A DNA stretch of 62,994 nt, the filler included, from Reclinomonas americana ATCC 50394 (lineage: Eukaryota): the NCBI GenBank assembly GCA_048213135.1. It is 12 parts of 12 records of this genome, joined end to end, with 100 filler letters (N's around TTAATTAATTAA, not from the genome) between each part and the next. Parts side by side here need not be neighbours in the genome. Positions count along the whole stretch, not along the records: positions 5,007 to 8,382 come from AFZH01022009.1; positions 8,483 to 10,467 come from AFZH01022010.1; positions 10,568 to 19,468 come from AFZH01022011.1; positions 19,569 to 24,109 come from AFZH01022012.1; positions 24,210 to 30,272 come from AFZH01022013.1; positions 30,373 to 35,988 come from AFZH01022014.1; positions 36,089 to 44,748 come from AFZH01022015.1; positions 44,849 to 53,861 come from AFZH01022016.1; 4 more parts are not named here. One strand, written 5' to 3'. Under the pieces are notes generated by a model, which was not told the DNA's origin, made no database searches, and saw only the letters and a program-made list of their open reading frames with translations. Positions 1-62,994 of the stretch are shown in pieces. How positions within the stretch are numbered: the stretch's first letter is position 1; each line of letters begins with the position of its first letter. The position numbers and the translations under genes were made by a program.

Positions 1-339
1 AGTTGCGCCATCGCTCCGCCGGACTCCCGCAACTCGGCGCCTTCAATTGGGGTGCTTCGCCACCTGATCGACGCTGTGGTCGTTGGAGATGGCGATCGCT
101 CGTATCGTAGAGATAGCCACCACAATTGCCGTTCCGAGTTGCCGCTTGTGCAAATGCTGGCACCTGGAGGTGTCTTGCGCGGCCTGTCGCGGATGACGCT
201 ACATCGGGTTCTGCTGTACGAGATCTACCACGTTCTGCTGGCCGACAAGTTGCGAGCCAGCCTTGGTGTGGTGTTGCCGTCGGACTTGTGGATGCATATC
301 GTGCTCTTTGTTCTACTGCGTCGACGATGGGAACGCTGA
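1..339 (+). CDS. 3' end of a gene with a C-terminal F-box-like motif; probably the preceding copy of the ankyrin gene family (5'-partial)
   Basis: Open frame from base 1 to TGA at 339, ending ...LGVVLPSDLWMHIVLFVLLRRRWER. Near-identical paralog at 2482-2970. Confidence 0.6.
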   Translation, partial: SCAIAPPDSRNSAPSIGVLRHLIDAVVVGDGDRSYRRDSHHNCRSELPLVQMLAPGGVLRGLSRMTLHRVLLYEIYHVLLADKLRASLGVVLPSDLWMHIVLFVLLRRRWER

Positions 340-594
340 TGAGAGATGCGAGGATGAAGAGAAAAATGAAAATGTCAGTGAAGTTCGTTGAGTGCTTCTT
401 CGTGGAGTACAATATAAACAAGTCGTGTCGTCCGTCTCAGACACCGTGTTCCGCCAATAAATGGACGCCCCCGTCGCCAGCGAAGCGACTTCCGTCGCAG
501 CGACGCCTGCGTGTCCCGTGTCAGCTGCTTCATGACACACACGAATCACACACACACTTCGTCGGTCCTCACTCGAGAGAGCTCGTCGACGAGG

Positions 595-2141
595 ATGTCA
601 TCTTCACCATGCCCACCGTCCACTCTGTCTCCGGCAGAGGTTTACGAGCAGCTGCTGCAAAAGGCCGGCCTGATTGGCCAGACGTGTGCAAATTTACAAT
701 GCAGGGATCCCAGTTGGCAGCTTGAGTACGAAGCACAGGGGGTGTATATTGGATTGTGTCGCGCCGCCGGAGCACAACCCGTGCCAACGCCGGGGACACG
801 CGCACGTAGTCGAACCGCTTGTTGTGAACTGACGTCATCCGCACTATATTGTGCACAGGAGAGAACATGGCCTGCGTCGGAGACCGTGATGCATGCCGTG
901 TGCGGTCGCGTTGATGAGTTGGTTGCATCGAGTCTGACTCTGCGTACGCGTGGGTACATCTCGTACGCGTCCACGTGGATAAGCGATGTCGCCCACTGTG
1001 TCTGGATGGCGCCCGTGGAGTCAGTGACTGCCCTCTTCCGCCACCTGCCTGCCTCGTGTTTCTCTCGAATGTGCGCGGACTATGAGTGGTGGCTGGTCGC
1101 CGCCGTTGTCACCGGCCGGTTGTGCACGCTGCTCGAAGTGCTACAGGAGCGCGGTGTACATGTGCAGTCTGTGATGCAACACGCGCAGCTGGATGTGGCA
1201 CTACGTGCAGCTGTCAGCATGTCGGATGGCCGCACTGTGCGCTACCTCGGTGGACTCGGTTTCCCTCGTGGTGGGGATCCCCAGGCGGTGCGGAAGCTGC
1301 TGGTTTCCTGCCTGCGACACTGTGTACTCAACGGCAAGACGGCGCTCCTCGCCGATCTCCGTGAATCGTGGCCCGTCAGTGATGATCTGGAGGCATGTGT
1401 TCGGCTGGAGGTGGCGGCCGCGACTGGCAATGTGGATGCCGTGCAAGAGTTGCTGAGCGAGGGAGTTGCCGACCCCGGCTTCTGCGACAACTGGCCCTTG
1501 CGGCAGGCGGCATATCACGGACACGAGGGGGTGGTGGCTGTTTTGCTTGCCGACGATCGACTGGATCCTGCTCACCCGAGCAACGCAGCACTGTGGCTGG
1601 CTTGTGCAAAAGGCCACTTGGGTGTGGTGCCGCTGCTGCTGGAAAATGACGAGGCGGACATGATTGAGCCATATGCCGAGCGCTTGGCATATCCGATCGT
1701 GGACGCAGTGACGTGTACATATTTGGTGGGCCTTGGTGGACGGGAGCAGAATGCACTTGATCGTTTCCACGGTAAGTCGCCGCTGGAAGTAGCAACGGCG
1801 ACGGGAAACGCGCCGCTGCTGCAGATGCTGCTGGAAGCCGACCGCACTTGGTTCCCGTCTGAGGTGCACTGGCTGCCGATGCTTAGCCGCGTGCGGAGCA
1901 TCGACATGCTGCGGATGTTTCTTGACGATTATCGCGTTGTCGCGGGCTTGGTTGAGGCCAGGCATGTAGTTCGCCGCGTGATGGACTATGGACGGAAACG
2001 TGACTGGAGTCGACTGCCTGTGGCCGCGATGTGCCTGCTTGAGCGGGAGCGCTATCGGTCGCGCGTGACGACAGACGACCTTGTCTGTTGCCTTGCGCAC
2101 TGCTCAGACGATGAAAAAGTGTCGGTGGATGCCCCCGTGAA
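595..2141 (+). CDS. Ankyrin-repeat protein, 3'-partial
   Basis: ATG at 595 aligns with the paralog ATG at 3186. Ankyrin repeats ADPGFCDNWPLRQAAYHGHEGVVAVLL and LDPAHPSNAALWLACAKGHLGVV. Probable in-frame intron 802-858. Runs into the linker. Confidence 0.85.
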
Positions 2142-2241
2142 NNNNNNNNNNNNNNNNNNNNNNNNNNNNNNNNNNNNNNNNNNNNTTAATTAATTAANNN
2201 NNNNNNNNNNNNNNNNNNNNNNNNNNNNNNNNNNNNNNNNN
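2142..2241. other. Artificial contig linker (N44-TTAATTAATTAA-N44, stops in all six frames)
   Basis: Identical 100-nt spacers also at 4907-5006, 8383-8482, 10468-10567, 19469-19568, 24110-24209, 30273-30372, 35989-36088, 44749-44848, 53862-53961 and 60491-60590. Confidence 0.99.
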
Positions 2242-2481
2242 CATCAGCTGGTGTGTCTGCCTCCTCTTGCTTCCTTCCTAGCATGTCCCTTTTCTCCGCC
2301 TATCCTCGTGCTCCTTCTCCTTCTCTCTCTCTCTCTCTCTCTAGCCTCCTCCATCTTTTTCTATGTTTTCTTCCTCTTCCTCTTCTTCTCCTCTCTCTCT
2401 CCCCAGTCAGTCCTTCTCTATTTCGTGTCTTCTCTTCTCTGTCTTGATCATTTGCTCGGCTTACTCCATTGTCGTGTGCAG

Positions 2482-2970
2482 TCTTCGAGGAGTAATCGCT
2501 TCCATTTGTCCTTCGTGGAGTGCACATTGTCTTCATGGACCCGTCAGTGCGAGCGTGCTCTGGCCTCGACCGAGCTCGAGTGCATGCTCGACCATTCGTT
2601 GCCGTTCCCACTGGTGCAACTCAGTTGCGCTCTTGCTCCGCCGGACTCTCGCAACTCGGCGCCTTCAATTGGGGTGCTTCGCCGCCTGATCGACGCTCTG
2701 GTCGTTGGAGATGGTGATCGCTCCTACCGTAAGGATTTTGCTCGTCGATGCCGTTCCGAGTTGCCGCTTGTTCGGATGCTGGCACCGGGTGGCGTTTTGC
2801 GTGGCTTGTCGAGAACGACTCTGCATCGAGTGCTGCTTTACGAGATCTACCACGTTCTTCTGGCCGACAAGTTGCGGGCCAGCCTGGGTGTGGTGCTGCC
2901 GTCGGACATGTGGATGCACATCGTGCTCTTTGTTCGGTTGCCTCGGCGATGGGAACGCTGGCCATGGTAA
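2482..2970 (+). CDS. Terminal exon of a paralog of the 1-339 gene (5'-partial)
   Basis: Follows a CT-rich GT..CAG intron (2251-2481). Encodes ...APPDSRNSAPSIGVLRRLIDALVVGDGDRSY...LPSDMWMHIVLFV, matching 1-339. Confidence 0.65.
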   Translation, partial: SSRSNRFHLSFVECTLSSWTRQCERALASTELECMLDHSLPFPLVQLSCALAPPDSRNSAPSIGVLRRLIDALVVGDGDRSYRKDFARRCRSELPLVRMLAPGGVLRGLSRTTLHRVLLYEIYHVLLADKLRASLGVVLPSDMWMHIVLFVRLPRRWERWPW

Positions 2971-3185
2971 CCATGTGGGAAGTGAAGTTCTGTGAGTGAT
3001 TCTTCGCTGAGAGTATCTTCAAATCGTGTCGTCTATCTCGCGTACCGTGTTGCACACAAAACCATGTGACGGTCCCGTCGCAAGCGAGGCGACTTTCGTG
3101 GATGCCTTCATGTCCCGTGTCAGCCTCCACATAACACACACCGACACAATAACACACACACTCGAGAGAGAGCTCGTCAACGAGG

Positions 3186-4906
3186 ATGTCATCTCCGCCG
3201 CGCTCACCACTCCCTTTGTCGCCGACAGAGGTTTACGAGCAGCTGCTGCAGAAGGCTCGACTGATTGGCCAGACGTGTGCCAATGTGCTGGAGAATATCG
3301 ACAACAATGTGCTTGGGCGCGCAGCTTGGAGTGTGCATGCTGCATTGTGTCGCACCGCCGGAACGGAGCCTGTACCAGCACCAGTCACCAGCAGACAAGT
3401 GCGTCGACGTCGCACGTGAACTCCACCGTCCATTGTGAGCTGACATCATCCACACAATAGGTTGCTGACCGAGGAATGTATTATCACCACGACGCAGCGC
3501 CGGCGCCGGCATCTGCGATTCTGGTGCATGCCGCATGCGGGCGTGTTGACGACATGATGACCGCGCTCTCGCAAGATGAGCCGGCGGCTTCCAGATCGGC
3601 TTTGCGATACGTATACTATTTGTCCCCTCCACTTCCGCCCTGGGTAGACGAAATCGGCCACTGCATCTGGATGGCACCGGAGGAGTCGGTGGTGGCGGTT
3701 CTCTTTCGCAGCTTGTCGCTCTCAAGCATCAACCACATGCTCCGCAACTGCGGCTGGTGGTTCAATGTCGCGATTGCCTGCGGTCGATTGTGCCCGCTGC
3801 TCGACGTGTTGCAGGAGCGTGGTGTCCAAGCTCTGACGCAACACGCGCAGGTGGATGTGGCACTGCGTGCGGCCGTCAGCATGTCGGATGGCCGCACCGT
3901 GCGCCACCTCGGCGGACTTGGTGTTACTCGTGGTGGTGATGCGCAGAAGATGCAGAAGCTGCTGATTGTCTGCTTTCGACACTGTGTGCTCAACGACAAG
4001 ACGGCGCTCCTCGCCGATCTCCGTGAATCGTGGCCTGTCGGTGATGGTCTGGAGGCGTGTGTGCGGCTGGAGGTGGCGGCCACCACTGGCAACGTGGAGG
4101 CTGTGCGGGAGTTGCTGAGCGAGGGTGTTGCCGACCCCGGATTCTGCGACAACTGGCCCTTGCGGCAGGCCGCATATCACGGACACGAGGGAGTGGTGGC
4201 GGCGTTGCTTGCTGACGGTCGTGTGAAACCTGCTCACCCGAGCAATGCGGCACTGTGGTTGGCTTGTGCAAAAGGCCACTTGGGTGTGGTGTCGCTGCTG
4301 CTGGCGCGTGTCGAGGTGGACATGATTTATCCGTATTCGGTGCAGTTGACGTATCCGGTCGCGGACGCAGTGAAGCGCATGGTGGGCTTTGCTGACTGTG
4401 AGAGGCGACTTGACTTTTTCCGCAATACATCGCCGCTGGAAGTGGTGACGATGACGAGAAATGCGTCGCTGCTGCAGATGCTGCTGGAGGTCGACCGTTC
4501 TTTGTTCCCATCTGAGGTACGCTGGCTGCCGCTGCTTAGTCGTGTGCAGAGCATCGTCATGTTGCAGATGTTTCTTGATGATCCTCGACTGGTTGAGGGT
4601 CGCAGTGTTGACCATCGCACTGTGGTTGTGCACGTGATGGATGACGTCGATGATGAAGACGCTGATCGTGATGTTGGCGAAGACTCTGAACGTGACTTTG
4701 ACTGGCGCCGAGTGTGTATGGCCACAGTATGCTTGCTTGAGCGTGAGCGCTATCGGTCGCTCCTTACAACTGACGACTTTGTCTGTTGCATTGCGCACTC
4801 TCCTGATGGCGATCAAGTGTCGATGGATGCCCCCTTGAAGGCAATTTTCACCGAGGCAGACAGTCGCGGTGTGTGGCCGCAAGTTCTAGCGCGGGTGTTT
4901 AGCGAA
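3186..4906 (+). CDS. Ankyrin-repeat protein, paralog of 595-2141, 3'-partial
   Basis: Exon 1 3186-3398, intron 3399-3460 (GTGCGT..TAG), exon 2 in frame with ORF 3476. Ankyrin core almost identical to the first copy. Confidence 0.85.
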
Positions 4907-5046
4907 NNNNNNNNNNNNNNNNNNNNNNNNNNNNNNNNNNNNNNNNNNNNTTAATTAATTAANNNNNNNNNNNNNNNNNNNNNNNNNNNNNNNNNNNNNN
5001 NNNNNNCTCTCTCTCTCTCTCTCTCTCGTCGTTCTTCGTCTCTTCT

Positions 5047-5094
<48 letters not shown>

Positions 5095-5177
5095 CTCACT
5101 CTGTGACACCCCCGTGCCCGTTTTCGTCAGTGCGAACAGAGTCCTCCCTTTTTCTCACCACCCCCACCCCCTCTCAG

Positions 5178-7453
5178 ACCAAATCCTTCAGCATCTTCAT
5201 CAACAAGTACGATCGCGCCAACATGTACGACCGCTACTTCCTCGTGGACTCCACCGGCGAGTGGCGCAATCCACCGTTGCAGGTGGCCAAGCTGCCGCAG
5301 TTTTACATTTTCGATTCGGTAATCATGCCTGCCACTCATAATCGCCCCTGGTGCATTCACTGACTCTAACCATGGCACGGCGCCGCAGTTCCTCCAAGTG
5401 ATTCCATCGTATGCGGACTTGATGCATGGCATTCAGGGGCGCTGGGAGGCCGTGCAGTTTGTCAAGAACCCAGAGTTCAACTTTGCGGAGCTCGCCCTGC
5501 CCATTGTTGGTGGATATTATTCGCAAGTTTTGTGGGGGGGAGGGAGGGAGGGAGGGAGGGGCGAAGGCAGGGAGAGAAGAGGGAAAAGAGTGGCTGTAGA
5601 CACAGATACTAGATCCAGAGTTGCTGCTGGCGTCTTTTTGTCACTCGTGCACTGGCATGCGGCGTCATGTTGCACGTTCCATTGATAGAGCATGTTATAT
5701 TGGGACTTGAGTTGCAGCTTGCGTCTGTGTCGTCCTCCGTGCACAGACATGTACCGTCTTGCAAATTTCGTACGTGGTGGTGGGACTGCAGTTGCAGCTG
5801 GGATTGGTATAGTCGCCTTCGCACTTGCACGTGCCGCCTGTCTTGCACAGTTCATGACCCGGGTGTGCACCTGTTATCGCCTGGGTAGATGCTCCCCCCC
5901 ATCTCTCTCTCTGTCGGGGCAGGGAGGAGGAGACAAAAGACGCACTTGCAGATATATGATGTGATTGCAGTCAGCGAGTCAAAGACATTCCCCCTTACTT
6001 GCCTCTCTATCTCCTTTCCCCCCTGGATCAGGACCCCACCACCGGTGCCTTCTCCGTCGCTCGCGGCGTCATCATCCTCGCCATGTATCTGCGCCGCGCC
6101 GCCGATGTCCTGCGCACCCTGGCTCCGTTCTCGGACGCGGAGATCTTCATCTTTGAGGCATCGGGCCTGCTGGTTGCGCATCCAACGCTGCCAATCATCA
6201 CACCAGATGGACGGATCCACGCCTTGGACTCTAGCGATCTCGTGCGTATTTCCTATCAGGAGCTGGTCAAGGTGTGTATTGGATTTCGTTTGTACCTTGT
6301 TCACCGGTGAAGGCTCATCTTCCCGTCCTCGCAGCGATTCGGCGCCAACATGGCCAGCATCGAAGACACCGACATGGAGATTGAGGTCAACGGCAAGCGG
6401 TACCTGCTGTTGGTACGTTGGAGTGCGTGAGTGTGTGTTCTTTCCCCCCAGCGCACGCTGAATCACAGACACGCCACAGGCGAGTTTGCTTACGCAGGAA
6501 GACATGGCGAATTTCCACGGCGACTTCACGTGGATCTCAGTGGTGGCCGTTCCGCGTGCTAGCATTTACGCCGTGGTCGAGCGCAACTACTACATTACCA
6601 GCATCATTGCGGTGTGCATCTCGCTCGTCACTGTGGCCGCAACCGCCTTTGTCATGTATGGCTTTGTGCGACCCCTGGTGACCATCAGGTATGGAGCGAG
6701 CAGGCGCGTTGCTCATGTCTCTGCGCGTGCAACTCACGTCTCTCTCTCTATCTCTCTGTGCGCGCGTGCGTGTGTGCGTGTTGCAGTAATGACATGCTCA
6801 AGCTATCGGACTTCCAGTGGAGCTTCGAGTCGGACCACAATCGCTTGTCACGCTTCACGGAGATCGAGACGACAGAGAAGGCGCTCATTCGTGTCGTGAA
6901 GGCCATCAAGTCGTTTGCCAAGGCATGTGAATCGGACCCGTGTTGCTGGCTGTGGCAACGCTCGCTGAATCCCTGTCGCGCAGTTCGTGCCGGTGCCCGT
7001 CGTGCGTGATCTCATTCAGAGCGATGCCGTGGCCGAGCTTGGCGTGGAAGCGCGCGTGCTCACCGTCTTTTTCTGGTGAGCTGCGATGGCCTGCTTGGAG
7101 GAGCCTTTTACGCGTTCGAGTACTGACGCTGTAATGCGCAGCGATATTTCCAACTTCTCGTTTTTGGCCGACCGCTTGCCGGCCAACGATCTGTTGGCTG
7201 TGATCTCTGACTTTCTGCAAACCATGTCGTCTGTGATTGCTGCCAACGAGGGCACCGTCGACAAATACATTGGAGATGGCATTAGTTGCGGGGGCTGCGC
7301 CAGCCACGGTGACTGTGTGCAGAGATGTCTGACATTTTCCTCATGACTATTACAGTGGCGTTCTGGAACGCACCCAACCCTGTGCTTCAGCACGCCTGTC
7401 GAGCGTGCACGTCAGCACTTCAGGCATGTCGAGTGCTGGAGTCGTTGAATGCG
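5178..7453 (+). CDS. Membrane class III adenylate/guanylate cyclase (sensor region, TM, HAMP-like linker, cyclase domain); partial at both ends
   Basis: Spliced product reads KSFAKFVPVPVVRDLIQ...TVFFCDISNFS...GTVDKYIGDGIMAFWNAP, typical cyclase motifs. TM segment YITSIIAVCISLVTVAATAFVMYGFV. Confidence 0.88.
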
Positions 7454-7479
7454 GTGAGTGGCAGTGAACTGAGAAGCTT

Positions 7480-7531
7480 TCTTCTCTCTCTTTCGCTGCT
7501 CTCTCTCTCTCTCTCTTTCCGATCGCTGCTG

Positions 7532-7572
<41 letters not shown>

Positions 7573-7595
7573 CGTCCTCTCTCTCTCTGTCTCTC

Positions 7596-7628
<33 letters not shown>

Positions 7629-8382
7629 TTTCTCTCTGTCTCTCACTTTCTCTCTCTCTCTCTCTCTTGTCTCTCTGTCTCTCACTTGTTGTCTCTCAGG
7701 ATCTTGTCGCCTTTGACTGGTGGGTGGTATGACTTGAAGAGGCGCGATGGGTTTACGCTGTATGAGCGCGAGGATGGATTTCGCAAGTGGTTGCCTGATC
7801 GTTTGACGCATTATGATCGTTCTTCTGGTGAGTGAGGGAGGAAGAGGGAGGGAGGGAGAGAAGGGAAAGAGAGAGAGAGAGGAGAAGAAGAAGAGTGACA
7901 GAACACGCGAGGTAGAGAGAGCAGGAGACAGGCAGAGAAAAGACAGCAGAGACAGGGAGGAATGGAGGCAGGGAGACAGACAGACAGGCTTACAGATAGA
8001 CAGAGGGAGGAGAGGGAGAGGGAGGGAGAAAAGAAGAGAGACAGAGAGAGCTCTTCTTCCACTTCTCCTTGCTCTCCTTGTTCTTTCTCCTCGTCTTCTC
8101 TCTCGTACTTGCTCTCCTTTCCCCTGCTCCCATTCTTCTCTCTGCTTCTGCTCTTCCTCCTCCTCCTGCTTCTGCTCCACCTCCTCATCCTCCGTCCTCC
8201 CCATCTCCGTCCGCTCCTCCTTCTCATTCTTCGTCTCCATCTTGTCTTCCTTCTCCATCCCATTCTGCATCTTCTGCTCCTTCTCCTTCCTCTTCTTCTC
8301 CTCGCTTTCCTTGCTCTTCCTCCTTTTCTTCTTTCCTGCCCGCGCTCCTCCTCATGCTGCTGCTGCTGCTTTTGCTGTTGTT
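7480..8382. repeat. (CT)n/(GA)n microsatellite and polypurine/polypyrimidine low-complexity tract
   Basis: Directly visible dinucleotide runs. Similar CT, GT and CA runs fill many introns of the eukaryotic contigs. Confidence 0.9.
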
Positions 8383-8514
8383 NNNNNNNNNNNNNNNNNN
8401 NNNNNNNNNNNNNNNNNNNNNNNNNNTTAATTAATTAANNNNNNNNNNNNNNNNNNNNNNNNNNNNNNNNNNNNNNNNNNNNTTGCGGAATGTCGCTCAC
8501 ACTCTCGCCCGCAG

Positions 8515-9496
8515 TTACGAGGCCGCCAAGGCCGCACTGGAGCTCACGCTGCGCAACCTGGAGATGGACTACGTGGATCTGTACCTTGTCCACTGGTGCG
8601 CCGCGCTGCATGTCGCTCATCACGTCTCTCGTCTGATAACTCATTTCTGTGGGGTGACTGCGCAGGCCTGGCGCTGCCGACTCGTCGCTGTTGCGTGCAC
8701 GATTCTCCTCCTCGCACACCGACTGCTGGTGCCGACGGAGCTCACCACGTGCATGCAGGTCACCCGCGGAGGTCGTGGCGCTTCGTGCCGGCACGTGGCG
8801 TGCACTGGAGGAGGCATTCGAGGCCGGCAAGGCGCGCTTTATTGGTGTCTCGAACTACACCGAGAGGCATCTGGAGGAGTTGCTGAAGGCGCCGGCGACC
8901 AAGGTGCGCCCGGTGGTCAACCAGATCGAGGTGCACCCGAAGTGCTCGTGCAGGTGTGTTTTTTTCCTCTGCTTCCGTTGCGCACACCACAGCGGAGCAG
9001 CACTCAGCGTGTGTCGATCGCATATACACATACGTAGTGCTCTGCGTGAGTACTGCCGCGACCACGGGATCACGGTGCAGGCGTACTCGCCGCTCGGCGT
9101 CGGACAGTTGCTGATGTTTGGTCTCACCGAGATCGACGACATTGCTACCCGACACAACAAGTCGGTGAGTAACGCAGCAGCATGTCTCTCTCTCTCTCTC
9201 TCTTTTCTTCCTCCAGCATCTCTAACAGTACAATGCACTGCAGCCGGCGCAAGTTCTCATTCGGTGGAGCGTCCAACACGGCAATGTGGTGCTGCCGCGC
9301 TCGTCGGATGCCGGTCGAGTTGCGTACACTGCGGCCATGACTCAGAAGAACCAGCCACGGTGGCGCCTAACCCGCTTCGCAGATCGCCTCCAACCTTGAC
9401 GTTTTCGATTTTGAGTTGTCGGCCGAGGAAATGGCCTCGCTCGATGCCCTCAACGAAGACATGCACCTGGTCGCCGACCCCGACGCCGAGCCATAA
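8515..9496 (+). CDS. Aldo-keto reductase family protein, 5'-partial
   Basis: Spliced: LEMDYVDLYLVHWPG...GKARFIGVSNY...PVVNQIEVHP...VQAYSPLG...PAQVLIRWSVQHGNVVLPRSS...IASNLDVFDFELS. TAA at 9494-9496. Confidence 0.93.
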
Positions 9497-9505
9497 TAAG
9501 AGGAT

Positions 9506-10128
9506 TCACTGATCGTCGACACTGCCACTGCCACCACCAACGCCAGTGCCTGCGTCGCCACCCACATCCCAAGTGCCAATAAAGTGCGGTCGATGTACCC
9601 GATTCGCCTGCGCATCGTACGCCGCTCGCACATGCAGACCCACCTGCTCCCCCTCCGCCGTCACTTGCACCTGCACAGTCGTGAGCGACTCACACAGACA
9701 CACTGACTGCAGGCCGAGTACAACACACCGTGATCCACAGAAACAATCCAGCCGCACTCGGCGCCGACTCGACCACCGTCTTCCGCTCGACAAACACGGG
9801 GAATCTGCGTCCAAGCGAGCTTTCCACACGCTCACGAACCTCATCACACACACTCTGTCGCTCCGACGCACTCAACAGCGGCACCACAGCTGTACACAAG
9901 CAATGAGGACAGAGAGAGAGACACACAGAGAATGGAGACAACGGACGCGCCTGATGCTTGCGGGCTCGCCTGCACAGCTGCTGGCGAGGTTGGCGGGTGT
10001 GTCTTGCGCGAGCCCACACGCCGGCCACCTCTCTTGTCCACGGAGGGCGTGACCACCCATCGTCGCCACATGTAGCGCGCCGAGGCAAACAGGACGGGTA
10101 CCAGCGCAGCGGCCACTCCCAGTGCCAT
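9506..10128 (-). CDS. Divergent stefin/cystatin-like protein with N-terminal hydrophobic anchor (start uncertain: 10128, 10203 or 10265)
   Basis: Spliced: MALGVAAALVPVLFASARYMW...ERQSVCDEVRERVESSLGRRFPVF...AAGLFLWITVQVTAEGEQVGLHVRA. Resembles cystatin B ETQHIADQVRSQLEEKENKKFPVF...AGTNYFIKVHV...FVHLRV by eye. Confidence 0.5.
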
Positions 10129-10270
10129 GCGCACGCCGTCGGTTGGTGCGGAACTTGGCCGAGGTGGTGCAGGTGGAGCGATGCGCGGGAGACGAAGCTG
10201 CATCGGAGGGAAGAGAAGATAGAGTGGTGAAGAAGCAGAGGAATTTTCACAGCAGTTGCATCCATTATCA

Positions 10271-10429
10271 ATGAGCGAGGAAGGAGAGAAGGCCACAGGT
10301 GTGCGCATATGCGCTGTGTGGCGTGTGTAACCTGTTGCTCACTGTGTGTGTCTGTGTGCAGTGCACGCGGGCGCCGCTCAGGTTCTCTTTCTCGTCTGCA
10401 CACCGCAGTCATGATCACGATTTACACAC

Positions 10430-10467
<38 letters not shown>

Positions 10468-10666
10468 NNNNNNNNNNNNNNNNNNNNNNNNNNNNNNNNN
10501 NNNNNNNNNNNTTAATTAATTAANNNNNNNNNNNNNNNNNNNNNNNNNNNNNNNNNNNNNNNNNNNNGTCACTCGTGTGTGTCTGTGTGCAGTGCACGCG
10601 GGCGGCCGCTCAGGTTCGTCTTTCTTCGTCTCGCACACCGCCACGTCATGATCACGATTACTACAC

Positions 10667-10707
<41 letters not shown>

Positions 10708-11896
10708 CTCAGCTGGACGCGCTTGTGCGCACCGCCATGCAGGCGCAGCAAGTGTATGCACCGAATCTGGCGGATGGCTCGGGGAATGCGCTTCCGTCGG
10801 ATCGGTTCCGTCGCACAGTGCATCTGCTGCAGACGGTGACGCGTGGTTCTGCAGAGGAGCACTCGCGTATCCTCGCCGATGGGCAGTGGTGCGCACTCTC
10901 TCTGTCTGTGCTTGTGGAGTCCTGCTTTTTTCTATTTACATTTGCATGCATTTTGTAAGGTTGGAGGCCGTCGACATTTATCACCGATATAGCGCCGTTC
11001 TGGTGCACTACTTCAAGGTTAGCGGTGAAGGCGCGCTAGTCCAGTGTTATTGTGCCGACAATGTTCTCTCTCTCTGTGTCTGTGCAGGTGTGGCAGGAGA
11101 GCGACACGCGCGAGGACTTCTTCTATTGGTTGGACAAGGGCGAGGGCGCCGAGTTCACCATTGATGGCTCCAACGGCAAGCTGCCGCTGAATCGGGAGAT
11201 TGCCTTTGAGAAGTTGGGTTGTGTGAGCGTAGTGTGGATGATTTTTGTAGCTGACGGGAGGGCAGGTATCGTGTCAAGTACTGCAACGAACACGAGCGAC
11301 TGCAGTACGTGGTGTCGGTGCGCGACGGGCTTCTGGTGTTTGAGCAGTCGGGGGAGCCAGTGGACACGGCTCAGGTACTCACGCACGCTGCTTGTCTGCA
11401 TGTACACATAACTGCTGAATCAACCACCGCAGGGCAAGTGGATCTTTGTGTTGGACAGCTCGTGCGTCATGTACGTGGGCCAGAAGAAGAAGGGTCGCTT
11501 CCACCACAGCTCCTTCACGGCCGGCTCGCCGCTGTGGAGCGCGGGTCAGATCATGGCCGAGCAGGGTATGTTGAAGGCCCTGGAGCCGCACTCGGGTCAC
11601 TACAAACCGACACGTGCGACCTTTGAGTTCATGGTCTGCCACCCTCTCTATTCCCTCTGCTCTTCTCCCATCTTGCTCACGCGTACCCCCGCGGTAAAAC
11701 AAACTAGGTCCAAAAGCTGGCGGAACGCGGGCTGGATCTGTCGCCGGAGCGCGTCCACATCGATTGGAGTGTGCTCGACCAGTCGTCCGGAGCGGGCACT
11801 TGCGCGTTGGAACACGACACGCACGGTGGCGCTGGTGAAGTCGCCGGCATTGTCGCCGCTGCCGACGCGCCCGCCACACCCGCCGTCGCCGAGTAG
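10271..11896 (+). CDS. IQM-family (plant IQ-motif-containing, calmodulin-binding-like) protein; first exons lie across the contig overlap
   Basis: Spliced: QWLEAVDIYHRY...WQESDTREDFFYWLDKGEG...GKWIFVLD...GQKKKGRFHHSSFTAG...AGQI...LEPHSGHYKPT, the conserved IQM core. TAG at 11894-11896. Confidence 0.8.
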
Positions 11897-11989
11897 AGGA
11901 AGCAGTTGTTATGATGATGAACTTCACACAAGTCGGTCGTCCCATTGTGTCGTTGAATCCTCCTTCCTGTCATCAAGAAGAGAAGATCA

Positions 11990-14489
11990 ATGGCGAGCAG
12001 TAGCACAGACACAACAGACAAGTGTGGTCCGGGCCCATGCGACAGCGATGAGGTGATGATTGTCAGTGGAGGCGAGGCCTCAGGATCTGGATCACAGGCG
12101 CCTGTGCGACCCATGATCAGCGTGGAAGTGCGCTACCGCAAGGATGTTGCGTCTCTCCCCCCTCTCTTCCTCTCCTCATGTTCTCTTTCTGTGGGGGCGA
12201 GTGTGCGATCTTTTTGGTGTTGTGTACAAGTGCGCGGGAAGAGAGTGATCATCATCATTGCCGACAACTGCTTCTGTAGGTGTTCACACTCCACTGCCCC
12301 GCGGACTCGGATGTGTTCTTCCTCAAGAATCTGATCGAGGAGGTGTGTGTGCTGCGGTTGCTTGCTGATGCCAGGCAGAGTGATGTTGACGACCAGTTGT
12401 TTGTACACAGCTCACTGATGTGCCGCCTGAAGGGTTTGAGCTGTCTCTCTTCATCTGCTGTGCGCTTTACATGTTGTCTCACAAGTGCGTTTGTGCGTGG
12501 GCGCAGTCAAAAGCTCATTGGCCTCACCAAGGGCGCGCCACCAGCGGATTCGGTGCGCAAAACTTTAGCTGTTGTATTTGGTCGCTTCTCACCGCCACTG
12601 ACGGGAATCGCTCTGTCTGTGCAGGTGGCACTCACCGATCTGTATGCTCCGCCGCGCCTGCGAGTGATGCTCGTTGCGATGCACTCTTTCCTCCTTTCCT
12701 CGTGCCCCTTTGGTATTCACTCGGAAATCATCGTTTTTGCAGATTGGTGATCCCGTCAAGAGGGTGATTTTGGCGCCCGACGAGGTGGAGGGTGTGCCGA
12801 TCTTGCTGGATGACTTTGACATGGATCAAGTGATGTCGGGTTTGTGATGTTTGTGCCTGTGGTGGCGAGCATCGTTGCACCTGCTAACTGCAAGCATAGA
12901 GGAGGAGATCCGATCCAGAGGCGAGATCGAGCGCAGCCTGCAGGAGCGTGTGCGCAAGGTACGCCCAGAGAGAGGCAAAGAGAAGGAGTTTATTGTCACG
13001 GTGTGGTGACATTGCAAGCAGCTCGAGATCCACTTCATCACGCCACCGCGACCCGGACGAAAACTCCTGGTCCTCGACATTGGTTTGTTGTGTGACCGGT
13101 TTTACATCCCTCCCGTCGATATTGCATTCACTCTTTGTCTTCCACTCCCGCAGACTACACCATCTTTGACTGCAAGAGCACTGTGGAGATTGCATGTTGC
13201 GTTCGCCACGAGCACTGCCTTGTGAATGGCTGTGGTGTATTGATGTGTGTGAGTCGACGCAGTGTGCAAACGACCAGGCACCGATGAGCTCCTGTCGGCC
13301 GTGTACCCGTACTTTGACATTTGCTTCTGTTGCGAGAATGCACGGCAGCCCGGGAAGAGTGTGGCGTGGAATTCACCGCGCATGCATGCACAGGGAGTCA
13401 AACCAAGTGGACGTGGATCGAGGCCAAGCTCACGGAAATGGGACTGCTGACACCGGGCATGCCGTTCCGCGTTGGCTGGAGTTGCGTGCTGCGCCGCTTT
13501 CGCTGACAGTACCGAGTCCCATCTCTGACACACCGTTGTGTCCCCAGTTCTGGACCGCACCATGATGTTCCCGGTGACATGGGTCGACAAGCACGGCGAG
13601 GAGAAGCGACATGAGGTGTGCTTGCTCACTCACTCCTTTCGCGTGCTCCATCACAGTCTCATTAATGCCTGTTGCTCTCGTGCGCACAGGTCAAGCCACT
13701 GGAGGTATACTCGTCAAAGATTGATGACTTTGTGCTCTGGTGTACACTGACATGTAGCGTGCAGCTCATTTGGCGCAAACTCGGTCACTTGTACAGCAAG
13801 TTGCGGCAGGCGCAGCACGACATGCAGCACAGGGGGAGATTTGAGGGGCAGCGATGCATTCCTCACACTCCCTCGTGCAACAGAATTGGAGGGATCTCTT
13901 TTTCAGTCTCTCTCTTTCTCTCTCTCTCTGTTGCATCGCCCTCAGCGTCACTCCCGTTGCACTCGTATCACTGCTTCTCACTCCTCGTACATCGCCCCCA
14001 ACTTCCTCCAGTTTGTTTCACACAACTCCTGTTGCTCTTGCATCACTGCTTCTCTGCATCGCGCTTCGACTTCCACCTTACAGGTTCACATCGCATTCCT
14101 TTCCTCTCCTCCCTGGCATGTTCTTCGTTTCCTCAGCACTTCCCTCACCCTTCCTGCACTTTAGTTTGATTCGCACTCCCGCCACAACCCCTTCTCACAC
14201 ACACCGCAACAGAGAGAATACCGTGCACGTCGACGATCTGGCACGCAACTTTGTGCTCAACCCTGCCAACGGAGTTGCGTATTCTCCCTCTGCCACATCG
14301 TCACCCCTTCCCCCGCTCACTCCCCGGACACAGATCCGAGTCCAGTCGTACAAGGAGGCAGAGACACGGTACGCTGACGACCGCGAGCTCGTGCTGCTGA
14401 CCAAGTACCTCGTGCAACGCGTGGCCCCACTGGCCGACGTCACCAGTGTCAGCCACAAGAACTGGCGCTCTGTAGCCGAGGAACTGTGA
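11990..14489 (+). CDS. UBLCP1: Ubiquitin-like domain-containing CTD phosphatase
   Basis: 16 exons. UBL part LTDVPPEGQKLIGL; HAD motif RPGRKLLVLDIDYTIFD; also ICFWSQTKW, VKPLELIWRK and ENTVHVDDLARNFVLNPANG. Confidence 0.9.
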
Positions 14490-14635
14490 TGACACCGCGG
14501 ACGACTTGCAGAGAGACAGCGCTCGTGTACACAAAATATATCGAGATTTGAACAGACAAGAATTCGTAACGCAGAGAGAGAGAAGGGAAGGGATTGAGAG
14601 ACAGGCAAGAGGATTAGGGAAGGCAGAGACGCAGA

Positions 14636-15509
14636 TTAGCCGTACAGCGCCTCACTGAGACCACGTATCCGGCGGGCGAGTTGAATGTCCTTGGGCTGAA
14701 TGGTGACACGCTTGGCGTGAATGGCACACAGATTTCTGCATTGTCGGAAAAACTCAGTCGCTGTGTGTTGTCGCAAGTTGATTGACGACAAGCCAAGAAA
14801 AAAACGCAACGAGTCCTCAAAGAGTCCCACCAAGTACGCCTCCGACGCCTCCTGCAACGCCTCCAACGCTCTCGCCTGGAAGCGGTAGTCCACGTGCGGT
14901 TGCACCGTTGCGGCAATCTCGCGAACGAGCCGCGCAAACGGCAGTCGTCTCATCAGCAACTCTGAGCTCTTTTGGTACTTGCGAATCTCACGCAGCGCCT
15001 TGGTGCCCGGTCGGTACCGCCGTCGCTTGCGCGATCCATCACCGCCAGCAGTACCAGCAGACACCGATGAGGCGCCACCAGGAGACATCAGACCGGCTGC
15101 GCAAAGAGAGAGAGAGAGAGTGAGTGACATCGCCATCTCGCACACACACTTTCGCTTTCGTGCACACGTACGCCTGCTCTCTCCTTTTCTCTCTCTCTCT
15201 CACTTTCTCCATCTCTTACTCAACGCCTGCTCGTCGAGCGTAGTGCACATCGGCAAGGAGACGGAAAGGCCAACGTGTCGCAGCATGTCACACACACGCA
15301 CTCACTTTCACACACACTCTCTTACACATCGACGTACCTCGCTCCAAGTGCTTCGACGACTTGCCCTTCTTCTTGTTCTTCTTGGAGGAGGCCGCAGAGA
15401 GGGCGGCCGACGAGGATGCAAGTGCCTTCTTCGGAACTTTGTCGCCCTTGTGTGCAGCCGACGACGCCGACGAGCCACCAACACGCTGACGACCACCGCT
15501 TGGAGGCAT
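14636..15509 (-). CDS. CENPA: Centromeric histone H3 variant (CenH3/CENP-A-like)
   Basis: Histone fold [18 protein letters not shown]...[11 protein letters not shown]...[28 protein letters not shown]. Long non-H3 tail, loop 1 two residues longer than H3, H3 Q68 replaced by A. Introns 15097-15337 and 14736-14810. Confidence 0.82.
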
Positions 15510-15789
15510 GATGACTTCGCTCTCGCACTCGCTCTCTCACTGTCGTCGATCGATGACAAAGGGAAAGACGCGAGCCGCTCGGAAGTGTGCAAAAGTGCGG
15601 GAAATCACTGTGCAACAATAACGGGGTCGGTGTGAGCGAGGTGTGTGCGCTCTTCACCTTTTGCTCTCTCTCTCTCTCTGTGCGGGATGTGCACATGCTC
15701 GCCCGTGTGTGTGTTTGTGCACAATGCGAGTTGAGAAGCACCATCAGGGCTCACACACACTCTCTCTCTTTGTGTGTGTGTGTTGCAGC

Positions 15790-16414
15790 ATGGCTCTCCC
15801 GCGAGGACGATTCGTGTCTGTGCTGTGCGCAGTGGCATGCGCTGCGCTGTTGATGCTCGGTTCGTGTTTTCCGCGTGTGTGAGAAGTGAGAAAGAGTGCG
15901 AAAAAAAGAGTGTGTGACATGTGCGGAATACAGTGGTTTCGTCGCCGGCGCCGGCGCACTCGATTCAGCTGATCAACACGAGCACCATGGGTGTGGCGTT
16001 TTACCAGGCCGGATCCATGAATCCGACACCGCCACTGCTGGCATCGTCGGCCAAGGCGCTGCTCATGCTGGCGCCCTACAATGCCGCCTACCTGCTGGAG
16101 TCCTGTTGCGTAGTGTGTGTGCGCGACTCACGGGAGAGAGAGCGTGCATCTCATGCGCATGTTGTGTGTGCAGTGAACATCACGTCGCAGGCGCAAAAGA
16201 TTTCGTCGACGGACCTCCCGGATCTCATCAATCTCGACACGGGCAAGTGGCCGGCGCTGTTTGATCTGTGCGCACCTGACGAGTCGCTGGTGTGCGTCAC
16301 CTCGTCGAATGCGACGGGCATCTACTTGCGCCAGTTCTCTGTGGCCACGCTGCACGACGTTCGCAGGCCGCTGTTTCTCGATGGACAGCCCATCACTGGC
16401 GGTACGCCAAACCG

Positions 16415-16448
<34 letters not shown>

Positions 16449-19400
16449 CCGCCTCGCCCCCTCTTCTCATTCTCCTCGCAGTGCTAAACACCGTCAATCA
16501 GCATCTGCTGATCGTGGCCTCCAAGGGACCGACTGACCTGGTGCTGTACGATGTGGACCCGGCAACGTGGACGCTGGTGAAGACCTCGCCACTCGAGGCC
16601 AACGATGACCCACAGGTGGCTGGATTCAATCCACACACGTCTGACCTGCTGCTCGGCTCCTCCAAGGCCTCTGTCGGCATTGTGCGATACGCCACCGCCG
16701 GCGCCGCCGTCAAGCGTCTCGGCAATCTGGCGCTGCCGTCGGCATTGGTGTCGCCAATCATTGTCGACAGTGAGCATGACATGGGATACGCCGGCACCGG
16801 CGTCGGCACTCTGCTAAAGGTGAATCTCACGGCTGTGCCGCCGCCCCCGCCACCCAACAACACCTTGTCGGAGATGCTGCTCCTGGGCGACGACTACGCG
16901 GACTGGTATTCTGCGCCGGCCCCTCACTACTGGCAGTTGGATCTGCCGGGATACATTAGCGTCGGCGGCATCGACTTTACCAACGCACAGGGCTACTTCT
17001 CCGAGGCCGCCAAGTCGCCGATGTACATTGTCGACATGGTGACGTTCCAGAAGGTGAAAAACATCGACACGGAAAGTTACGTCCATCCACCCTCTCTCCC
17101 CTCTCTCTCCGTCCCTCCCTTCATCACACTCACTCTCTCGTGTCGCCGACAGTCACTGGCATTGTTGTTGGCCCCGCCGCCACGGCGATCACCGCACTGC
17201 ACCAACCACGCTTTATTGACACGTGGGAATTGTCGGCGGCTGATGTTGCGTGTGTCCCCCCCATCTGTTTCTTGTTGTGAGGGATTGAGACTGAGTTTGA
17301 TTCCGACTGCACCCAGCCGGTATCGAGCGTGACCTTTACGTCGACCACCAGCACCACTGCCGTGTTGTCGTGGACTGACCCCATTTACAACGGCGGACTG
17401 GCCATTACCGAATATCAAGTGGAGGTGTGTGTGTGTGTGTGTGTGTGAGCGTGCGTGTGCACAGTGATGGGATTCCTTGAACACTGACCGCGAATGAGTG
17501 CAGGTTTCGACCAAGAACACATTCCCGGTGAACACGACGCACGTTCCCGGCTCCGCTGCCAACCAGCTGTCGCTCACGAATCTGTTGGCGGGCACCAAGT
17601 ACTACGCCCGTGTGGCTCCAGTCAATGCCATGGGTCGTTCCGACTGGCTCACCCAGACGGGCGCCACCATTCGTGAGTCACTTACTTGTTGCCATTCCTT
17701 CTTTATTTCTGCTTGCGCGCTCTCATCGAGGTCAATACGTAGCGAGCACACCAACGACGCTCACTACGCCCACGATTGCCGACATTTCGGTGTCACTGTC
17801 ATGGACGCTGCCGGTCGACGGCAATGCGTTCCTCACGAACCACCTCGTGCAGTACTCTACATCGGCGACATTCACGAGCCCAGTGTCGATCCTCACCAAC
17901 TCCACTCTGCCGTCGTTCACCGTCACCAAGCTCACACTGGGAGTCAAGGTGCGTGTGTAGACTGCGTCTGACTGTGTATCCTCTTTGTCTCACACTCTGT
18001 TATGCAGTATTACTTCCAAGTGGCATCGATGAATGCCGGTGGTCGTAGTGCTTACTCCGGGAGCGTCAGTGCCACGACCAAGAGTGCGTACTCGACCGTC
18101 CTCAATGTCGCCCACTCATTTATTCGTTTCCTACTCACTCACTCACACTGTTGTTTCGTTTCGCAGCCGTCGTACCGGATCCACCGAAAAAGCCTGGTGC
18201 CACCAAGGTTCAGGGACACGCTCTGACGCTGACCTGGGATCCAGCACACGATGGTGGCACGTCCATCACACAGTACGCCGTGCAAGTATCGCAGTCGTTT
18301 GGTTTCTCCGACAACCTGCAGTTTGAGTCGACCATGTTTCGTGCCTCGTGCCGACTGTTTTTTTTTTATTATTATTTCCTCGTGTAGTACTTCCATTTTG
18401 ATCTCACCACGCAATGCGCAGTCCGATGCTGAACGTGACTGGTCTGTACGGCGGTACGCAGTACTATTTCCGAGTTGCCGCACGCAATGCTGTCGGACTG
18501 GGTCCGTATAGCTCGGCCTTGGGACCCGTGACGACACTTCGTTGCGTGTGGGGGGTCGTTCGTGAACCTGCCGCCGCCGTGTATTGACGGTCTGCTGTGC
18601 AGCCACTGAGCCGTCGGCGCCGTACAAGCCCTCGGTGTCACAGATCACGAGCATGGTCGACAGCCAAGTGCAATTTGTGTGGAACAAGGGCAACTCGACG
18701 GGCGGCTCGCCAATCTCGCAGTTGCGTCGTCGTTCACCTCGGGCTTCACTTGGCTTCGTCTTTCACTAACAGAAACACTTGCGTGCAGCTATCGCATCTC
18801 CTACCGCCGGAGGCCAGTGGTGGGCCAGGACGGGCAGGAGACCACGGGTTACGTGGACTCGACGACTCCCGACACTCAGCTGCTGGTGAGCGTGGAGGAT
18901 CTCGGTGGTGGAGCGTCGTTCTGGATATCCTCTGCCGTGTCGGCCGTCAACACACTCGGATCGAGTCCGCTGAGCCCCTACAGTGGCGAGGTCGAAGTCT
19001 TCACGGACGTGTCGCCGCCTGGCTCGCTCAACATTGGCCTCATCATTGGAGGTGTGACGCGCTCTCTGGACCTGCGCAGATACAGTACCCCTGCTCATCC
19101 GTATGTCGTGTGTGTACGCGCAGTGGTGGTTGGCGGTGTCGCGTTTGCGGCCATTGTGACGATTGTGATTGTGTATGTGGTTCGGCGCCGTCGCCGTGCA
19201 TTGGGCACCGAGCCCGACGAGCCGCAGCCGAAGCGCCAGCGCCGTGGACGAGTTTCGTGAAGTCGTCCGCCTCACTGCTCACACTCACAAAGTACACATC
19301 GGTGGCTAACATTGTGGCCCCCTTCCCCTGCAGGTCCGCCTCCTCGACGACACCGACGACGGAGTTGGCGACGGCTACGGCACCGCTGCGCCCTCCGCTC

Positions 19401-19468
19401 CTGACCCACTGCCACCTGCGCCTGCCGTCACAGCAGCTTCTGCACGCCCCGCTCCCGCCCCACGTGCA
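15790..19468 (+). CDS. Single-pass receptor-like protein: signal peptide, beta-rich N-terminal region, four FN3 repeats, TM; 3'-partial
   Basis: Signal MALPRGRFVSVLCAVACAALLML. FN3 motifs LSWTDP..NGG..ITEYQV, TKYYARVAPVNAMG, LTWDPAHDGGTSITQY, YYFRVAARNAVGLGPYS. TM IGLIIGVVVGGVAFAAIVTIVIVYVV followed by RRRRR. Confidence 0.85.
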
Positions 19469-19568
19469 NNNNNNNNNNNNNNNNNNNNNNNNNNNNNNNN
19501 NNNNNNNNNNNNTTAATTAATTAANNNNNNNNNNNNNNNNNNNNNNNNNNNNNNNNNNNNNNNNNNNN

Positions 19569-20825
19569 GACAGACGGCATAACAAAGGGTCTTGTGAGGT
19601 CCTCGATGGTGATGTAGCCTGCGCGCGCGTGCGAAACAAACGTGAGTGGTGGCGTGGTGCGCGCCAAGAGCAGCGCGAATGGAAAAACGCAACGAGGGCC
19701 ATCAAAGTTGGCAGCCTCCAGGAAATGCGCGCTCGGCAGCGCGGGATACCGATGCAGTGTGACCTCGGTGGTCTGCTGCACGAGATCGACCACCGTCCGG
19801 TCGTGCGCGGCGGCCACAAACTCCTTCTCGTCCACCATGACCACATCGTCGCCAGCATCGTGCGGCAGCGGTGTCACCTTGTGCAGCGTGGCGACGCCGA
19901 GGAACCGCGGCAAGAACTGCAGCAAGCTGTTGGAACTCGACTGCGCATCCCCAAAGAAGCGCAGATAAATGTCGAGCTCGCGGGCCGCCGCCGGCTTGAA
20001 CAGCACCGAATAGGTGGCTGCGCGAGCGAGAGAGACGTGAGTGAGCTCCAAAAAAAAAAAGCGGAGAAAAACACCACGAGACACGCAACAGCTTTTGACA
20101 ATGTCAAAGTGGCCAGCCACCTGATGCGGATGCAGTGCCGTGGTCTCGACCCAGCGCATGATAGCCTCATCGCCCTGCTCACCACCGCCACCATTTGCAA
20201 TGGAGCTCTTGTCTGTGTAATACATACACACGCATTTGCATTCGCAGTCAGCGCGCACGGACAACAACAACAACAACAACAACAAACAAGAGGCATCTGC
20301 ACGTGTATGCACAACACAGAGAGAGAGAGAAAGAAAGTAATGCAAAGAAAGAGCGTGCACAGAGAGAGAGAGAGACAGACAGGGGCGCAAATCTGGATAT
20401 GCGTGTTATGCTCGCACACCTATAACAACGAGCACTCTGCGCACGTGTATCTCTCTCTCTCTCTGTGTCAGTGTGTGCACTCGGCACATGAGCAAAAGAT
20501 GACATTGAAAAAAACACAGACACACACAGAGAGAGAGAGAGACACGCGGAAATGGATGAGCGCCTCCGATGATACTCGCAGATTCACACTGCAAAATGCC
20601 ACTCTTGTTCTCCTCACACACGCGCGCGCACTCACAAACAATGAGAGAAAGAGAAAGAGAGCGAGTGCGAGACACACAACACGAGAGAATGAGAGAGAGG
20701 AGATGCGCGAGTCGGCACATACACAAACATCAGTGAACAATCTCCTCGCTCGCTCACTCACTCATTCACTCACCAGGCGCCTTGACAAACGGCGGATTGG
20801 CGGTGTTCTCGAGCGCAGTGGACAT
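19569..20825 (-). CDS. Inositol polyphosphate kinase (IPK/IPMK family), 3'-partial
   Basis: HQVAGH, LFKP...RELDIY, LQFLPRFLG and YITIEDLTRPFVMPSV (just before the expected PxxxDxKxG). Introns 20213-20773, 20018-20089 and 19619-19693. Confidence 0.85.
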
Positions 20826-21022
20826 GATAGAGTGTGGCGAGTGGCGGAAGAGGAGAGAGCAAACAAACGCCAAGTTCACGATCCGTCGGTTCGATTTGTC
20901 ATATAATACCGGCTGGGCTCATTTGTGTGCGAGTCGCCTTTTTGAAGTTGCGGTACAAGTAGGCGGTGCTGCATCAGATCCGCGCGGTTGTGTAATTGAA
21001 GCTGCACTATGTACGGTATAGA

Positions 21023-21691
21023 ATGAGCAGCGGTGAATCGATGATTGTGTATGTGCCGCCGCCGGCATTGCATGTGCTGTGCCAGGCGATTCCCGCGCGC
21101 CTCATGATTGGCTGCTTGGTGTGCGACTCGTCATTGGTGTTTGCGGTGCATGTGAATCCGACAACGGCCAATGGGCGGCTGCTGGTGCGTTTGGTCAGCA
21201 CCACTGGTCGCCTCGGTGAGCTCGAGGATGGCGGCGATGAGCCGGTGGATGTGAGCACAATCAGTCGTGCGTATACGGCGAGCGAGTTGTTTGGCTTGCA
21301 TGCGTGCATGGCGGTGTTGGCGACGGCGCTGCAGCCGTATTGCGTGCAAGAGTGGGTCGCTGGCAACAATGCGCAGAGTGTCGACGAGGAGAGGCGAGTG
21401 GTGGTGGGGGCGCGGGAGCCTGGCATTCTGCATGCGCACTTGGCGATTCGTGTGCAGCCGCCGTCGCTGCAGCCGCCGGTGCCGATTGATGGCGTGCCCG
21501 TCGGCACCGAGTTGCACCTGTCGACGGGCAAGGTGCCGTGGGCGGAGTGTGCAGAGGGCACACTGGAGGCGTTTGTGGAGTTTGTGCGTGAGGCCGTGGC
21601 GCGTGCGTGGGAGGCCGAGGATGCGGAGTCGTTGAGAGCGTGTGCGGCGCGCGCTGCGGTGGAGTGGTTTCCCGCGCGCCGTCGCCAGTGA
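21023..21691 (+). CDS. Intronless hypothetical protein (~222 aa)
   Basis: Long ORF with GC-rich coding-like codon usage, divergent from the IPK gene. No motif recognised. Confidence 0.55.
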   Translation: MSSGESMIVYVPPPALHVLCQAIPARLMIGCLVCDSSLVFAVHVNPTTANGRLLVRLVSTTGRLGELEDGGDEPVDVSTISRAYTASELFGLHACMAVLATALQPYCVQEWVAGNNAQSVDEERRVVVGAREPGILHAHLAIRVQPPSLQPPVPIDGVPVGTELHLSTGKVPWAECAEGTLEAFVEFVREAVARAWEAEDAESLRACAARAAVEWFPARRRQ

Positions 21692-21859
21692 GGAGGCGAT
21701 GGCGGTGGTTGGGGGCGTGGGGCAGGCGGCTGTGTGCACGTGGGATTGAGCGGAGGTGAGAGAGACGCCAGCTTTGTCGTGTCCGCACCAAGTGTGACAC
21801 TCTGCTCAATACCTCTCCGTCGCTGCCGGTTGTGTTCAGTCGAGTTCTCGTCGAGTCTG

Positions 21860-24109
21860 CGGCAAGACCCACAAGTGCGGCCACGGCCACCGGCCTCGTG
21901 CGCACAAGAGCCTCACTGGTGCCCACGATGCGATGGTGAGAGAGGCAATGGCGAGCTCCTTCATCGTCCTTCAGCAGAACTCATTCCAGGGCTGCCGCAC
22001 CCCTCTCTCACTTTTGTTTCTCTTTTTCCCCGGTTCGGTGTCACAGACTCGACAGGCAAGTGGACGATTGAGGAGGCAGGCCCACAACACTGCTGCATGG
22101 CAATGGAACTGCGCACACAAGAGGCAAGCTGGCACCCATACTTGAAGGTGAGAAGGGCCAAGGCAAGCTCCTTCATCATTCTTCCAAAACATTCGACTCC
22201 GGGGCTGCCGCACTTCCTTCTCTTTTGCTTCTTTTTGCTCCCTCATATGCCTGCCACAAGGAGGACTCTTGATCTTCTCACGTGCGCTTCTTGCCTCCCC
22301 TGCATTCCCCTTTTGCCTGTGCATGTGCATGTGCTGGCTGAATATCGTGCATACATCATTTGACAGTTGACCTGGCCCACAACAGTATTGCACGACACTG
22401 TTGCCGTGCAGACAAGAGCCAGGCCGATGTGCAGTTCAACAGGTGAGAGAGGCAATGGCAAGCTCCTTCATCTTACCAAGAAAGCCCACAATGATCACTG
22501 ACTCCGGGGCTGCCGCACTCCTTTCTTTTTTTGCACTTTTCTCTTTTGTGATGCATGATGCACTGACAGAGTACCATTTGTATTCGACAGTCGACTTGGC
22601 AAGTGGACGATTGAGGAGACAGGCCCACAACACCGCTGCATGGCAAGGGAACTGGGTACACAAGAGGCGAGCCGGCACCCAGACTTGAAGGTGAGAAGGG
22701 CCTACCAAAACATTCGACTCCGGGGCTGCCGCACTTCCTTCTCTTTTGCTTCTTTTTGCTCCCTCAAATGCCTGCTACAAGGAAGACTCTTGATCTTCTC
22801 ACGTGCGCTTCTTGCCTCCCTTTTTGCATACCCCTTTTTGCTTGGTGCGTGCACATGCGCTGACTGAATATCGTGCATACATCATTTCACAGTCAAAACT
22901 TGGCCCACAACAACATTGCACGACAATCACACTGCACAGACAAGAGCCACGCCGATGTGCAGTTCAGCAGGTGAGAGAGGCAATGGCAAGCTCCTTCATC
23001 TTACCAAGAAAAGCCCGCAATGATCACTGACTCCGGGGCTGCCGCACTCCTTTTTTTTTTGCGTTTTTTTCTTTGGTGATGCATGATGCACTGACAGAGT
23101 ACCATTTGTATTCGACAGTCGACTTGGCAAGTGGACGATTGAGGAGACAGGCCCACAACACCGCTGCATGGCAAGGGAACTGGGTACACAAGAGGCGAGC
23201 CTGTGCCCTGGTCAGAAGGTGAGAAGGGCCAAGGCAAGCTCCTTCATCATTCTACCAAAACATTCGACTCCGGGGCTGCCGCACTTCCTTCTCTTTTGTC
23301 ACTCTACTTGCTTCAGCGGTCTCTTCTCGTTTCCTTTTTTTGACATGTCCCGTTTTGTACACTGCTGAGTTCGACGGTCAAATTCACCAATCCCAGTCTG
23401 GGCCCACAACTCTGCTCTTGCATAGTCGGTCTGTGGAGATAAGAGGCAAGCTAGCACGCTGTCTTCTCAGTGAGAGAGGCCATGGCAAGCTCCTTCATTG
23501 TGACAACGTTTTCCAACATTATCCAGTTCGTGCATTTGTTCCCGCATTTGCATTCCCCTCCGGGGCTGCTGCACTCCCCTCTCTTTTTTGCTTGGTTTTG
23601 CTCTCCTCAACCACAAAGAAGACTCTTGATCTTCTCACTTGGGCTTTTTGGCCGACACATTCCTCCTTTTGTGACACATTCCTCCTTTTTTGCATTCCCT
23701 TTGCTTGGAGATTGCACATGCGCTGACCGAGTATTGTGTGTGTATTTCACAGTCAAAACCTATGCCCACAACAGTATTGCACGGCAGTCACACTGCACAG
23801 ACAAGAGCCATGCCGATGCTCAGTTCAACAGGTGAGAGAGGCAATGGCAAGCTCCTTCATCTTAAAGAAAGCCCGCAATGATCACTGACTCCGAGGCTGC
23901 CGCACTCCTTTCTTTTTTTGCACGTTTCTCTTGATGCATGACGCTGACAGGCCCATAACATCACTGCATGGCAATGGAACTGTTTACATAAGAGGCAAGC
24001 CGGCACCTAGACTTGAAGGTGAGAAGGGCCAAGGCAAGCTCCTTCATCATTCTTCCAAAACACTCGACTCCGGGGCTGCCGCACTTCCTTCTCTTTTGTC
24101 GCTCTACTT
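21860..24109. repeat. Complex tandem repeat: 9 units of ~190-360 bp in two alternating subtypes (~530-bp higher-order dimer)
   Basis: Core GTGAGA(G/AG)GGC.A.GGC.AGCTCCTTCAT...GGGCTGCCGCAC at 21936, 22148, 22443, 22691 (internally deleted), 22971, 23219, 23470, 23832 and 24019. Runs off the contig end. Confidence 0.92.
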
Positions 24110-24209
24110 NNNNNNNNNNNNNNNNNNNNNNNNNNNNNNNNNNNNNNNNNNNNTTAATTAATTAANNNNNNNNNNNNNNNNNNNNNNNNNNNNNNNNNNN
24201 NNNNNNNNN

Positions 24210-26150
24210 TCGCCGCCTCGGCTGTCGCACTCGCCGATCCAGACTTTGCAGTCGCCTCCTCCTCGTCGGCTGGCACGCGGTCCAAGAACCACTCTCGCAT
24301 CTCCGGGGCAAACATAAACTGGTGCTCCGAAGTGAAGCTGTCTGTGCCGGCCAGCTGCACCACAAACGGCAACGCCGGTACGTCCGGAACGTTGTCGAAG
24401 CGCACCGTCACTGTGACACGGCTCGTGCGTGGTGCCTGTTGCACGAAGAGATCATTAGTTCATCAGTTGCACCAGTGGCATGCAAGCAGCTGCAGACAAT
24501 GGTATCACACCAGTGGAACGGCAAATGAGCCATCGGCACCGCAGTCTCGCGCTCTGAACGCTGTGGCCTCACGCTGGCCGTCCAACTTGAGCTGCACAAC
24601 CGAGCAGAAGTGCGACCAGCCTGCCGGACGAGCGATGAAGAACTCGGAACCACGAGCACCGGCAGTCTTGCGCTGCGTGTTCATCACCACTATTAGCAAC
24701 CAGGAATGGAAACATCACCTCATCGAGAACATTCAACGCACCACTCCCAACGTGAAGGGCTTGACGTCGCGGTGCCGAGGCAGCTCCAGTCCAAGTTCGC
24801 GCAGCAAACCCAGCAGCACCTCGTCGGTGCGCGCACGAATGATCATCGAGGCACGGTGATCCTTCGGTGTCGGTTGCAGATTGGTGATCACCAGCTTGCC
24901 TGTGTGGTGACCGACGAGAGGGGATGAGACAGTCGTTGCAGGCAATGTGCACGGCAAGCACCGCACCTCGTCCACTCTTGACAGGGATCACGGGAATGTC
25001 GGCCGCCGGCGTCACCTTCAGACTGGTGCCAAACACCAGCGACAGGTCGGCCTTGCCGGCCTCCTCGTACGCACGCTCCAGCTCATCCTCTGGCAAGTTC
25101 TCGCTCTGTACATACGCACACACTACGCGTGAGCACGGGTAGTGGATGCAGCGCAGCGATTGTTGGCCGACTCCAACGCAACAAAGTTGATGATCGAGTC
25201 GTGCAGATGACCACCGCACTGCGGGCAGCGCCGTCCGGTCCGGTGATCGTGCACCTTTTGAGCAGTACGCGTACGCCACTCACGCCACACCTTGTGGCCG
25301 CAGCTCTCGCACTGCTCCTTGCTGCACGTCCGGTCAAAGAATTCCGTCAGTCTCATGTGACGGAAAGTGCAAGTTGGAAGACAGACAGCGGTACATGCGC
25401 AACTTGGTGTTGCCGTGCAACTCTGAGATGGCATCGCCCGGAATACCGCTTCGCACATGCAGACCGTCCGTGTTCTGCACACCGCGAACGATTCAGGCCT
25501 GCTGGATTCGACGGCAACTCGACAATCATGCAAAATCGAAAATGAACTCACTTGGCTGACGACGTGCTTGATGTAACCGGCCTTCACCAGTGCCACAATG
25601 GCCATGTGGCCGATAGTGGGGTAGTGCACTTTGGCGTCGGAGATGCTGCGCGAACCCTGCAAACATACGATATCGAAAGGTGAGTGTGGTCCGAGGACAA
25701 CTGGCCATTTTTTCCACGCTCACCGTCTCTCCGCGTGCACGCAGCGTCCACACACCATTCGGGCCGCTACTCACGCACACATTGTCAGTGTCGATACATC
25801 ACGAGCCTTTTCTTTCAACGCACACACACACACCGGAAGTCTGAGATGCCGGCCGATGTGGAGATTCCGGCGCCAGTGGACACGATCGCGTGATCCGCGT
25901 TGCGAACCAACTCGGCCAGTGCCTTGATGCGAGCTTGCACCACCTGCAGGTTACGGAGGGAGGAGAGGGTGAGACTCACGCGGCTGGACAGCGATTTGCC
26001 CGATCGGTACCGACCTCTGGCTCGTCAAAATACTGCATCGCAAGCACCCGTCAGTGATCCGCCCGCTCACCTCTCTCACACACAGTCAAGCACATACACA
26101 CATACACACACCTCCTTCACACGCTCCGGCGTCGCTTCCTCGGGATCCAT
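24210..26150 (-). CDS. Class IV sirtuin (SIRT6/7-like NAD-dependent deacylase) with C-terminal extension; 3'-partial, start uncertain
   Basis: [71 protein letters not shown] and LVITNLQPTPKD. Confidence 0.92.
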
Positions 26151-26479
26151 GACTCTTTCTCTGCTCGCCACAACAAACGAAAACAAAAAAGCAATCGATC
26201 CGTCGCGCCAAATATCGTCGGAAAATCGAACCGCGTGACTGGCGTCGAGTTATTTCTGTCCTCAACTCCATGCCGAATCCTCGCAAGGAAAAGGGACTGC
26301 ATGCAGCCACACAGTAGCACAGCGTGGCGGTAAAAGTGAGACGCGACTCGCGCATGGGAGAGAGGGCGTGTGTCTTTTTTTAGGCTTTTCAATGGGTTTT
26401 TAACAAACATGCACCAGCAGCAGCAGCACACCTTGCGGTGCGACTGCAAACGGTGGACGGGTGGGGTGAGAGTTGCACT

Positions 26480-27613
26480 TTAGTACTTCTCCTCCACCAG
26501 GCCATGGCGCCAGTACATGAAGGTCGGGATACCCTCCGCATCCCACTCAACCAGCACGACCATGCTGTTCTCTTGCAGGTTCTCGCCCATGTAGAAGCTC
26601 AGCTCGTCGGCCTTGCCCAGAATGCCGGCGATCACCGACTTGGACTGAGCCACCAGCTCAGCAGCAGCCTCCGGCTTGCCATCGGCCTCCAGCTTGGCCT
26701 TCAGTGCCTGCAGGTAGCCCTTGATGTGCGCTACGGGAACGCAAACACATGAAATCAGCGGCTGATTTCGCGCACACAGGAGAACAGCGATTCGACGACT
26801 CACCCTGGTACTGCTTCTTGTCGAACGGGACCTCCTGCAGCTTGAACGCGTCGACAATGTTGATCACCCTCACAACACCGTCCTCGACGCCCTCCTCGCC
26901 GCACTCGAAGCCAGCGACGCCAGTGTCCTTCATGATGTAGGCGCCCTTGGCCTTGATGAAAGGTCCGTCGACCTCCTCGCTGAGAGAGATGAAGAAGAGA
27001 TCAGCAATCGCGGAGGGAGAGAGAGAGAGAAGGAGAGTGAGAGAGAAGAGGACTTACCCGTAGCTGTCCGACAGCATCTCATCGCCAGACTGCGAGTGAT
27101 TGTGAGTCACATTATCTGTTGAGCGGGCGATGACAGGCACGAGCTCACCATAATGTCCTTGAAGACCTGCGAGATCGAAAAGAAGGGAAGGGGAAGGGGG
27201 GGCGCAGGAGGGTCAGAGAACTGACATGGCACCATCTCAGGAACACACACGAAAGGACGTGCGCCCCTTCATCTCTCCATTTATCGAAACAGACAGCAAT
27301 CAAGAGAACGAGGGGAGGCACATGACACTCCACAATCTACAGCACACGAGAGCGGGCGTGAGGGGAGCGCGGGAGAGCGCGTGATGCACATGCACAGAGT
27401 GAAACCAAATGAAACACACATACACACAGACACAATGAGAGGAAGGGCAACAGAGCGCTGCCAGCCGAGCGAGTCACTGCTACACAGAGAGAGAGGGACA
27501 CGACGGCAAGACGACGCGTGCTCTGTTTGACCATGTCTTGTCTGATGTGCGCTCCTCACTCACTCCACTCGCTCTTTTCCGTTTTTTTGAGCGTCACGCA
27601 CACACACCTTCAT
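26480..27613 (-). CDS. TPT1: Translationally controlled tumour protein (TCTP)
   Basis: Spliced MK|VFKDIM|SGDEMLSDSY...RVINIVDAFKLQEVPFDKKQY..HIKGYL...FYMGEN...PTFMYWRHGLVEEKY. Exon 1 is ATGAAG at 27608-27613. Confidence 0.93.
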
Positions 27614-27979
27614 GATTGTGTGGTGGGGTTAACGGGGTTAACGGGGGAAGAGGGGGATAACGAGAGCGCGCGAAAAAAATCGCAATAACGTGAGGGGAAT
27701 CGGTCGATCGGTCGAAGCTGTGAACAATCACATCCACGAGACGAGCCACTGGTCTGCTGCCTTCGCCACCACATGCATCAGGGCCGCCACTACAAGGCGA
27801 ACAGAATGCACCTACGCAAGCGCACCACAGAGCAGCGCTTCACGACATGGACAGTCGATGAGTCATCCATTGTCCAACAACCGTTTGGCATTTGTGGCAG
27901 GTGCTGAGAAAAGTAGGAGGAACCACACACACACACTCACGAGCACACGAGCACACGGACCGCGTACAAGCACATCAAC

Positions 27980-28642
27980 ATGGCAGCACCCCACGCGCTT
28001 GGTCTGGAAGACGATCAAGCGGAAACATCGCAGTACGAGTGCGTGTTCTCCATCTTTGATGTGGACGGCGACGGAATGATCTCGGCCGTCGACCTGGCTG
28101 TCTCACTTCGCCGACTCGGTGCGCCAACAGTAAGAGAGATAGAGAGAGAGAGAGACTCGCACTGGGCAGATGCGCATACAGAGACTCAATCAGTTTCACC
28201 CGACGGTTTGTATTGACATGATGCGCGTGCAGGTCAACAGCCGACACGTGCAGAGGTCGACGCCATGATGGAGTTGTGGGGCTGTGTGGCGGGACAAGGG
28301 TTCACCATGGAGAAGATGGTGGAGATTTTGCAGTCGGTGGAGCCCGGCGACTTTCCCGAGACCGAGTTGCGACGAGCGTTCCGTCATATTGACGCCGACA
28401 ATAGCGGCATGATCAGCCGCGATGAGGTGAGGCATTGTCTTGTGTAAGGACACTGTGTGCGCGTTGGTGAGGGGCCTCACAGTTTGTTGATGTTGTTTTT
28501 GCAGCTGCGCGACGCCATGCGCAAGATGGGCCTCAACCTGACCGAGGAGGCATTCGAGCAGCTGGTGAACGACATTGATGTCGACGGCAATGGAGAGGTG
28601 GACTTTGCAGAGTTCTGCATGGTCATGGAGCGAACGGGGTGA
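27980..28642 (+). CDS. Calmodulin-like EF-hand protein (EF2 degenerate)
   Basis: FSIFDVDGDGMISAVDL, AFRHIDADNSGMISRDEL and DIDVDGNGEVDFAEF. Two introns. Confidence 0.88.
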
Positions 28643-28710
28643 CGAGGCGGAGCGAGCCACAGGAGGACACCTCTTCCACGAAAAAACAACAAATGCAACA
28701 TAGTTATCCT

Positions 28711-29658
28711 TCAATCATCGTCATCGTCGTCTTCGTCATCATCGTCGCTGTGACCTGGACACTCACGCTTCAGCTCGTCGGCACTGGCAAACTTGGCGCC
28801 GCACTGGAAACAATAGTGATGCATTCGTCGCAGGTGTTCCACGAATCGATCGCGCTTCGCCTGCACCTCCTCGGGCGCCTTGAGCAGCCGACGCGCCAAT
28901 CGTTTCCTCACGCCATCCGCTCGCACCGCCGCGCCGCCCTGCTCGTCGCCCTCCTCACCCTCGCCCTCACTCTCACTGCTGCTGTCGGCCAGTCGCTCCA
29001 CCTCCACGCCCGGTCGATCCTCCAAATCCCGCACCAATCGCCTGAAAAACAAGTCAGCGATTTTGTGTTTCCTCTCAAGTGCACGCACACGCAACTTGGC
29101 CGCCACCGTCTCCCTCTGCGCCTTCTCCACCGCAAACTGCAGCGCACGTCGCCGCCGAAACTCATCCGCCCCCACCACACTCTCCTCCACCCTCGCGCGC
29201 TTCCGCATGGCCACCTCCGCCCTCCGCTCCTCCGCCGCACTCTTCACGCCCAACCCCACCCGATCGCCCTTGACGACCACCGGCAGTGGCTCGACCAGAC
29301 CCGTCCCTCGCGCACCAAGGCCGCGACCCTCCTCGTAGCCCATCATCTTGAGCATGCGATGACCGACATTGGTGCCCGCCAGAGGCCGACTGAGACTGTC
29401 CTCGCGCACCTCGCGCTCGTGCTCTCGCAGGGGCTTGATGTAGCCCGGTCGCAGCTCTTTCGGGTTCTGCCTGTGCTTGTGTGTGAGAGAGAGAGACAGC
29501 AGGAGAGGGAGAGAGTGAGGAGAGGACCTTGCGAGCATCTTGCGTCGCTGTTGCAAGAGCAGATCGGATTGTTCGCGTTTGCGCCACTCGGCCTCTGCTT
29601 GCTCCACGAATGCGGCTGACATGTAGTCGTCCTCGTCGCCTTCCTCTTTGTTGCTCAT
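28711..29658 (-). CDS. GPATCH11: G-patch domain protein 11-like (G-patch plus C-terminal DUF4187-type motif)
   Basis: EDDYMS at the N-terminus, NVGHRMLKMMGYEEGRGLGARGTGLVEP, HLRRMHHYCFQCGAKFASADELKRECPG. In-frame intron 29471-29527. Confidence 0.85.
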   Translation of the reverse strand: MSNKEEGDEDDYMSAAFVEQAEAEWRKREQSDLLLQQRRKMLARSSPHSLPLLLSLSLTHKHRQNPKELRPGYIKPLREHEREVREDSLSRPLAGTNVGHRMLKMMGYEEGRGLGARGTGLVEPLPVVVKGDRVGLGVKSAAEERRAEVAMRKRARVEESVVGADEFRRRRALQFAVEKAQRETVAAKLRVRALERKHKIADLFFRRLVRDLEDRPGVEVERLADSSSESEGEGEEGDEQGGAAVRADGVRKRLARRLLKAPEEVQAKRDRFVEHLRRMHHYCFQCGAKFASADELKRECPGHSDDDDEDDDDDD

Positions 29659-29715
29659 TGCAAGGAGAATGAGTACGATTCACGATCCAATCACCCCAAC
29701 CGATTCTAGTCAGAG

Positions 29716-32137
29716 ATGAGCGCTGCGCGGAGAGAGGAGGGCGATGGTGTGTGTGTGTGTGTGTGTGTGGAGGGAGAAGAGTGTGTGTGTGTGTGTGAGA
29801 GAGAGAAAGAGTGTGTGTGCTCACTCATGTGTGCAGATGTTGCCGATGAGGAGTATCAGCGCGGCCTCAACTTGCTCGTGCACATCAAGATGGGCAACAT
29901 GAGCGAGTTGCGTCTTGCACACACACATGCACAAGGAGAGAGAAAGAGAGAGCACACGCGCGCGTGTGTGTGTGTCTTTGTGTGTGTGTGTCATGGTGCA
30001 ACATCTCACTTTTACGACGCAGAGTGGTTCAATTGCTCGACTCGGGTGTTCCTGTGGACTTTTCCGGGGACAAGGGCATTACGGCGTTGCATGTGGCGGC
30101 GGCCAATAAGCAGGAGGAATTGGGGTTGTTGCTGGTGGAGCGGGGGGCGCGCATTGATGCACTCGATGATCAGTATCGCTGCAACGCGGCGCACTATGGT
30201 GTGTGTGTGTGATGGAGGGGGGAAGGGAGAGAGAGGGGAGAGGGGGGAGAGCGCGTGGTGCACAGGCGATGGNNNNNNNNNNNNNNNNNNNNNNNNNNNN
30301 NNNNNNNNNNNNNNNNTTAATTAATTAANNNNNNNNNNNNNNNNNNNNNNNNNNNNNNNNNNNNNNNNNNNNTTCGTGGCGTTGAATTGCGCAGGAGGTA
30401 GCGCACCATATGAGATGCAGAGAGGAGAACTGAGCCTCTTGCCACGTGCTTGATTTCCTCCGATGATTTGCCGTCAGAAGAGCTTCTTTCTTGCTCTCTC
30501 GCCTCTCTCCGATGTGCGTACTTCCGACGCAGTGTTGGACTGCACAGAGAAGCGCGCATTATGAAATGTGGAATGTCTCGCCTCGCTCCTAATTCCTTCG
30601 ATGAGACGAGAGCTTTTCAGACTCCTCCTCCCCCTTCTCCTCTCTCTCTCGTCCACTCTTCCTTGTCCTCACCCTTTTCCCTCCTCGGCGCAGCGGCGAC
30701 ATCGGGCTGCACAGAACTCATTCGGAGGTTTCACGCGGCTGGGTTGGATTTCACGCAAGTGAATCGTTTCGACGCGACGCCGATGCATTTGGTGGGCGAC
30801 CGCGAGGTGTGCATTGCGATGCGAGATCTGGGATTGGACTTGGACATTCAAAACAAGTGCGCATGTCATCGAGAGAGAGAAGGATTAGCATTGTCTCTGT
30901 GTTGATGCTCATTCCTTGTGTTTTATTTTTTGAAGAGCGGGGCGGCGACCGATTCATGTCGCGTGTCGTGACCATCGCGAAAGTGCGGCCTTGTTTTTGG
31001 TGGAGCACTCGCGACATCGATCCAGTCCCGACGAAGGTGAGAGAGCGGGTATGGCATTACTGACTCACGGCGTGTCGCGGTGATTTGCTGACTGCGTGCT
31101 GGCAGACGGCAACACTCCGCTGCACTTTGCGGCCACGTGTGGCAGTCGGGAGGTGGTCATTGCGCTGGCGGAGAAGGGTGTGGACATTGACGCACAAAAT
31201 CACTTGCGACAAACGCCGTTGCATTTGGTGTGTGCTTGTGTACTCGACTCTTTGCTCCGTCGAGTGTCTTGTTGACGCGTGTGCGTGTGCGTGTGTCAGG
31301 CGGCAGAGCGTGGACACGATTCCGTGGCCGACTACCTCATTAGCAAGGTGTGGCTGATGTTCGGGGGGTTCTCTCTCGTGATATTCTACCGCTCACCCTG
31401 CCTCCACATTCACAGGGTGCAAGAACAGATCTGGCCGACTCACAAGGCAAGGTTCCCGACATTTCGTCGGGCCCCACCACGTCGGCGCAAGGTACGAGTA
31501 CGAACGGAGAGAGAGGGGGAGATGCCGCGTTTTACACAGCTCACACGCTGCTGTATGCAGACTTTGAGGCGAGACGGAAAGAGGGATGGATGGTCAAGGA
31601 GGGCGGCAACTTCAAGTCGTGGAAGAAGCGGTGCGTGCAACTGGACCAATCGCCTCGTCTTCCTAGCACTCACTTTGTTTTACCATGGCAGCTGGTTTGT
31701 GCTGCACGGGCCAACACTGGAGTACTTTTCCGGCAAGCCCAAGGTTCATATATTGTTGCTCTTCGCTGGCTAATTTGCGTTGCATCTCACGCTTGTACAG
31801 GCTGGCGACAAACCACGCGGTTCGGTCGACCTCAACGACATTGAGACTGTATCCGAGGTTCACACACACCCCACGCTCACTCACTAACAACAACTCGTTG
31901 GTTTTCCTCACTTCTCCCACGACACAGAGCATGAAGGGCACACGCTTTGTGATTGCACTGGCGGGGAAGCGCGGCAAGCGAACATGGTATCTGCAAGCCG
32001 AGACGCATGGTGAGAGAGCCAGGGGAAGAGAGTGGGACGAAGGGCTCTCGGTAACTCAACTCGTTCGTGCAGCCGAGGAGAAGGAGTGGTTCCAAACACT
32101 CCAGGAGCAAGTCGACTGGCTGCGAAGATCGCGGTGA
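29716..32137 (+). CDS. Ankyrin-repeat plus PH-domain protein; split by a linker inside an intron
   Basis: GITALHVAAA, NAAHY|AATSG (phase-1 join across the 30273-30372 linker), GNTPLHFAA, QTPLHLAAERG. PH domain KEGWMVKEGGNFKSWKKRWFVL...TWYLQAET..EEKEWFQTL. Confidence 0.82.
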
Positions 32138-32418
32138 GTCGGTTTAAAAATCATGCATCGCGAGGCTGTGACTGACTTTCTTTCTTGTGTGCCTGCAGTC
32201 GTCGATCGGTGGCGTAAGACGGTGAGCCAGAGGAGCGATGAAAGCGGAGGAGAGGGAGAGTGATCGGAGTAGTGGACAAATGTACGCTTTTGACTGCTGA
32301 GTCATTCAACGCATTGATCACACACCGCAAAGCGAACACTGTTGCACAAGCGTCACACACACACGACGAGTAAGTGAGTGAGTGAGTGCGAAAGCCGCAC
32401 ACTTTACCGCCAAGCACC

Positions 32419-34426
32419 ATGCCGCCTCAACCGCCCAGTTGCGTCATGACTTTGATCATGTATTGTGTGTGTGCGCGCTGAATCGCGTCTCACATGTGAA
32501 AAAAAGGTAACCCGCCGCCCATGATGACATACATGTGGGACTGCTCAAACCGGGCATTCGCGCTGGTCCCCGAAGGCACAGAAACGTTGCGCGCGAGAAG
32601 AGCGAGAGAGAAGAGAGAGAGAGGAGTTTTTGACAGTGAGTGTGTGAGAAGTGCGCCATTGTTCCGCCCCACGCACTCACGCACACACACGCTCGTGTGC
32701 GCATCTGGTGCGTGTGTGTGTGCGTGTGTGTGGCGTGCTGCTGCTGCTGTGCGAGTGTGCGCGCGCGAGAAGAAGAGAGAACCTTCCGATATTCCTTCTT
32801 ATTCATCACTCCACGTGCGACGCTCTGCGCACATACGCGCGTGTGTGTGTATGTGTATACGCACACACACACACGCCACATCGCACTCCCTTTGCGCCTT
32901 CTTCGTTTTCTGCGCGCCTCGTCTTTTTGTGTCGGAGGCCATGTCGGTCTCACGCACTCTCTCACACACAGTACCCTGGATGGACTGGGACTGGTGGCAC
33001 CCGAGTACCTCTGCGACACCTTCGTAGATTGTACAAGCTGGTCAGACGAAAGAGATTGTAATCCAAGTCTGGTGGCCACGTTGCGTTTCTGAGAGCAGGA
33101 AGAGTGACTGTGTGATGTGTGTGTGTGTTTTCGCTCATTCTCCCTGTGTGTAGGTTTTACTCGTTCCTTGTTATTACGGGATGCATTGCCGGCATCTTCC
33201 TCGTCGTCATCTACTTTGTGTGGAGACTACGGCAGCATCGTGTGATTCGCAAGGCGTCGCCCACGTTTCTCATTCTGCTGCTGTTGGGTGGTGGACTCGG
33301 ATTCACTGCCATGTTGCCGTGGATTGGTGTGTGCTGCTGTTGTTGTGCGCGTGTGCAGTTGCGGCATGCACTCACTATCGTGTCTCTTGTGTGTCTAGGT
33401 CGACCAACTGTGTCCGGCTGTCTCTTCCGTGCTTGGTTGCCGGGCCTCGCCTTTGTGTTTGGCTGGGGGTGCGCACAACAAGTCTCTCTCTCCCCACTCT
33501 TTCTGTCTCCGTGTCACTCACACGTGCGGGAGCAGGAGCCTGTTTGCCAAGACCTACCGCATTCATCGTATCTTCAACAACAAGTCGTTGCAGAAGATCA
33601 CTAAAGTGTCGGACTGGGACATGTTCAAGGTCGTGCTCATCTTGCTCACCATCGAAGTGGTGCGTACACGTACTCCACAAGCGCGCGCTCTCTCTCACAT
33701 CGTCTCTCTGCTCACGTTCGTATTCGGTGATCGCGCAGGCATTGCTCGGCATCTGGTGCGACTCCTCCTTTACTTGTTGTGTTTTTATTTGCTCCTCGTC
33801 CTCACCTGGGTTCATGGTCGCAGGGCTGCCGTATCCGTATGGAAACCTGTTATTCGAGACGACGTGGCCGACAAGCCGCATGTCGAGTGTGATGTGCGTT
33901 GACGTTGTTTGTGTGGCTGGCCTCCGCTCTTCACTCTCATGTCTTCTCACTCGAGCCATTTCGTCGCCAGGTCCGATTCAAGATATTATTCTACGGCTTA
34001 TTGCTCGGCTACAAGGTTGCGTGTGGTGCTCTGTCGCACACTGTTGTTGCTGTCGTTGGCAAACCGACCCGATGCGATGAATAGGTACTCCTAATGATCT
34101 GGGGTTGTAAGCTAGCCTGGGACACGCGAGGCGTCGACAAGGAATACAATGAGAGCAAGTACATTGCCATGTCGGTACGTACTGAACAGCACAGCTTGCC
34201 AGTGGTGACACGCGGTGCTCACTGCTCACGATAGATCTTTGCATGGCTCATCCTCGGCATTGTCGTCTTCCCCATTCTGTTCTTGCCGATTTTGGCCACC
34301 GACCGCCTCACTGCGTTTGCCGTGCGCTCGTCGGCACTGCTGGTTGCCATCCTGATCGTGGAGAGTTTCCTCTTTGTGCCCAAGTTCTTTGCCATTCGTC
34401 GCGTCAACCGCGACGCAGAGAACACG

Positions 34427-34484
<58 letters not shown>

Positions 34485-35047
34485 CTCCATTTGTTTGTCA
34501 TCTTTTTTTGACCCTCTTCCTCCACGCAGGCGCAAGCCATTAGTCCGCGTCAGCTGCCAAACATCACACCCGGTGGCGAGAACCGGTACCGCACCAAGTA
34601 CCTGGAGAACGGAGCGCAGTCGCCCACTGCCCCGTCACCGCCTGCATTGCCTGTTACGCAAGCGCGCTCTCTCGACGGGGGAGACAAGTATCGCACCAAG
34701 TACCTGGAGGGTGGACCGGCGTCGCCCAACTCGCCGCAGAATGGCGATGTGGTGTCACCCACGGGTGTGGTGCCGCTGCTGGCCGGACAACAGGTGGCCA
34801 GTGGTGCTCTGCCGCCATTGCCCCCACCACCGCAACGAACTGTTGAGTTGTCTATTGCCTGTCACGTCACCTTTTCCCATCCCAACTGACACATGTCTTG
34901 CAGCCTGGCGCAAGAATGTTTGGCGGCCAGGGTCGCTCGACACCAGCCATGGACCTCATGAGTGTACCGTTGCCGCCGGCGCCGCTCCCGCCGCAACTGC
35001 CAGCACCCGCACCCTCAGCAGCGTCATCTCCCAACGGACGTCGGTGA
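32419..35047 (+). CDS. Class C (7tm_3, GABA-B-like) GPCR with short LDLa-like N-terminus and Pro-rich tail
   Basis: VIRKASPTFLILLLLGG, CLFRAWLPGLAF, SLFAKTYRIHRIFNN and LAWDTRGVDKEYNESKYIAMS are class C signatures. N-terminal CDTFVDCTSWSDERDC. Confidence 0.88.
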
Positions 35048-35135
35048 CACTTGTACGACTTAAAAGCAATCAACAGTGTATGACATTTTCATTCGCGAAA
35101 CAAGCAGACAGATTAAGTAACACACAACAGAAACA

Positions 35136-35988
35136 CTATCTAAGAGAGCCAGCACTGAGGGGCGGCATTCCGCGCCCTGAGCTGACTGGTGAGAGGTGCT
35201 GTTGGCCCTCCATCGTGTTGACCGGCACGTACTTGCTCGAGTGAAGCAAGTGCGGTCGCATATCCCACGAGAGAGCATCGCCGCCGTGCGGCGAGCGCAG
35301 GTTGCTGTGAATGGCCACGAGACCTGTCGATAGATAATCAGCAACACGACACGTGCTCTGCAGTTCACGGAGAGCACCCACCAAACGCCTCGTCTCCAGC
35401 AGCCGTGCACACAGCATGTGTAATGTACTGACAGCGGCAGCAGCAATACATGGTCCAGCTGCGAGAGAATGGTCAGGCGATGGTGGTGGATGCAAGAGTA
35501 ATCTCTCCTGGGCCTCATATACACACCTCGGCGACGCAGGTGCACGATGCGGCCACTCCTCCACACAGGTGGCCTGTTCGAGGCACCCAAACATGTTGTC
35601 CGGTGTCGAGTACGTCCAAGTGGTGGTCGGTTCACTCCACAGCAGCACCGAGTTCATGCGCTGAATGTAGTACGGATCAAAGGCGGGCACGGTGATGGTG
35701 GCCGCCACCGACGTCTCGCGCGGCGGCGAGTCCGCCACCCACTGGTCCTCGCCCAGCACACTGTTCGAGGCACTCCAGCACTGCCCGCACAAACACCGAT
35801 ATAACGAGGTGGCGGTGCTGCCGGCGAGACTGGCCGGGGCCGTGGCTTGCCTGCACGCACACACATATACAAAAGATAGTGGCTTCAGCATTTCCGTCAC
35901 ACGACTCTCCCACACACACACACACACTCTTCGACGCAACAGCGGTGGAATTGGCGGCAGCGTGCGGCTCACGAGCTCCAGGAGACGT
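35136..35988 (-). CDS. 3' end of a gene, possibly the C-terminus of the large kinase on the next contig (5'-partial)
   Basis: Long ORF with Cys motif YRCLCGQCW and in-frame intron 35851-35940. Same strand as the adjacent truncated kinase. Confidence 0.5.
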
Positions 35989-36088
35989 NNNNNNNNNNNN
36001 NNNNNNNNNNNNNNNNNNNNNNNNNNNNNNNNTTAATTAATTAANNNNNNNNNNNNNNNNNNNNNNNNNNNNNNNNNNNNNNNNNNNN

Positions 36089-39000
36089 ACAGATTAAGAT
36101 CGGCACGCAACAGTCGGAACGGGCAACCCGCAGCCAGGCGCTCTGCCTCTCGAATCCACGACGGCATGCGCGTGAGAATGTCCTCGATTGGTGGACGACT
36201 GCGGGGGAAGTGAACATTGGTGAGGCAGGGGGGTGCACAGCTCTCGCGACCACACACAAACACTGACCGATGAACATCCTTGACCAAAATGTATGCCATC
36301 ATGTCGAGCACCACTGGCGCATTCTCCTGCAACCACTCATACTGTGGCGTCTTCTCCTGCAGCACAGGCTCCGCCTCTCCGGTGACGCGAATAAAGAATC
36401 GAATCCAATCGTCGTCGTAGAACAACATAACACCTGCCACAATCTCGTACAGCAGGCAACCGAGACTCCACACATCACTCGGGCGCCCAGCACCAATCTG
36501 CACGCAACGCACACACTCGTCAACATCGCTGCGACCACACACACGCAGATACACAAGCACCACTGCACCTTCTTGCGGCGATCGAATGTATCGCGATCCT
36601 TTTGCGCTTGCATTGCAATCGTCAACATCTCCGGGCTCTTGATGCACTCAGTGCCGCGGTTCCGCTGCGTCCACTGCTCCTCCTCGCGCGTGTAGATCTT
36701 GCTCTCACCAAAGTCCGCCAGCACCACGGCAAACGGCAGCTCGTCGTCCGACTGGCGCATGTTCAGCATGATGTTGTCGCATTTGAGGTCGAAGTGAATG
36801 ATGCCCTTGGTGTGAATCGTCTGCACCGCCTCCACCACGCGCTGGAAAATGCGCAGAAGCATCGGCAGCGCGGCCACCACCGACTCATCCGGTATCGAAG
36901 CACGGAAGCCCGACAGGGTCATCTGATACTCGTGCATCACCTGTGCGTGCGGAGACGTCTATTAGCCAGAGAGAGAGAGAGAATACAAGAAAACGGCAGC
37001 GAGAACGCACCAGATAGTAGCGATCGTCTTGCACGCCGTAATCAATCAGGCGCGTGACACCGGGATAGCCGCGAGCTCGCTCCAGAATGAGAACCTCGTG
37101 GAAGAACGCAAACGTCACGCAACGTTCGTGGGCGTGCTTTGGCACGTCCATGACCTTGACCACAAGCTGCGCCCACCAAAAATCAGTACAAATAGAAACC
37201 AACGCGGACAACTTGTATCGCACGACACCTTTTGAGGATGCGCGCTGGAAGCGTTCACGGTGCACCGATATACCGAACCGAATGCACCGGCCGCCACACG
37301 CGACGTCAGCTGATACAAGTTGGAGTTGATGAGGTGGCCACAGAGCACCTTCCACAGGATCTTGACTGAGGCGTGCATTTCTTGCATGCGACTGTGACGC
37401 AGCGAGAGTGTGAGAACAGCACGGAGGCGCAAGGTGAGTTCGCGTGTGTGCGTGGTCGTCACCTCGAGAGCGCAGACACAATGTGCTGATTGCCCGGGTG
37501 ATTCAAGTGACAGTGGAGGATGAAGAGCACATTCGGCTTGTCCTTGTTCGTCGGGTACTCGTCACAATAGTCCTCGTCAAGAGTGCCATCGGTGGCATCC
37601 ACCAACAGATTCAGCAGCAGCGACACGACGGAGGCATGCACCGGAATCGACGAGTAAAGCGGACGCATCAGCCGCTCGCCGCTGTAGTCGCGCCCCATGC
37701 CTGCCGCTGTCGTCGACCGCGCGCTGCTGCCCTCACCATAGGCATCTGTGCACACACACACCCACGCACAAATCAGCAATCGAATAGACGGTGATCAACT
37801 GAGCACCAATCCGATTCTCGCGCACCTGCGGCAGCCGACGAAGGAGCCAGGTTGAGATTCAGTGGAGTACCGGCATGCGACGGCGTTGCTATCTTGGCAG
37901 ACATGTCGAGGGCTGGCACAAAGGCCTGTGCAATATGTGTGTGTTGGAGAGAGAGAGAGGCAAAAAGGAGGGCTACCGCAGTGAATCACTCACTGGCGAG
38001 GCAGCTACTGCTGGGAGCGCACGATGCGACGGCAAGAAGCGAACTGTGGAGCGCGCAGTGGACAGCGTGGCGCCCGAGCGCGCCGTACTCTGATCCGCTC
38101 GAGTCACCGCAGCCAGGTTCTCCATGGCCAAGTGCATGCGCCCGCCGACACCAGTCGCACTCAGCTCCAGTGCTGTAAGCGACCCGCGGTGCTCGCCACC
38201 CTCCACAGTCTCGAGGGCCACCAAGGATGGAGTTTTCGCCAGAGGCGGTGGTCGTGTGGCGGTGGCGGCCGCGGCGGTGCGAGCAGGCGTTGCGGTGGTG
38301 GTGGTGGTGGTGCCTGCGGTAGCGGTGGCGGCAGGCGCACCGCTGGCGGCCTCTGCCTGCACGCCGCCCTTGATGTATCGCGCGTCGAGTGACAGCGGTG
38401 GTGGTATGAGGGGAGCCTTTGGTTTGCTCACTTGTCCAGCACCAGGCACAGCAGTGACCGACGAGCCGACAACAGAGCTCGATTGCAACTGTTCGTGCAG
38501 CGCTCGAGCCTCCAGCCGCTTGTCCATACTCAGCGCCAACAGGGGAATCGACCGGGTGGAGGCGTCGGTACGCGCACTTCGCATTCCATCCTCATCGTCC
38601 TGCATGTGCGTGCCACTTGTGAGCCAAAACACTCGATTCATGGTCGCAACAGCAACAACGGTGGTGCACACACCTCGCGCTCCGACTCCTCCGACTCAAT
38701 CTCAAAGTCACTCTTGTCGCTAAACGAATAGTAGTGACCGTCCTCGCGTGGCTGAGTAGGCGGTGGAGCTGCCGTAGTTTTCTTTGTGTCTCGAGCGGAC
38801 GACTTGCGTGCCGACAGCTGCCGTGAACTCCGCCTCGAGCGACTACCACTCAACGGCACGTCAGCCATCGGCGGTGATACGCCACCTGCGACGCAAGGGA
38901 GGAAAGGAGCTAGTTTTTGAGTGCGACTGTGCTAATCTTGTCGACAAGAACACACTGCTACTACGCAACCGGCCATGGGCGGCGGCACCGAGTCGAGAGT

Positions 39001-41740
39001 GGTCTTTTGCGGCTCCGAAACGTGGCGTGGAACCACGTGACGAATGCGTCGAGCTGCAGCCGCCGCAGTCTCCGAAGTCTCCTCTTCATCGCGCTCGTCG
39101 TCGGCGCTACCGCCAGCCGAGTACGAGTCGCCGTCTGACAGCGACCAAGCATCGTGGTGCGAGCTGGCCGGACTGTTCACAACACGAGTCAATCGCACAG
39201 CGAGGCGACACAGCAGCAACACAAGATACATACCTCAGTGGTTCAGCAGCTGGCGCCACCGGCGGTGGCGGTGGTGGCGCGTGCTTGGGCGCCAACAGCG
39301 CGGCAGGTACTGCGCCACCCTTGGGAATGACTTTGAGAGAGGGAATCCCCGCTGGCACTGGTGCGGGCGGAATCGGAGGTGGGGCGACACTGCTGGCTGC
39401 AAACGAGGGCGGTGCGCGAGGTGGTGGTGCGGCGGCGGCGGTGGCGGCTGCTGCTGGAGGAGGACATGTGTACATTGTAAGACGACTCGCATGCACATTG
39501 TGAGGTGCTTGTATCACTCACCAGTCTTGACAGCAGCAGCGGCTGCAGTCGAGGTCTTTCCACGCGCATCGTCACCGCCACTTCCACTATCGCTGCCGCC
39601 GCCGTCGTCGTCGTCGTCGCCACCACTGCCAAAGTCATCGAATTCAAACGAATCACCGCCACTTCCGTCGCTCCATGCGTCGTCCTCGAACGTCGGCTTT
39701 GGCGGCGGCGGTGGTTGCCCCTGAACAGCGGCAGCACATGTTAGACTCCGATACATGTTGCAATCGGCACACCCCACATGATCACACACCTTGACGACTG
39801 CAGGCTGCAGAACGCGGTGCGGAGGAAGGCGCTCTGGTTGCACAAAGTGCAAAATGTCGTACGCCATGCGCTCGGTGAAGAACTCCTTGCAAATGTCCTG
39901 CCATTCGCGCGACCGCATCTCCCACGCCTCCATGCCCGTCTGTGGCGACGCAAACAACAGTCTGTGACTTCCCACTTCCCTTCATCGGACCATGGCAAGG
40001 GGGGGGGGGGGAATAACGCAACTCTTGCTCGAATGTCATTGCAGACTTGCAAAACGTGCCGACGAGAAATCACATGGGCTTTCTGATAGTTCTCCGGGGG
40101 CCACCATTTTGCCTCGGTAGCCGCTGCACGAATGGATTAATTACGAGCGTACGCGCGCGCATGCACTGGCAACGAGTGATGGGGCGACGCAACTCGCAAA
40201 CACCAAATGTGACCATTCCGACTCGATGAAATCAGGGATTGGCAGCCACTGTTGACCGGCGCTCGGCGCGGGTTTCTCGGTGACGAACCTAATCTTCAGG
40301 TCACTTCGCAGATTCCGCATGAAGGACACCTCGCCACGTGTTCGTGCCGACACGGCCGGCGGCGACTGTGGCACAATGGGGCATGAATACAACTGCAAAA
40401 AAACGGTGTTGGGGGGCGTGCACGCAACAAGCAAGCCAGTGCGCGGCGTGCCGCCCGCTGCGGAGCCCAAACGATGTGCAATCGTGCCATCTTCGCCAAC
40501 GATGCGCGGAGTACGACGCGACAGCGGTGCACTCGCCGCCAGAGCCGACGGAGCCAGTGGAACTGTGCATTGGTGGGGCGCGTGAGATGCAGACAGAGAA
40601 AGACAACACTCAGAAGGAGGATGAGGCATGTAACTGGACGACGCCACGCCAGCGGGGCCCACCAGTGGTGCCTTGGGCGTCTTTGGAGTGCGCAACGAGG
40701 CAGACGAGGCCGCAGCGGTCGCTGCTGCCGCCGCTGCTGCTGCTTCCTCGCCCATGATAAGCTGCGGCAACTTGTTCAGCGTGCTGTTGCGACGCAGGCC
40801 GAGAACGGCCGGCGGCTTGACGGTTTCCGGCTGACCGATACTGCAAGCACACAAACAAAAAAAAAATGTCAGGAACGAGTCTGCACCGACGGTTGTGTCC
40901 ATCGGTCTGGGATGCGCACGAACCCATCCTCATCGCTCGACGTGTGATACGAATCCAAACCAAACTCCATGTCGGAGGCAATCGAACGCGACGAGGCGGC
41001 AGCAGCAAGAGGCGCAGCAGCCGTCACGGCCTTGCCGGAGGGCATTGGTGACTCGGGGAGAGGCGGGGCCGGCATCTGTGTTACGATGAGACGCAGATCG
41101 CTTGCCACACTCCCACCACGTCGACGCAACGTCCTTGTTGGCGCGGTCAATGACAGCCCCGAACAAATTGATGGAGGTGGAGTCGGCGGAGAGCAGTGGA
41201 ATGCTGGGGATGGTTCGCGACAGCGTCTTGGTGCCTTGCGGCGTGGGAGACACGGTGGACACCTGGAAGGAGTCGTCGTCGTGGTCTTCGTCTCGATGAC
41301 CACCGTCGCTACTCTCGCTCGTGTTGTCGAGCGAGTACACCAAGTGGTCGTCACGTGCCGACAGATCGTCAGAGTCACCGCTGGTGTTGTGGCCTCGCTG
41401 ACGCGCTGGCTGCGGCGACGCATATGCACCGGCAGCCGCAGCCGCCCCCGCCGTGAACGGCGGTCGTCCACCGGCTTGTGGGAGCAGCTCGAAGAGTGTC
41501 ACAAACGCTTGCGACGCAGTGACCGGAATTGCGGGGTCGGAGAGCTCACGAGTGAGTGATTCGACCTGTTCAGCCAACGACTGCGACACGTTACTGGTCA
41601 TCGGGCCTTCGCGACCCACCGAGGCCACGCAGTCGGCCTCCAGCTCCACCAAGCGCGCCAAGTACAGCACGATGCGCAGTTCACGGAACTACGAGCACGC
41701 AAGTGAGCAACTGACGGTGGTGGGGGAATGATTTCTGCAC

Positions 41741-41779
<39 letters not shown>

Positions 41780-44748
41780 ACAGACCTGCGACCGCAGCTG
41801 CTCCCGAATCGGCCGCAGCACATCCTCGTGTCCCGCGTTGATCGTCACCGATCGCATGTGTCCCGAAAACGACAACAGCACTCCCACATGCAAGTGGGCC
41901 AGGTGCAAGCAAATTTCGCGTGCGGACGGCTCGTCACCACGACCGCGACCTGACAACAAAACGCATGACACCGTGATAAGCTCTCCAGCAACAACCGACG
42001 CCTCAAAAAGTTAACGCACGTTCTGTGTCGGTAGCGCGGGAGACGCCAGGCGTGGCCAGCGACAGGCACTGCACCATTTGCAGGTAGTGCAGCGACAGGT
42101 AGTGACTGACATACATCTCCATGCTCAAGAACGGACAAATGGCCACCGGCAGTGCAAAGAGATCGGCCACCAAATTGAGACCCTGTGACAACAAGCGGTG
42201 AGTCGGTGTGCGTGTGCGTGTGTGTATGTAAGCAACCGAGCCGCACCTCGCACTGCATGGAAACCCAGGCCTTTGCCGCCGAGATACGCGGATCCACACC
42301 CGCAGGCAACGCATCGGCATCGCTGCCGAGAGTGTCATCGTCCATGCTGTCTGCCGAATGACGATCGAGACTCTCAGCATCCTCATCGATGCCGTTGGCA
42401 GATCGGCGACCGGCTGCCGCTCGCGGTCGATTGACGCCGACAATGGTGGGAACCAGGTCGCGAGAGATCAGCACATTCAGCGCGCCCTCGACCGGATGCA
42501 CCAGGAAGTCCAACTTTAGCACGTACTCCGACACAGCAGCAGCCACCCGCGCGCGACGATTCTCATCCAGTGGCCGTCCGTCAAAGCTCCGACACGCCAT
42601 GCGGTAGTTGGTGGACATGACCGACACAATCATCTGCGCCCAGCGTTGGTCAGACGACAGTGTGATGGATAGATGCACCTGAGCAAACAATAGACACCCG
42701 CACCCGATAAAAGTCCAGGATGCGAATGACGTGGTCACGCAGAGCAAAATCGAGATCGGTCGACCGCTGCCACACACGTTCACCCCACACAGCAAGCAGC
42801 GCACGTCGCATAACCTGGGCCAAGGTTGTTGCCGCCACTGCTGCATTCGGGTCCAGCTCGGCCTCAAAGCCGCGTCCGTGCGGCGCAGCCGACGCACCCA
42901 CGGTGGTGGGAGCGACCGCCGGCGGCACATCACCGGCATCGAGTGAGTCATCGTCGTGCATGTCTGCATCACACGGTCAGATGCACTCAGACAAACGCGC
43001 ACACACGCACACACTGCATAATCGAGGGCGAACCAGGCTCCGAGTCATCGTCTTCTTCGAGAATCAGTGCCTTCGCCACATCCAGGGAAACCATGACGTA
43101 CGTGGACAGCCAGTTCACTGGACGTGCTGTCGCTGCCATCGATCGACCAGTAGCCGGACTGTTGGATCGTGAGTGTGAGAATGAAACGCCCGTCACGCAA
43201 GTGCGCAGAAAAAAACGAAACTTTGCCGCATTCCAACTCGCTCCGCCCGGCGCCGTCGTGAACGTGTTCCCCGAAGCCGTCAACATGTCGCACATCACAT
43301 CAATGACCACCGGATGGCCGGAGCACACCGCGTAGCTGCAGAGAGAACTCATTGTCTCGAGAAGGAAGTGCATGGCCTGCACGTGGCACCAGTCTGGTCG
43401 AGAGACTCGCACAAGACATTCTTGCACGCGCACCAGGAGGCGCAAGAAGAGGTGCACGGTCTGCGAGCAGACCGTGCGCGAGTTTGACAGTGCCGTGTGC
43501 AGGTACGATGAGAGCACCTCCAAATGTCTGGTCACTTCGGTCCACGCGCCCACCTACAACGAGACAAGCCGTGCGGTGAGTGCCCATGTCAGAGTGTGTG
43601 CGTGCGCACCACGCAAACAAACCGACGGCTGTGCCTCCAGTGTGGCCAACACGGCTTTCAGCGAGCCGGCAAGCCGCCACAGGAAACGATTGGAGGAGGA
43701 CGATGATGACACGAAGATCTCGGTCGGCGGTGCTATTAGAATATCACGCAAGATTGAGTTGACGTTGGAGTGTATCGCCACGCAAAAAAAGCATCAGCGA
43801 CGCAACACAAGGCGGCAAGATTGAGCTGGTACATGTTGCGATAGACAGGTTGCGGCGCCGACATGGAGAGCGGATTGACACCGAGTGAGTTTTGTCGCGC
43901 CACAGTGCGTGGTCGCTGACTCAACGCGAGACCTATTCGTGCACCGGTGTCAGCCAGAATTGCCTCGACACAGAGCGGCGGGCGAGCTGACGCAACTGGT
44001 CGGAGTCGGCGCCTGGTCGGAAGGACTGGAGGGCGATTCGCGACCGCTGACAGGGCCAACAGAAACACCCGAGAGCGACAGTGCGGCGCTGTTCGGTGGT
44101 CGGTAGGTGGAGGCTGACGAGCGCGGCTTCCGTGAACTTGACTGCGGCCCATCCGGCATCCGCGCCGAGTACACCCCACGTGCCGAGGAGTCTTCTGGGC
44201 TCATGAACAACGCGCTGCCACCGCCACCACCTCCTGCACCAGCGCCAATGACACCAAAGCCCCCATCTGGTGATGATGACGGCCTCGTGAGCACGCTGAC
44301 CATGCGCTCTGGTGCCGTTGACGGAAGGGCCAACATCGATCGCGGTTCAGCAGCCGGCGCCGTGAAATGCAGAAGAATGCGATGAGCGAATTGACGTGCC
44401 CTCTGTGCCCAGGCGTTAGCAACGGTGAAAAACGACAACTGCAGAGCAGCGAGAAATGCACCAGCGAGAGTAGGCCAGCAATGTTTTGCGCCTGCATGTC
44501 TCGCTCGCGCACAGTCGGGATCAACATCGGGTGGTTCCAGTTGTACTCAAAGTCCGGGCGCAGCTTCCGCAGGAAATAATCGTGGAACGAGAAGTCGTGA
44601 GCGGGGTGGTGACCGAGACTCATGTGTCGCAGACGACGGACTGCGTGCGAGTGCACCATAAGCGACGCGAAAAAATCAGCCACTCAACACGAGTGCACAC
44701 CACGCACCTTGCTTCTGGAACACGACGTGTGGCGCGAGAGCGGCGTGT
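36089..44748 (-). CDS. Very large multi-exon Ser/Thr protein kinase (kinase domain ~36150-37350), partial at both ends
   Basis: VAAGAFGSVY, LVVKVMD, IIHFDLKCDNIML, VLADFGES, RGTECIKSPEM and SDVWSLGCLLYEI. Upstream exons can be chained in frame through most of the contig. Confidence 0.85.
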
Positions 44749-44848
44749 NNNNNNNNNNNNNNNNNNNNNNNNNNNNNNNNNNNNNNNNNNNNTTAATTAA
44801 TTAANNNNNNNNNNNNNNNNNNNNNNNNNNNNNNNNNNNNNNNNNNNN

Positions 44849-45820
44849 AATAAAGTTCTGTTCGCACATGCGCCGCGAATCCGACGGCCCAAACCGCAGC
44901 GCAGCCTCCCCCACCGACAACTCACTCATGCGTCGCAGCAACTCGCCAGTCAGTAGTGACACCACATGTGCGCGATCTGCGACAGACAGATCCGGCGCAC
45001 CAAGGACGCGCGACACCACCTGGTTCCCCCACTCATCGTCGTCAATGTGGTGTTGAGGTAGCAACATGCAGACGAGCACGCACCTGCAGCAGCGCATGAA
45101 ACGGGCTGCTGCGCACCGGCAGCAGTTCGGCAATGCGAAACACCAACGACAGCACGCCTGCGTCAACCAATCGTCTCGTGCCGGCCAACTCATCGGCGTC
45201 TTGCAGCACACCGAGCACCGTGAGCAGTGGATGATGCAACCGCTCGGCCACATCGCGCGGCGGCCCCACTCGCACCATCGACGCCTCCATCTCATTCACC
45301 AACCGCTCGAGTTCCACCAACGCATCCTCGCCCTGCTCGAATCGTCAGTCACCAAATGTCGAGGCTCCCAAAATCAACAATCTCTCTCTCACACACACAC
45401 CTCACGCTTCTGCGGTCGCAAAGCTCGTCGCGCCGCTGCACTAACGCCCACTGCAGGCACCGACGCTCTTCTCTCGCCCGCCACCACAGCCGGTCCCGCA
45501 GCCAGCGACGCTCTCTTACGTGCCGCCGCTGCCGTTGCGCCTTCATCGTCATCCTCATCCTCGCCATCCTCGTGCGAAAAGTAGCGCGCATGTCGCGACG
45601 CCACTGGTGGCGTGCCTCCACGCGGCAACACCGTAAACCCGCTTCCATTGAGCGTGTACTCTCCTCCAGCGGCAGCAGGCGGAGTCGACGCAGCCACGAC
45701 CATGCCTCCAAACAAGTCAGTGCCTCCATTGCGCGGCGGTGTCACCAGGACATCATGACCACTGCCGTTGCCGTTGCCTGTGCCTGCACTGCGCACGGCA
45801 TACGCACTCGCACGACTCAT
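44849..45820 (-). CDS. 5' end of a gene, probably the N-terminus of the large kinase (3'-partial)
   Basis: ATG at 45820 (MSRASAYAVRS...), spliced helical exons LVELERLVNEME...VVSRVLGAPDL, runs into the linker. Confidence 0.55.
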
Positions 45821-46027
45821 GGTCGCCGCGTGAGAGATGAAGGGCGGGGGTGTTTTGAAATTTCGCGTGATCGTCGCGCGCGTGTTTTGGCGCGAAACAC
45901 AAAGACAACTCCCCGCGCTGCGAGTGCTGCGTGTGTGTACGTGTGTGTGCAATCGTTGCAGCTGTGCGTGTGTGTGCGCGTGTGAGTTCACGGCGAGCGT
46001 GTGTGTGTTTGTGTGTGAGAGAGAGAG

Positions 46028-49000
46028 ATGAGTGCGCGCCATGGTGACGACGAGGACAAGGCGAGCGTGGAGTCGCTGTTGCGGCGATTGCAGGTGGTGA
46101 TGTTGCGGTGTCCGGTGGATGCACGGACGGGGCAGTTTGAGCGCGCTCGCGATGCCTCGCTGCATGCGTTTCTGTTGCGCGTCTTGTCGGCGCGCTTGGC
46201 TGTCGCCTCCTCCTCCTCCTCTTCGTCGTCGTCGAGTGGCGGTGGACGCGTGCAACGCACAGGTGTGTGTGCATGTCTGTGTGTGTGTGTGTGCGTGCGT
46301 GTAGCGATCTCACGTGTGTGTGAGCAGACGAGGCTGGATCCACTGACGCGTATGTGATGGGCGAGATCATCAAGAAGAGGCGTTGCGTTCGCCTTTGCTC
46401 ACGTGCTGGGCGGCTGGTTGTGCTGACGGATTCGCTTCCACACGTGCAGTGGCACAACAGGGACGACCGGCGGCCGCGGTGGAGTTCTCAGATGCATTTC
46501 GGCGACTGGTGGCGCTGCCGATTCTCAAGCGCAAAGGACCGCTGCTGCATGTGCTGTCCACGGTGGCGCGGTACAATGCGGCCGTGCAGCATGGCGTTGA
46601 GGTGTGCAAGTGGAGAGTGCGTCTGTGCCCTTGCTGTGTTTTTCTTTGCTGACAATGCCGACAGCCGGCACACACGGCGTTTGCGGATCTGCTGTTGAAG
46701 GACGTGCCGTCTGCTGCAGCTGGCTCCGGCAAGTTGTCGTCAGCGGACAAGACAGTGGCGGTGGCACCGGGCACGCGAGGCGATGGCGTTGCATTACCGC
46801 CGTCGTCGTCGTCGTCGTCGTCGCCACCCGACGATTTTCTGCAGGGCTTTTCCGATTCTGAGTCACCCGAGCACGGTGAGTCTCGTGGTGCGACGAGGCG
46901 AGGGGTCATCGTGGCACTCACCTCTTGTTGCACAACACAACACAGAGTCGGTGCGCGTATCCGAGTTGGTGCTGCTGCGCGACATGATGTTTGTGCTGCA
47001 AGGCATCGACGGGCGGCGGATTCGTTTCGACAGCGGAACGAATGCGTATGAAGTCGATAGCGCCGTGTCCGTGCCGCCCACTTTCCACGCCATGATTCGT
47101 CGCATTGGCGAGCTGGGCTGGCTCTACCGAAGGATTTCGACATTTACGCATGCCGTCAGTGCCTCGGCGACCACGACCGGACTCGTGGCGCAGAGCTTCT
47201 GCTCGACGGTGCAGCAAGAATTGGCCGCCTACTACCGCAGCATTGCCATTTTGGAGACGCAGATGAACTTTGAGGGTTGCGTCTCCAGTGTGCCGATGCA
47301 GCGTGCGAGTTGCGTGTGCGAAAACTGATCTTCTTCTGCCTCTCTCTCTCTCTCTCTCAGCCGCCAAGGTGCGGTCGGGCGAGCAACCTGTACACTATCT
47401 GTCATTGCGAAAGTTGGTGGTGTGGATGGAGGAGCCGCTGCAGAGGCTGAAACTGATTGCCGTGTTGGTCGATGCGTGTGCGGAGCTGCATGGCGGCGAG
47501 CTGGCATCACGAGTCTACGAGTTCCACAAGCACGGCGATCCATTTGTACAGAGCTTTGTCGACAAGATCCTCCATCAGGTGTGTGGCGACTGGGGAAAAA
47601 AAGAGTGGCGAGTGCCCTGCAACTCATTTCCGTGCGTCAAGGTGTGCGTTCCGATTTTGAACATGATCCACCGATGGGTGTTCGAGGGCACGCTGGAGGA
47701 TCCGTTTGACGAGTTCTTTGTGGCCTCCAACCCCAACGTAACACCCAATCGACTGTGGCACGACAAGTACTCTCTGCGCGAAAAGATGCGACCTTCGTTC
47801 ATTTCCGAGGCACTGGCACAAAAGGTGGCGTGACTCGCGGGACTCTGCTTCGTGGTGTCTCTCCCACACTCACTTCCAACATGTGTTTGCCTGCCAGATC
47901 TTGTCCACGGGCAAGTCCATTAACTTTATTCGCCACTGCATGCGCGACTCGGAGTGGCTGATGGACTCGGGCGCCTCCACCACGGCACAGCAGGGTGCGA
48001 AGACTGCCACCACTATCGATGTCTTGTTGCCAATTGAGCGCGCTCATTTGTGTTGATCAGCGCTGGCGGCTGGCGACTGGACTGTGCTGGAGGGAGTGAC
48101 TGATCAGGCTGCCGATATCACCAACCGGCACCTCATCACCACGATCTTCTCAAAGTACAAGATCGGCGCCCACATTCTCGCCCTCAAGCAGTACATGCTG
48201 TTGGGCCAGGGCGACTTTATCCAGTACCTGATGGACATTGTCGGGTGAGAACGTGGGAAGAGGGCGAAAGGGAGATTTCGCGAGCTCACATCGGCACCGC
48301 CTCGCAGACCCGAGCTGAACAAACCGGCGAGCGCCGTGGAGCGACACAACTTGCCGGGCCTGCTCGAGTCAGCAATCCGAGGCTCCAATGCACAATTCGA
48401 GGACGAGAATGTGCTCGACCGGCTGGATGTGCGGCTGCTGCAGGTCAGTCCTCGGTTGTTTCGTCGCACCTGCGATCGCACACTCACCAAGTTGCGCAGG
48501 AATCCCCGGGCGACGACGGCTGGGCCGTGTTTTCGTTGGACTACAAGGTTGACGCTCCGATCGACACCATTCTGACCACAGAGACGATGAACACGTATCT
48601 GCGCATCTTCAAGTACCTGTGGCGCTTCAAGCGCGCCGAACACTCGCTCAGTTCCATCTGGAGCCGGCACATGTCGCTGGCGCACATGCTGGTGCTGCCG
48701 CGTGACGCCGACCTTGCAGCGCTCCTGCATCGTTGCCGTCTGTTGTGCCATGAAATGGCCCACTTCACCTCCAATCTCGGCTACTTTGTCATGTTTGAGG
48801 TGTGGCGTGTGCGCACTCGACACACTCTCGCCGACGCCACGTATCTCACTGCTGCTGTTTGCTGCGCAGGTGTTGGAATGCTCGTGGGAGGAACTGCAAC
48901 GCTCCATGCGATCGGCACCGGATTTGGACGCCTTGCTAAAAGCGCACAACCAGTACTTGGATAGCATTGTGGAGCGCTCGCTGCTGGGCGACGACAAGGA

Positions 49001-49430
49001 TGTGGAGGCGTTGCGGACGTTGATTACCCGGATTTTGGACCTGATCCTCCAGTTCAGATACGCCCAGGAACGCGCGTACATGGACCTGGATGCGGAACTG
49101 AGTCGCCGATCGGGCTCCGCCGGTCAGGAGAGCGGCAGTCGGTGGGGCAGCACCAAGACACTGGCAGAGGAACAGGCGGAGCAGGCGCAGTCGGTAAAAC
49201 TTGTGCGCTCGATTGCACAGAACGCGCGCCTGACACGCGAAGCCTACTCGGATCTGCTGCACAATCTGATGGATCTCTTGTCACGCGTCAGCTCCCACGA
49301 CGACATGCTCAAGTACTTGTCCTTCCGTTGCGTAGTCTGTCCGTCGTTGTTAACAAGCGCGACGTGTCTCACCTGACGTGTTTGAGCAGGTCTCGACTTC
49401 AACGAGTATTACGACAACGGAGGCTCGTAG
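46028..49430 (+). CDS. TUBGCP3: Gamma-tubulin complex component 3 (Spc98/GCP3)
   Basis: LLRDMMFVLQGIDG, GELGWLY, GLVAQSFC, HGDPFV, LEDPFDEFFV, ALKQYMLLGQGDFIQYLMD, GWAVFSLDYKVDAPI, FEVLECSW and LSFRLDFNEYY. Confidence 0.95.
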
Positions 49431-49521
49431 GCGCGCTCTGTCCCTTCCCCGCTCCGCAGAGGTGGCAGAAAAAACCGAATGAAAAAACTGTTTGTGATGG
49501 GAAAAATGGCATGCTCCGAGT

Positions 49522-50698
49522 TTACGACATGTAGTTGAGGGGATCGAGTCTGTGTTGGTGGGATGGTGAGGGAGGCACACACGCGTGTCGACACACACAC
49601 ACACACATCGACAGACCTGTACATGTTGCCGTACTGCAATGTTGGAGTCTGGCCGCTCTCGCACTCGACCACGGTGACAGCCATGGCTGTGGCAAAGCAG
49701 ACGTGAGCCAAGCACACACACACACGTTGCGCTCGTCGTTTCACGCAACTATCCTCATCCTGAATGTGGTACGTCACCGTCACCACACTGGTGCGCAGGA
49801 AAAAGTTGAGGACCGCCGTCTGCGACGGCTGGTGGAAACGACCGGAGCACGCCACGCCATTGTAGCTCCACAGCAACTGCGTGTCGCCGCCCTTGCCAAT
49901 CGTCACCTTCATCTCGTAGCCAATCGTTGTGTTGTGCAGACCCTTGCCAAAAGACCAGTACCTACAAGAGGAAACGTGTCAGCCCGACGAGACACGGAAA
50001 AGAAAACACCAAAGGCGGGTCGGCACGCAACAGGTACCGCGTGGTCGGCGATGTGTCCATCTTGCGCACTTCCTCAATCTGCGCCACCGAGATGGTCAGC
50101 AGTGAGAAGCGCAAAGGAGAAGGAGAAGGAGAAGCACAAGGCGCAACTGTCACAATGGAGTTGGTGGATCGCAAATGCTGCCACGTCCCACCTGATCGCA
50201 ACAACGATTAATGATGATCACGGCAAATGCACAGTAGTGTGATCACTCTCTCTCACCAATCTCGCGGAACTCCAAGTTGCGCTTCCACGGACCAAGCAGG
50301 AACGAGGGAAAGTCGGTGCCACTGCCATACACACGCACACAAGTGAGCATATGTGTGTGTGCCTGTATATGTGTGTGACTGTGTGTGGATTACCTCGAGG
50401 GCGGGAGTGAGGAGGCCGCAGGTGCAGCAGCCGACGAGCCTCCCGCACCTCCTGCTGCAGCAGTCGCCGAGGCACCTGCGCCCGTAGTGGTGGTGGTTGT
50501 TGTTGTGGATGTCGCAGTCGCAGTGGACGACGCATCGGCGGCGGTCTTGCCCTCGGAGAGTGATCGCGAGTGGGGCGCCACTGTGGAGGAGGCCGAGGGT
50601 GGTGCAGAGCCGGAGGCGGCCAGAAGCCGAGCAGAGCTGTTGAAGCGACTGTTGCTGCCACCGGGGGCGCGGGAGGAACCAGGGAACGCGGGGTCCAT
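49522..50698 (-). CDS. Hypothetical protein: low-complexity N-terminus plus ~150-aa beta-rich domain
   Basis: Seven exons chain in frame: FPSFLLGPWKRNLEFREIGGTWQHLRSTNSIVTIEE...YWSFGKG...TAVLNFFLRTSVVTVTYHIQDEDTMAVTVVE...QYGNMYRLDP. Confidence 0.7.
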
Positions 50699-50772
50699 GT
50701 GTGTGCTCTCTCTCTAAACGCAATCGCTGGTGTGTATGTGACACACGCAGGACACTAGTGCACTGAGGAAGA

Positions 50773-52372
50773 ATGGACGGGTCTGTGAGTCTGCAGGCAC
50801 TGGCGTTGACCAGTATCTCTGGCATGGCCACTGGCATCGGTGTGTGTGTGTGTGTGTGTGCGTGTGAGCGAGTGTTGTCTCCTCTCTTCGTTGCTCATCT
50901 GTGATATGTCGGCGGCCAAGGATCGTGTGCGGTGTTGGTGTTTGGTGAGGATGCGCATGGAGTGACCAGTGGACGCATGTTGGCCTTGGCGGCGGGTGTG
51001 ATGCTGCAGGTGAGGCACACATAGTCGGCGTGTCATTCTCTGTATCTCTGCCACTGATGGAGACATGGGGACAGGTGTCGGCCTTTGATCTGCTTCCCGA
51101 GGCTGCCGAGGTCTGCTCTTCTCCTCTCGCCTGCTCACCTCTTGTGCTGTTGTAGCTCACTGCACCTGTCAGGTCATTGGCTGGGCGGAGACGCTGGCTG
51201 GCGTTGCGTTCATTCTGCACTGTGCACATGCACGGACAAGTGTTTGACTTTCCCCCCTGCGCACAGTTCGTTGTCGGCTGTCTGTTGTACTTTGTGCTGG
51301 AGCGACTGGTGCCGGAGCCGGACTTGAAGGCGTTTGGAGCGCAGCTGTTGCCGACGCCGTCGGCCAGTGGCGCTGCGGTGTCGGCGTCGATGACGGAACG
51401 AGTTTTGTCTCGTCTTCTCCTCTCTCTGAAGCTGCTGCGTGCTGATATCGCCTTGTCGACAGCGCCGTCTGCTGCGCACGGGTTTTATTGTGGCGCTCGT
51501 GCTGGCGGTTCACAACTTTCGTTGCGTGGTTGTTCGTGGCACTGTGTTGTGAGATGCCGACGACTGAGAAGGGTTGCGTGCGCAGCCGAGGGAATCGCCG
51601 TGTACATTAGTTGTCTCAAAGGTTTGTGCCGACCGACCCGCCTGACCGTGCGTCGCGCTGCGTGCACTAACCGTGGTGTACGTGTGAACAGGAATGCGCT
51701 TCGGCCTGACCATCATGGTTCGTGTGCTTTTCCTCGCCGGCACCCCTTTTTTTCTCAACCAACGCGTCTGTGCTGCAGATTTCCATCATGCTACACAACA
51801 TTCCAGGCGTGTTGCTCGCTGCGTTCCTCTTCTTTTCGAGATCGATTCTCATTGCGTGGTGTTGCAGAGGGCGTGGCTGTGGCCTGCAGTATCTACGCCG
51901 GCAGTGGCAAGTTACGCGTGCACTGATCCTCTTCAGCGCCACGCCAATTCTCACTGCCGTTGCAGCAAGAAGCAGGCCATGTTCTGGTCGATCCTCACTG
52001 GCGTAGCGGAGCCGGTGGGAGCGCTTCTATTTGCCCTGGTCTTCCAGTTCTTCATCTCGGAGCACATGGTGTCCTTTGTGCTCGCCGTGGGTACGAGCTC
52101 TCGCGCCGCCATGTGTCACTTGCGCGGAGCGCGTCACTCACTCCTCGCACAGTCGCCGGACTCATGTTCACCATCAGCCTCGCCGAGTTGATCCCCACCG
52201 CCAGTCGCTTCATCGGCACCACGGTGAGTTTGGTGATGATTTTTTCACTCGCTCTAAAACGAAACCTGACAATCCTTGCACTCGCCGACAGCCGCTGATT
52301 GGATTCACCATTATCGGCATGGCTCTCGTGTTCGCCTGCTCCCTCTTCTTCGATCTCATGGAGATCCATTGA
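50773..52372 (+). CDS. ZIP family (ZupT/GufA-type) zinc/iron transporter
   Basis: SGMATGIG, LAAGVML, LAVHNFPEG, IMLHNIPEGVAVA, LTGVAEPVGA and VAGLMFTISLAELIP. Confidence 0.92.
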
Positions 52373-52553
52373 GAAGATAGTTTCATTGTAGTAGAAAGCA
52401 TTGAAAGAGACAAAGACGGTACGGCTAATTCGATTGACATCGACGCACAAACACACACTCGCAACCGTGATGGCGAGAGCAGTGTAGATGAGAGGAAGAG
52501 CAGAGAGTAGGGGAAATGGAGAACGCCACGGACACAACTGGTGCTCCGCCCGA

Positions 52554-53752
52554 CTACACCTTGTCGACGCTGCCGCCGACGGCTGCGCCACCCCTCGGAG
52601 ACTTGCGACTCGTCGCCTTTTGCATCGGTGACCTTGACGAGGAACCGGTGCCGCCTGCCGACGACAGAGTGACGGTGGAGCCAGCAGACGTCTTGTTGGC
52701 GGCGTTGCTCGATTTGGGATCGTCGAGCAGCATGTCGTCGTCGGCCGGCAACAGAATCAGCGAGTGCAGAGCCAACACTGCGGCGAGCACGTGTAAGTGC
52801 CAGCTACAACGGAGACGAGCTCTCCGTGGCCTCCCCACTCACCGCCTGCCATGATAATGACGACAGAGAACACAGTGCCGGCCAGCGAACTAAAGAAGAA
52901 GAACAGGGTCGACACTGCACATGTGCCATCGTCAGTCGACGCTCCAGAACGAAGAATACTTGCTTGCACGAAAAACGCACCTGTGCCGAGCAGCATAAAC
53001 AGGCGCTCACGTGGCAACCTGACATGCCCGATGATCAGCGGGCGGAGTCGGTAGGTGTTGTACACGTAGTACCAGGCGCCGCCGAGAATGCCCAGCGGAA
53101 TCAACAAGACCGGGTCGAGGAGACTGTCGTGCAACAGCACTGTGAGAGAATGACACCATGCCAACACGAGGGCGGTGACACTACGCAACAGCGCAAACGC
53201 CACCGCTCCCGCCGTGATCAGCAGGTAGTTGAGAGCAAAGTACAACGAATTGCGTTTCAAGCGCGTCCACGCATCCCTGACGCTCACGGGGCGACTGTAC
53301 CCACACACTCGTAAGTTTCAGGGGCAGACAACAACACACACAGCACAGCACAGCACAACACAGCACCTCAACCGCGCCACGGCAATCATCGCCGGCCACG
53401 GCCGCATGCGCAGCGATCGCACGAATCCACTCACGTACTCCAGCGCGTTGCGGAAAGCATTCGCCTCCTGCCAGACGCGTGGCACATCAATGTCTCCTCC
53501 CCCTCCTCGCTCAGAGCATCACGCTGCAACACGTACCTCTGGCACCGACAGCTCTGTCTCGCCGTCTTTCCGCGCCTCCTCCTCCTCCTCATCGTCGACA
53601 GCAGCTCCACCAGCAGCACCGGCTGCTGTTGCTGCTGAGGAAGGATCATTGGTCGCCAGTGGCTTGTTGTTGCCGCTGCCTGGCGCACCTCCGCCATACG
53701 CACTGTTGCCTCCACTCAACAGGAGAGACGACTGCGCATCTTGATCGCCACC
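52554..53752 (-). CDS. PRA1 (prenylated Rab acceptor) family protein, 5'-partial
   Basis: MRPW, SRPVSVRDAWTRLKRNSLYFALNYL, hydrophobic hairpins, VLALHS. Confidence 0.8.
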
Positions 53753-53961
53753 CTGCGCGCGCGAAACACGCAGACACACGCACGTGCAGAATGAACGAAA
53801 TTGAGATGCACATCATCACACGCACAGAGAGAGAGAGAGAGAGAGGAGTGTGTGTGTGAGANNNNNNNNNNNNNNNNNNNNNNNNNNNNNNNNNNNNNNN
53901 NNNNNTTAATTAATTAANNNNNNNNNNNNNNNNNNNNNNNNNNNNNNNNNNNNNNNNNNNN

Positions 53962-54426
53962 ATTTTCACTGGAGCGCTGCATCGCTCGGCGCACGAGGTA
54001 GGCCTCTATCTCGGCATGCTGATCTCAGGCGTCTGGCTAGGCAGCATGTTGGCGAGCCGGCTGATCGGGCGGATCACGATCGAGAGGCTCTTGGTGCGAG
54101 CAAATCTGCTGAGCGTAGCGGCAGCCTTGGCGCTTCTGATCGCCGTCCTGACCGGCTGGCTGAGCGTGCCGTTGGTCGTCGGGGCGATGTTTCTGTTTGC
54201 GCTTGGGGCCGGCATCGCTTCCCCCGCTGCTTTGTCCCAGGCCATCAGCGTCGACCCAGAAAGCATCGGCGCTGCCTCCGGGGTTTACGGCTTCACACAA
54301 ATGGTGGTCGGAGCCGTCTGCACGGCTCTCGCGGGAATCGGCGACAATCCAGCGTTGGCCGCCGCGCTTGTGCTCAGCGGCGCCGGCCTTCTCGCGCAGC
54401 TGTCGTTTTGGCGCGCGACAGCATAG
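53962..54426 (+). CDS. MFS multidrug efflux transporter (Bcr/CflA-like), 5'-partial; bacterial
   Basis: Hydrophobic ORF with GIASPAALSQAISVDP..IGAASGVYGFTQM. Intronless. Confidence 0.8.
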   Translation: MFTGALHRSAHEVGLYLGMLISGVWLGSMLASRLIGRITIERLLVRANLLSVAAALALLIAVLTGWLSVPLVVGAMFLFALGAGIASPAALSQAISVDPESIGAASGVYGFTQMVVGAVCTALAGIGDNPALAAALVLSGAGLLAQLSFWRATA

Positions 54427-54509
54427 TGGCACGGTACTTTTGTAGACTTCGGCCGCAACCGACGCCGCCTTGATCTCGGACTCGGCTCGAAGGGCATTTG
54501 CCAAGCAAG

Positions 54510-55154
54510 CTACTCGCCTACGGAAGGCCTCTTGATTTGTCTCCGTGCCGGCGGCGCACCCCACGCTTCCAGGACCGTGTGCACGATCGCGACCACATCG
54601 GGGACGAGCTCAAAATCCTCAGCTCCACGCGCCCATTCGCCGACCAATCCGTTGACCATGGCATTGAATGCGATGGTCGCGGATTTAGGCGTCCACGGTG
54701 CCGGCAGCGGTTTATTCTTGTGAGCCGCCTGGAAGATGCTGAACAACAGCTCCTTGGTTTGATCTTGTAGCCGCCCACCCTGGGGCAATGCGTCTTCCGC
54801 GGCCCATTCTGTCGCGAGAATCACCCTGAGCATTCGCTTCTGACGCGGGTCGTTCTGAAAGCGGACAAATGCTTCTTCGAGCGCGTCTCCGAGCGCGGTG
54901 AGCGCCACCAGCTTCGTATCGGTAGATAGCCGATCGACGAGATACTGCATCGGCAGACGCAGTTCGTCGCGCAACGCGAAGAGCAGGCCCTGCTTGTTGC
55001 GGAAATGCCAGTGAATCGCGCCTCGCGACGTGCCGGCCGCGGCGGCGACCTCGTCCAAGGAAACGGAGTCGTACCCTTTTTCCAGAAAGAGCGTTTCGGC
55101 CGCCTTCAAGATCGTTTGGCGCGTTTCGGCCGCCTCTTGTTTCGTGCGTCGCAT
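54510..55154 (-). CDS. TetR/AcrR family transcriptional regulator
   Basis: MRRTKQEAAETRQTILKAAETLFLEKGY...SLDEVAAAAGTSRGAIHWHFRNK. Confidence 0.93.
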   Translation of the reverse strand: MRRTKQEAAETRQTILKAAETLFLEKGYDSVSLDEVAAAAGTSRGAIHWHFRNKQGLLFALRDELRLPMQYLVDRLSTDTKLVALTALGDALEEAFVRFQNDPRQKRMLRVILATEWAAEDALPQGGRLQDQTKELLFSIFQAAHKNKPLPAPWTPKSATIAFNAMVNGLVGEWARGAEDFELVPDVVAIVHTVLEAWGAPPARRQIKRPSVGE

Positions 55155-55178
55155 AAAATACCCCTTGATCCAATCATT

Positions 55179-55197
55179 TACAAACGGACAGTATGTA
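55179..55197. promoter_or_regulatory. Putative TetR operator (autoregulatory)
   Basis: TACAAACGGACAGTATGTA, imperfect palindrome 24 bp upstream of the tetR ATG. Matches two other copies. Confidence 0.7.
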
Positions 55198-55461
55198 TGT
55201 AAAGTCGATTCGATCTCAATATGCCCGGCTACCCGCATGTGTCATGTCACGTACGTTCGGACAATTCTTGCCGATCTCGAGGCGCAAGCTCAGGAATTTC
55301 CCGAGCTTCCCGTTCGCTGTCTGGGTCGATCGGGTCATCGATGAGGAAGCGCGGGCGATCGCCTCAATCGTGCAAAAGATCGCAGGCGCCGTCCCGGCGG
55401 CGGTTGGGGCGACAAACAGCCTGCACATGTTCCAGCACGCAACTACGGAATCTCGACGGCA

Positions 55462-56046
55462 ATGCGCTTTCTCGCTGTTCTCGCGGTCTTGCCCGCAACG
55501 CTGGTGTCCGTCGGTGCTCTAGCCGCCGATCCACCTGTGCAGACTTCGGCGCCGGCCGCGAGCCTCACAGTCCCGCGGGTCATCTCGGAACTGCGGCTTG
55601 GCGTCTTTGCTCATGATCCAACTAGCCCCGAAAGCGGATCGGTCGATATCAACGGTGAAATCCTGACGCCGCGCCTATTCACGCTGAACGACCCGATCTT
55701 GGGCCTGCTCGTCCCGCGCCTGCATCTCGGCGGCACGGTGAACACTGCTGGGAATACAAGTCACGTCTACACGGGCCTGACCTGGGTTTTCGACGTTACG
55801 CCCAAGATCTTCGTAGAGGGTGCCGCCGGCATCGCTTTCCATAACGGCAAGACGGGCGATCTCGTCGTGCCCGACAGGGTGCCGCTGGGGTGCTCGCCCC
55901 TGATGAGGGAATCCGGCTCGATCGGATACCGGCTAACGGACAACTGGAGGGTCATGGCCACAGTCGAGCACATCTCAAACGCCGGCACCTGCTCGCGGAA
56001 CCGCGGTCTGACCAATTACGGCGTGAGGCTTGGCTACGTCTTCTAA
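55462..56046 (+). CDS. Outer-membrane acyloxyacyl hydrolase / lipid A 3-O-deacylase (PagL-like)
   Basis: Signal peptide, ELRLGVFAHD, EHISNAG..SRNRGLTNYGVRLGYVF with C-terminal Phe. Confidence 0.82.
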   Translation: MRFLAVLAVLPATLVSVGALAADPPVQTSAPAASLTVPRVISELRLGVFAHDPTSPESGSVDINGEILTPRLFTLNDPILGLLVPRLHLGGTVNTAGNTSHVYTGLTWVFDVTPKIFVEGAAGIAFHNGKTGDLVVPDRVPLGCSPLMRESGSIGYRLTDNWRVMATVEHISNAGTCSRNRGLTNYGVRLGYVF

Positions 56047-56273
56047 AAAAGTTCATTCGAACGATCTTATTTCATCGCTCGACAGCGAAATATGAATCCA
56101 ACGCATGTCTCTGTGCGAATTCCAGGCTCATACGACATAGTAACTCTATAAAATGCAAATATTCGTGAACTTAGTAGTGGGCGCGTGCTCGTATAGAAAG
56201 ATATCGAAGATCGCGCCAAGCGGTTACGTTGTGCAAATAGTCAAGGTTGATGTCAAACTAAGGGGGTTATCAC

Positions 56274-57182
56274 ATGCCGTGTTTTGATTGTTCTATCGCG
56301 AAGCGAAAAATATGGAGCGTCGCTATCATTGTGTTGCTTTCGATGGCAGCGCAGCCGGCTTTTGCTGGTGCGACGTTCCCTACGGCGGTCGACGCTGCGT
56401 TCGGCATGCCAATTCCACCACGCCACGCACCTTTTGGAGTGCAGGCGTCACTCTATGCATCGATCGTGTTCGCGGCGATTGGTTTGATCGTTCTCATGGT
56501 TGCGATTCATGATGCGCGCCGGACCAAGACTGCTCTCCCGGTGTTTGTGGCGCTGAGTGGCGCGTTCTGCGCAATTCCGGAAATCTTCATTGACATCGCC
56601 GGCGGCTGTTTCTGGCCTTACGCCGAGGGGCATGTGGTTTATACCTTCCTCGGAAGGCCGATGACTTGGTATCCGATTTTCGCATGGTTCGGATTCGGCG
56701 CAGTTCTAGCTTATGTGCCGTACGCACTTTTCTTGAGGCGAGCAAAGATTTCTTGGCTATGGATCGGTCTTGCGATCGCCTGTGCGTTCGACATTCTCGT
56801 CGAAGAAATTATGCTTAATGTACCTGGTCTTTATGTTTACTATGGGCAGCAGCCGCTAATTCTATTCACGAAATTTCCGACCTGGTGGATGTTCACGAAT
56901 ATTCCTGGGGTGTTCTTCGCATCGGCTCTCGCATGGCGCTTCAAGGATGATCTGAAGGGCTGGAGAGGTCTCCTCATGTTCGCCCTCACGCCAACCGCTT
57001 TCCTGGCCGTGTTTGGTTTTGCAGTGATGCCGGCGAGCATCGTCATACTTGGCAATTATTCTTGGCTGACCACTCAGATAGGTGGCCTCCTAACCTCGAT
57101 CCTTGGGTTGACCGCGAGCGCTCTCATCATTCGGATCGTGCTTAACCGAGATCCCTTGGCTCTGTCGGAGCGTGTTGGGTAG
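56274..57182 (+). CDS. Polytopic membrane hypothetical protein
   Basis: 302-aa ORF with ~7 hydrophobic segments, lower GC than its neighbours, SD-like AAGGGGG upstream. Confidence 0.75.
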   Translation: MPCFDCSIAKRKIWSVAIIVLLSMAAQPAFAGATFPTAVDAAFGMPIPPRHAPFGVQASLYASIVFAAIGLIVLMVAIHDARRTKTALPVFVALSGAFCAIPEIFIDIAGGCFWPYAEGHVVYTFLGRPMTWYPIFAWFGFGAVLAYVPYALFLRRAKISWLWIGLAIACAFDILVEEIMLNVPGLYVYYGQQPLILFTKFPTWWMFTNIPGVFFASALAWRFKDDLKGWRGLLMFALTPTAFLAVFGFAVMPASIVILGNYSWLTTQIGGLLTSILGLTASALIIRIVLNRDPLALSERVG

Positions 57183-57686
57183 TAGGCCCTATAGGCAGAC
57201 GCGGAGCGGCGGACAGTCGATCATCGTGGCTGTCGCGGGGTGATATCCAGAAGCCCGAAGGCGCGGCCGCAGCATCGAGTTCAAGCGGCGGGCTACGTAG
57301 CTCTTTTGGCGGGCGAGGGCTGCACAGCCGCGCCCTCCGGCATCGGCAAGCTGCCTAACTTGTCCGCATCTCGATCTGGACTGGGAAGCCGGCGCCATTC
57401 GACGATGCGGCACCCGTCGCCGTTGCGATTTGAAAGCTGCGCGACGCGCTTCGCTGCCCTGTCCAGAATCACTGCGCCTCTGCTTTGCGCATGAGCGGCC
57501 TATCCAGCTTGTGCGATCCGCATAAGACGGATCGTACAAGCCCTTCTTTCGGCCGGCGTATCGCCTTTCCAACGAATTGCAGCCCTTTTCGGCAGCCTAC
57601 TCGTCGGCTCTCGACGTTGCGCTGAAGGGTCCGCCCGAACTTATTGGCGGTGCCGTCGCTGGCATAGTGACGCGGTTCCTCCCGCT

Positions 57687-57731
57687 CTAAGAAAGAGCCC
57701 CAGGTCAACGAGACCTGGGGCTCTTTCTTAG
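57687..57731. terminator. Rho-independent terminator (bidirectional-type hairpin)
   Basis: Perfect 20-bp inverted repeat CTAAGAAAGAGCCCCAGGTC-AACGA-GACCTGGGGCTCTTTCTTAG, 30 bp downstream of the MFS stop. Confidence 0.85.
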
Positions 57732-57761
57732 GCTCGCAGACGTCGGCTGAATGATCGCTGG

Positions 57762-59099
57762 CTAAGTCGCTGTCATGCGACGCAAGTCCTCCTGGTCGAT
57801 CGAGACCAGCGACGCACCGCTGCTTTCTCTCATGTACAGCGCCGCGACGAGGCTGACTGCACTCGCGAGCAGAATGTAAAGCGCGATCGGCAACCACGCA
57901 TCGAAGCTTCGCAGCAGCGCAGTTCCGATCAGCGGAGCCCACGAGCCTGCAACGATGGCCGTCACCTGATAGCCTAGCGATACGCCAGAGTAGCGCATGC
58001 GGGTCGGGAACATTTCTGCCATGATCGCCGGCTGGGGAGCATACATCAAGGCGTGAACGACCAATCCAAGCGCGATCGCGGCGAGGATCAGCAGGGCGTT
58101 TCCGGTGCTAAAAAGCGGAAAGGCGACGAACGGCCAAATCATGCTCAGCGCAGCGCCGAGGATGTATACCGGCTTGCGACCACGCAAGTCCGTCAAGCGG
58201 CCGACGAGCGGAATAGCGATTGCATGAAGAATGTGAGCAATAAGCAAAAGTGTTAGTATCCGAGTGGTGTCAACTTTGAGATGGCCGAGGTAAGTTATCG
58301 AGAAGGTTACGACCATGTAGTACAGAATGTTCTCTCCGAATCTCAGGCCCATGGCGGTGAATACGCCGCGAGGATAGCGCCGAAAGACCTCTGAGAGTCC
58401 GTAGCCAGCATCCGCCTGCTGCTCGACCTGCCGTTTGGCTGCTTCAAATATTGGGGAGTCGGTCACCTGCGTGCGAATATAATAGCCGATGCCGACGATG
58501 ATAACGGAAAGCCAGAAACCAACGCGCCAGCCCCATGATAGAAAAGCGTCGGCAGGGAGCGTGGCGGACAGAACCAGAAGAACTATTGTGGCTAGCAGAT
58601 TGCCGAGCGGCACGCCTGCCTGCGGAAAGCTAGCCCAGAACCCGCGGCTGCTATTGGGACTATGCTCTGCAACGAGCAGCACTGCGCCGCCCCACTCGCC
58701 GCCAAGGGCAAATCCCTGGATGAAACGCAGAGTTACCAGAAGGATCGGCGCCCAGTAACCGATCGACGAGAAGCCCGGTAGGCATCCCATTAGAAACGTG
58801 GATGCTCCGATCAGCACCAGGCTGAACTGCAGCAGCGACTTGCGTCCGATCTTGTCGCCGATGTGACCAAATACAATTCCGCCAAGAGGCCGCGAAATAA
58901 ACCCAACCGCGTACGTAGCAAAAGCAGCAATGACGCCATCCAACTCGTTTCCGGTATTTGGGAAAAATAACTTTCCAAATACAAGCGTCGCAGCTGTGCC
59001 ATATAGAAAGAATTCGTACCATTCTACGACCGTACCAGCCATGGATGCGCCCACGACTTTCTTTAGGTACGACACATCCGCGACGCGCTCGTGCTGCAT
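57762..59099 (-). CDS. MFS metabolite:H+ symporter (MHS family)
   Basis: GTVVEWYEFFLYG, RPLGGIVFGHIGDKIGRK, LRFIQGFALGGEWGGAVLLVAEH and EMFPTRMRYSG. Confidence 0.95.
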   Translation of the reverse strand: MQHERVADVSYLKKVVGASMAGTVVEWYEFFLYGTAATLVFGKLFFPNTGNELDGVIAAFATYAVGFISRPLGGIVFGHIGDKIGRKSLLQFSLVLIGASTFLMGCLPGFSSIGYWAPILLVTLRFIQGFALGGEWGGAVLLVAEHSPNSSRGFWASFPQAGVPLGNLLATIVLLVLSATLPADAFLSWGWRVGFWLSVIIVGIGYYIRTQVTDSPIFEAAKRQVEQQADAGYGLSEVFRRYPRGVFTAMGLRFGENILYYMVVTFSITYLGHLKVDTTRILTLLLIAHILHAIAIPLVGRLTDLRGRKPVYILGAALSMIWPFVAFPLFSTGNALLILAAIALGLVVHALMYAPQPAIMAEMFPTRMRYSGVSLGYQVTAIVAGSWAPLIGTALLRSFDAWLPIALYILLASAVSLVAALYMRESSGASLVSIDQEDLRRMTAT

Positions 59100-59269
59100 A
59101 TTCTTTACCTCCGGTTTGATCAGCTCTTAGTTTTGAGAGAGCAGCCCGTCCGAGCCGGCGACGGAACTCGGCAGGTCGACAAGGCGGCGCAAGCGACAGA
59201 GAAGTTCGAGCGCTGATGACATGAGACCTCCCACAAGCTGATCGTTATCGTTATCGGAGCGAAATTAGA

Positions 59270-59288
59270 TACAAACGGTCCGTTTGTA
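59270..59288. promoter_or_regulatory. Putative TetR operator upstream of the MHS transporter
   Basis: TACAAACGGTCCGTTTGTA, perfect 9-bp arms around one central base. Confidence 0.72.
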
Positions 59289-59478
59289 AACGAGCCGTCG
59301 CAACGCCTCGGCTCCCGATGGTTCGTGCTGCTTGACGGCATGTCCACGGATCGCAGCGCGCGCGTCCCTGGTACCCCGTGCCGGGCCGACCCCAGTCCAC
59401 GACGACAGGCACGAGCCCGCGGGACTGATTAGACGCCATCCATCCCATTCCACGGCGTACATGATGCCTTCCGATATT

Positions 59479-59497
59479 TACAAACGAACCGTTGGTA
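59479..59497. promoter_or_regulatory. Putative TetR operator upstream of the RND adaptor gene
   Basis: TACAAACGAACCGTTGGTA, ~40 bp upstream of ATG 59537. Confidence 0.7.
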
Positions 59498-59536
59498 TAT
59501 AAATCTGGCGCCCTGGGGCTTCGATCGGGTTCTCTC

Positions 59537-60490
59537 ATGTCTCATGCTGGCCATTTTCCAAGCATTTCCGCCGCGCTTGCTGCATTGCTGTTGAGTCCAA
59601 TTTCGTCGTCCGCTCAGACGGGAGCGGGCGGGCCGCCTGTCGTTGGCTTCGTGGCCGCCGAGCTGAGGTCGGTAAACGAGACGACGGAAATCAACGGCCG
59701 GATACAGGCGGTGGGGCGCGTCGACCTGATCGCCCGGGTGAGCGCCTTCCTTGAACGACAACTCATCGTCGAAGGCGCCGAAGTCAGGAAGGGCGACCTG
59801 CTGTTCCAGCTTGAGAAGGCACCGTTCGAAGCCGCCGTCGAGGTGGCGCAGGCGGGCATTGCTCAGGCTCAGGCGCAGCTGGAGAACGCCAGCATGGCGC
59901 TGGCTCGCGCGGAAGAACTCTTCAAGAGCAATGCCGGCAGCAAGAGCGCGCTCGACAACGCTCAGGCTGCGCAACGCACAGCTGCCGCCCAATTGCGTGC
60001 TGCGCAGGCGCAACTGCATCAAGCCGAGATCAACTTGGGCTATACGGATATCCGCGCGCCTATCGACGGCCGCATCGGAAGGGCGGCGATCACCGTTGGA
60101 AACGTCGTCGGCCCGTCGTCCGGCGTGCTTGCGACCATCGTCAGTCAAGACCCGATCTACGTCACTTTCCCAGTGTCCGTTCGCCGGGCTGTGGACTTGC
60201 GGCAGCAGTTTGCGCGCGACGGAGGCTTCGGCGCCGTTCGTATCCAGCTGCGTCTCCCCGACGGCCGCCTCTACGGGAATCTGGGCAAGCTGGACTACTG
60301 GGACATCAATGTCGCGCGAGACACCGATTCGATCACGCTGCGCGGAGTCATCCCAAATCCAACCCTGCCGGGAGGCGGCCGCGAACTGACCAACGACCAG
60401 TTGGTCCGCGTCATCCTCGAGGCGGTAAAGCCGAAGCAGGTCCTCGTCGTTCCCCGTGTCGCCGTGCTGAGCGACCAGCAGGGCGACTAT
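59537..60490 (+). CDS. RND efflux periplasmic adaptor (AcrA-like membrane fusion protein), 3'-partial
   Basis: VDLIARVSAFL..EGAEVRKGDLLFQL, AEINLGYTDIRAPIDGRIG and LATIVSQDPIYVTF. Confidence 0.93.
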
Positions 60491-60590
60491 NNNNNNNNNN
60501 NNNNNNNNNNNNNNNNNNNNNNNNNNNNNNNNNNTTAATTAATTAANNNNNNNNNNNNNNNNNNNNNNNNNNNNNNNNNNNNNNNNNNNN

Positions 60591-61175
60591 GATGATTCTC
60601 GAAGCCGCAAGCGGTTCGTGGAGGCACTGGCCGCAGTAGGCGTTCCATCGCTAGCGCTTGGTCCAGGCGCGACGGCGCTCGTCGAGCGTGCTGTGGCTCG
60701 AAAGGCCTTGAACCTTAGCCACGATCCCGATCAGGTGAGCGATCCCAAGTCTCGGTTTTGGAGGGCGGCCGAAGAAGCCGTTCGATCAAACCGATTGCCG
60801 TTCCGCTCGACCCAACCTATGCCGCGATCCACGTTGGTGGTTTGGGACAGCTCGCGTCTCATACGAGTCGTGTTTTCGTTCGCCGATGGTGATTGTGCCG
60901 TGGTTGGAGCCGTCGCCTCCGGTTCGTGCGCGACCAGGCGGGAAGCGATCCTGCCTTTTGTCGCCAAGAACCTAAGATCAGGCGCAACAAGCTCGTTGCA
61001 CGCGTATGAGCTGGACGAAAATGGGCTGGTGGCTGCTTCGCAGAAATTCAATCTGCATGATGAGGGGAATTGGGCGGTGGGTCTCGGCTTCATCGCGAAC
61101 TACCTGACCAATGTGATGCACGCCCTCTATGATGCGCGCGCAGCCCAACGGGAAATCAAGCAAAGCGCTGCCTAG
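60591..61175 (+). CDS. Hypothetical protein, 5'-partial (accessory region next to tRNA)
   Basis: Open frame to TAG at 61175. No recognised motif. Confidence 0.55.
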   Translation, partial: DDSRSRKRFVEALAAVGVPSLALGPGATALVERAVARKALNLSHDPDQVSDPKSRFWRAAEEAVRSNRLPFRSTQPMPRSTLVVWDSSRLIRVVFSFADGDCAVVGAVASGSCATRREAILPFVAKNLRSGATSSLHAYELDENGLVAASQKFNLHDEGNWAVGLGFIANYLTNVMHALYDARAAQREIKQSAA

Positions 61176-61197
61176 CGCTTATCCGTACCGTCCTACT

Positions 61198-61233
61198 GAA
61201 GCGGCGTCGCGATTTGGTTCGCGGCGCCGTTTC
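61198..61233. terminator. Probable terminator hairpin
   Basis: Inverted repeat GAAGCGGCGTCGCGA / TCGCGGCGCCGTTTC (with G-U pairs) between convergent genes. Confidence 0.55.
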
Positions 61234-61336
61234 TGTTGGCGGTCGTACCCTGCGGCTAATGGGAAGTCGCACTACCTCTGACTGAAAGTCGGATTATGTG
61301 TGCGTGAGTCGCATTAATTGCGACTTACAAGATGAA

Positions 61337-61413
61337 TGGCGCGCCCGAAAGGATTCGAACCTCTGACCCTCAGATTCGTAGTCTGATGCTCTATCCAGCT
61401 GAGCTACGGGCGC
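61337..61413 (-). tRNA. tRNA-Arg (anticodon ACG)
   Basis: Reverse complement GCGCCCGTAGCTCAGCTGGATAGAGCATCAGACTACGAATCTGAGGGTCAGAGGTTCGAATCCTTTCGGGCGCGCCA: cloverleaf, GTTCGAA T-loop, encoded CCA. Confidence 0.97.
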
Positions 61414-61553
61414 ATGACAACGGAAGCGGTTTGAAGGCCGCCATCGGCTGACGGATGCGGACTTAACGGCTCCCGCCGCTCTTGGCAAGTCCGATTTGCC
61501 GACTTCGTTCGCTTTCTTGCCGAGCCCTGTGAAGAGCCGCGGACGAGGGCCTG

Positions 61554-61970
61554 TCAGCCATGCTTGCCGTGTAGCAGGAGTGGCTGCAAGGCATCCTGCC
61601 TCACGCCATCATCGCCCGCTGCGCTGTCCTGCGCAGCCATGCGATGGCCGCCATGTCGTGATTTCGGCAGTTTCTCGGCGATGCCGTAGAGCTCCTCGCG
61701 CCGGTCCATCTCGCGCCAGACCTCGCCGGGCGTGATGCCGAGTTCGCTCCACAGCACGACGAGATTGTAGATGAGGTCGGCGCTTTCGCGGACCACCGCC
61801 GGGCGGTTGTTCTGTACTGCCTCGATGCCGACCTCGACCGCCTCCTCGCCGAGCTTCTTGGCCATCTTCGGCACGCCTTCGCGGACGAGCTTGGCCGTGC
61901 GCGACCGAGCGGGGTCGCGGCTGCGGGCCGCAAGGACGGCGGCGTAGAGTCTCTGCACCGAATCGGTCAT
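61554..61970 (-). CDS. hisE: Phosphoribosyl-ATP diphosphatase
   Basis: SRTAKL..GVPKMAKKLGEEAVEVGIEA...VVRESADLIYNLVVLW. Confidence 0.9.
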   Translation of the reverse strand: MTDSVQRLYAAVLAARSRDPARSRTAKLVREGVPKMAKKLGEEAVEVGIEAVQNNRPAVVRESADLIYNLVVLWSELGITPGEVWREMDRREELYGIAEKLPKSRHGGHRMAAQDSAAGDDGVRQDALQPLLLHGKHG

Positions 61971-62032
61971 CGCTGCAGAATCGGGCCGCCATGTAAGGGT
62001 TTCGTGACGCTCCCGCCGCCTGCGCCGTGTGC

Positions 62033-62536
62033 TCATCGTGCCACCCCCGCGAACAGGCGCACCACCTCGCGATAGACCTCGCGCTTGAACGGGATGATCA
62101 GCTCCGCCGTCTCCGCCAGCGGCACCCAGCGCCAGGCGTCGAATTCCGGCTTGTGGCCGCCGCCGGGATTGAGGATGTCGATCTCGCTCTCATCGCCCTC
62201 GAAGCGGAAGGCGAACCATTTCTGTGACTGGCCGCGATATTTGCCGCGCCAGGCCTCCTTGCCGATCTCGCGCGGCAAATCGTAGCTCAGCCAGTCGGGC
62301 GCCTCGGCGAGGAGCGAGACGGACGAGACATTGGTTTCCTCGCGCAGCTCGCGATAGGCCGCCTCGATCGGCTGCTCGCCGGCGTCGATGCCGCCCTGCG
62401 GCATCTGCCATTCATGGCCGGGGGCGGTGTGCTCGCGCTGGCTGCGGTTGGCGCGGCGGCCGACGAAGACCAGACCGGCCGGATTGAACAGGGCGAGGCC
62501 GACGCAGGGACGATAGCCGGCGGGAGGTTTCATCAT
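62033..62536 (-). CDS. rppH: RNA pyrophosphohydrolase (Nudix)
   Basis: YRPCVG, WQMPQGGIDAGE..EAAYRELREET, YRGQSQKWF, PEFDAWRW and IPFKREVY. Confidence 0.95.
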   Translation of the reverse strand: MMKPPAGYRPCVGLALFNPAGLVFVGRRANRSQREHTAPGHEWQMPQGGIDAGEQPIEAAYRELREETNVSSVSLLAEAPDWLSYDLPREIGKEAWRGKYRGQSQKWFAFRFEGDESEIDILNPGGGHKPEFDAWRWVPLAETAELIIPFKREVYREVVRLFAGVAR

Positions 62537-62994
62537 CGCAGCGAGCCGGTGGTGGAAGGGTTGCGGAAGCCGCGGGCGGCGCTGACCGGGACAAGGACCA
62601 GATTCTTGCCCTCGAGCGTGCGAGCCCAGCGGGTGATGCGCTCGATCGTGACGGGCAGGGCGCTGGCGGTGGCGACGACCGCGCCCTGGTCACGGGCGAG
62701 CGTTTCGAGCCGCTGCAGCTCCTTGTCGATGCTCTCGGGGCGCGGGACCGTATCGAGCGATAGATCGGCCTTGAGCGCCGGGATCTGCGCTTTCGCCGCC
62801 GCCGAGGCGAGCAGGCTGCGTGGCGAGGAGCCGTCGTCGACGACCATCAGCCCGCGCCCGGCGAGTTCACGCAGCAGTGGCGTCAGGGCCATGTCGTCGG
62901 CGGTGAGGCGGCCGCCGAGGAAGTTGACGATGCCGACATAGCCTGTGAAGCGGCCGAGCACCCATTGCAGCCGGTCGAGATTGTCGCTGTCCCG
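62533..62994 (-). CDS. Divergent polysaccharide deacetylase family protein, 5'-partial
   Basis: GYVGIVNFLGGRLT, RGLMVVDDGSSPRS and LVLVPVSA. Usual position upstream of rppH in Hyphomicrobiales, with a 4-bp overlap. Confidence 0.85.
   Translation of the reverse strand, partial: RDSDNLDRLQWVLGRFTGYVGIVNFLGGRLTADDMALTPLLRELAGRGLMVVDDGSSPRSLLASAAAKAQIPALKADLSLDTVPRPESIDKELQRLETLARDQGAVVATASALPVTIERITRWARTLEGKNLVLVPVSAARGFRNPSTTGSLR

Follow-up and report, generated by a model that had tools for sequence, protein, structure and literature searches.

The window analysed here, a stretch of 62,994 nucleotides, consists of 12 joined contigs, ten of which belong to Reclinomonas americana or to a jakobid very close to it and two of which are bacterial; its eukaryotic part comprises positions 1-53861. 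Reclinomonas genes are intron-dense, and those in the window include genes for a histone H3-like protein, a SIRT6/7-like sirtuin, an aldo-keto reductase, GCP3 and a UBLCP1-like protein. While ordinary donors here read G/GTGNGT (the slash marking the exon end), a preliminary description had listed 42 donors, 24 on the plus and 18 on the minus strand, that begin with GTTGCG; the hexamer is indeed present at all 42, and the heptamer GTTGCGT at 35 of them, as stated. A blind gene finder, whose only donor rule was "GT or GC", output 147 introns, and the comparison donors ('class B') were drawn from a gene finder that was exact on only 12 of 19 homology-verified benchmark introns. Spliced alignments to homologous sirtuins, aldo-keto reductases and GCP3 proteins were likewise run donor-blind. 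The TCTP gene is the sole gene for which EST-derived proteins were obtained; its three donors are all ordinary. Homologue or profile evidence places six GTTGCG introns exactly (donors 14810, 9319, 25403, 25182, 49327 and 47276), and these are listed with two others for which similar evidence was obtained.

14736-14810, minus strand: GTTGCGT intron, histone H3-like gene, 75 nt; Pfam Histone profile
25322-25403, minus strand: GTTGCGC intron, SIRT6/7-like sirtuin gene, 82 nt; 20/20 donor-blind homologue alignments
25106-25182, minus strand: GTTGCGT intron, sirtuin gene, 77 nt; 20/20 homologue alignments and blind finder
9319-9382, plus strand: GTTGCGT intron, aldo-keto reductase gene, 64 nt; 33/36 homologue alignments and blind finder
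49327-49389, plus strand: GTTGCGT intron, last of the GCP3 gene, 63 nt; 3/3 homologue alignments and blind finder
47276-47360, plus strand: GTTGCGT intron, GCP3 gene, 85 nt; 2/3 homologue alignments
46382-46449, plus strand: GTTGCGT intron, GCP3 N-terminal region, 68 nt; blind finder and 1/3 homologue alignments, conservation being poor there
53124-53189, minus strand: GTTGCGT intron, PRA1-family gene, 66 nt, in frame; Pfam PRA1 and local score

In the H3-like gene, the final complete codon upstream of the donor corresponds to position 97 of the Pfam Histone profile, position 99 follows the acceptor and codon 98 is split, in agreement with the ED/SNLCAIH junction proposed there; the label 'CenH3', however, did not hold, the core of the gene being ordinary and H3-like (125 bits against Pfam Histone). 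The junctions proposed for the sirtuin at 25322-25403 (HGNT/NKEQC) and for GCP3 at 49327-49389 (SF/RLDFN) are the very boundaries picked by the homologue alignments, and at 25403 gene finders wrongly took a GT 9 nt downstream. The GCP3 intron 47276-47360 contains a second GTTGCGT, 33 nt in, at 47309. In the PRA1-family gene, Pfam PRA1 position 55 lies on either side of the junction at 53189, within about one codon; this donor has the best local score, and the blind finder chose a GC 5 nt downstream. That the class as a whole is an artefact of splicing by hand, the true donors being ordinary GT sites close by, or the segments being retained, is hardly credible. Gene finders did choose a neighbouring GT or GC at 25403, 47276, 50147, 53189 and 35940, and the segments with donors at 14810, 40428, 50147, 53189 and 29095 are in frame without stops, but alignments made without regard to the donor choose GTTGCG in 20/20, 20/20, 33/36, 3/3 and 2/3 cases, the H3 profile is exactly continuous over 14810, and a sense-to-antisense bias of 37:2 has no other explanation. 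For the six pinned introns such a reading is already largely refuted, and GTTGCG introns are judged, on sequence evidence, to be real GT-AG introns. The blind finder additionally recovered the following.

7285-7355, plus strand: GTTGCGG intron, cyclase-like gene, 71 nt
8690-8758, plus strand: GTTGCGT intron after an 8-codon mini-exon, aldo-keto reductase gene
12146-12279, plus strand: GTTGCGT donor, UBLCP1-like gene; acceptor 12201 or 12279
12673-12742, plus strand: GTTGCGA intron, UBLCP1-like gene
13196-13262, plus strand: GTTGCGT intron, UBLCP1-like gene
13329-13393, plus strand: GTTGCGA intron, UBLCP1-like gene
13481-13547, plus strand: GTTGCGT intron, UBLCP1-like gene
14274-14333, plus strand: GTTGCGT intron, UBLCP1-like gene
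16105-16173, plus strand: GTTGCGT intron, fibronectin-III (fn3) membrane protein gene
17245-17316, plus strand: GTTGCGT donor, fn3 gene; acceptor placed at 17316 by the donor-trained run and at 17295 by the blind run
18541-18602, plus strand: GTTGCGT intron, fn3 gene
18721-18788, plus strand: GTTGCGT intron, fn3 gene
51203-51266, plus strand: GTTGCGT intron, ZIP/ZupT-like transporter gene
51521-51585, plus strand: GTTGCGT intron splitting HNF/PEG, ZIP-like gene
19619-19693, minus strand: GTTGCGT intron, inositol-polyphosphate-kinase-like gene
20018-20089, minus strand: GTTGCGT intron, same gene
38886-38969, minus strand: GTTGCGT intron, large kinase-containing gene
40124-40193, minus strand: GTTGCGT intron, large gene
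41076-41130, minus strand: GTTGCGT intron, large gene
49687-49749, minus strand: GTTGCGT intron, gene 49522-50698
49962-50031, minus strand: GTTGCGT intron, gene 49522-50698

The motif pins claimed for the cyclase (7285-7355) and ZIP (51521-51585) introns fared less well than the introns themselves, in that the blind finder called both whereas Pfam searches of single exons reproduced neither pin; the spliced ZIP-like gene nevertheless reads HNFPEG, presumably a family motif, with a second copy, HNIPEG, further on. The intron at 8690 was not confirmed by homologues, 21 of 36 alignments skipping the mini-exon that would restore the HWP motif of the aldo-keto reductase, and for the donor at 12146 a donor-trained run selected acceptor 12201. 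The remaining candidates are as follows.

50079-50147, minus strand: putative GTTGCGC intron, 69 nt, in frame; strong acceptor, good flanks
39940-40022, minus strand: plausible GTTGCGT intron, large gene; local score only
40366-40428, minus strand: plausible GTTGCGT intron, 63 nt, in frame; local score only
43733-43806, minus strand: plausible GTTGCGT intron; local score only, read-through meets a stop
43933-43996, minus strand: plausible GTTGCGT intron; local score only
29907-30022, plus strand: plausible GTTGCGT intron, ankyrin-repeat gene, 116 nt; local score only
33080-33153, plus strand: GTTGCGT intron, family-3 GPCR-like gene; strong acceptor, next exon opening a 7tm_3 match at profile position 10
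34016-34084, plus strand: GTTGCGT intron, family-3 GPCR-like gene; weak local score, first residue of the exon from 34085 already within the 7tm_3 match, at profile position 174
29042-29095, minus strand: probable 54-nt GTTGCGT intron in the G-patch gene, in frame and additional to those described earlier
13800-13805, plus strand: weak claimed donor; poor downstream coding score with every acceptor tried
32438-32443, plus strand: weak claimed donor; poor local score
32586-32591, plus strand: weak claimed donor, GTTGCGC; poor local score
35935-35940, minus strand: weak claimed donor, ambiguous acceptor; poor local score
36106-36111, minus strand: weak claimed donor; intron enters contig linker and masked N

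Five claimed donors are thus weak, four through poor scores (13800, 32438, 32586 and 35940) and one through masked N (36111). In the G-patch gene, CGCTGAC, a run of T and CAG come after the sense GTTGCGT at 29095, and the donor-trained run placed one GTTGCG intron in that gene. Overall, of the 42 claimed donors, 25 were called by the blind finder and 28 have the support of one or more donor-blind methods. The window holds 99 matches to GTTGCG against 63.9 +/- 8.4 expected (at least 99 in none of 100 shuffles) and 43 to GTTGCGT against 14.0 expected under a first-order Markov model. Within the eukaryotic part there are 42 copies of the heptamer, of which 35 are claimed donors, one is the further probable donor at 29095, three are intronic, one is exonic and two are antisense; within gene spans, 37 are sense and two antisense. 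GTTGCG is the commonest donor hexamer of the blind finder, opening 25 of its 147 introns but making up 86 of 7130 background GT hexamers (1.2%; binomial p = 3e-21), an enrichment that bears out the earlier claim; the quarter of introns estimated there agrees both with this share and with the 6 of 19 homology-verified benchmark introns. GTTGCGT opens between about a fifth and a quarter of short introns in these gene-dense contigs. The words behind the seven claims of GTTGCG followed by A, C or G show no marked preference for one strand, at 22 sense and 16 antisense; GTTGCGC at 25403 is nonetheless verified by all 20 sirtuin alignments.

Beyond the donor, GTTGCG introns resemble their neighbours. 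The YGCAG acceptor is common to both classes, confirming the ordinary 3' ends that had been described; CTCAC or CTGAC occurs in both, in most cases 11-27 nt upstream of the 3' end, and median length is 68-70 nt across both. Intron bodies are, as claimed, unrelated past base 7, with only 14 weak matches between class members, and a terminal complement of the donor, CGCAAC, was seen in just one of 38 GTTGCG introns. These features weigh on a historical explanation, in which introns were gained in a burst, each receiving GTTGCGT at its 5' end from the element or process responsible, and the heptamer has merely been kept since. Such bursts exist, introner families being known in other protists. 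In the part of PMC7050145 that concerns its introns, the jakobid Andalucia godoyi has introns in 12% of 864 genes examined, and the contrast with intron-dense Reclinomonas implies large gains or losses in this group. However, the absence of body similarity and of a terminal complement, and the match in length and 3' signals to other introns, speak against a relic, which would also explain neither the retention of a motif that is not read nor the depletion of G at the exon end, and we consider it very doubtful.

G occupies the last exon position (-1) at 3 of 38 GTTGCG donors compared with 71 of 93 others (Fisher p = 1.7e-13), and is also below its 29% background (p = 0.003). The -1 bases of the class (A13 C10 G3 T12) can be set beside the -2 bases of ordinary donors (A41 C17 G17 T18), a likeness that is, by hand calculation, only slightly above background; A precedes all of the few other GTT donors (GTTACGT, GTTACGC and GTTTCGT). 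At the level of sequence, the loss of exon-end G, the common 3' signals and the introns with exact boundaries can be taken as established, whereas the pairing register of U1 at these donors is one that we infer. We give an even chance to the reading that these are short (~55-85 nt) U2-type GT-AG nuclear introns with a second, discrete donor type lying one base out of register. The G at +1 would then occupy the place facing U1 that exon G-1 normally fills, the obligatory U at +2 would be a mismatch, UGCGU would fill the +2 to +6 places, and cleavage would remain in front of the only GU. Since a duplex with a central mismatch would demand optimal bases at all other positions, a near-invariant heptamer would follow. 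Both shifted and bulged registers are proven for rare human donors, as set out in an excerpt of Tan et al. 2016 (PMC4856993), and a bulge at +3 (or +2) is among those established there. A bulge could apply here too, as GTTGCGT equals GTGCGT plus one T: G+1 and U+2 would pair normally, one U (+2 or +3) would bulge, and GCGU would pair as +3 to +6. Exon -1 would then face its usual U1 base and G should be favoured, however, so that the loss of G and the -2-like composition, which a one-base shift predicts, disfavour a simple bulge at +3, making this arrangement improbable.

The one-base shift does not by itself account for the strictness of the motif. Under a uniform plausibility test, passed by 18 of 37 sense GTTGCGT, plausible donors were found among none of eight GTTGAGT, eight GTTGCAT, eight GTCGCGT and seven GTTGTGT; thus, while the loss of G supports the register shift put forward earlier, the mirrored forms GTTGAGT and GTTGTGT that it leads one to expect are unused. 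Among ordinary donors GTGAGT and GTGTGT match GTGCGT in frequency, and something beyond a shift with standard U1 is therefore needed. At +4 those donors have C26, T24, A18 and G3 of 71; C is not clearly optimal, and the preference for C/T over A/G is what would be expected if U1 carried G there. That the U1 of this organism pairs best with GC at +3/+4 is speculative, and the strictness with which GCG is required may point to an snRNA that is additional or has co-evolved; no snRNA genes were found within the window. Dedicated recognition, whereby a second U1-like snRNA, an altered U1 or U6, or a sequence-specific protein fully matches GUUGCGU and two donor 'dialects' coexist, is unlikely but has attractions: the all-or-none heptamer, with one-mismatch variants essentially unused, behaves like a short perfect duplex, standard U1 does not explain the required C at +5, and U1 5' ends are reported to have changed to match atypical donors in Entamoeba and Mastigamoeba, at least in the excerpted portion of 10.1101/2022.06.08.495308. 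Against it, the 3' signals are identical in both donor classes, and a U1 pairing from +1 to +7 with the usual next bases should favour G-1, which is depleted.

Literature text searches, with Archibald et al. 2002, the likeliest source of Reclinomonas intron boundaries, falling outside them, found no prior description of a GTTGCGT donor class. Introner elements of Micromonas, Aureococcus and others similarly give many introns a stereotyped end; however, their copies are alike along their full length, unlike GTTGCG introns. Roca and Krainer reportedly described U1 pairing in shifted and bulged registers at human 5' splice sites of atypical sequence, where, as here, the donor fits U1 once it is shifted by one base or one U is bulged out, and cleavage at GU by the major spliceosome is the same as proposed for Reclinomonas. 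The human sites, however, are rare and heterogeneous, whereas here one heptamer supplies between about a fifth and a quarter of donors in a genome dense with introns and has a GCG core unlike the preference of a standard U1. U12-type introns have a long, near-invariant 5' motif without exon-end consensus and form a discrete class beside ordinary introns. The GTTGCGT introns share these traits, but bear no relation in motif to the U12-type donor, and their branch and acceptor signals are those of ordinary introns. The GTGCGY donors of Mamiellales algae (Ostreococcus, Micromonas) have the same GC-rich GCG core after GT but, within the excerpt of 10.1101/2022.06.08.495308, belong to intron-poor genomes with normal register and standard U1, the extra T occurring in none. 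According to the same excerpt of this preprint by Roy and Bowser, the intron-poor Entamoeba genome uses the donor GTTTGTT with a co-evolved U1 5' end. Entamoeba and Mastigamoeba resemble the present case in that the donor is atypical, carrying U at +3 or C at +4, and may be matched by a U1 that has itself changed; in those amoebae, as far as that excerpt goes, the whole intron population has moved to one consensus, whereas in Reclinomonas two discrete donor types coexist.

GTTGCG is over-represented in the window, and its longer form is strongly biased towards the sense strand of genes. The preliminary description had listed 42 introns with this donor, and the hexamer is present at all 42 coordinates. 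There are 99 copies in the window against 63.9 +/- 8.4 expected, a number attained in 0 of 100 shuffles, and 43 copies of GTTGCGT against 14.0 expected. Of the 42 GTTGCGT copies in the eukaryotic contigs (1-53861), 35 are claimed donors, two are antisense, and the others are as follows.

29095, minus strand: an extra likely donor, missed in the preliminary description, in a G-patch gene
47309, 51573 and 36508 (the last on the minus strand): three copies inside introns
37123, minus strand: an exonic copy

Within gene spans, for which the strand was taken from coding potential and Pfam, GTTGCGT occurs 37 times in sense and 2 times in antisense, making it the most strand-skewed of the non-repeat heptamers, whereas GTTGCG followed by A, C or G lacks such a bias (22 sense, 7 of them claimed, vs 16 antisense). 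Runs of (GT)n and (CT)n in the eukaryotic contigs are also sense-skewed and mostly intronic (GTGTGTG, 183 vs 29; TCTCTCT, 145 vs 38).

The 12 contigs are 2.0-9.0 kb in length and are separated by 100-base linkers made up of 44 N, TTAATTAATTAA and 44 N (2142-2241, 4907-5006, 8383-8482 and eight more), so that gene order across the linkers is not real. Contigs 1-10 are eukaryotic, 55-60% G+C and rich in short introns, while in the last two (53962-62994) the genes are bacterial and uninterrupted, encoding TetR, PagL, an MFS transporter, NUDIX, PRA-PH and polysaccharide deacetylase proteins, along with a tRNA (61340-61413). For the bacterial MFS protein, identity is 88% to a Bradyrhizobium protein and approximately 80% to sphingomonad and Brevundimonas proteins, and these two contigs probably stem from bacteria that served as food or companions in the culture. 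Among the eukaryotic contigs, contig 4 overlaps at its end with the start of contig 5 (93% over 136 nt), contig 6 has tandem or dispersed repeats of approximately 540 nt at 87-92% identity (22050-24109), and contigs 1 and 2 (1-2141 and 2242-4906) share two stretches, of approximately 700 and 820 nt and 78-83% identity, which are paralogous genes. An exact 40-mer from the window gave 0 matches in genome-contig and metagenome-contig collections, and a search with a GCP3 exon gave one weak metagenome locus only (L001), which was left out of the analysis. A EukProt protein derived from Reclinomonas americana ESTs shares 91% identity with the last exon of a TCTP gene (26483-26728, minus strand), and another EST-derived form (P0008) agrees with the gene at 172 of 178 residues of a spliced alignment, or approximately 97%; the two forms therefore represent paralogues, alleles or strain differences. 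The source of the eukaryotic contigs is accordingly R. americana or a jakobid very close to it, cultured together with bacteria. EST-derived protein, obtained for this gene only, backs three introns of it (26480-27200, minus strand), all with ordinary donors.

Independent support for the class came from gene finding with no donor preference. The blind finder, a dynamic-programming gene finder, was trained on the window for codon usage, intron length and the acceptor profile, and of donors it knew no more than GT, or GC with a penalty. It settled on 147 introns (median length, 69 nt), and 25 of these begin with GTTGCG (22 of the 25 with GTTGCGT); the runners-up were GTGTGT (9), GTGAGT (6) and GTGCGT (6). 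The hexamer is thus well above background at predicted donors, as it makes up 86 of 7130 GT hexamers overall (1.2%; binomial p = 3e-21). All 25 are among the 42 claimed donors, no unclaimed GTTGCG having been predicted. A donor-trained version, which learned its own donor model from an uninformed start, likewise ranked GTTGCGT first (29 of 285 introns), in a run that over-predicts, and a finder using codon usage alone, without signals, yielded noise. Against 19 introns verified by homology, the blind finder was exact at 12 and the donor-trained version at 15; the misses were mostly adjacent GTs chosen at the same intron, which indicates that the number of introns is about right but that boundaries are not always so. 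A cautionary case is the donor-trained intron at 25219-25290 on the minus strand (GTGTGGCG), through which the best sirtuin alignment reads and which 0 of 20 homologue alignments place, a reminder that in this genome self-trained models split exons too often.

The verified introns were obtained with a protein-to-genome aligner that charges every intron bounded by GT...AG or GC...AG the same penalty, and hence has no donor preference, using homologues retrieved with single-exon queries. The junctions bearing on the class, together with one ordinary sirtuin donor, are these.

25403 to 25322, minus strand: sirtuin intron, GTTGCGC, placed by 20 of 20 full-length homologues
25182 to 25106, minus strand: sirtuin intron, GTTGCGT, 20 of 20 homologues
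25551: sirtuin intron with the ordinary donor GTGAGT, 20 of 20 homologues
9319 to 9382, plus strand: aldo-keto reductase intron, 33 of 36 homologues
49327 to 49389, plus strand: GCP3 intron, 3 of 3 homologues
47276 to 47360, plus strand: GCP3 intron, 2 of 3 homologues
46382 to 46449, plus strand: GCP3 intron, 1 of 3 homologues
14810 to 14736, minus strand: histone H3 intron; the Pfam profile reaches 97 before the donor and restarts at 99, the split codon being 98
53189: PRA1 intron; profile position 55 flanks the junction on either side, to within about one codon

By homologue alignments or Pfam profile, six introns of the class are exact, with U2-type GT-AG ends and a conserved frame restored; the remainder rest on coding statistics and strand bias. 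Among the benchmarked introns verified by homology (the aligned genes and TCTP), 6 of 19 have GTTGCG donors, and this proportion and the 25 of 147 in the blind set agree with the initial estimate that the class accounts for about a quarter of introns. In GCP3, GTTGCGT occurs at both 47276 and 47309 on the plus strand, 33 nt apart and in frame at the start of one intron, possibly as an alternative donor pair adding or dropping 11 codons.

Other claimed sites fared less well. At 13800, 32438, 32586 and 35940 the motif is present, but flanking coding scores are poor or the acceptor is unclear, and the claimed intron at 36111 extends into a contig linker. The donor at 8690 is preceded by an 8-codon mini-exon that would restore an HWP motif and that is skipped in 21 of 36 reductase alignments. 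Nine more claimed introns are plausible on local scoring only, two of which (33080 and 34016) have suggestive Pfam 7tm_3 exon starts; the PRA1 intron at 53189 is a tenth such claim, with approximate profile support. The cyclase, ZIP and UBLCP1 junctions, originally pinned by protein motifs, were found by the blind finder but not reproduced by Pfam on single exons, in which the cyclase and ZIP exons and the majority of UBLCP1 exons drew no match; a PDB search with a 28-residue UBLCP1 exon returned nothing useful. The histone gene (14636-15509, minus strand) does not bear out its original label of CenH3, as its core is ordinary and H3-like (Pfam Histone, 125 bits) and its C-terminal exon reads like canonical H3, with no centromeric-variant mark seen there.

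In their anatomy, introns of the class resemble others apart from the donor itself and the last exon bases. The comparison sets 38 GTTGCG introns against 93 further introns predicted by the blind finder, and so covers a single window of about 150 modelled introns with an ordinary-donor set drawn from an imperfect gene finder.

Table. GTTGCG introns (n = 38) and other introns (n = 93) of the window
Acceptor: YGCAG in the class; YGCAG in the others
Branch-like motif: CTCAC/CTGAC, mostly 11-27 nt upstream of the 3' end, alike in both sets
Median length: 69 nt in the class; 67 nt in the others
Base make-up: the same in both sets
G at -1: 3/38 in the class; 71/93 in the others
A at -2: 8/38 in the class; 41/93 in the others

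Of the 38 class introns, 30 have a YTNAY motif 8-45 nt (mostly 11-27 nt) upstream of the 3' end, as do 76 of the 93 others. Together with the shared YGCAG, this upholds the earlier reading of ordinary branch points and AG acceptors; introns in general follow a YGCAG acceptor consensus in which -4 is G or A. Such identical 3' signals point to one U2-type machinery serving both sets. They also dispose of a branch motif distinct to the class and of minor, U12-type introns, in which branch and acceptor signals should differ from the bulk; the donor motif, moreover, differs from the U12-type consensus. T stands at position +7 in 33 of the 38 introns of the class. The statement that intron bodies are unrelated past base 7 held in all-against-all blastn of 38 + 97 bodies, where only low-complexity or same-locus matches appeared. 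Without copy-to-copy similarity beyond the splice signals, an introner-like mobile family was rejected, as was pairing of the heptamer with the 3' part of the intron, since CGCAAC is found in just 1 of 38 introns. The last exon bases are the sole other difference of the class. Its -1 position reads A13 C10 G3 T12, with A commonest, as at -2 of other donors, and the deficit of G is marked both against other introns (Fisher p = 1.7e-13) and against a 29% background (p = 0.003).

When G|GTGCGT is aligned with |GTTGCGT, a single place differs. If U1 binds both in the same mode, G+1 of the class would occupy the place usually held by exon G-1, U+2 would be a mismatch where G+1 ordinarily pairs, and UGCGU would take positions +2 to +6. 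Such a shifted register, with U1 displaced by one base, predicts that G is missing from -1 and that the bases there resemble those at -2 of other donors, and both are observed, the exon-side preferences being displaced by one base (G at -1 in 3 of 38 vs 71 of 93). Judged on sequence, it is the most likely explanation of the class. In a bulged register, with one U looped out, the extra U would likewise be accommodated, but the preference for G at -1 would be retained, and the scarcity of G there makes that alternative disfavoured.

However, the shift alone leaves the strict requirement for GCG unexplained. Under one uniform test, plausible donors were found for 18 of 37 sense GTTGCGT copies, as opposed to 0 of 8 for GTTGAGT, 0 of 8 for GTTGCAT, 0 of 8 for GTCGCGT, 0 of 7 for GTTGTGT and 1 of 16 for GTGGCGT; the last figure led to rejection of a wider GT-N-GCGT class, although GTGGCGT at 47825 is a verified donor. 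The class therefore fails to mirror the normal-register spectrum, in which GTGAGT and GTGTGT occur as often as GTGCGT while their shifted forms go unused. Three other GTT donors each follow A and have CG at +5/+6.

17076: GTTACGT
51911: GTTACGC
43221, minus strand: GTTTCGT

An energy threshold may account for such strictness, if a central mismatch were tolerated only when all other positions pair perfectly, in which case G at +3 and C at +4 would be the optimal partners of U1 here. At +4, ordinary donors (n = 71) have C26 T24 A18 G3, a spectrum that a U1 with G opposite that position, pairing with C by Watson-Crick and with U by wobble, fits better than one with the standard base. A change of this kind in U1 is reported for Mastigamoeba, and the same source describes a +4C preference with standard U1 in Thecamonas and Mamiellales (10.1101/2022.06.08.495308). 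It is also possible, as far as sequence can indicate, that a dedicated second snRNA reads the class. A broader and rather unlikely reading is that the major spliceosome here has two donor 'dialects', the ordinary G|GTGNGT and an invariant GUUGCGU, the latter read through a changed or additional snRNA. That snRNA might be a co-evolved U1 with G/C opposite +4/+3, for which only the perfect shifted site would pass, or a U1 paralogue complementary to GUUGCGU, options that are, jointly with the two-dialect reading, similarly doubtful. In the window, Rfam searches for snRNA genes at gathering and at E <= 1 returned only the bacterial tRNA and weak miRNA-like noise.

The contact between U1 and the donor is among the most conserved RNA-RNA contacts in eukaryotes, and to our knowledge off-register pairing is known solely as a human rarity. 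In the present case, an off-register heptamer appears to serve approximately every fourth or fifth intron of a free-living, deep-branching protist whose genes are very rich in introns, which offers a natural system for the limits of U1/U6 register sliding, for snRNA-donor co-evolution in intron-rich genomes and for change in the intron populations of jakobids. If true, the two-dialect reading would be the first case of a 5' splice-site code that is split within the U2-type system of an intron-rich eukaryote. On a practical level, gene prediction for the lineage will miss a large share of introns unless the GTTGCGT donor is modelled, and the finders used here misplaced several. A 2002 paper, cited in PMC1501061, had remarked on the intron density of jakobid CCT genes, whereas in the jakobid Andalucia godoyi introns are reported in only 12% of 864 examined genes (PMC7050145), and the contrast between an intron-poor Andalucia and an intron-dense Reclinomonas indicates that intron content has changed greatly within jakobids.

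Literature searches on GUUGCGU, GUUGCG and GTTGCGT splice sites, on Reclinomonas or jakobid introns, and on snRNAs gave no description of such a donor; nor, supplements aside, was there a published report of one shifted heptamer supplying about a fifth to a quarter of donors, and the 2002 jakobid CCT-gene paper may list some of the boundaries described here. Among known systems, U12-type introns likewise stand apart as a discrete class, marked by a long invariant 5' motif and lacking an exon consensus, but have signals of their own, whereas the class has the 3' signals of bulk introns. Introners also have a stereotyped end common to the class, but show similarity in their bodies as well. Donors of the Mamiellales are GCG-rich, but in the normal register, and the co-evolved U1 5' ends of Entamoeba, in an intron-poor genome, go with one consensus across introns. 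A further parallel, a shifted U1 register, has been demonstrated for rare human donors (PMC4856993), and what is a rarity there would apply to approximately a fifth to a quarter of donors here.

Follow-up and report, generated by a model that had tools for sequence, protein, structure and literature searches.

How can two dissimilar donor words, one mostly preceded by G and the other by almost any base, open introns of the same genes? The question is raised by a window of 62,994 nucleotides, filler included, from the jakobid Reclinomonas americana, whose eukaryotic part (positions 1-53861) is the stretch where introns were called. The HMM used GT/AG, coding potential, donor positions +3 to +6, acceptor positions -8 to -1 and the branch motif as inputs, the exon bases of the donor being excluded. 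It returned 168 introns, 37 starting with GTTGCG and 131 with other words. Another five GTTGCG donors that the HMM had overlooked (14810, 25182, 49749, 50031 and 50147, all on the minus strand) were then hand-added, which brings the GTTGCG starts, hereafter class 2, to 42 or about 24% of introns.

Class 1, about three quarters of introns, follows (A)G/GT-G-Y-G-Y (the slash marks the cut), with a degenerate intron side and a strongly preferred G at -1. Class 2 reads N/GTTGCGT, which is the best class-1 word GTGCGT plus an extra T after GT; its GCGT block sits one base farther from the cut than in class 1, and +7 is T in 35 of the 42 donors. Seven H/GTT-NN-G donors (GTTACGT, GTTACGC, GTTTCGT twice, GTTTTGT twice and GTTGAGT) form a wider class 2 and correspond to the ordinary GT-NN-G variety with one T added: A/GTTACGT opens the intron 17076..17152 (+), and the others start at 5527 (+), 18336 (+), 34842 (+), 43221 (-), 51402 (+) and 51911 (+). 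Class 2 varies much less than class 1: GCG occupies +4 to +6 in 42 of the 50 GTT..G(+6) donors, vs +3 to +5 in just 12 of the 88 -1 G donors of class 1. The intron architecture is otherwise common to both classes: the median lengths are equal (69 nt in class 2 and 68 nt in class 1), the CTSAC branch motifs, the C/T at acceptor position -3 and the base composition are the same, and introns of both classes are intermixed within the same genes.

The initial annotation had counted A14 T14 C11 G3 before 42 GTTGCG donors between 8690 and 51585. A recount in that range gives 40 donors (A14 T12 C11 G3), with G at the same three sites (34016, 38969 and 47276); the ordinary donors that it listed, including 3399 and 17673, are found among our calls, and its statement that such donors are mostly preceded by G is borne out. 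At HMM-called donors, the -1 base is distributed as A13 T11 C10 G3 for GTTGCG and as G88 C16 A15 T12 for the others (G in 3/37 vs 88/131, Fisher p=5e-11); in the 92 high-confidence calls out of 168, the values are 1/18 vs 54/74 (p=1.5e-7). The full class 2 (n=42) has A15 T13 C11 G3. Three of the 43 "ordinary" HMM calls without -1 G were errors (8942, 26785 and 25136): the true donor is G/GT at two of these sites, and the call at 25136, in a sirtuin gene, is superseded by the GTTGCGT donor 25182. Such errors either cost class 1 a G/GT donor or overlooked one of class 2, and therefore weakened the class contrast, which after correction is 3/42 vs 90/130 (p=3e-13). The association anticipated between the -1 base and the position of the intronic G is also observed in this window, -1 G being present in 67 of the 85 donors with G at +5 and not +6, and in 9 of the 54 with G at +6 and not +5 (p=3e-13); conversely, 83% of donors with -1 G have G+5. 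The -1 G is coupled to G+5 and absent with G+6. The description of class 2 as an H-only class stands for the scarcity of G but is not shown to be a requirement, since G is not rarer before class-2 donors than before non-donor GTTGCG sites (6/44, p=0.48). Its count falls short of what codon position predicts (12.5 of 39 sites, P=2.6e-4), and H at -1 is an absence of constraint, active G avoidance being significant only against this codon-position null.

That the GTTGCG sites are a gene-modelling artefact and not real donors is scarcely credible, even though the HMM erred elsewhere and the class-2 junctions are based on gene models with protein homology or Pfam profiles, not on RNA. At ten of these junctions the agreement with homologues or with profile coordinates is exact to the residue, 28 of the 37 HMM-called class-2 introns would disrupt the reading frame if retained, and the HMM errors found acted against the class contrast. 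The hexamer GTTGCG is strand-specific as well as enriched (99 occurrences on both strands vs 63.9 +/- 8.4 in shuffles, with 0 of 100 shuffles reaching 99), and 35 of the 42 GTTGCGT heptamers of the eukaryotic part, both strands, are intron starts. It is likewise very improbable that class 2 arose by copying of a mobile intron element (introner) carrying its own GTTGCGT start: a shared 5' word and a small spread of lengths (median 69 nt) would suit such an origin, but class-1 introns are equally long, and when the 168 called introns were compared all-vs-all by blastn, one weak class-2/class-2 pair occurred among 26 pairs, the hits viewed being GT or CT repeats. GTTGCG introns are not repeat copies. 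Both donor classes exist, as initially observed. For class 1, the TCTP gene (26480..27613, -) contains four introns, all with -1 G (aag/GTGTGT, atg/GTGAGC, cgg/GTAAGT and agg/GTGAGT, the last donor at 26803), and its spliced translation equals the EST-derived protein P0027 over 155/156 residues, gap-free.

The individual class-2 introns, called by the HMM unless hand-added, are the following. A/GTTGCGG at 7285..7355 (+, 71 nt) lies in an adenylate-cyclase-like gene and, if retained, introduces both a stop and a frameshift. An aldo-keto reductase gene contains T/GTTGCGT at 8690..8758 (+, 69 nt), where the spliced loop has the length of that of homologue P0039, and A/GTTGCGT at 9319..9382 (+, 64 nt), whose junction is gap-free against seven AKR homologues and whose retention shifts the frame. 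Frameshifts also result from retention of T/GTTGCGT at 12146..12279 (+, 134 nt, UBLCP1-like gene), C/GTTGCGA at 12673..12742 (+, 70 nt), T/GTTGCGT at 13196..13262 (+, 67 nt) and T/GTTGCGA at 13329..13393 (+, 65 nt), and a stop with a frameshift from that of A/GTTGCGT at 13481..13547 (+, 67 nt). The long A/GTTGCGG at 13800..14212 (+, 413 nt; retention analysis) has a 3' exon that weakly matches positions 110-128 of the NIF profile, and A/GTTGCGT at 14274..14333 (+, 60 nt) is in frame, with the splice signals as its sole support. In a histone H3-like gene, the hand-added C/GTTGCGT at 14736..14810 (-, 75 nt) separates exons corresponding to Pfam Histone positions 22-97 and 99-122, position 98 being supplied by the split codon. 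T/GTTGCGT at 16105..16173 (+, 69 nt) belongs to an FN3 surface protein. Retention of T/GTTGCGT at 17245..17316 (+, 72 nt) gives a stop; C/GTTGCGT at 18541..18602 (+, 62 nt) and A/GTTGCGT at 18721..18788 (+, 68 nt) are supported by the retention analysis, and C/GTTGCGT at 19619..19693 (-, 75 nt) and T/GTTGCGT at 20018..20089 (-, 72 nt) by the HMM.

In the sirtuin gene, the hand-added T/GTTGCGT at 25106..25182 (-, 77 nt) lies between exons matching Pfam SIR2 positions 109-148 and 150-180, and A/GTTGCGC is found at 25322..25403 (-, 82 nt; retention analysis). A/GTTGCGT at 29042..29095 (-, 54 nt) interrupts the gene of a G-patch protein. The retention analysis supports A/GTTGCGT at 29907..30022 (+, 116 nt), A/GTTGCGT at 32438..32506 (+, 69 nt), whose AAG acceptor is doubtful, the long C/GTTGCGC at 32586..32971 (+, 386 nt) and C/GTTGCGT at 33080..33153 (+, 74 nt), in a family-C GPCR gene, where the 3' exon matches 7tm_3 positions 10-62. 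For G/GTTGCGT at 34016..34084 (+, 69 nt), the acceptor was set to 34084 (34111 in the HMM), and the exon 34085-34174 matches 7tm_3 positions 174-203 from its first residue. T/GTTGCGT is found at 35851..35940 (-, 90 nt), and G/GTTGCGT at 38886..38969 (-, 84 nt), in the low-complexity part of a kinase gene, gives a stop upon retention. There follow A/GTTGCGT at 39940..40022 (-, 83 nt) and at 40124..40193 (-, 70 nt), both with retention analysis, T/GTTGCGT at 40366..40428 (-, 63 nt) and C/GTTGCGT at 41076..41130 (-, 55 nt; retention analysis).

The retention analysis also covers T/GTTGCGT at 43733..43806 (-, 74 nt), A/GTTGCGT at 43933..43996 (-, 64 nt) and, in the GCP3 gene, C/GTTGCGT at 46382..46449 (+, 68 nt). 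For G/GTTGCGT at 47276..47360 (+, 85 nt), also in GCP3, the donor at 47276 agrees better with the spacing relative to GCP3 homologues; a second in-frame A/GTTGCGT occurs at 47309, inside this intron. Tblastn with GCP3 homologues shows that LSFR/LDFN is contiguous only without the intron C/GTTGCGT at 49327..49389 (+, 63 nt). Three hand-added introns concern a small conserved gene (49522-50350): A/GTTGCGT at 49687..49749 (-, 63 nt) is gap-free against eight homologues; at T/GTTGCGT, 49962..50031 (-, 70 nt), the HMM donor instead adds 8 residues missing from 8/8 homologues; and with A/GTTGCGC at 50079..50147 (-, 69 nt) the model regains 2 residues found in homologues. A ZIP transporter gene has C/GTTGCGT at 51203..51266 (+, 64 nt), and C/GTTGCGT occurs again at 51521..51585 (+, 65 nt), both with retention analysis. 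Finally, T/GTTGCGT at 53124..53189 (-, 66 nt) separates exons matching PRA1 profile positions 20-51 and 56-96, and the four residues between these matches fill positions 52-55.

Our preferred reading, held tentatively, is that all are ordinary GT-AG introns processed by one U2-type spliceosome, class 2 being read by U1 shifted by one base. U1 would pair with the TGCGT block of class 2 in a frame moved by one base, G+1 sitting opposite the U1 base that usually faces exon position -1, and the cut would still be set at GT by later steps (U6, U5, Prp8). Because G+1 would occupy the U1 partner of position -1, the last exon base would have no pairing role and would drift to background. To our knowledge, a one-base-shifted splice signal is known so far from rare human introns only; if the reading is true, a mechanism shown at few human sites serves here as a major mode.

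Donors were scored with RNAduplex against 600 exonic GT decoys, using the canonical U1 11-mer (sequence from PMC4856993). Class 1 reaches an AUC of 0.745 and class 2 one of 0.296; GTTGCGT pairs poorly with this U1 in every frame, and bulged frames are not above decoys either. Since the textbook U1 5' end fits GTTGCGT badly in any frame, the model predicts that the U1 of this organism has G-C or G-U, and not U-U, at positions 5-6. Among the 16 variants of these positions, G-U and G-C alone reach an AUC >0.69 for both classes, and with the G-C variant the minimum-energy duplex on GTTGCGT is exactly the shifted frame, with G+1 opposite C9. Class 2 is also predicted to pair poorly with the ACAGAGA box of U6 (AUC 0.27). 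U1 and other snRNA genes were sought in the window and none was found. The single recognition frame proposed in the initial annotation is consistent with the GTT-NN-G variants, the T at +7, the lack of -1 G preference and the G-C duplex, but needs a non-textbook U1. Of the two exonic bases expected from a shifted frame, A at -1 is raised only slightly (13 vs 7.5 expected, 39 class-2 sites) and C at -2 shows no excess (11 vs 11.1, same sites).

At the level of sequence, a bulged T and a shifted frame fit class 2 equally well, GT-T-GCGT being GTGCGT with one T looped out, as in the +2/+3 bulge register (Roca et al. 2012, via excerpts of PMC4856993, whose Table 3 has 68 predicted human sites). 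We consider it doubtful, however, that GTTGCGT is a very strong "right-handed" donor in which a bulged T or U6, U5 or protein contacts make exon pairing dispensable, as in the seesaw already known between the two sides of 5' splice sites. The -1 base of class 2 does resemble background, and anti-correlated exon-heavy and intron-heavy classes are described in many species (excerpts of PMC11732430; also PMC9803359 and PMC11842720). But a bulge leaves -1 pairable with U1, so that -1 G should be somewhat favoured, which it is not, and canonical U1 does not beat decoys on class 2. As in the systems of PMC11732430, both classes occur in one genome and are anti-correlated; unlike there, a single heptamer, carrying C+5 and G+6, makes up the intron-heavy class here, whereas the known one is //GURAG with G+5, and class 1 keeps G at -1 together with G at +5.

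It is unlikely that class 2 is read by an additional U1-like snRNA with full 5'-end complementarity to GUUGCGU, or by another factor, alongside a standard U1 that serves class 1. The narrowness of class 2 relative to class 1 could equally mean such a separate reader, canonical U1 prefers decoys over class 2, and most GTTGCGT heptamers are donors; yet the classes do not differ in branch motif, acceptor, length or composition, they alternate within genes, and the GTT-NN-G variants suggest a class-1-like tolerance. Near-invariance over seven bases and indifference to the exon recall U12-type (minor spliceosome) introns, but their donor word is RTATCCTT, the class-2 branch is CTSAC as in class 1, and there is no U11/U12 evidence here. 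The possibility of a second reader was likewise raised by Irimia and Roy (2008; excerpts of PMC2483917) for Ostreococcus, where constrained GTGCGTG introns of O. lucimarinus are opposed to degenerate chromosome-2 introns. That genome likewise combines a strict GC-rich word with degenerate donors, and in both cases the snRNAs may have changed; but its word has no extra T, and its two sets lie in separate genome regions and differ in branch-site strength. O. lucimarinus keeps this strict donor although O. tauri yielded the snRNAs in single copies only (PMC2483917), so that a strict GC-rich donor need not mean an altered U1.

The shifted frame that we prefer is not the distinct new mechanism initially proposed, since shifted U1 pairing (Roca and Krainer 2009) and the bulged +2/+3 nucleotide are already published for human 5' splice sites, according to the excerpts of PMC4856993. 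In the human shifted register, as is proposed for class 2, an extra base follows GT, the U1-pairing block lies one base deeper, G+1 stands in for G at exon position -1, and GT remains the cleavage site, as the initial annotation had imagined. The human block is AAGT, whereas that of class 2 is GCGT and does not fit canonical U1; and all human non-canonical registers combined represent about 1.5% of sites (Tan et al. 2016, PMC4856993), vs about a quarter of introns for one word here.

The hexamer GTTGCG occurs 99 times in the window, against 64 ± 8 times in shuffled sequences, and it starts 42 introns (hereafter class 2), of which 37 were called by a hidden Markov gene model (HMM) and five were added by hand. 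All 42 have GT-AG termini. The last exon base (position -1) of these introns is A in 15 cases, T in 13, C in 11 and G in only three, at 34016, 38969 and 47276, precisely the exceptions named by the initial annotation, which had proposed two donor classes differing at this position. The same base in the other 131 HMM calls (class 1) is G in 88 cases, C in 16, A in 15 and T in 12 (p=5e-11 versus class 2). After correction of three donors, G-1 is found in 3/42 class-2 introns and in 90/130 others (p=3e-13). The contrast is also present in a strict subset of 92 of the 168 HMM introns, selected for a length of 45-150 nt, a YAG acceptor, a branch motif and a well-scoring gene (1/18 class 2 versus 54/74 others). 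When the predicted introns are sorted by the position of the downstream G, as the initial annotation had suggested, G-1 precedes 67 of the 85 donors with G at +5 only and 9 of the 54 donors with G at +6 only. We conclude that the preference of class 1 for G at -1 is missing from class 2.

The further claim that class 2 avoids this G depends on the null chosen. A codon-position null derived from the predicted exons gives 12.5 expected G among 39 class-2 sites, where three are observed (P=2.6e-4). On the other hand, a preceding G is uncommon for GTT (16.5%) and for GTTGC (12.7%) throughout this DNA, and G-1 at class-2 donors does not differ from that at non-donor GTTGCG sites (3/42 versus 6/44, p=0.48; an earlier version of this comparison, with 49 sites, gave p=0.73).

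The intron caller required GT and AG at the intron ends and also drew on coding periodicity, the 4-mer at donor positions +3 to +6, the acceptor at -8 to -1 and the presence of the branch motif CT[ACG]A[CT]. Exon bases at the donor are not used by this model, which keeps the -1 base clear of circular reasoning. The model gave 168 introns in the eukaryotic part of the window (positions 1-53861) and replaced a first HMM relying on GT/AG only, which was too noisy (185 introns on the two strands together, of which only 20 start with GTTGCG). Homology exposed three wrong non-G donors: at 8942 the true donor is cag|GTGTGT, 12 nt downstream; at 26785 it is agg|GTGAGT at 26803; and at 25136 it is the GTTGCGT at 25182. 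The five GTTGCG donors outside the HMM set are 14810 and 25182, read through or misplaced, and 49749, 50031 and 50147, lost with the gene 49522-50350 that the signal-aware HMM dropped; on this gene the first model had placed 49749 correctly and misplaced 50031 and 50147. Every HMM error found dilutes the contrast between the classes and none creates it. In a UBLCP1-like gene, a further in-frame intron at 13700-13770 (+), gag|GTATAC...GTGCAG, was probably read through by the HMM, judging from the human protein.

Retention would break the reading frame in 28 of 37 class-2 introns, and ten class-2 junctions agree with homologues or Pfam profiles. Pfam coordinates adjoin across 14810 (Histone, 22-97 and 99-122) and 25182 (SIR2, 109-148 and 150-180), and at 53189 the two parts of PRA1 (20-51 and 56-96) are separated by four residues. 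For 34016 the acceptor was corrected, and the exon 34085-34174 matches 7tm_3 from its first residue. Removal of the intron 49327-49389 is needed for the GCP3 homologues to be contiguous at ...LSFR|LDFN.... Homologues of the AKR gene are gap-free across the junction at 9319 and match the loop length at 8690. Finally, eight homologues support 49749, 50031 and 50147 in the gene 49522-50350 and reject the alternative donors of the HMM. A Pfam scan of single short exons left 12 of 26 without a hit. The check at transcript level consists of four class-1 introns of the TCTP gene, covered by an EST-derived protein and all with G-1; the class-2 junctions rest on gene models and homology. Searches for a same-species EST protein gave only homologues of at most 66% identity for the AKR exon and, in a search of representative sequences, at most 54% identity with the exon 49751-49960; both sets are usable as homologues. 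A metagenome scan with a GCP3 exon for relatives in which orthologous introns could be compared gave two distant loci (63% identity over 24 residues) and no relatives.

Counting both strands, the eukaryotic part has 42 GTTGCGT heptamers, 35 of which begin an intron. Two of the seven others are antisense to exons, three lie within introns, one is at a contig end (36111) and one is in a kinase-domain exon (37123). The heptamer at 37123 (-), a sense-strand C|GTTGCGT, is apparently unspliced and thus indicates that GTTGCGT alone is not sufficient. The T|GTTGCGT at 36111 (-), 23 bases before the contig end in a kinase gene, is probably a further class-2 donor lost to the gap. At 47276 and 47309 (+), two in-frame GTTGCGT heptamers (G| and A|) are found 33 nt apart at one intron start, a possible pair of alternative donors 11 codons apart.

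Apart from the donor, the two classes share their architecture. The median length is 69 nt in class 2 and 68 nt in class 1, and both use the branch motifs CTCAC and CTGAC. CT[ACG]A[CT] is present 8-45 nt upstream of the acceptor in 58% of class-2 introns and 71% of class-1 introns, and likewise upstream of 17% of random AG dinucleotides. The C/T at acceptor position -3 and the base composition are alike, and the classes alternate within the same genes. The phase distribution of class 2 seems shifted towards phase 1 (16/33 versus 32/106 in class 1).

These features bear on what class 2 could be. A separate branch or acceptor type was rejected, as both elements match those of class 1, and with its termini, the restoration of the frame and a branch motif upstream of a YAG acceptor, class 2 has in these respects the characters of U2-type GT-AG spliceosomal introns. 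U12-type introns have the donor consensus RTATCCTT and the branch consensus TCCTTAAC; the class-2 donor is GTTGCGT and its branch motifs are those of class 1, which does not match this type. Introner-like mobile introns should have similar bodies. Only one weak class-2/class-2 pair is present among 26 blastn pairs, and class 2 is not a repeat family; on these grounds an introner origin was rejected. A cut displaced by one base (HG|TT...) was also rejected: by reasoning, it would yield the same mRNA only when the next exon begins with G, which is true for 10 of 33 class-2 introns.

GTTGCGT is GTGCGT with one extra T, and the initial annotation had proposed a single recognition frame, shifted by one base, for both classes. 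This interpretation is supported in part. Seven other GTT-NN-G donors have no G-1 (GTTACGT, GTTACGC, GTTTCGT twice, GTTTTGT twice and GTTGAGT) and one has it (GTTGAGG), whereas all GTT donors with G at +5 (GTTCGT and GTTTGT, three each) have G-1. Among the sequence data, this contrast within GTT donors speaks most strongly for the idea that an exon G would be needed or not according to how far the G-T block lies from the cut. The canonical U1 5' end is ACUUACCUG. In the RNAduplex calculations it was taken as AUACUUACCUG, from PMC4856993. Against decoys of 600 exonic GT sites, its duplex energies separate class-1 donors with an AUC of 0.745, while class-2 donors fall below the decoys (AUC 0.296; mean -1.5 versus -2.9 kcal/mol). 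The predicted pairing of class 2 with the U6 ACAGAGA box is also below decoys (AUC 0.27). Since pairing with both canonical snRNAs is poor, the near-invariant G+4 and C+5 are unexplained by textbook snRNA sequences, and no other aspect of the finding is as unusual.

Class 2 thus displays the weak canonical-frame pairing typical of shifted registers. The better pairing expected in the +1 frame does not appear with canonical U1 and would be obtained if U1, hypothetically, had G-C at positions 5-6. Among 16 variants of these two positions, only G-U and G-C gave an AUC of at least 0.69 for both classes, and the optimal predicted duplex of the G-C variant with a GTTGCGT site is the shifted one, with G+1 paired to C9, U+2 unpaired and U+3 to U+7 paired. 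Offset pairing might be the standard 5' splice-site mode for about one quarter of the introns. It would then depend on a U1 snRNA with an altered 5' end, bearing G at position 5 and either C or U at position 6, or on a second variant of U1 that complements GUUGCGU. We consider this proposal rather unlikely as it stands. All pairing of class 2 discussed here is what we infer from the donor sequences. For snRNA genes, Rfam at the gathering score gave only a bacterial tRNA in the window, and at E<=1 it produced no snRNA in 1-53861, only 19 low-complexity hits resembling miRNAs or lncRNAs. The spurious miRNA-like hits, like the intron-to-intron blast hits, are due to (CT)n and (GT)n microsatellites, which are common within introns (e.g. 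9180-9205, 10680-10705 and 47335-47358).

The initial annotation presented its mechanism as distinct from the known U5-versus-U6 trade-off; the mechanism is already known from humans, where shifted and bulged U1 registers are established (PMC4856993; also PMC9311317). PMC4856993 puts the validated non-canonical registers together at about 1.5% of human 5' splice sites; its Table 3 gives 68 predicted sites for the bulge at +2/+3. The novelty here lies in how common the class is (about 24% of introns), in its use of one fixed word and in the misfit to canonical U1 and U6. The split between AG//GUNNN and NN//GURAG classes is reviewed in PMC11732430, with related work in PMC9803359, PMC11842720 and PMC8283771. 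As in these U5-heavy and U6-heavy classes, the exon -1/-2 consensus and the intron-side consensus are anti-correlated here; the U6-heavy class, however, is //GURAG, with G+5 pairing with the U6 ACAGA box, whereas class 2 has C+5 and G+6. In Ostreococcus lucimarinus, the introns of chromosome 2 are described as degenerate (GTRNGT) and those elsewhere as strict (GTGCGTG) (Irimia & Roy 2008, PMC2483917); in the sections consulted, different spliceosomes or changed snRNAs are discussed without resolution. The main text on the nuclear genome of the jakobid Andalucia godoyi mentions few introns and reports no donor classes (PMC7050145). Literature searches on jakobid nuclear splice signals found no description of the two-class pattern among the matches listed, and those on GTTGCG, GUUGCG or GTTGCGT found primers, aptamers and miRNAs among the matches listed.

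The tolerance of donor diversity, and the step that fixes the cut, is an open topic in terms of U1 registers and of U5/U6 or LUC7 classes. An intron-rich free-living protist with one shifted word in about a quarter of its introns, beside degenerate AG|GT donors in the same genes, would be a natural large-sample system for it. If the proposal is true, offset pairing would here be no rare rescue, and U1 and a donor class would have co-evolved naturally. The finding also concerns annotation: programs trained on G|GT donors will overlook class-2 introns or put them in the wrong place; even the signal-aware HMM failed on at least four of 42 (14810, 25182, 50031 and 50147).

The 12 contigs are separated by linkers composed of 44 N, TTAATTAATTAA and 44 N, at 2142-2241, 4907-5006, 8383-8482, 10468-10567, 19469-19568, 24110-24209, 30273-30372, 35989-36088, 44749-44848, 53862-53961 and 60491-60590, where TTAATTAATTAA stops every frame. 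The window is therefore discontinuous, and neighbouring contigs need not adjoin in the genome. The eukaryotic part has a GC content of about 57% and abundant short introns. The spliced translation of its TCTP gene (26480-27613, -) matches an EST-derived protein labelled Reclinomonas americana in EukProt at 155/156 residues without gaps, so the eukaryotic DNA belongs to that jakobid or to one very closely related to it. A second TCTP EST form with the same species label shares only 91% identity across the last exon and may be a paralogue, an allele or a strain difference. The contigs at 53962-62994 are bacterial and without introns; they encode an MFS metabolite/H+ symporter, an RND efflux adaptor subunit, a phosphoribosyl-ATP diphosphatase, an RNA pyrophosphohydrolase and a tRNA (61340-61413), and probably derive from bacteria, eaten as food or present as contaminants, whose contigs were joined to those of the protist.

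Two contig ends on either side of one linker, 10320-10467 and 10568-10710, share nearly the same 120 or so bases with a (CT)n end and differ by small indels; they look like either an overlap that was left unmerged or a pair of alleles. Neighbouring contigs also hold divergent copies of a gene pair (1-340 versus 2584-2970, and 1069-2114 versus 3476-4905). The pair is composed of a small ORF and a repeat protein of about 330-476 aa, ankyrin-like by eye, and unlike the other genes it has few introns or none.
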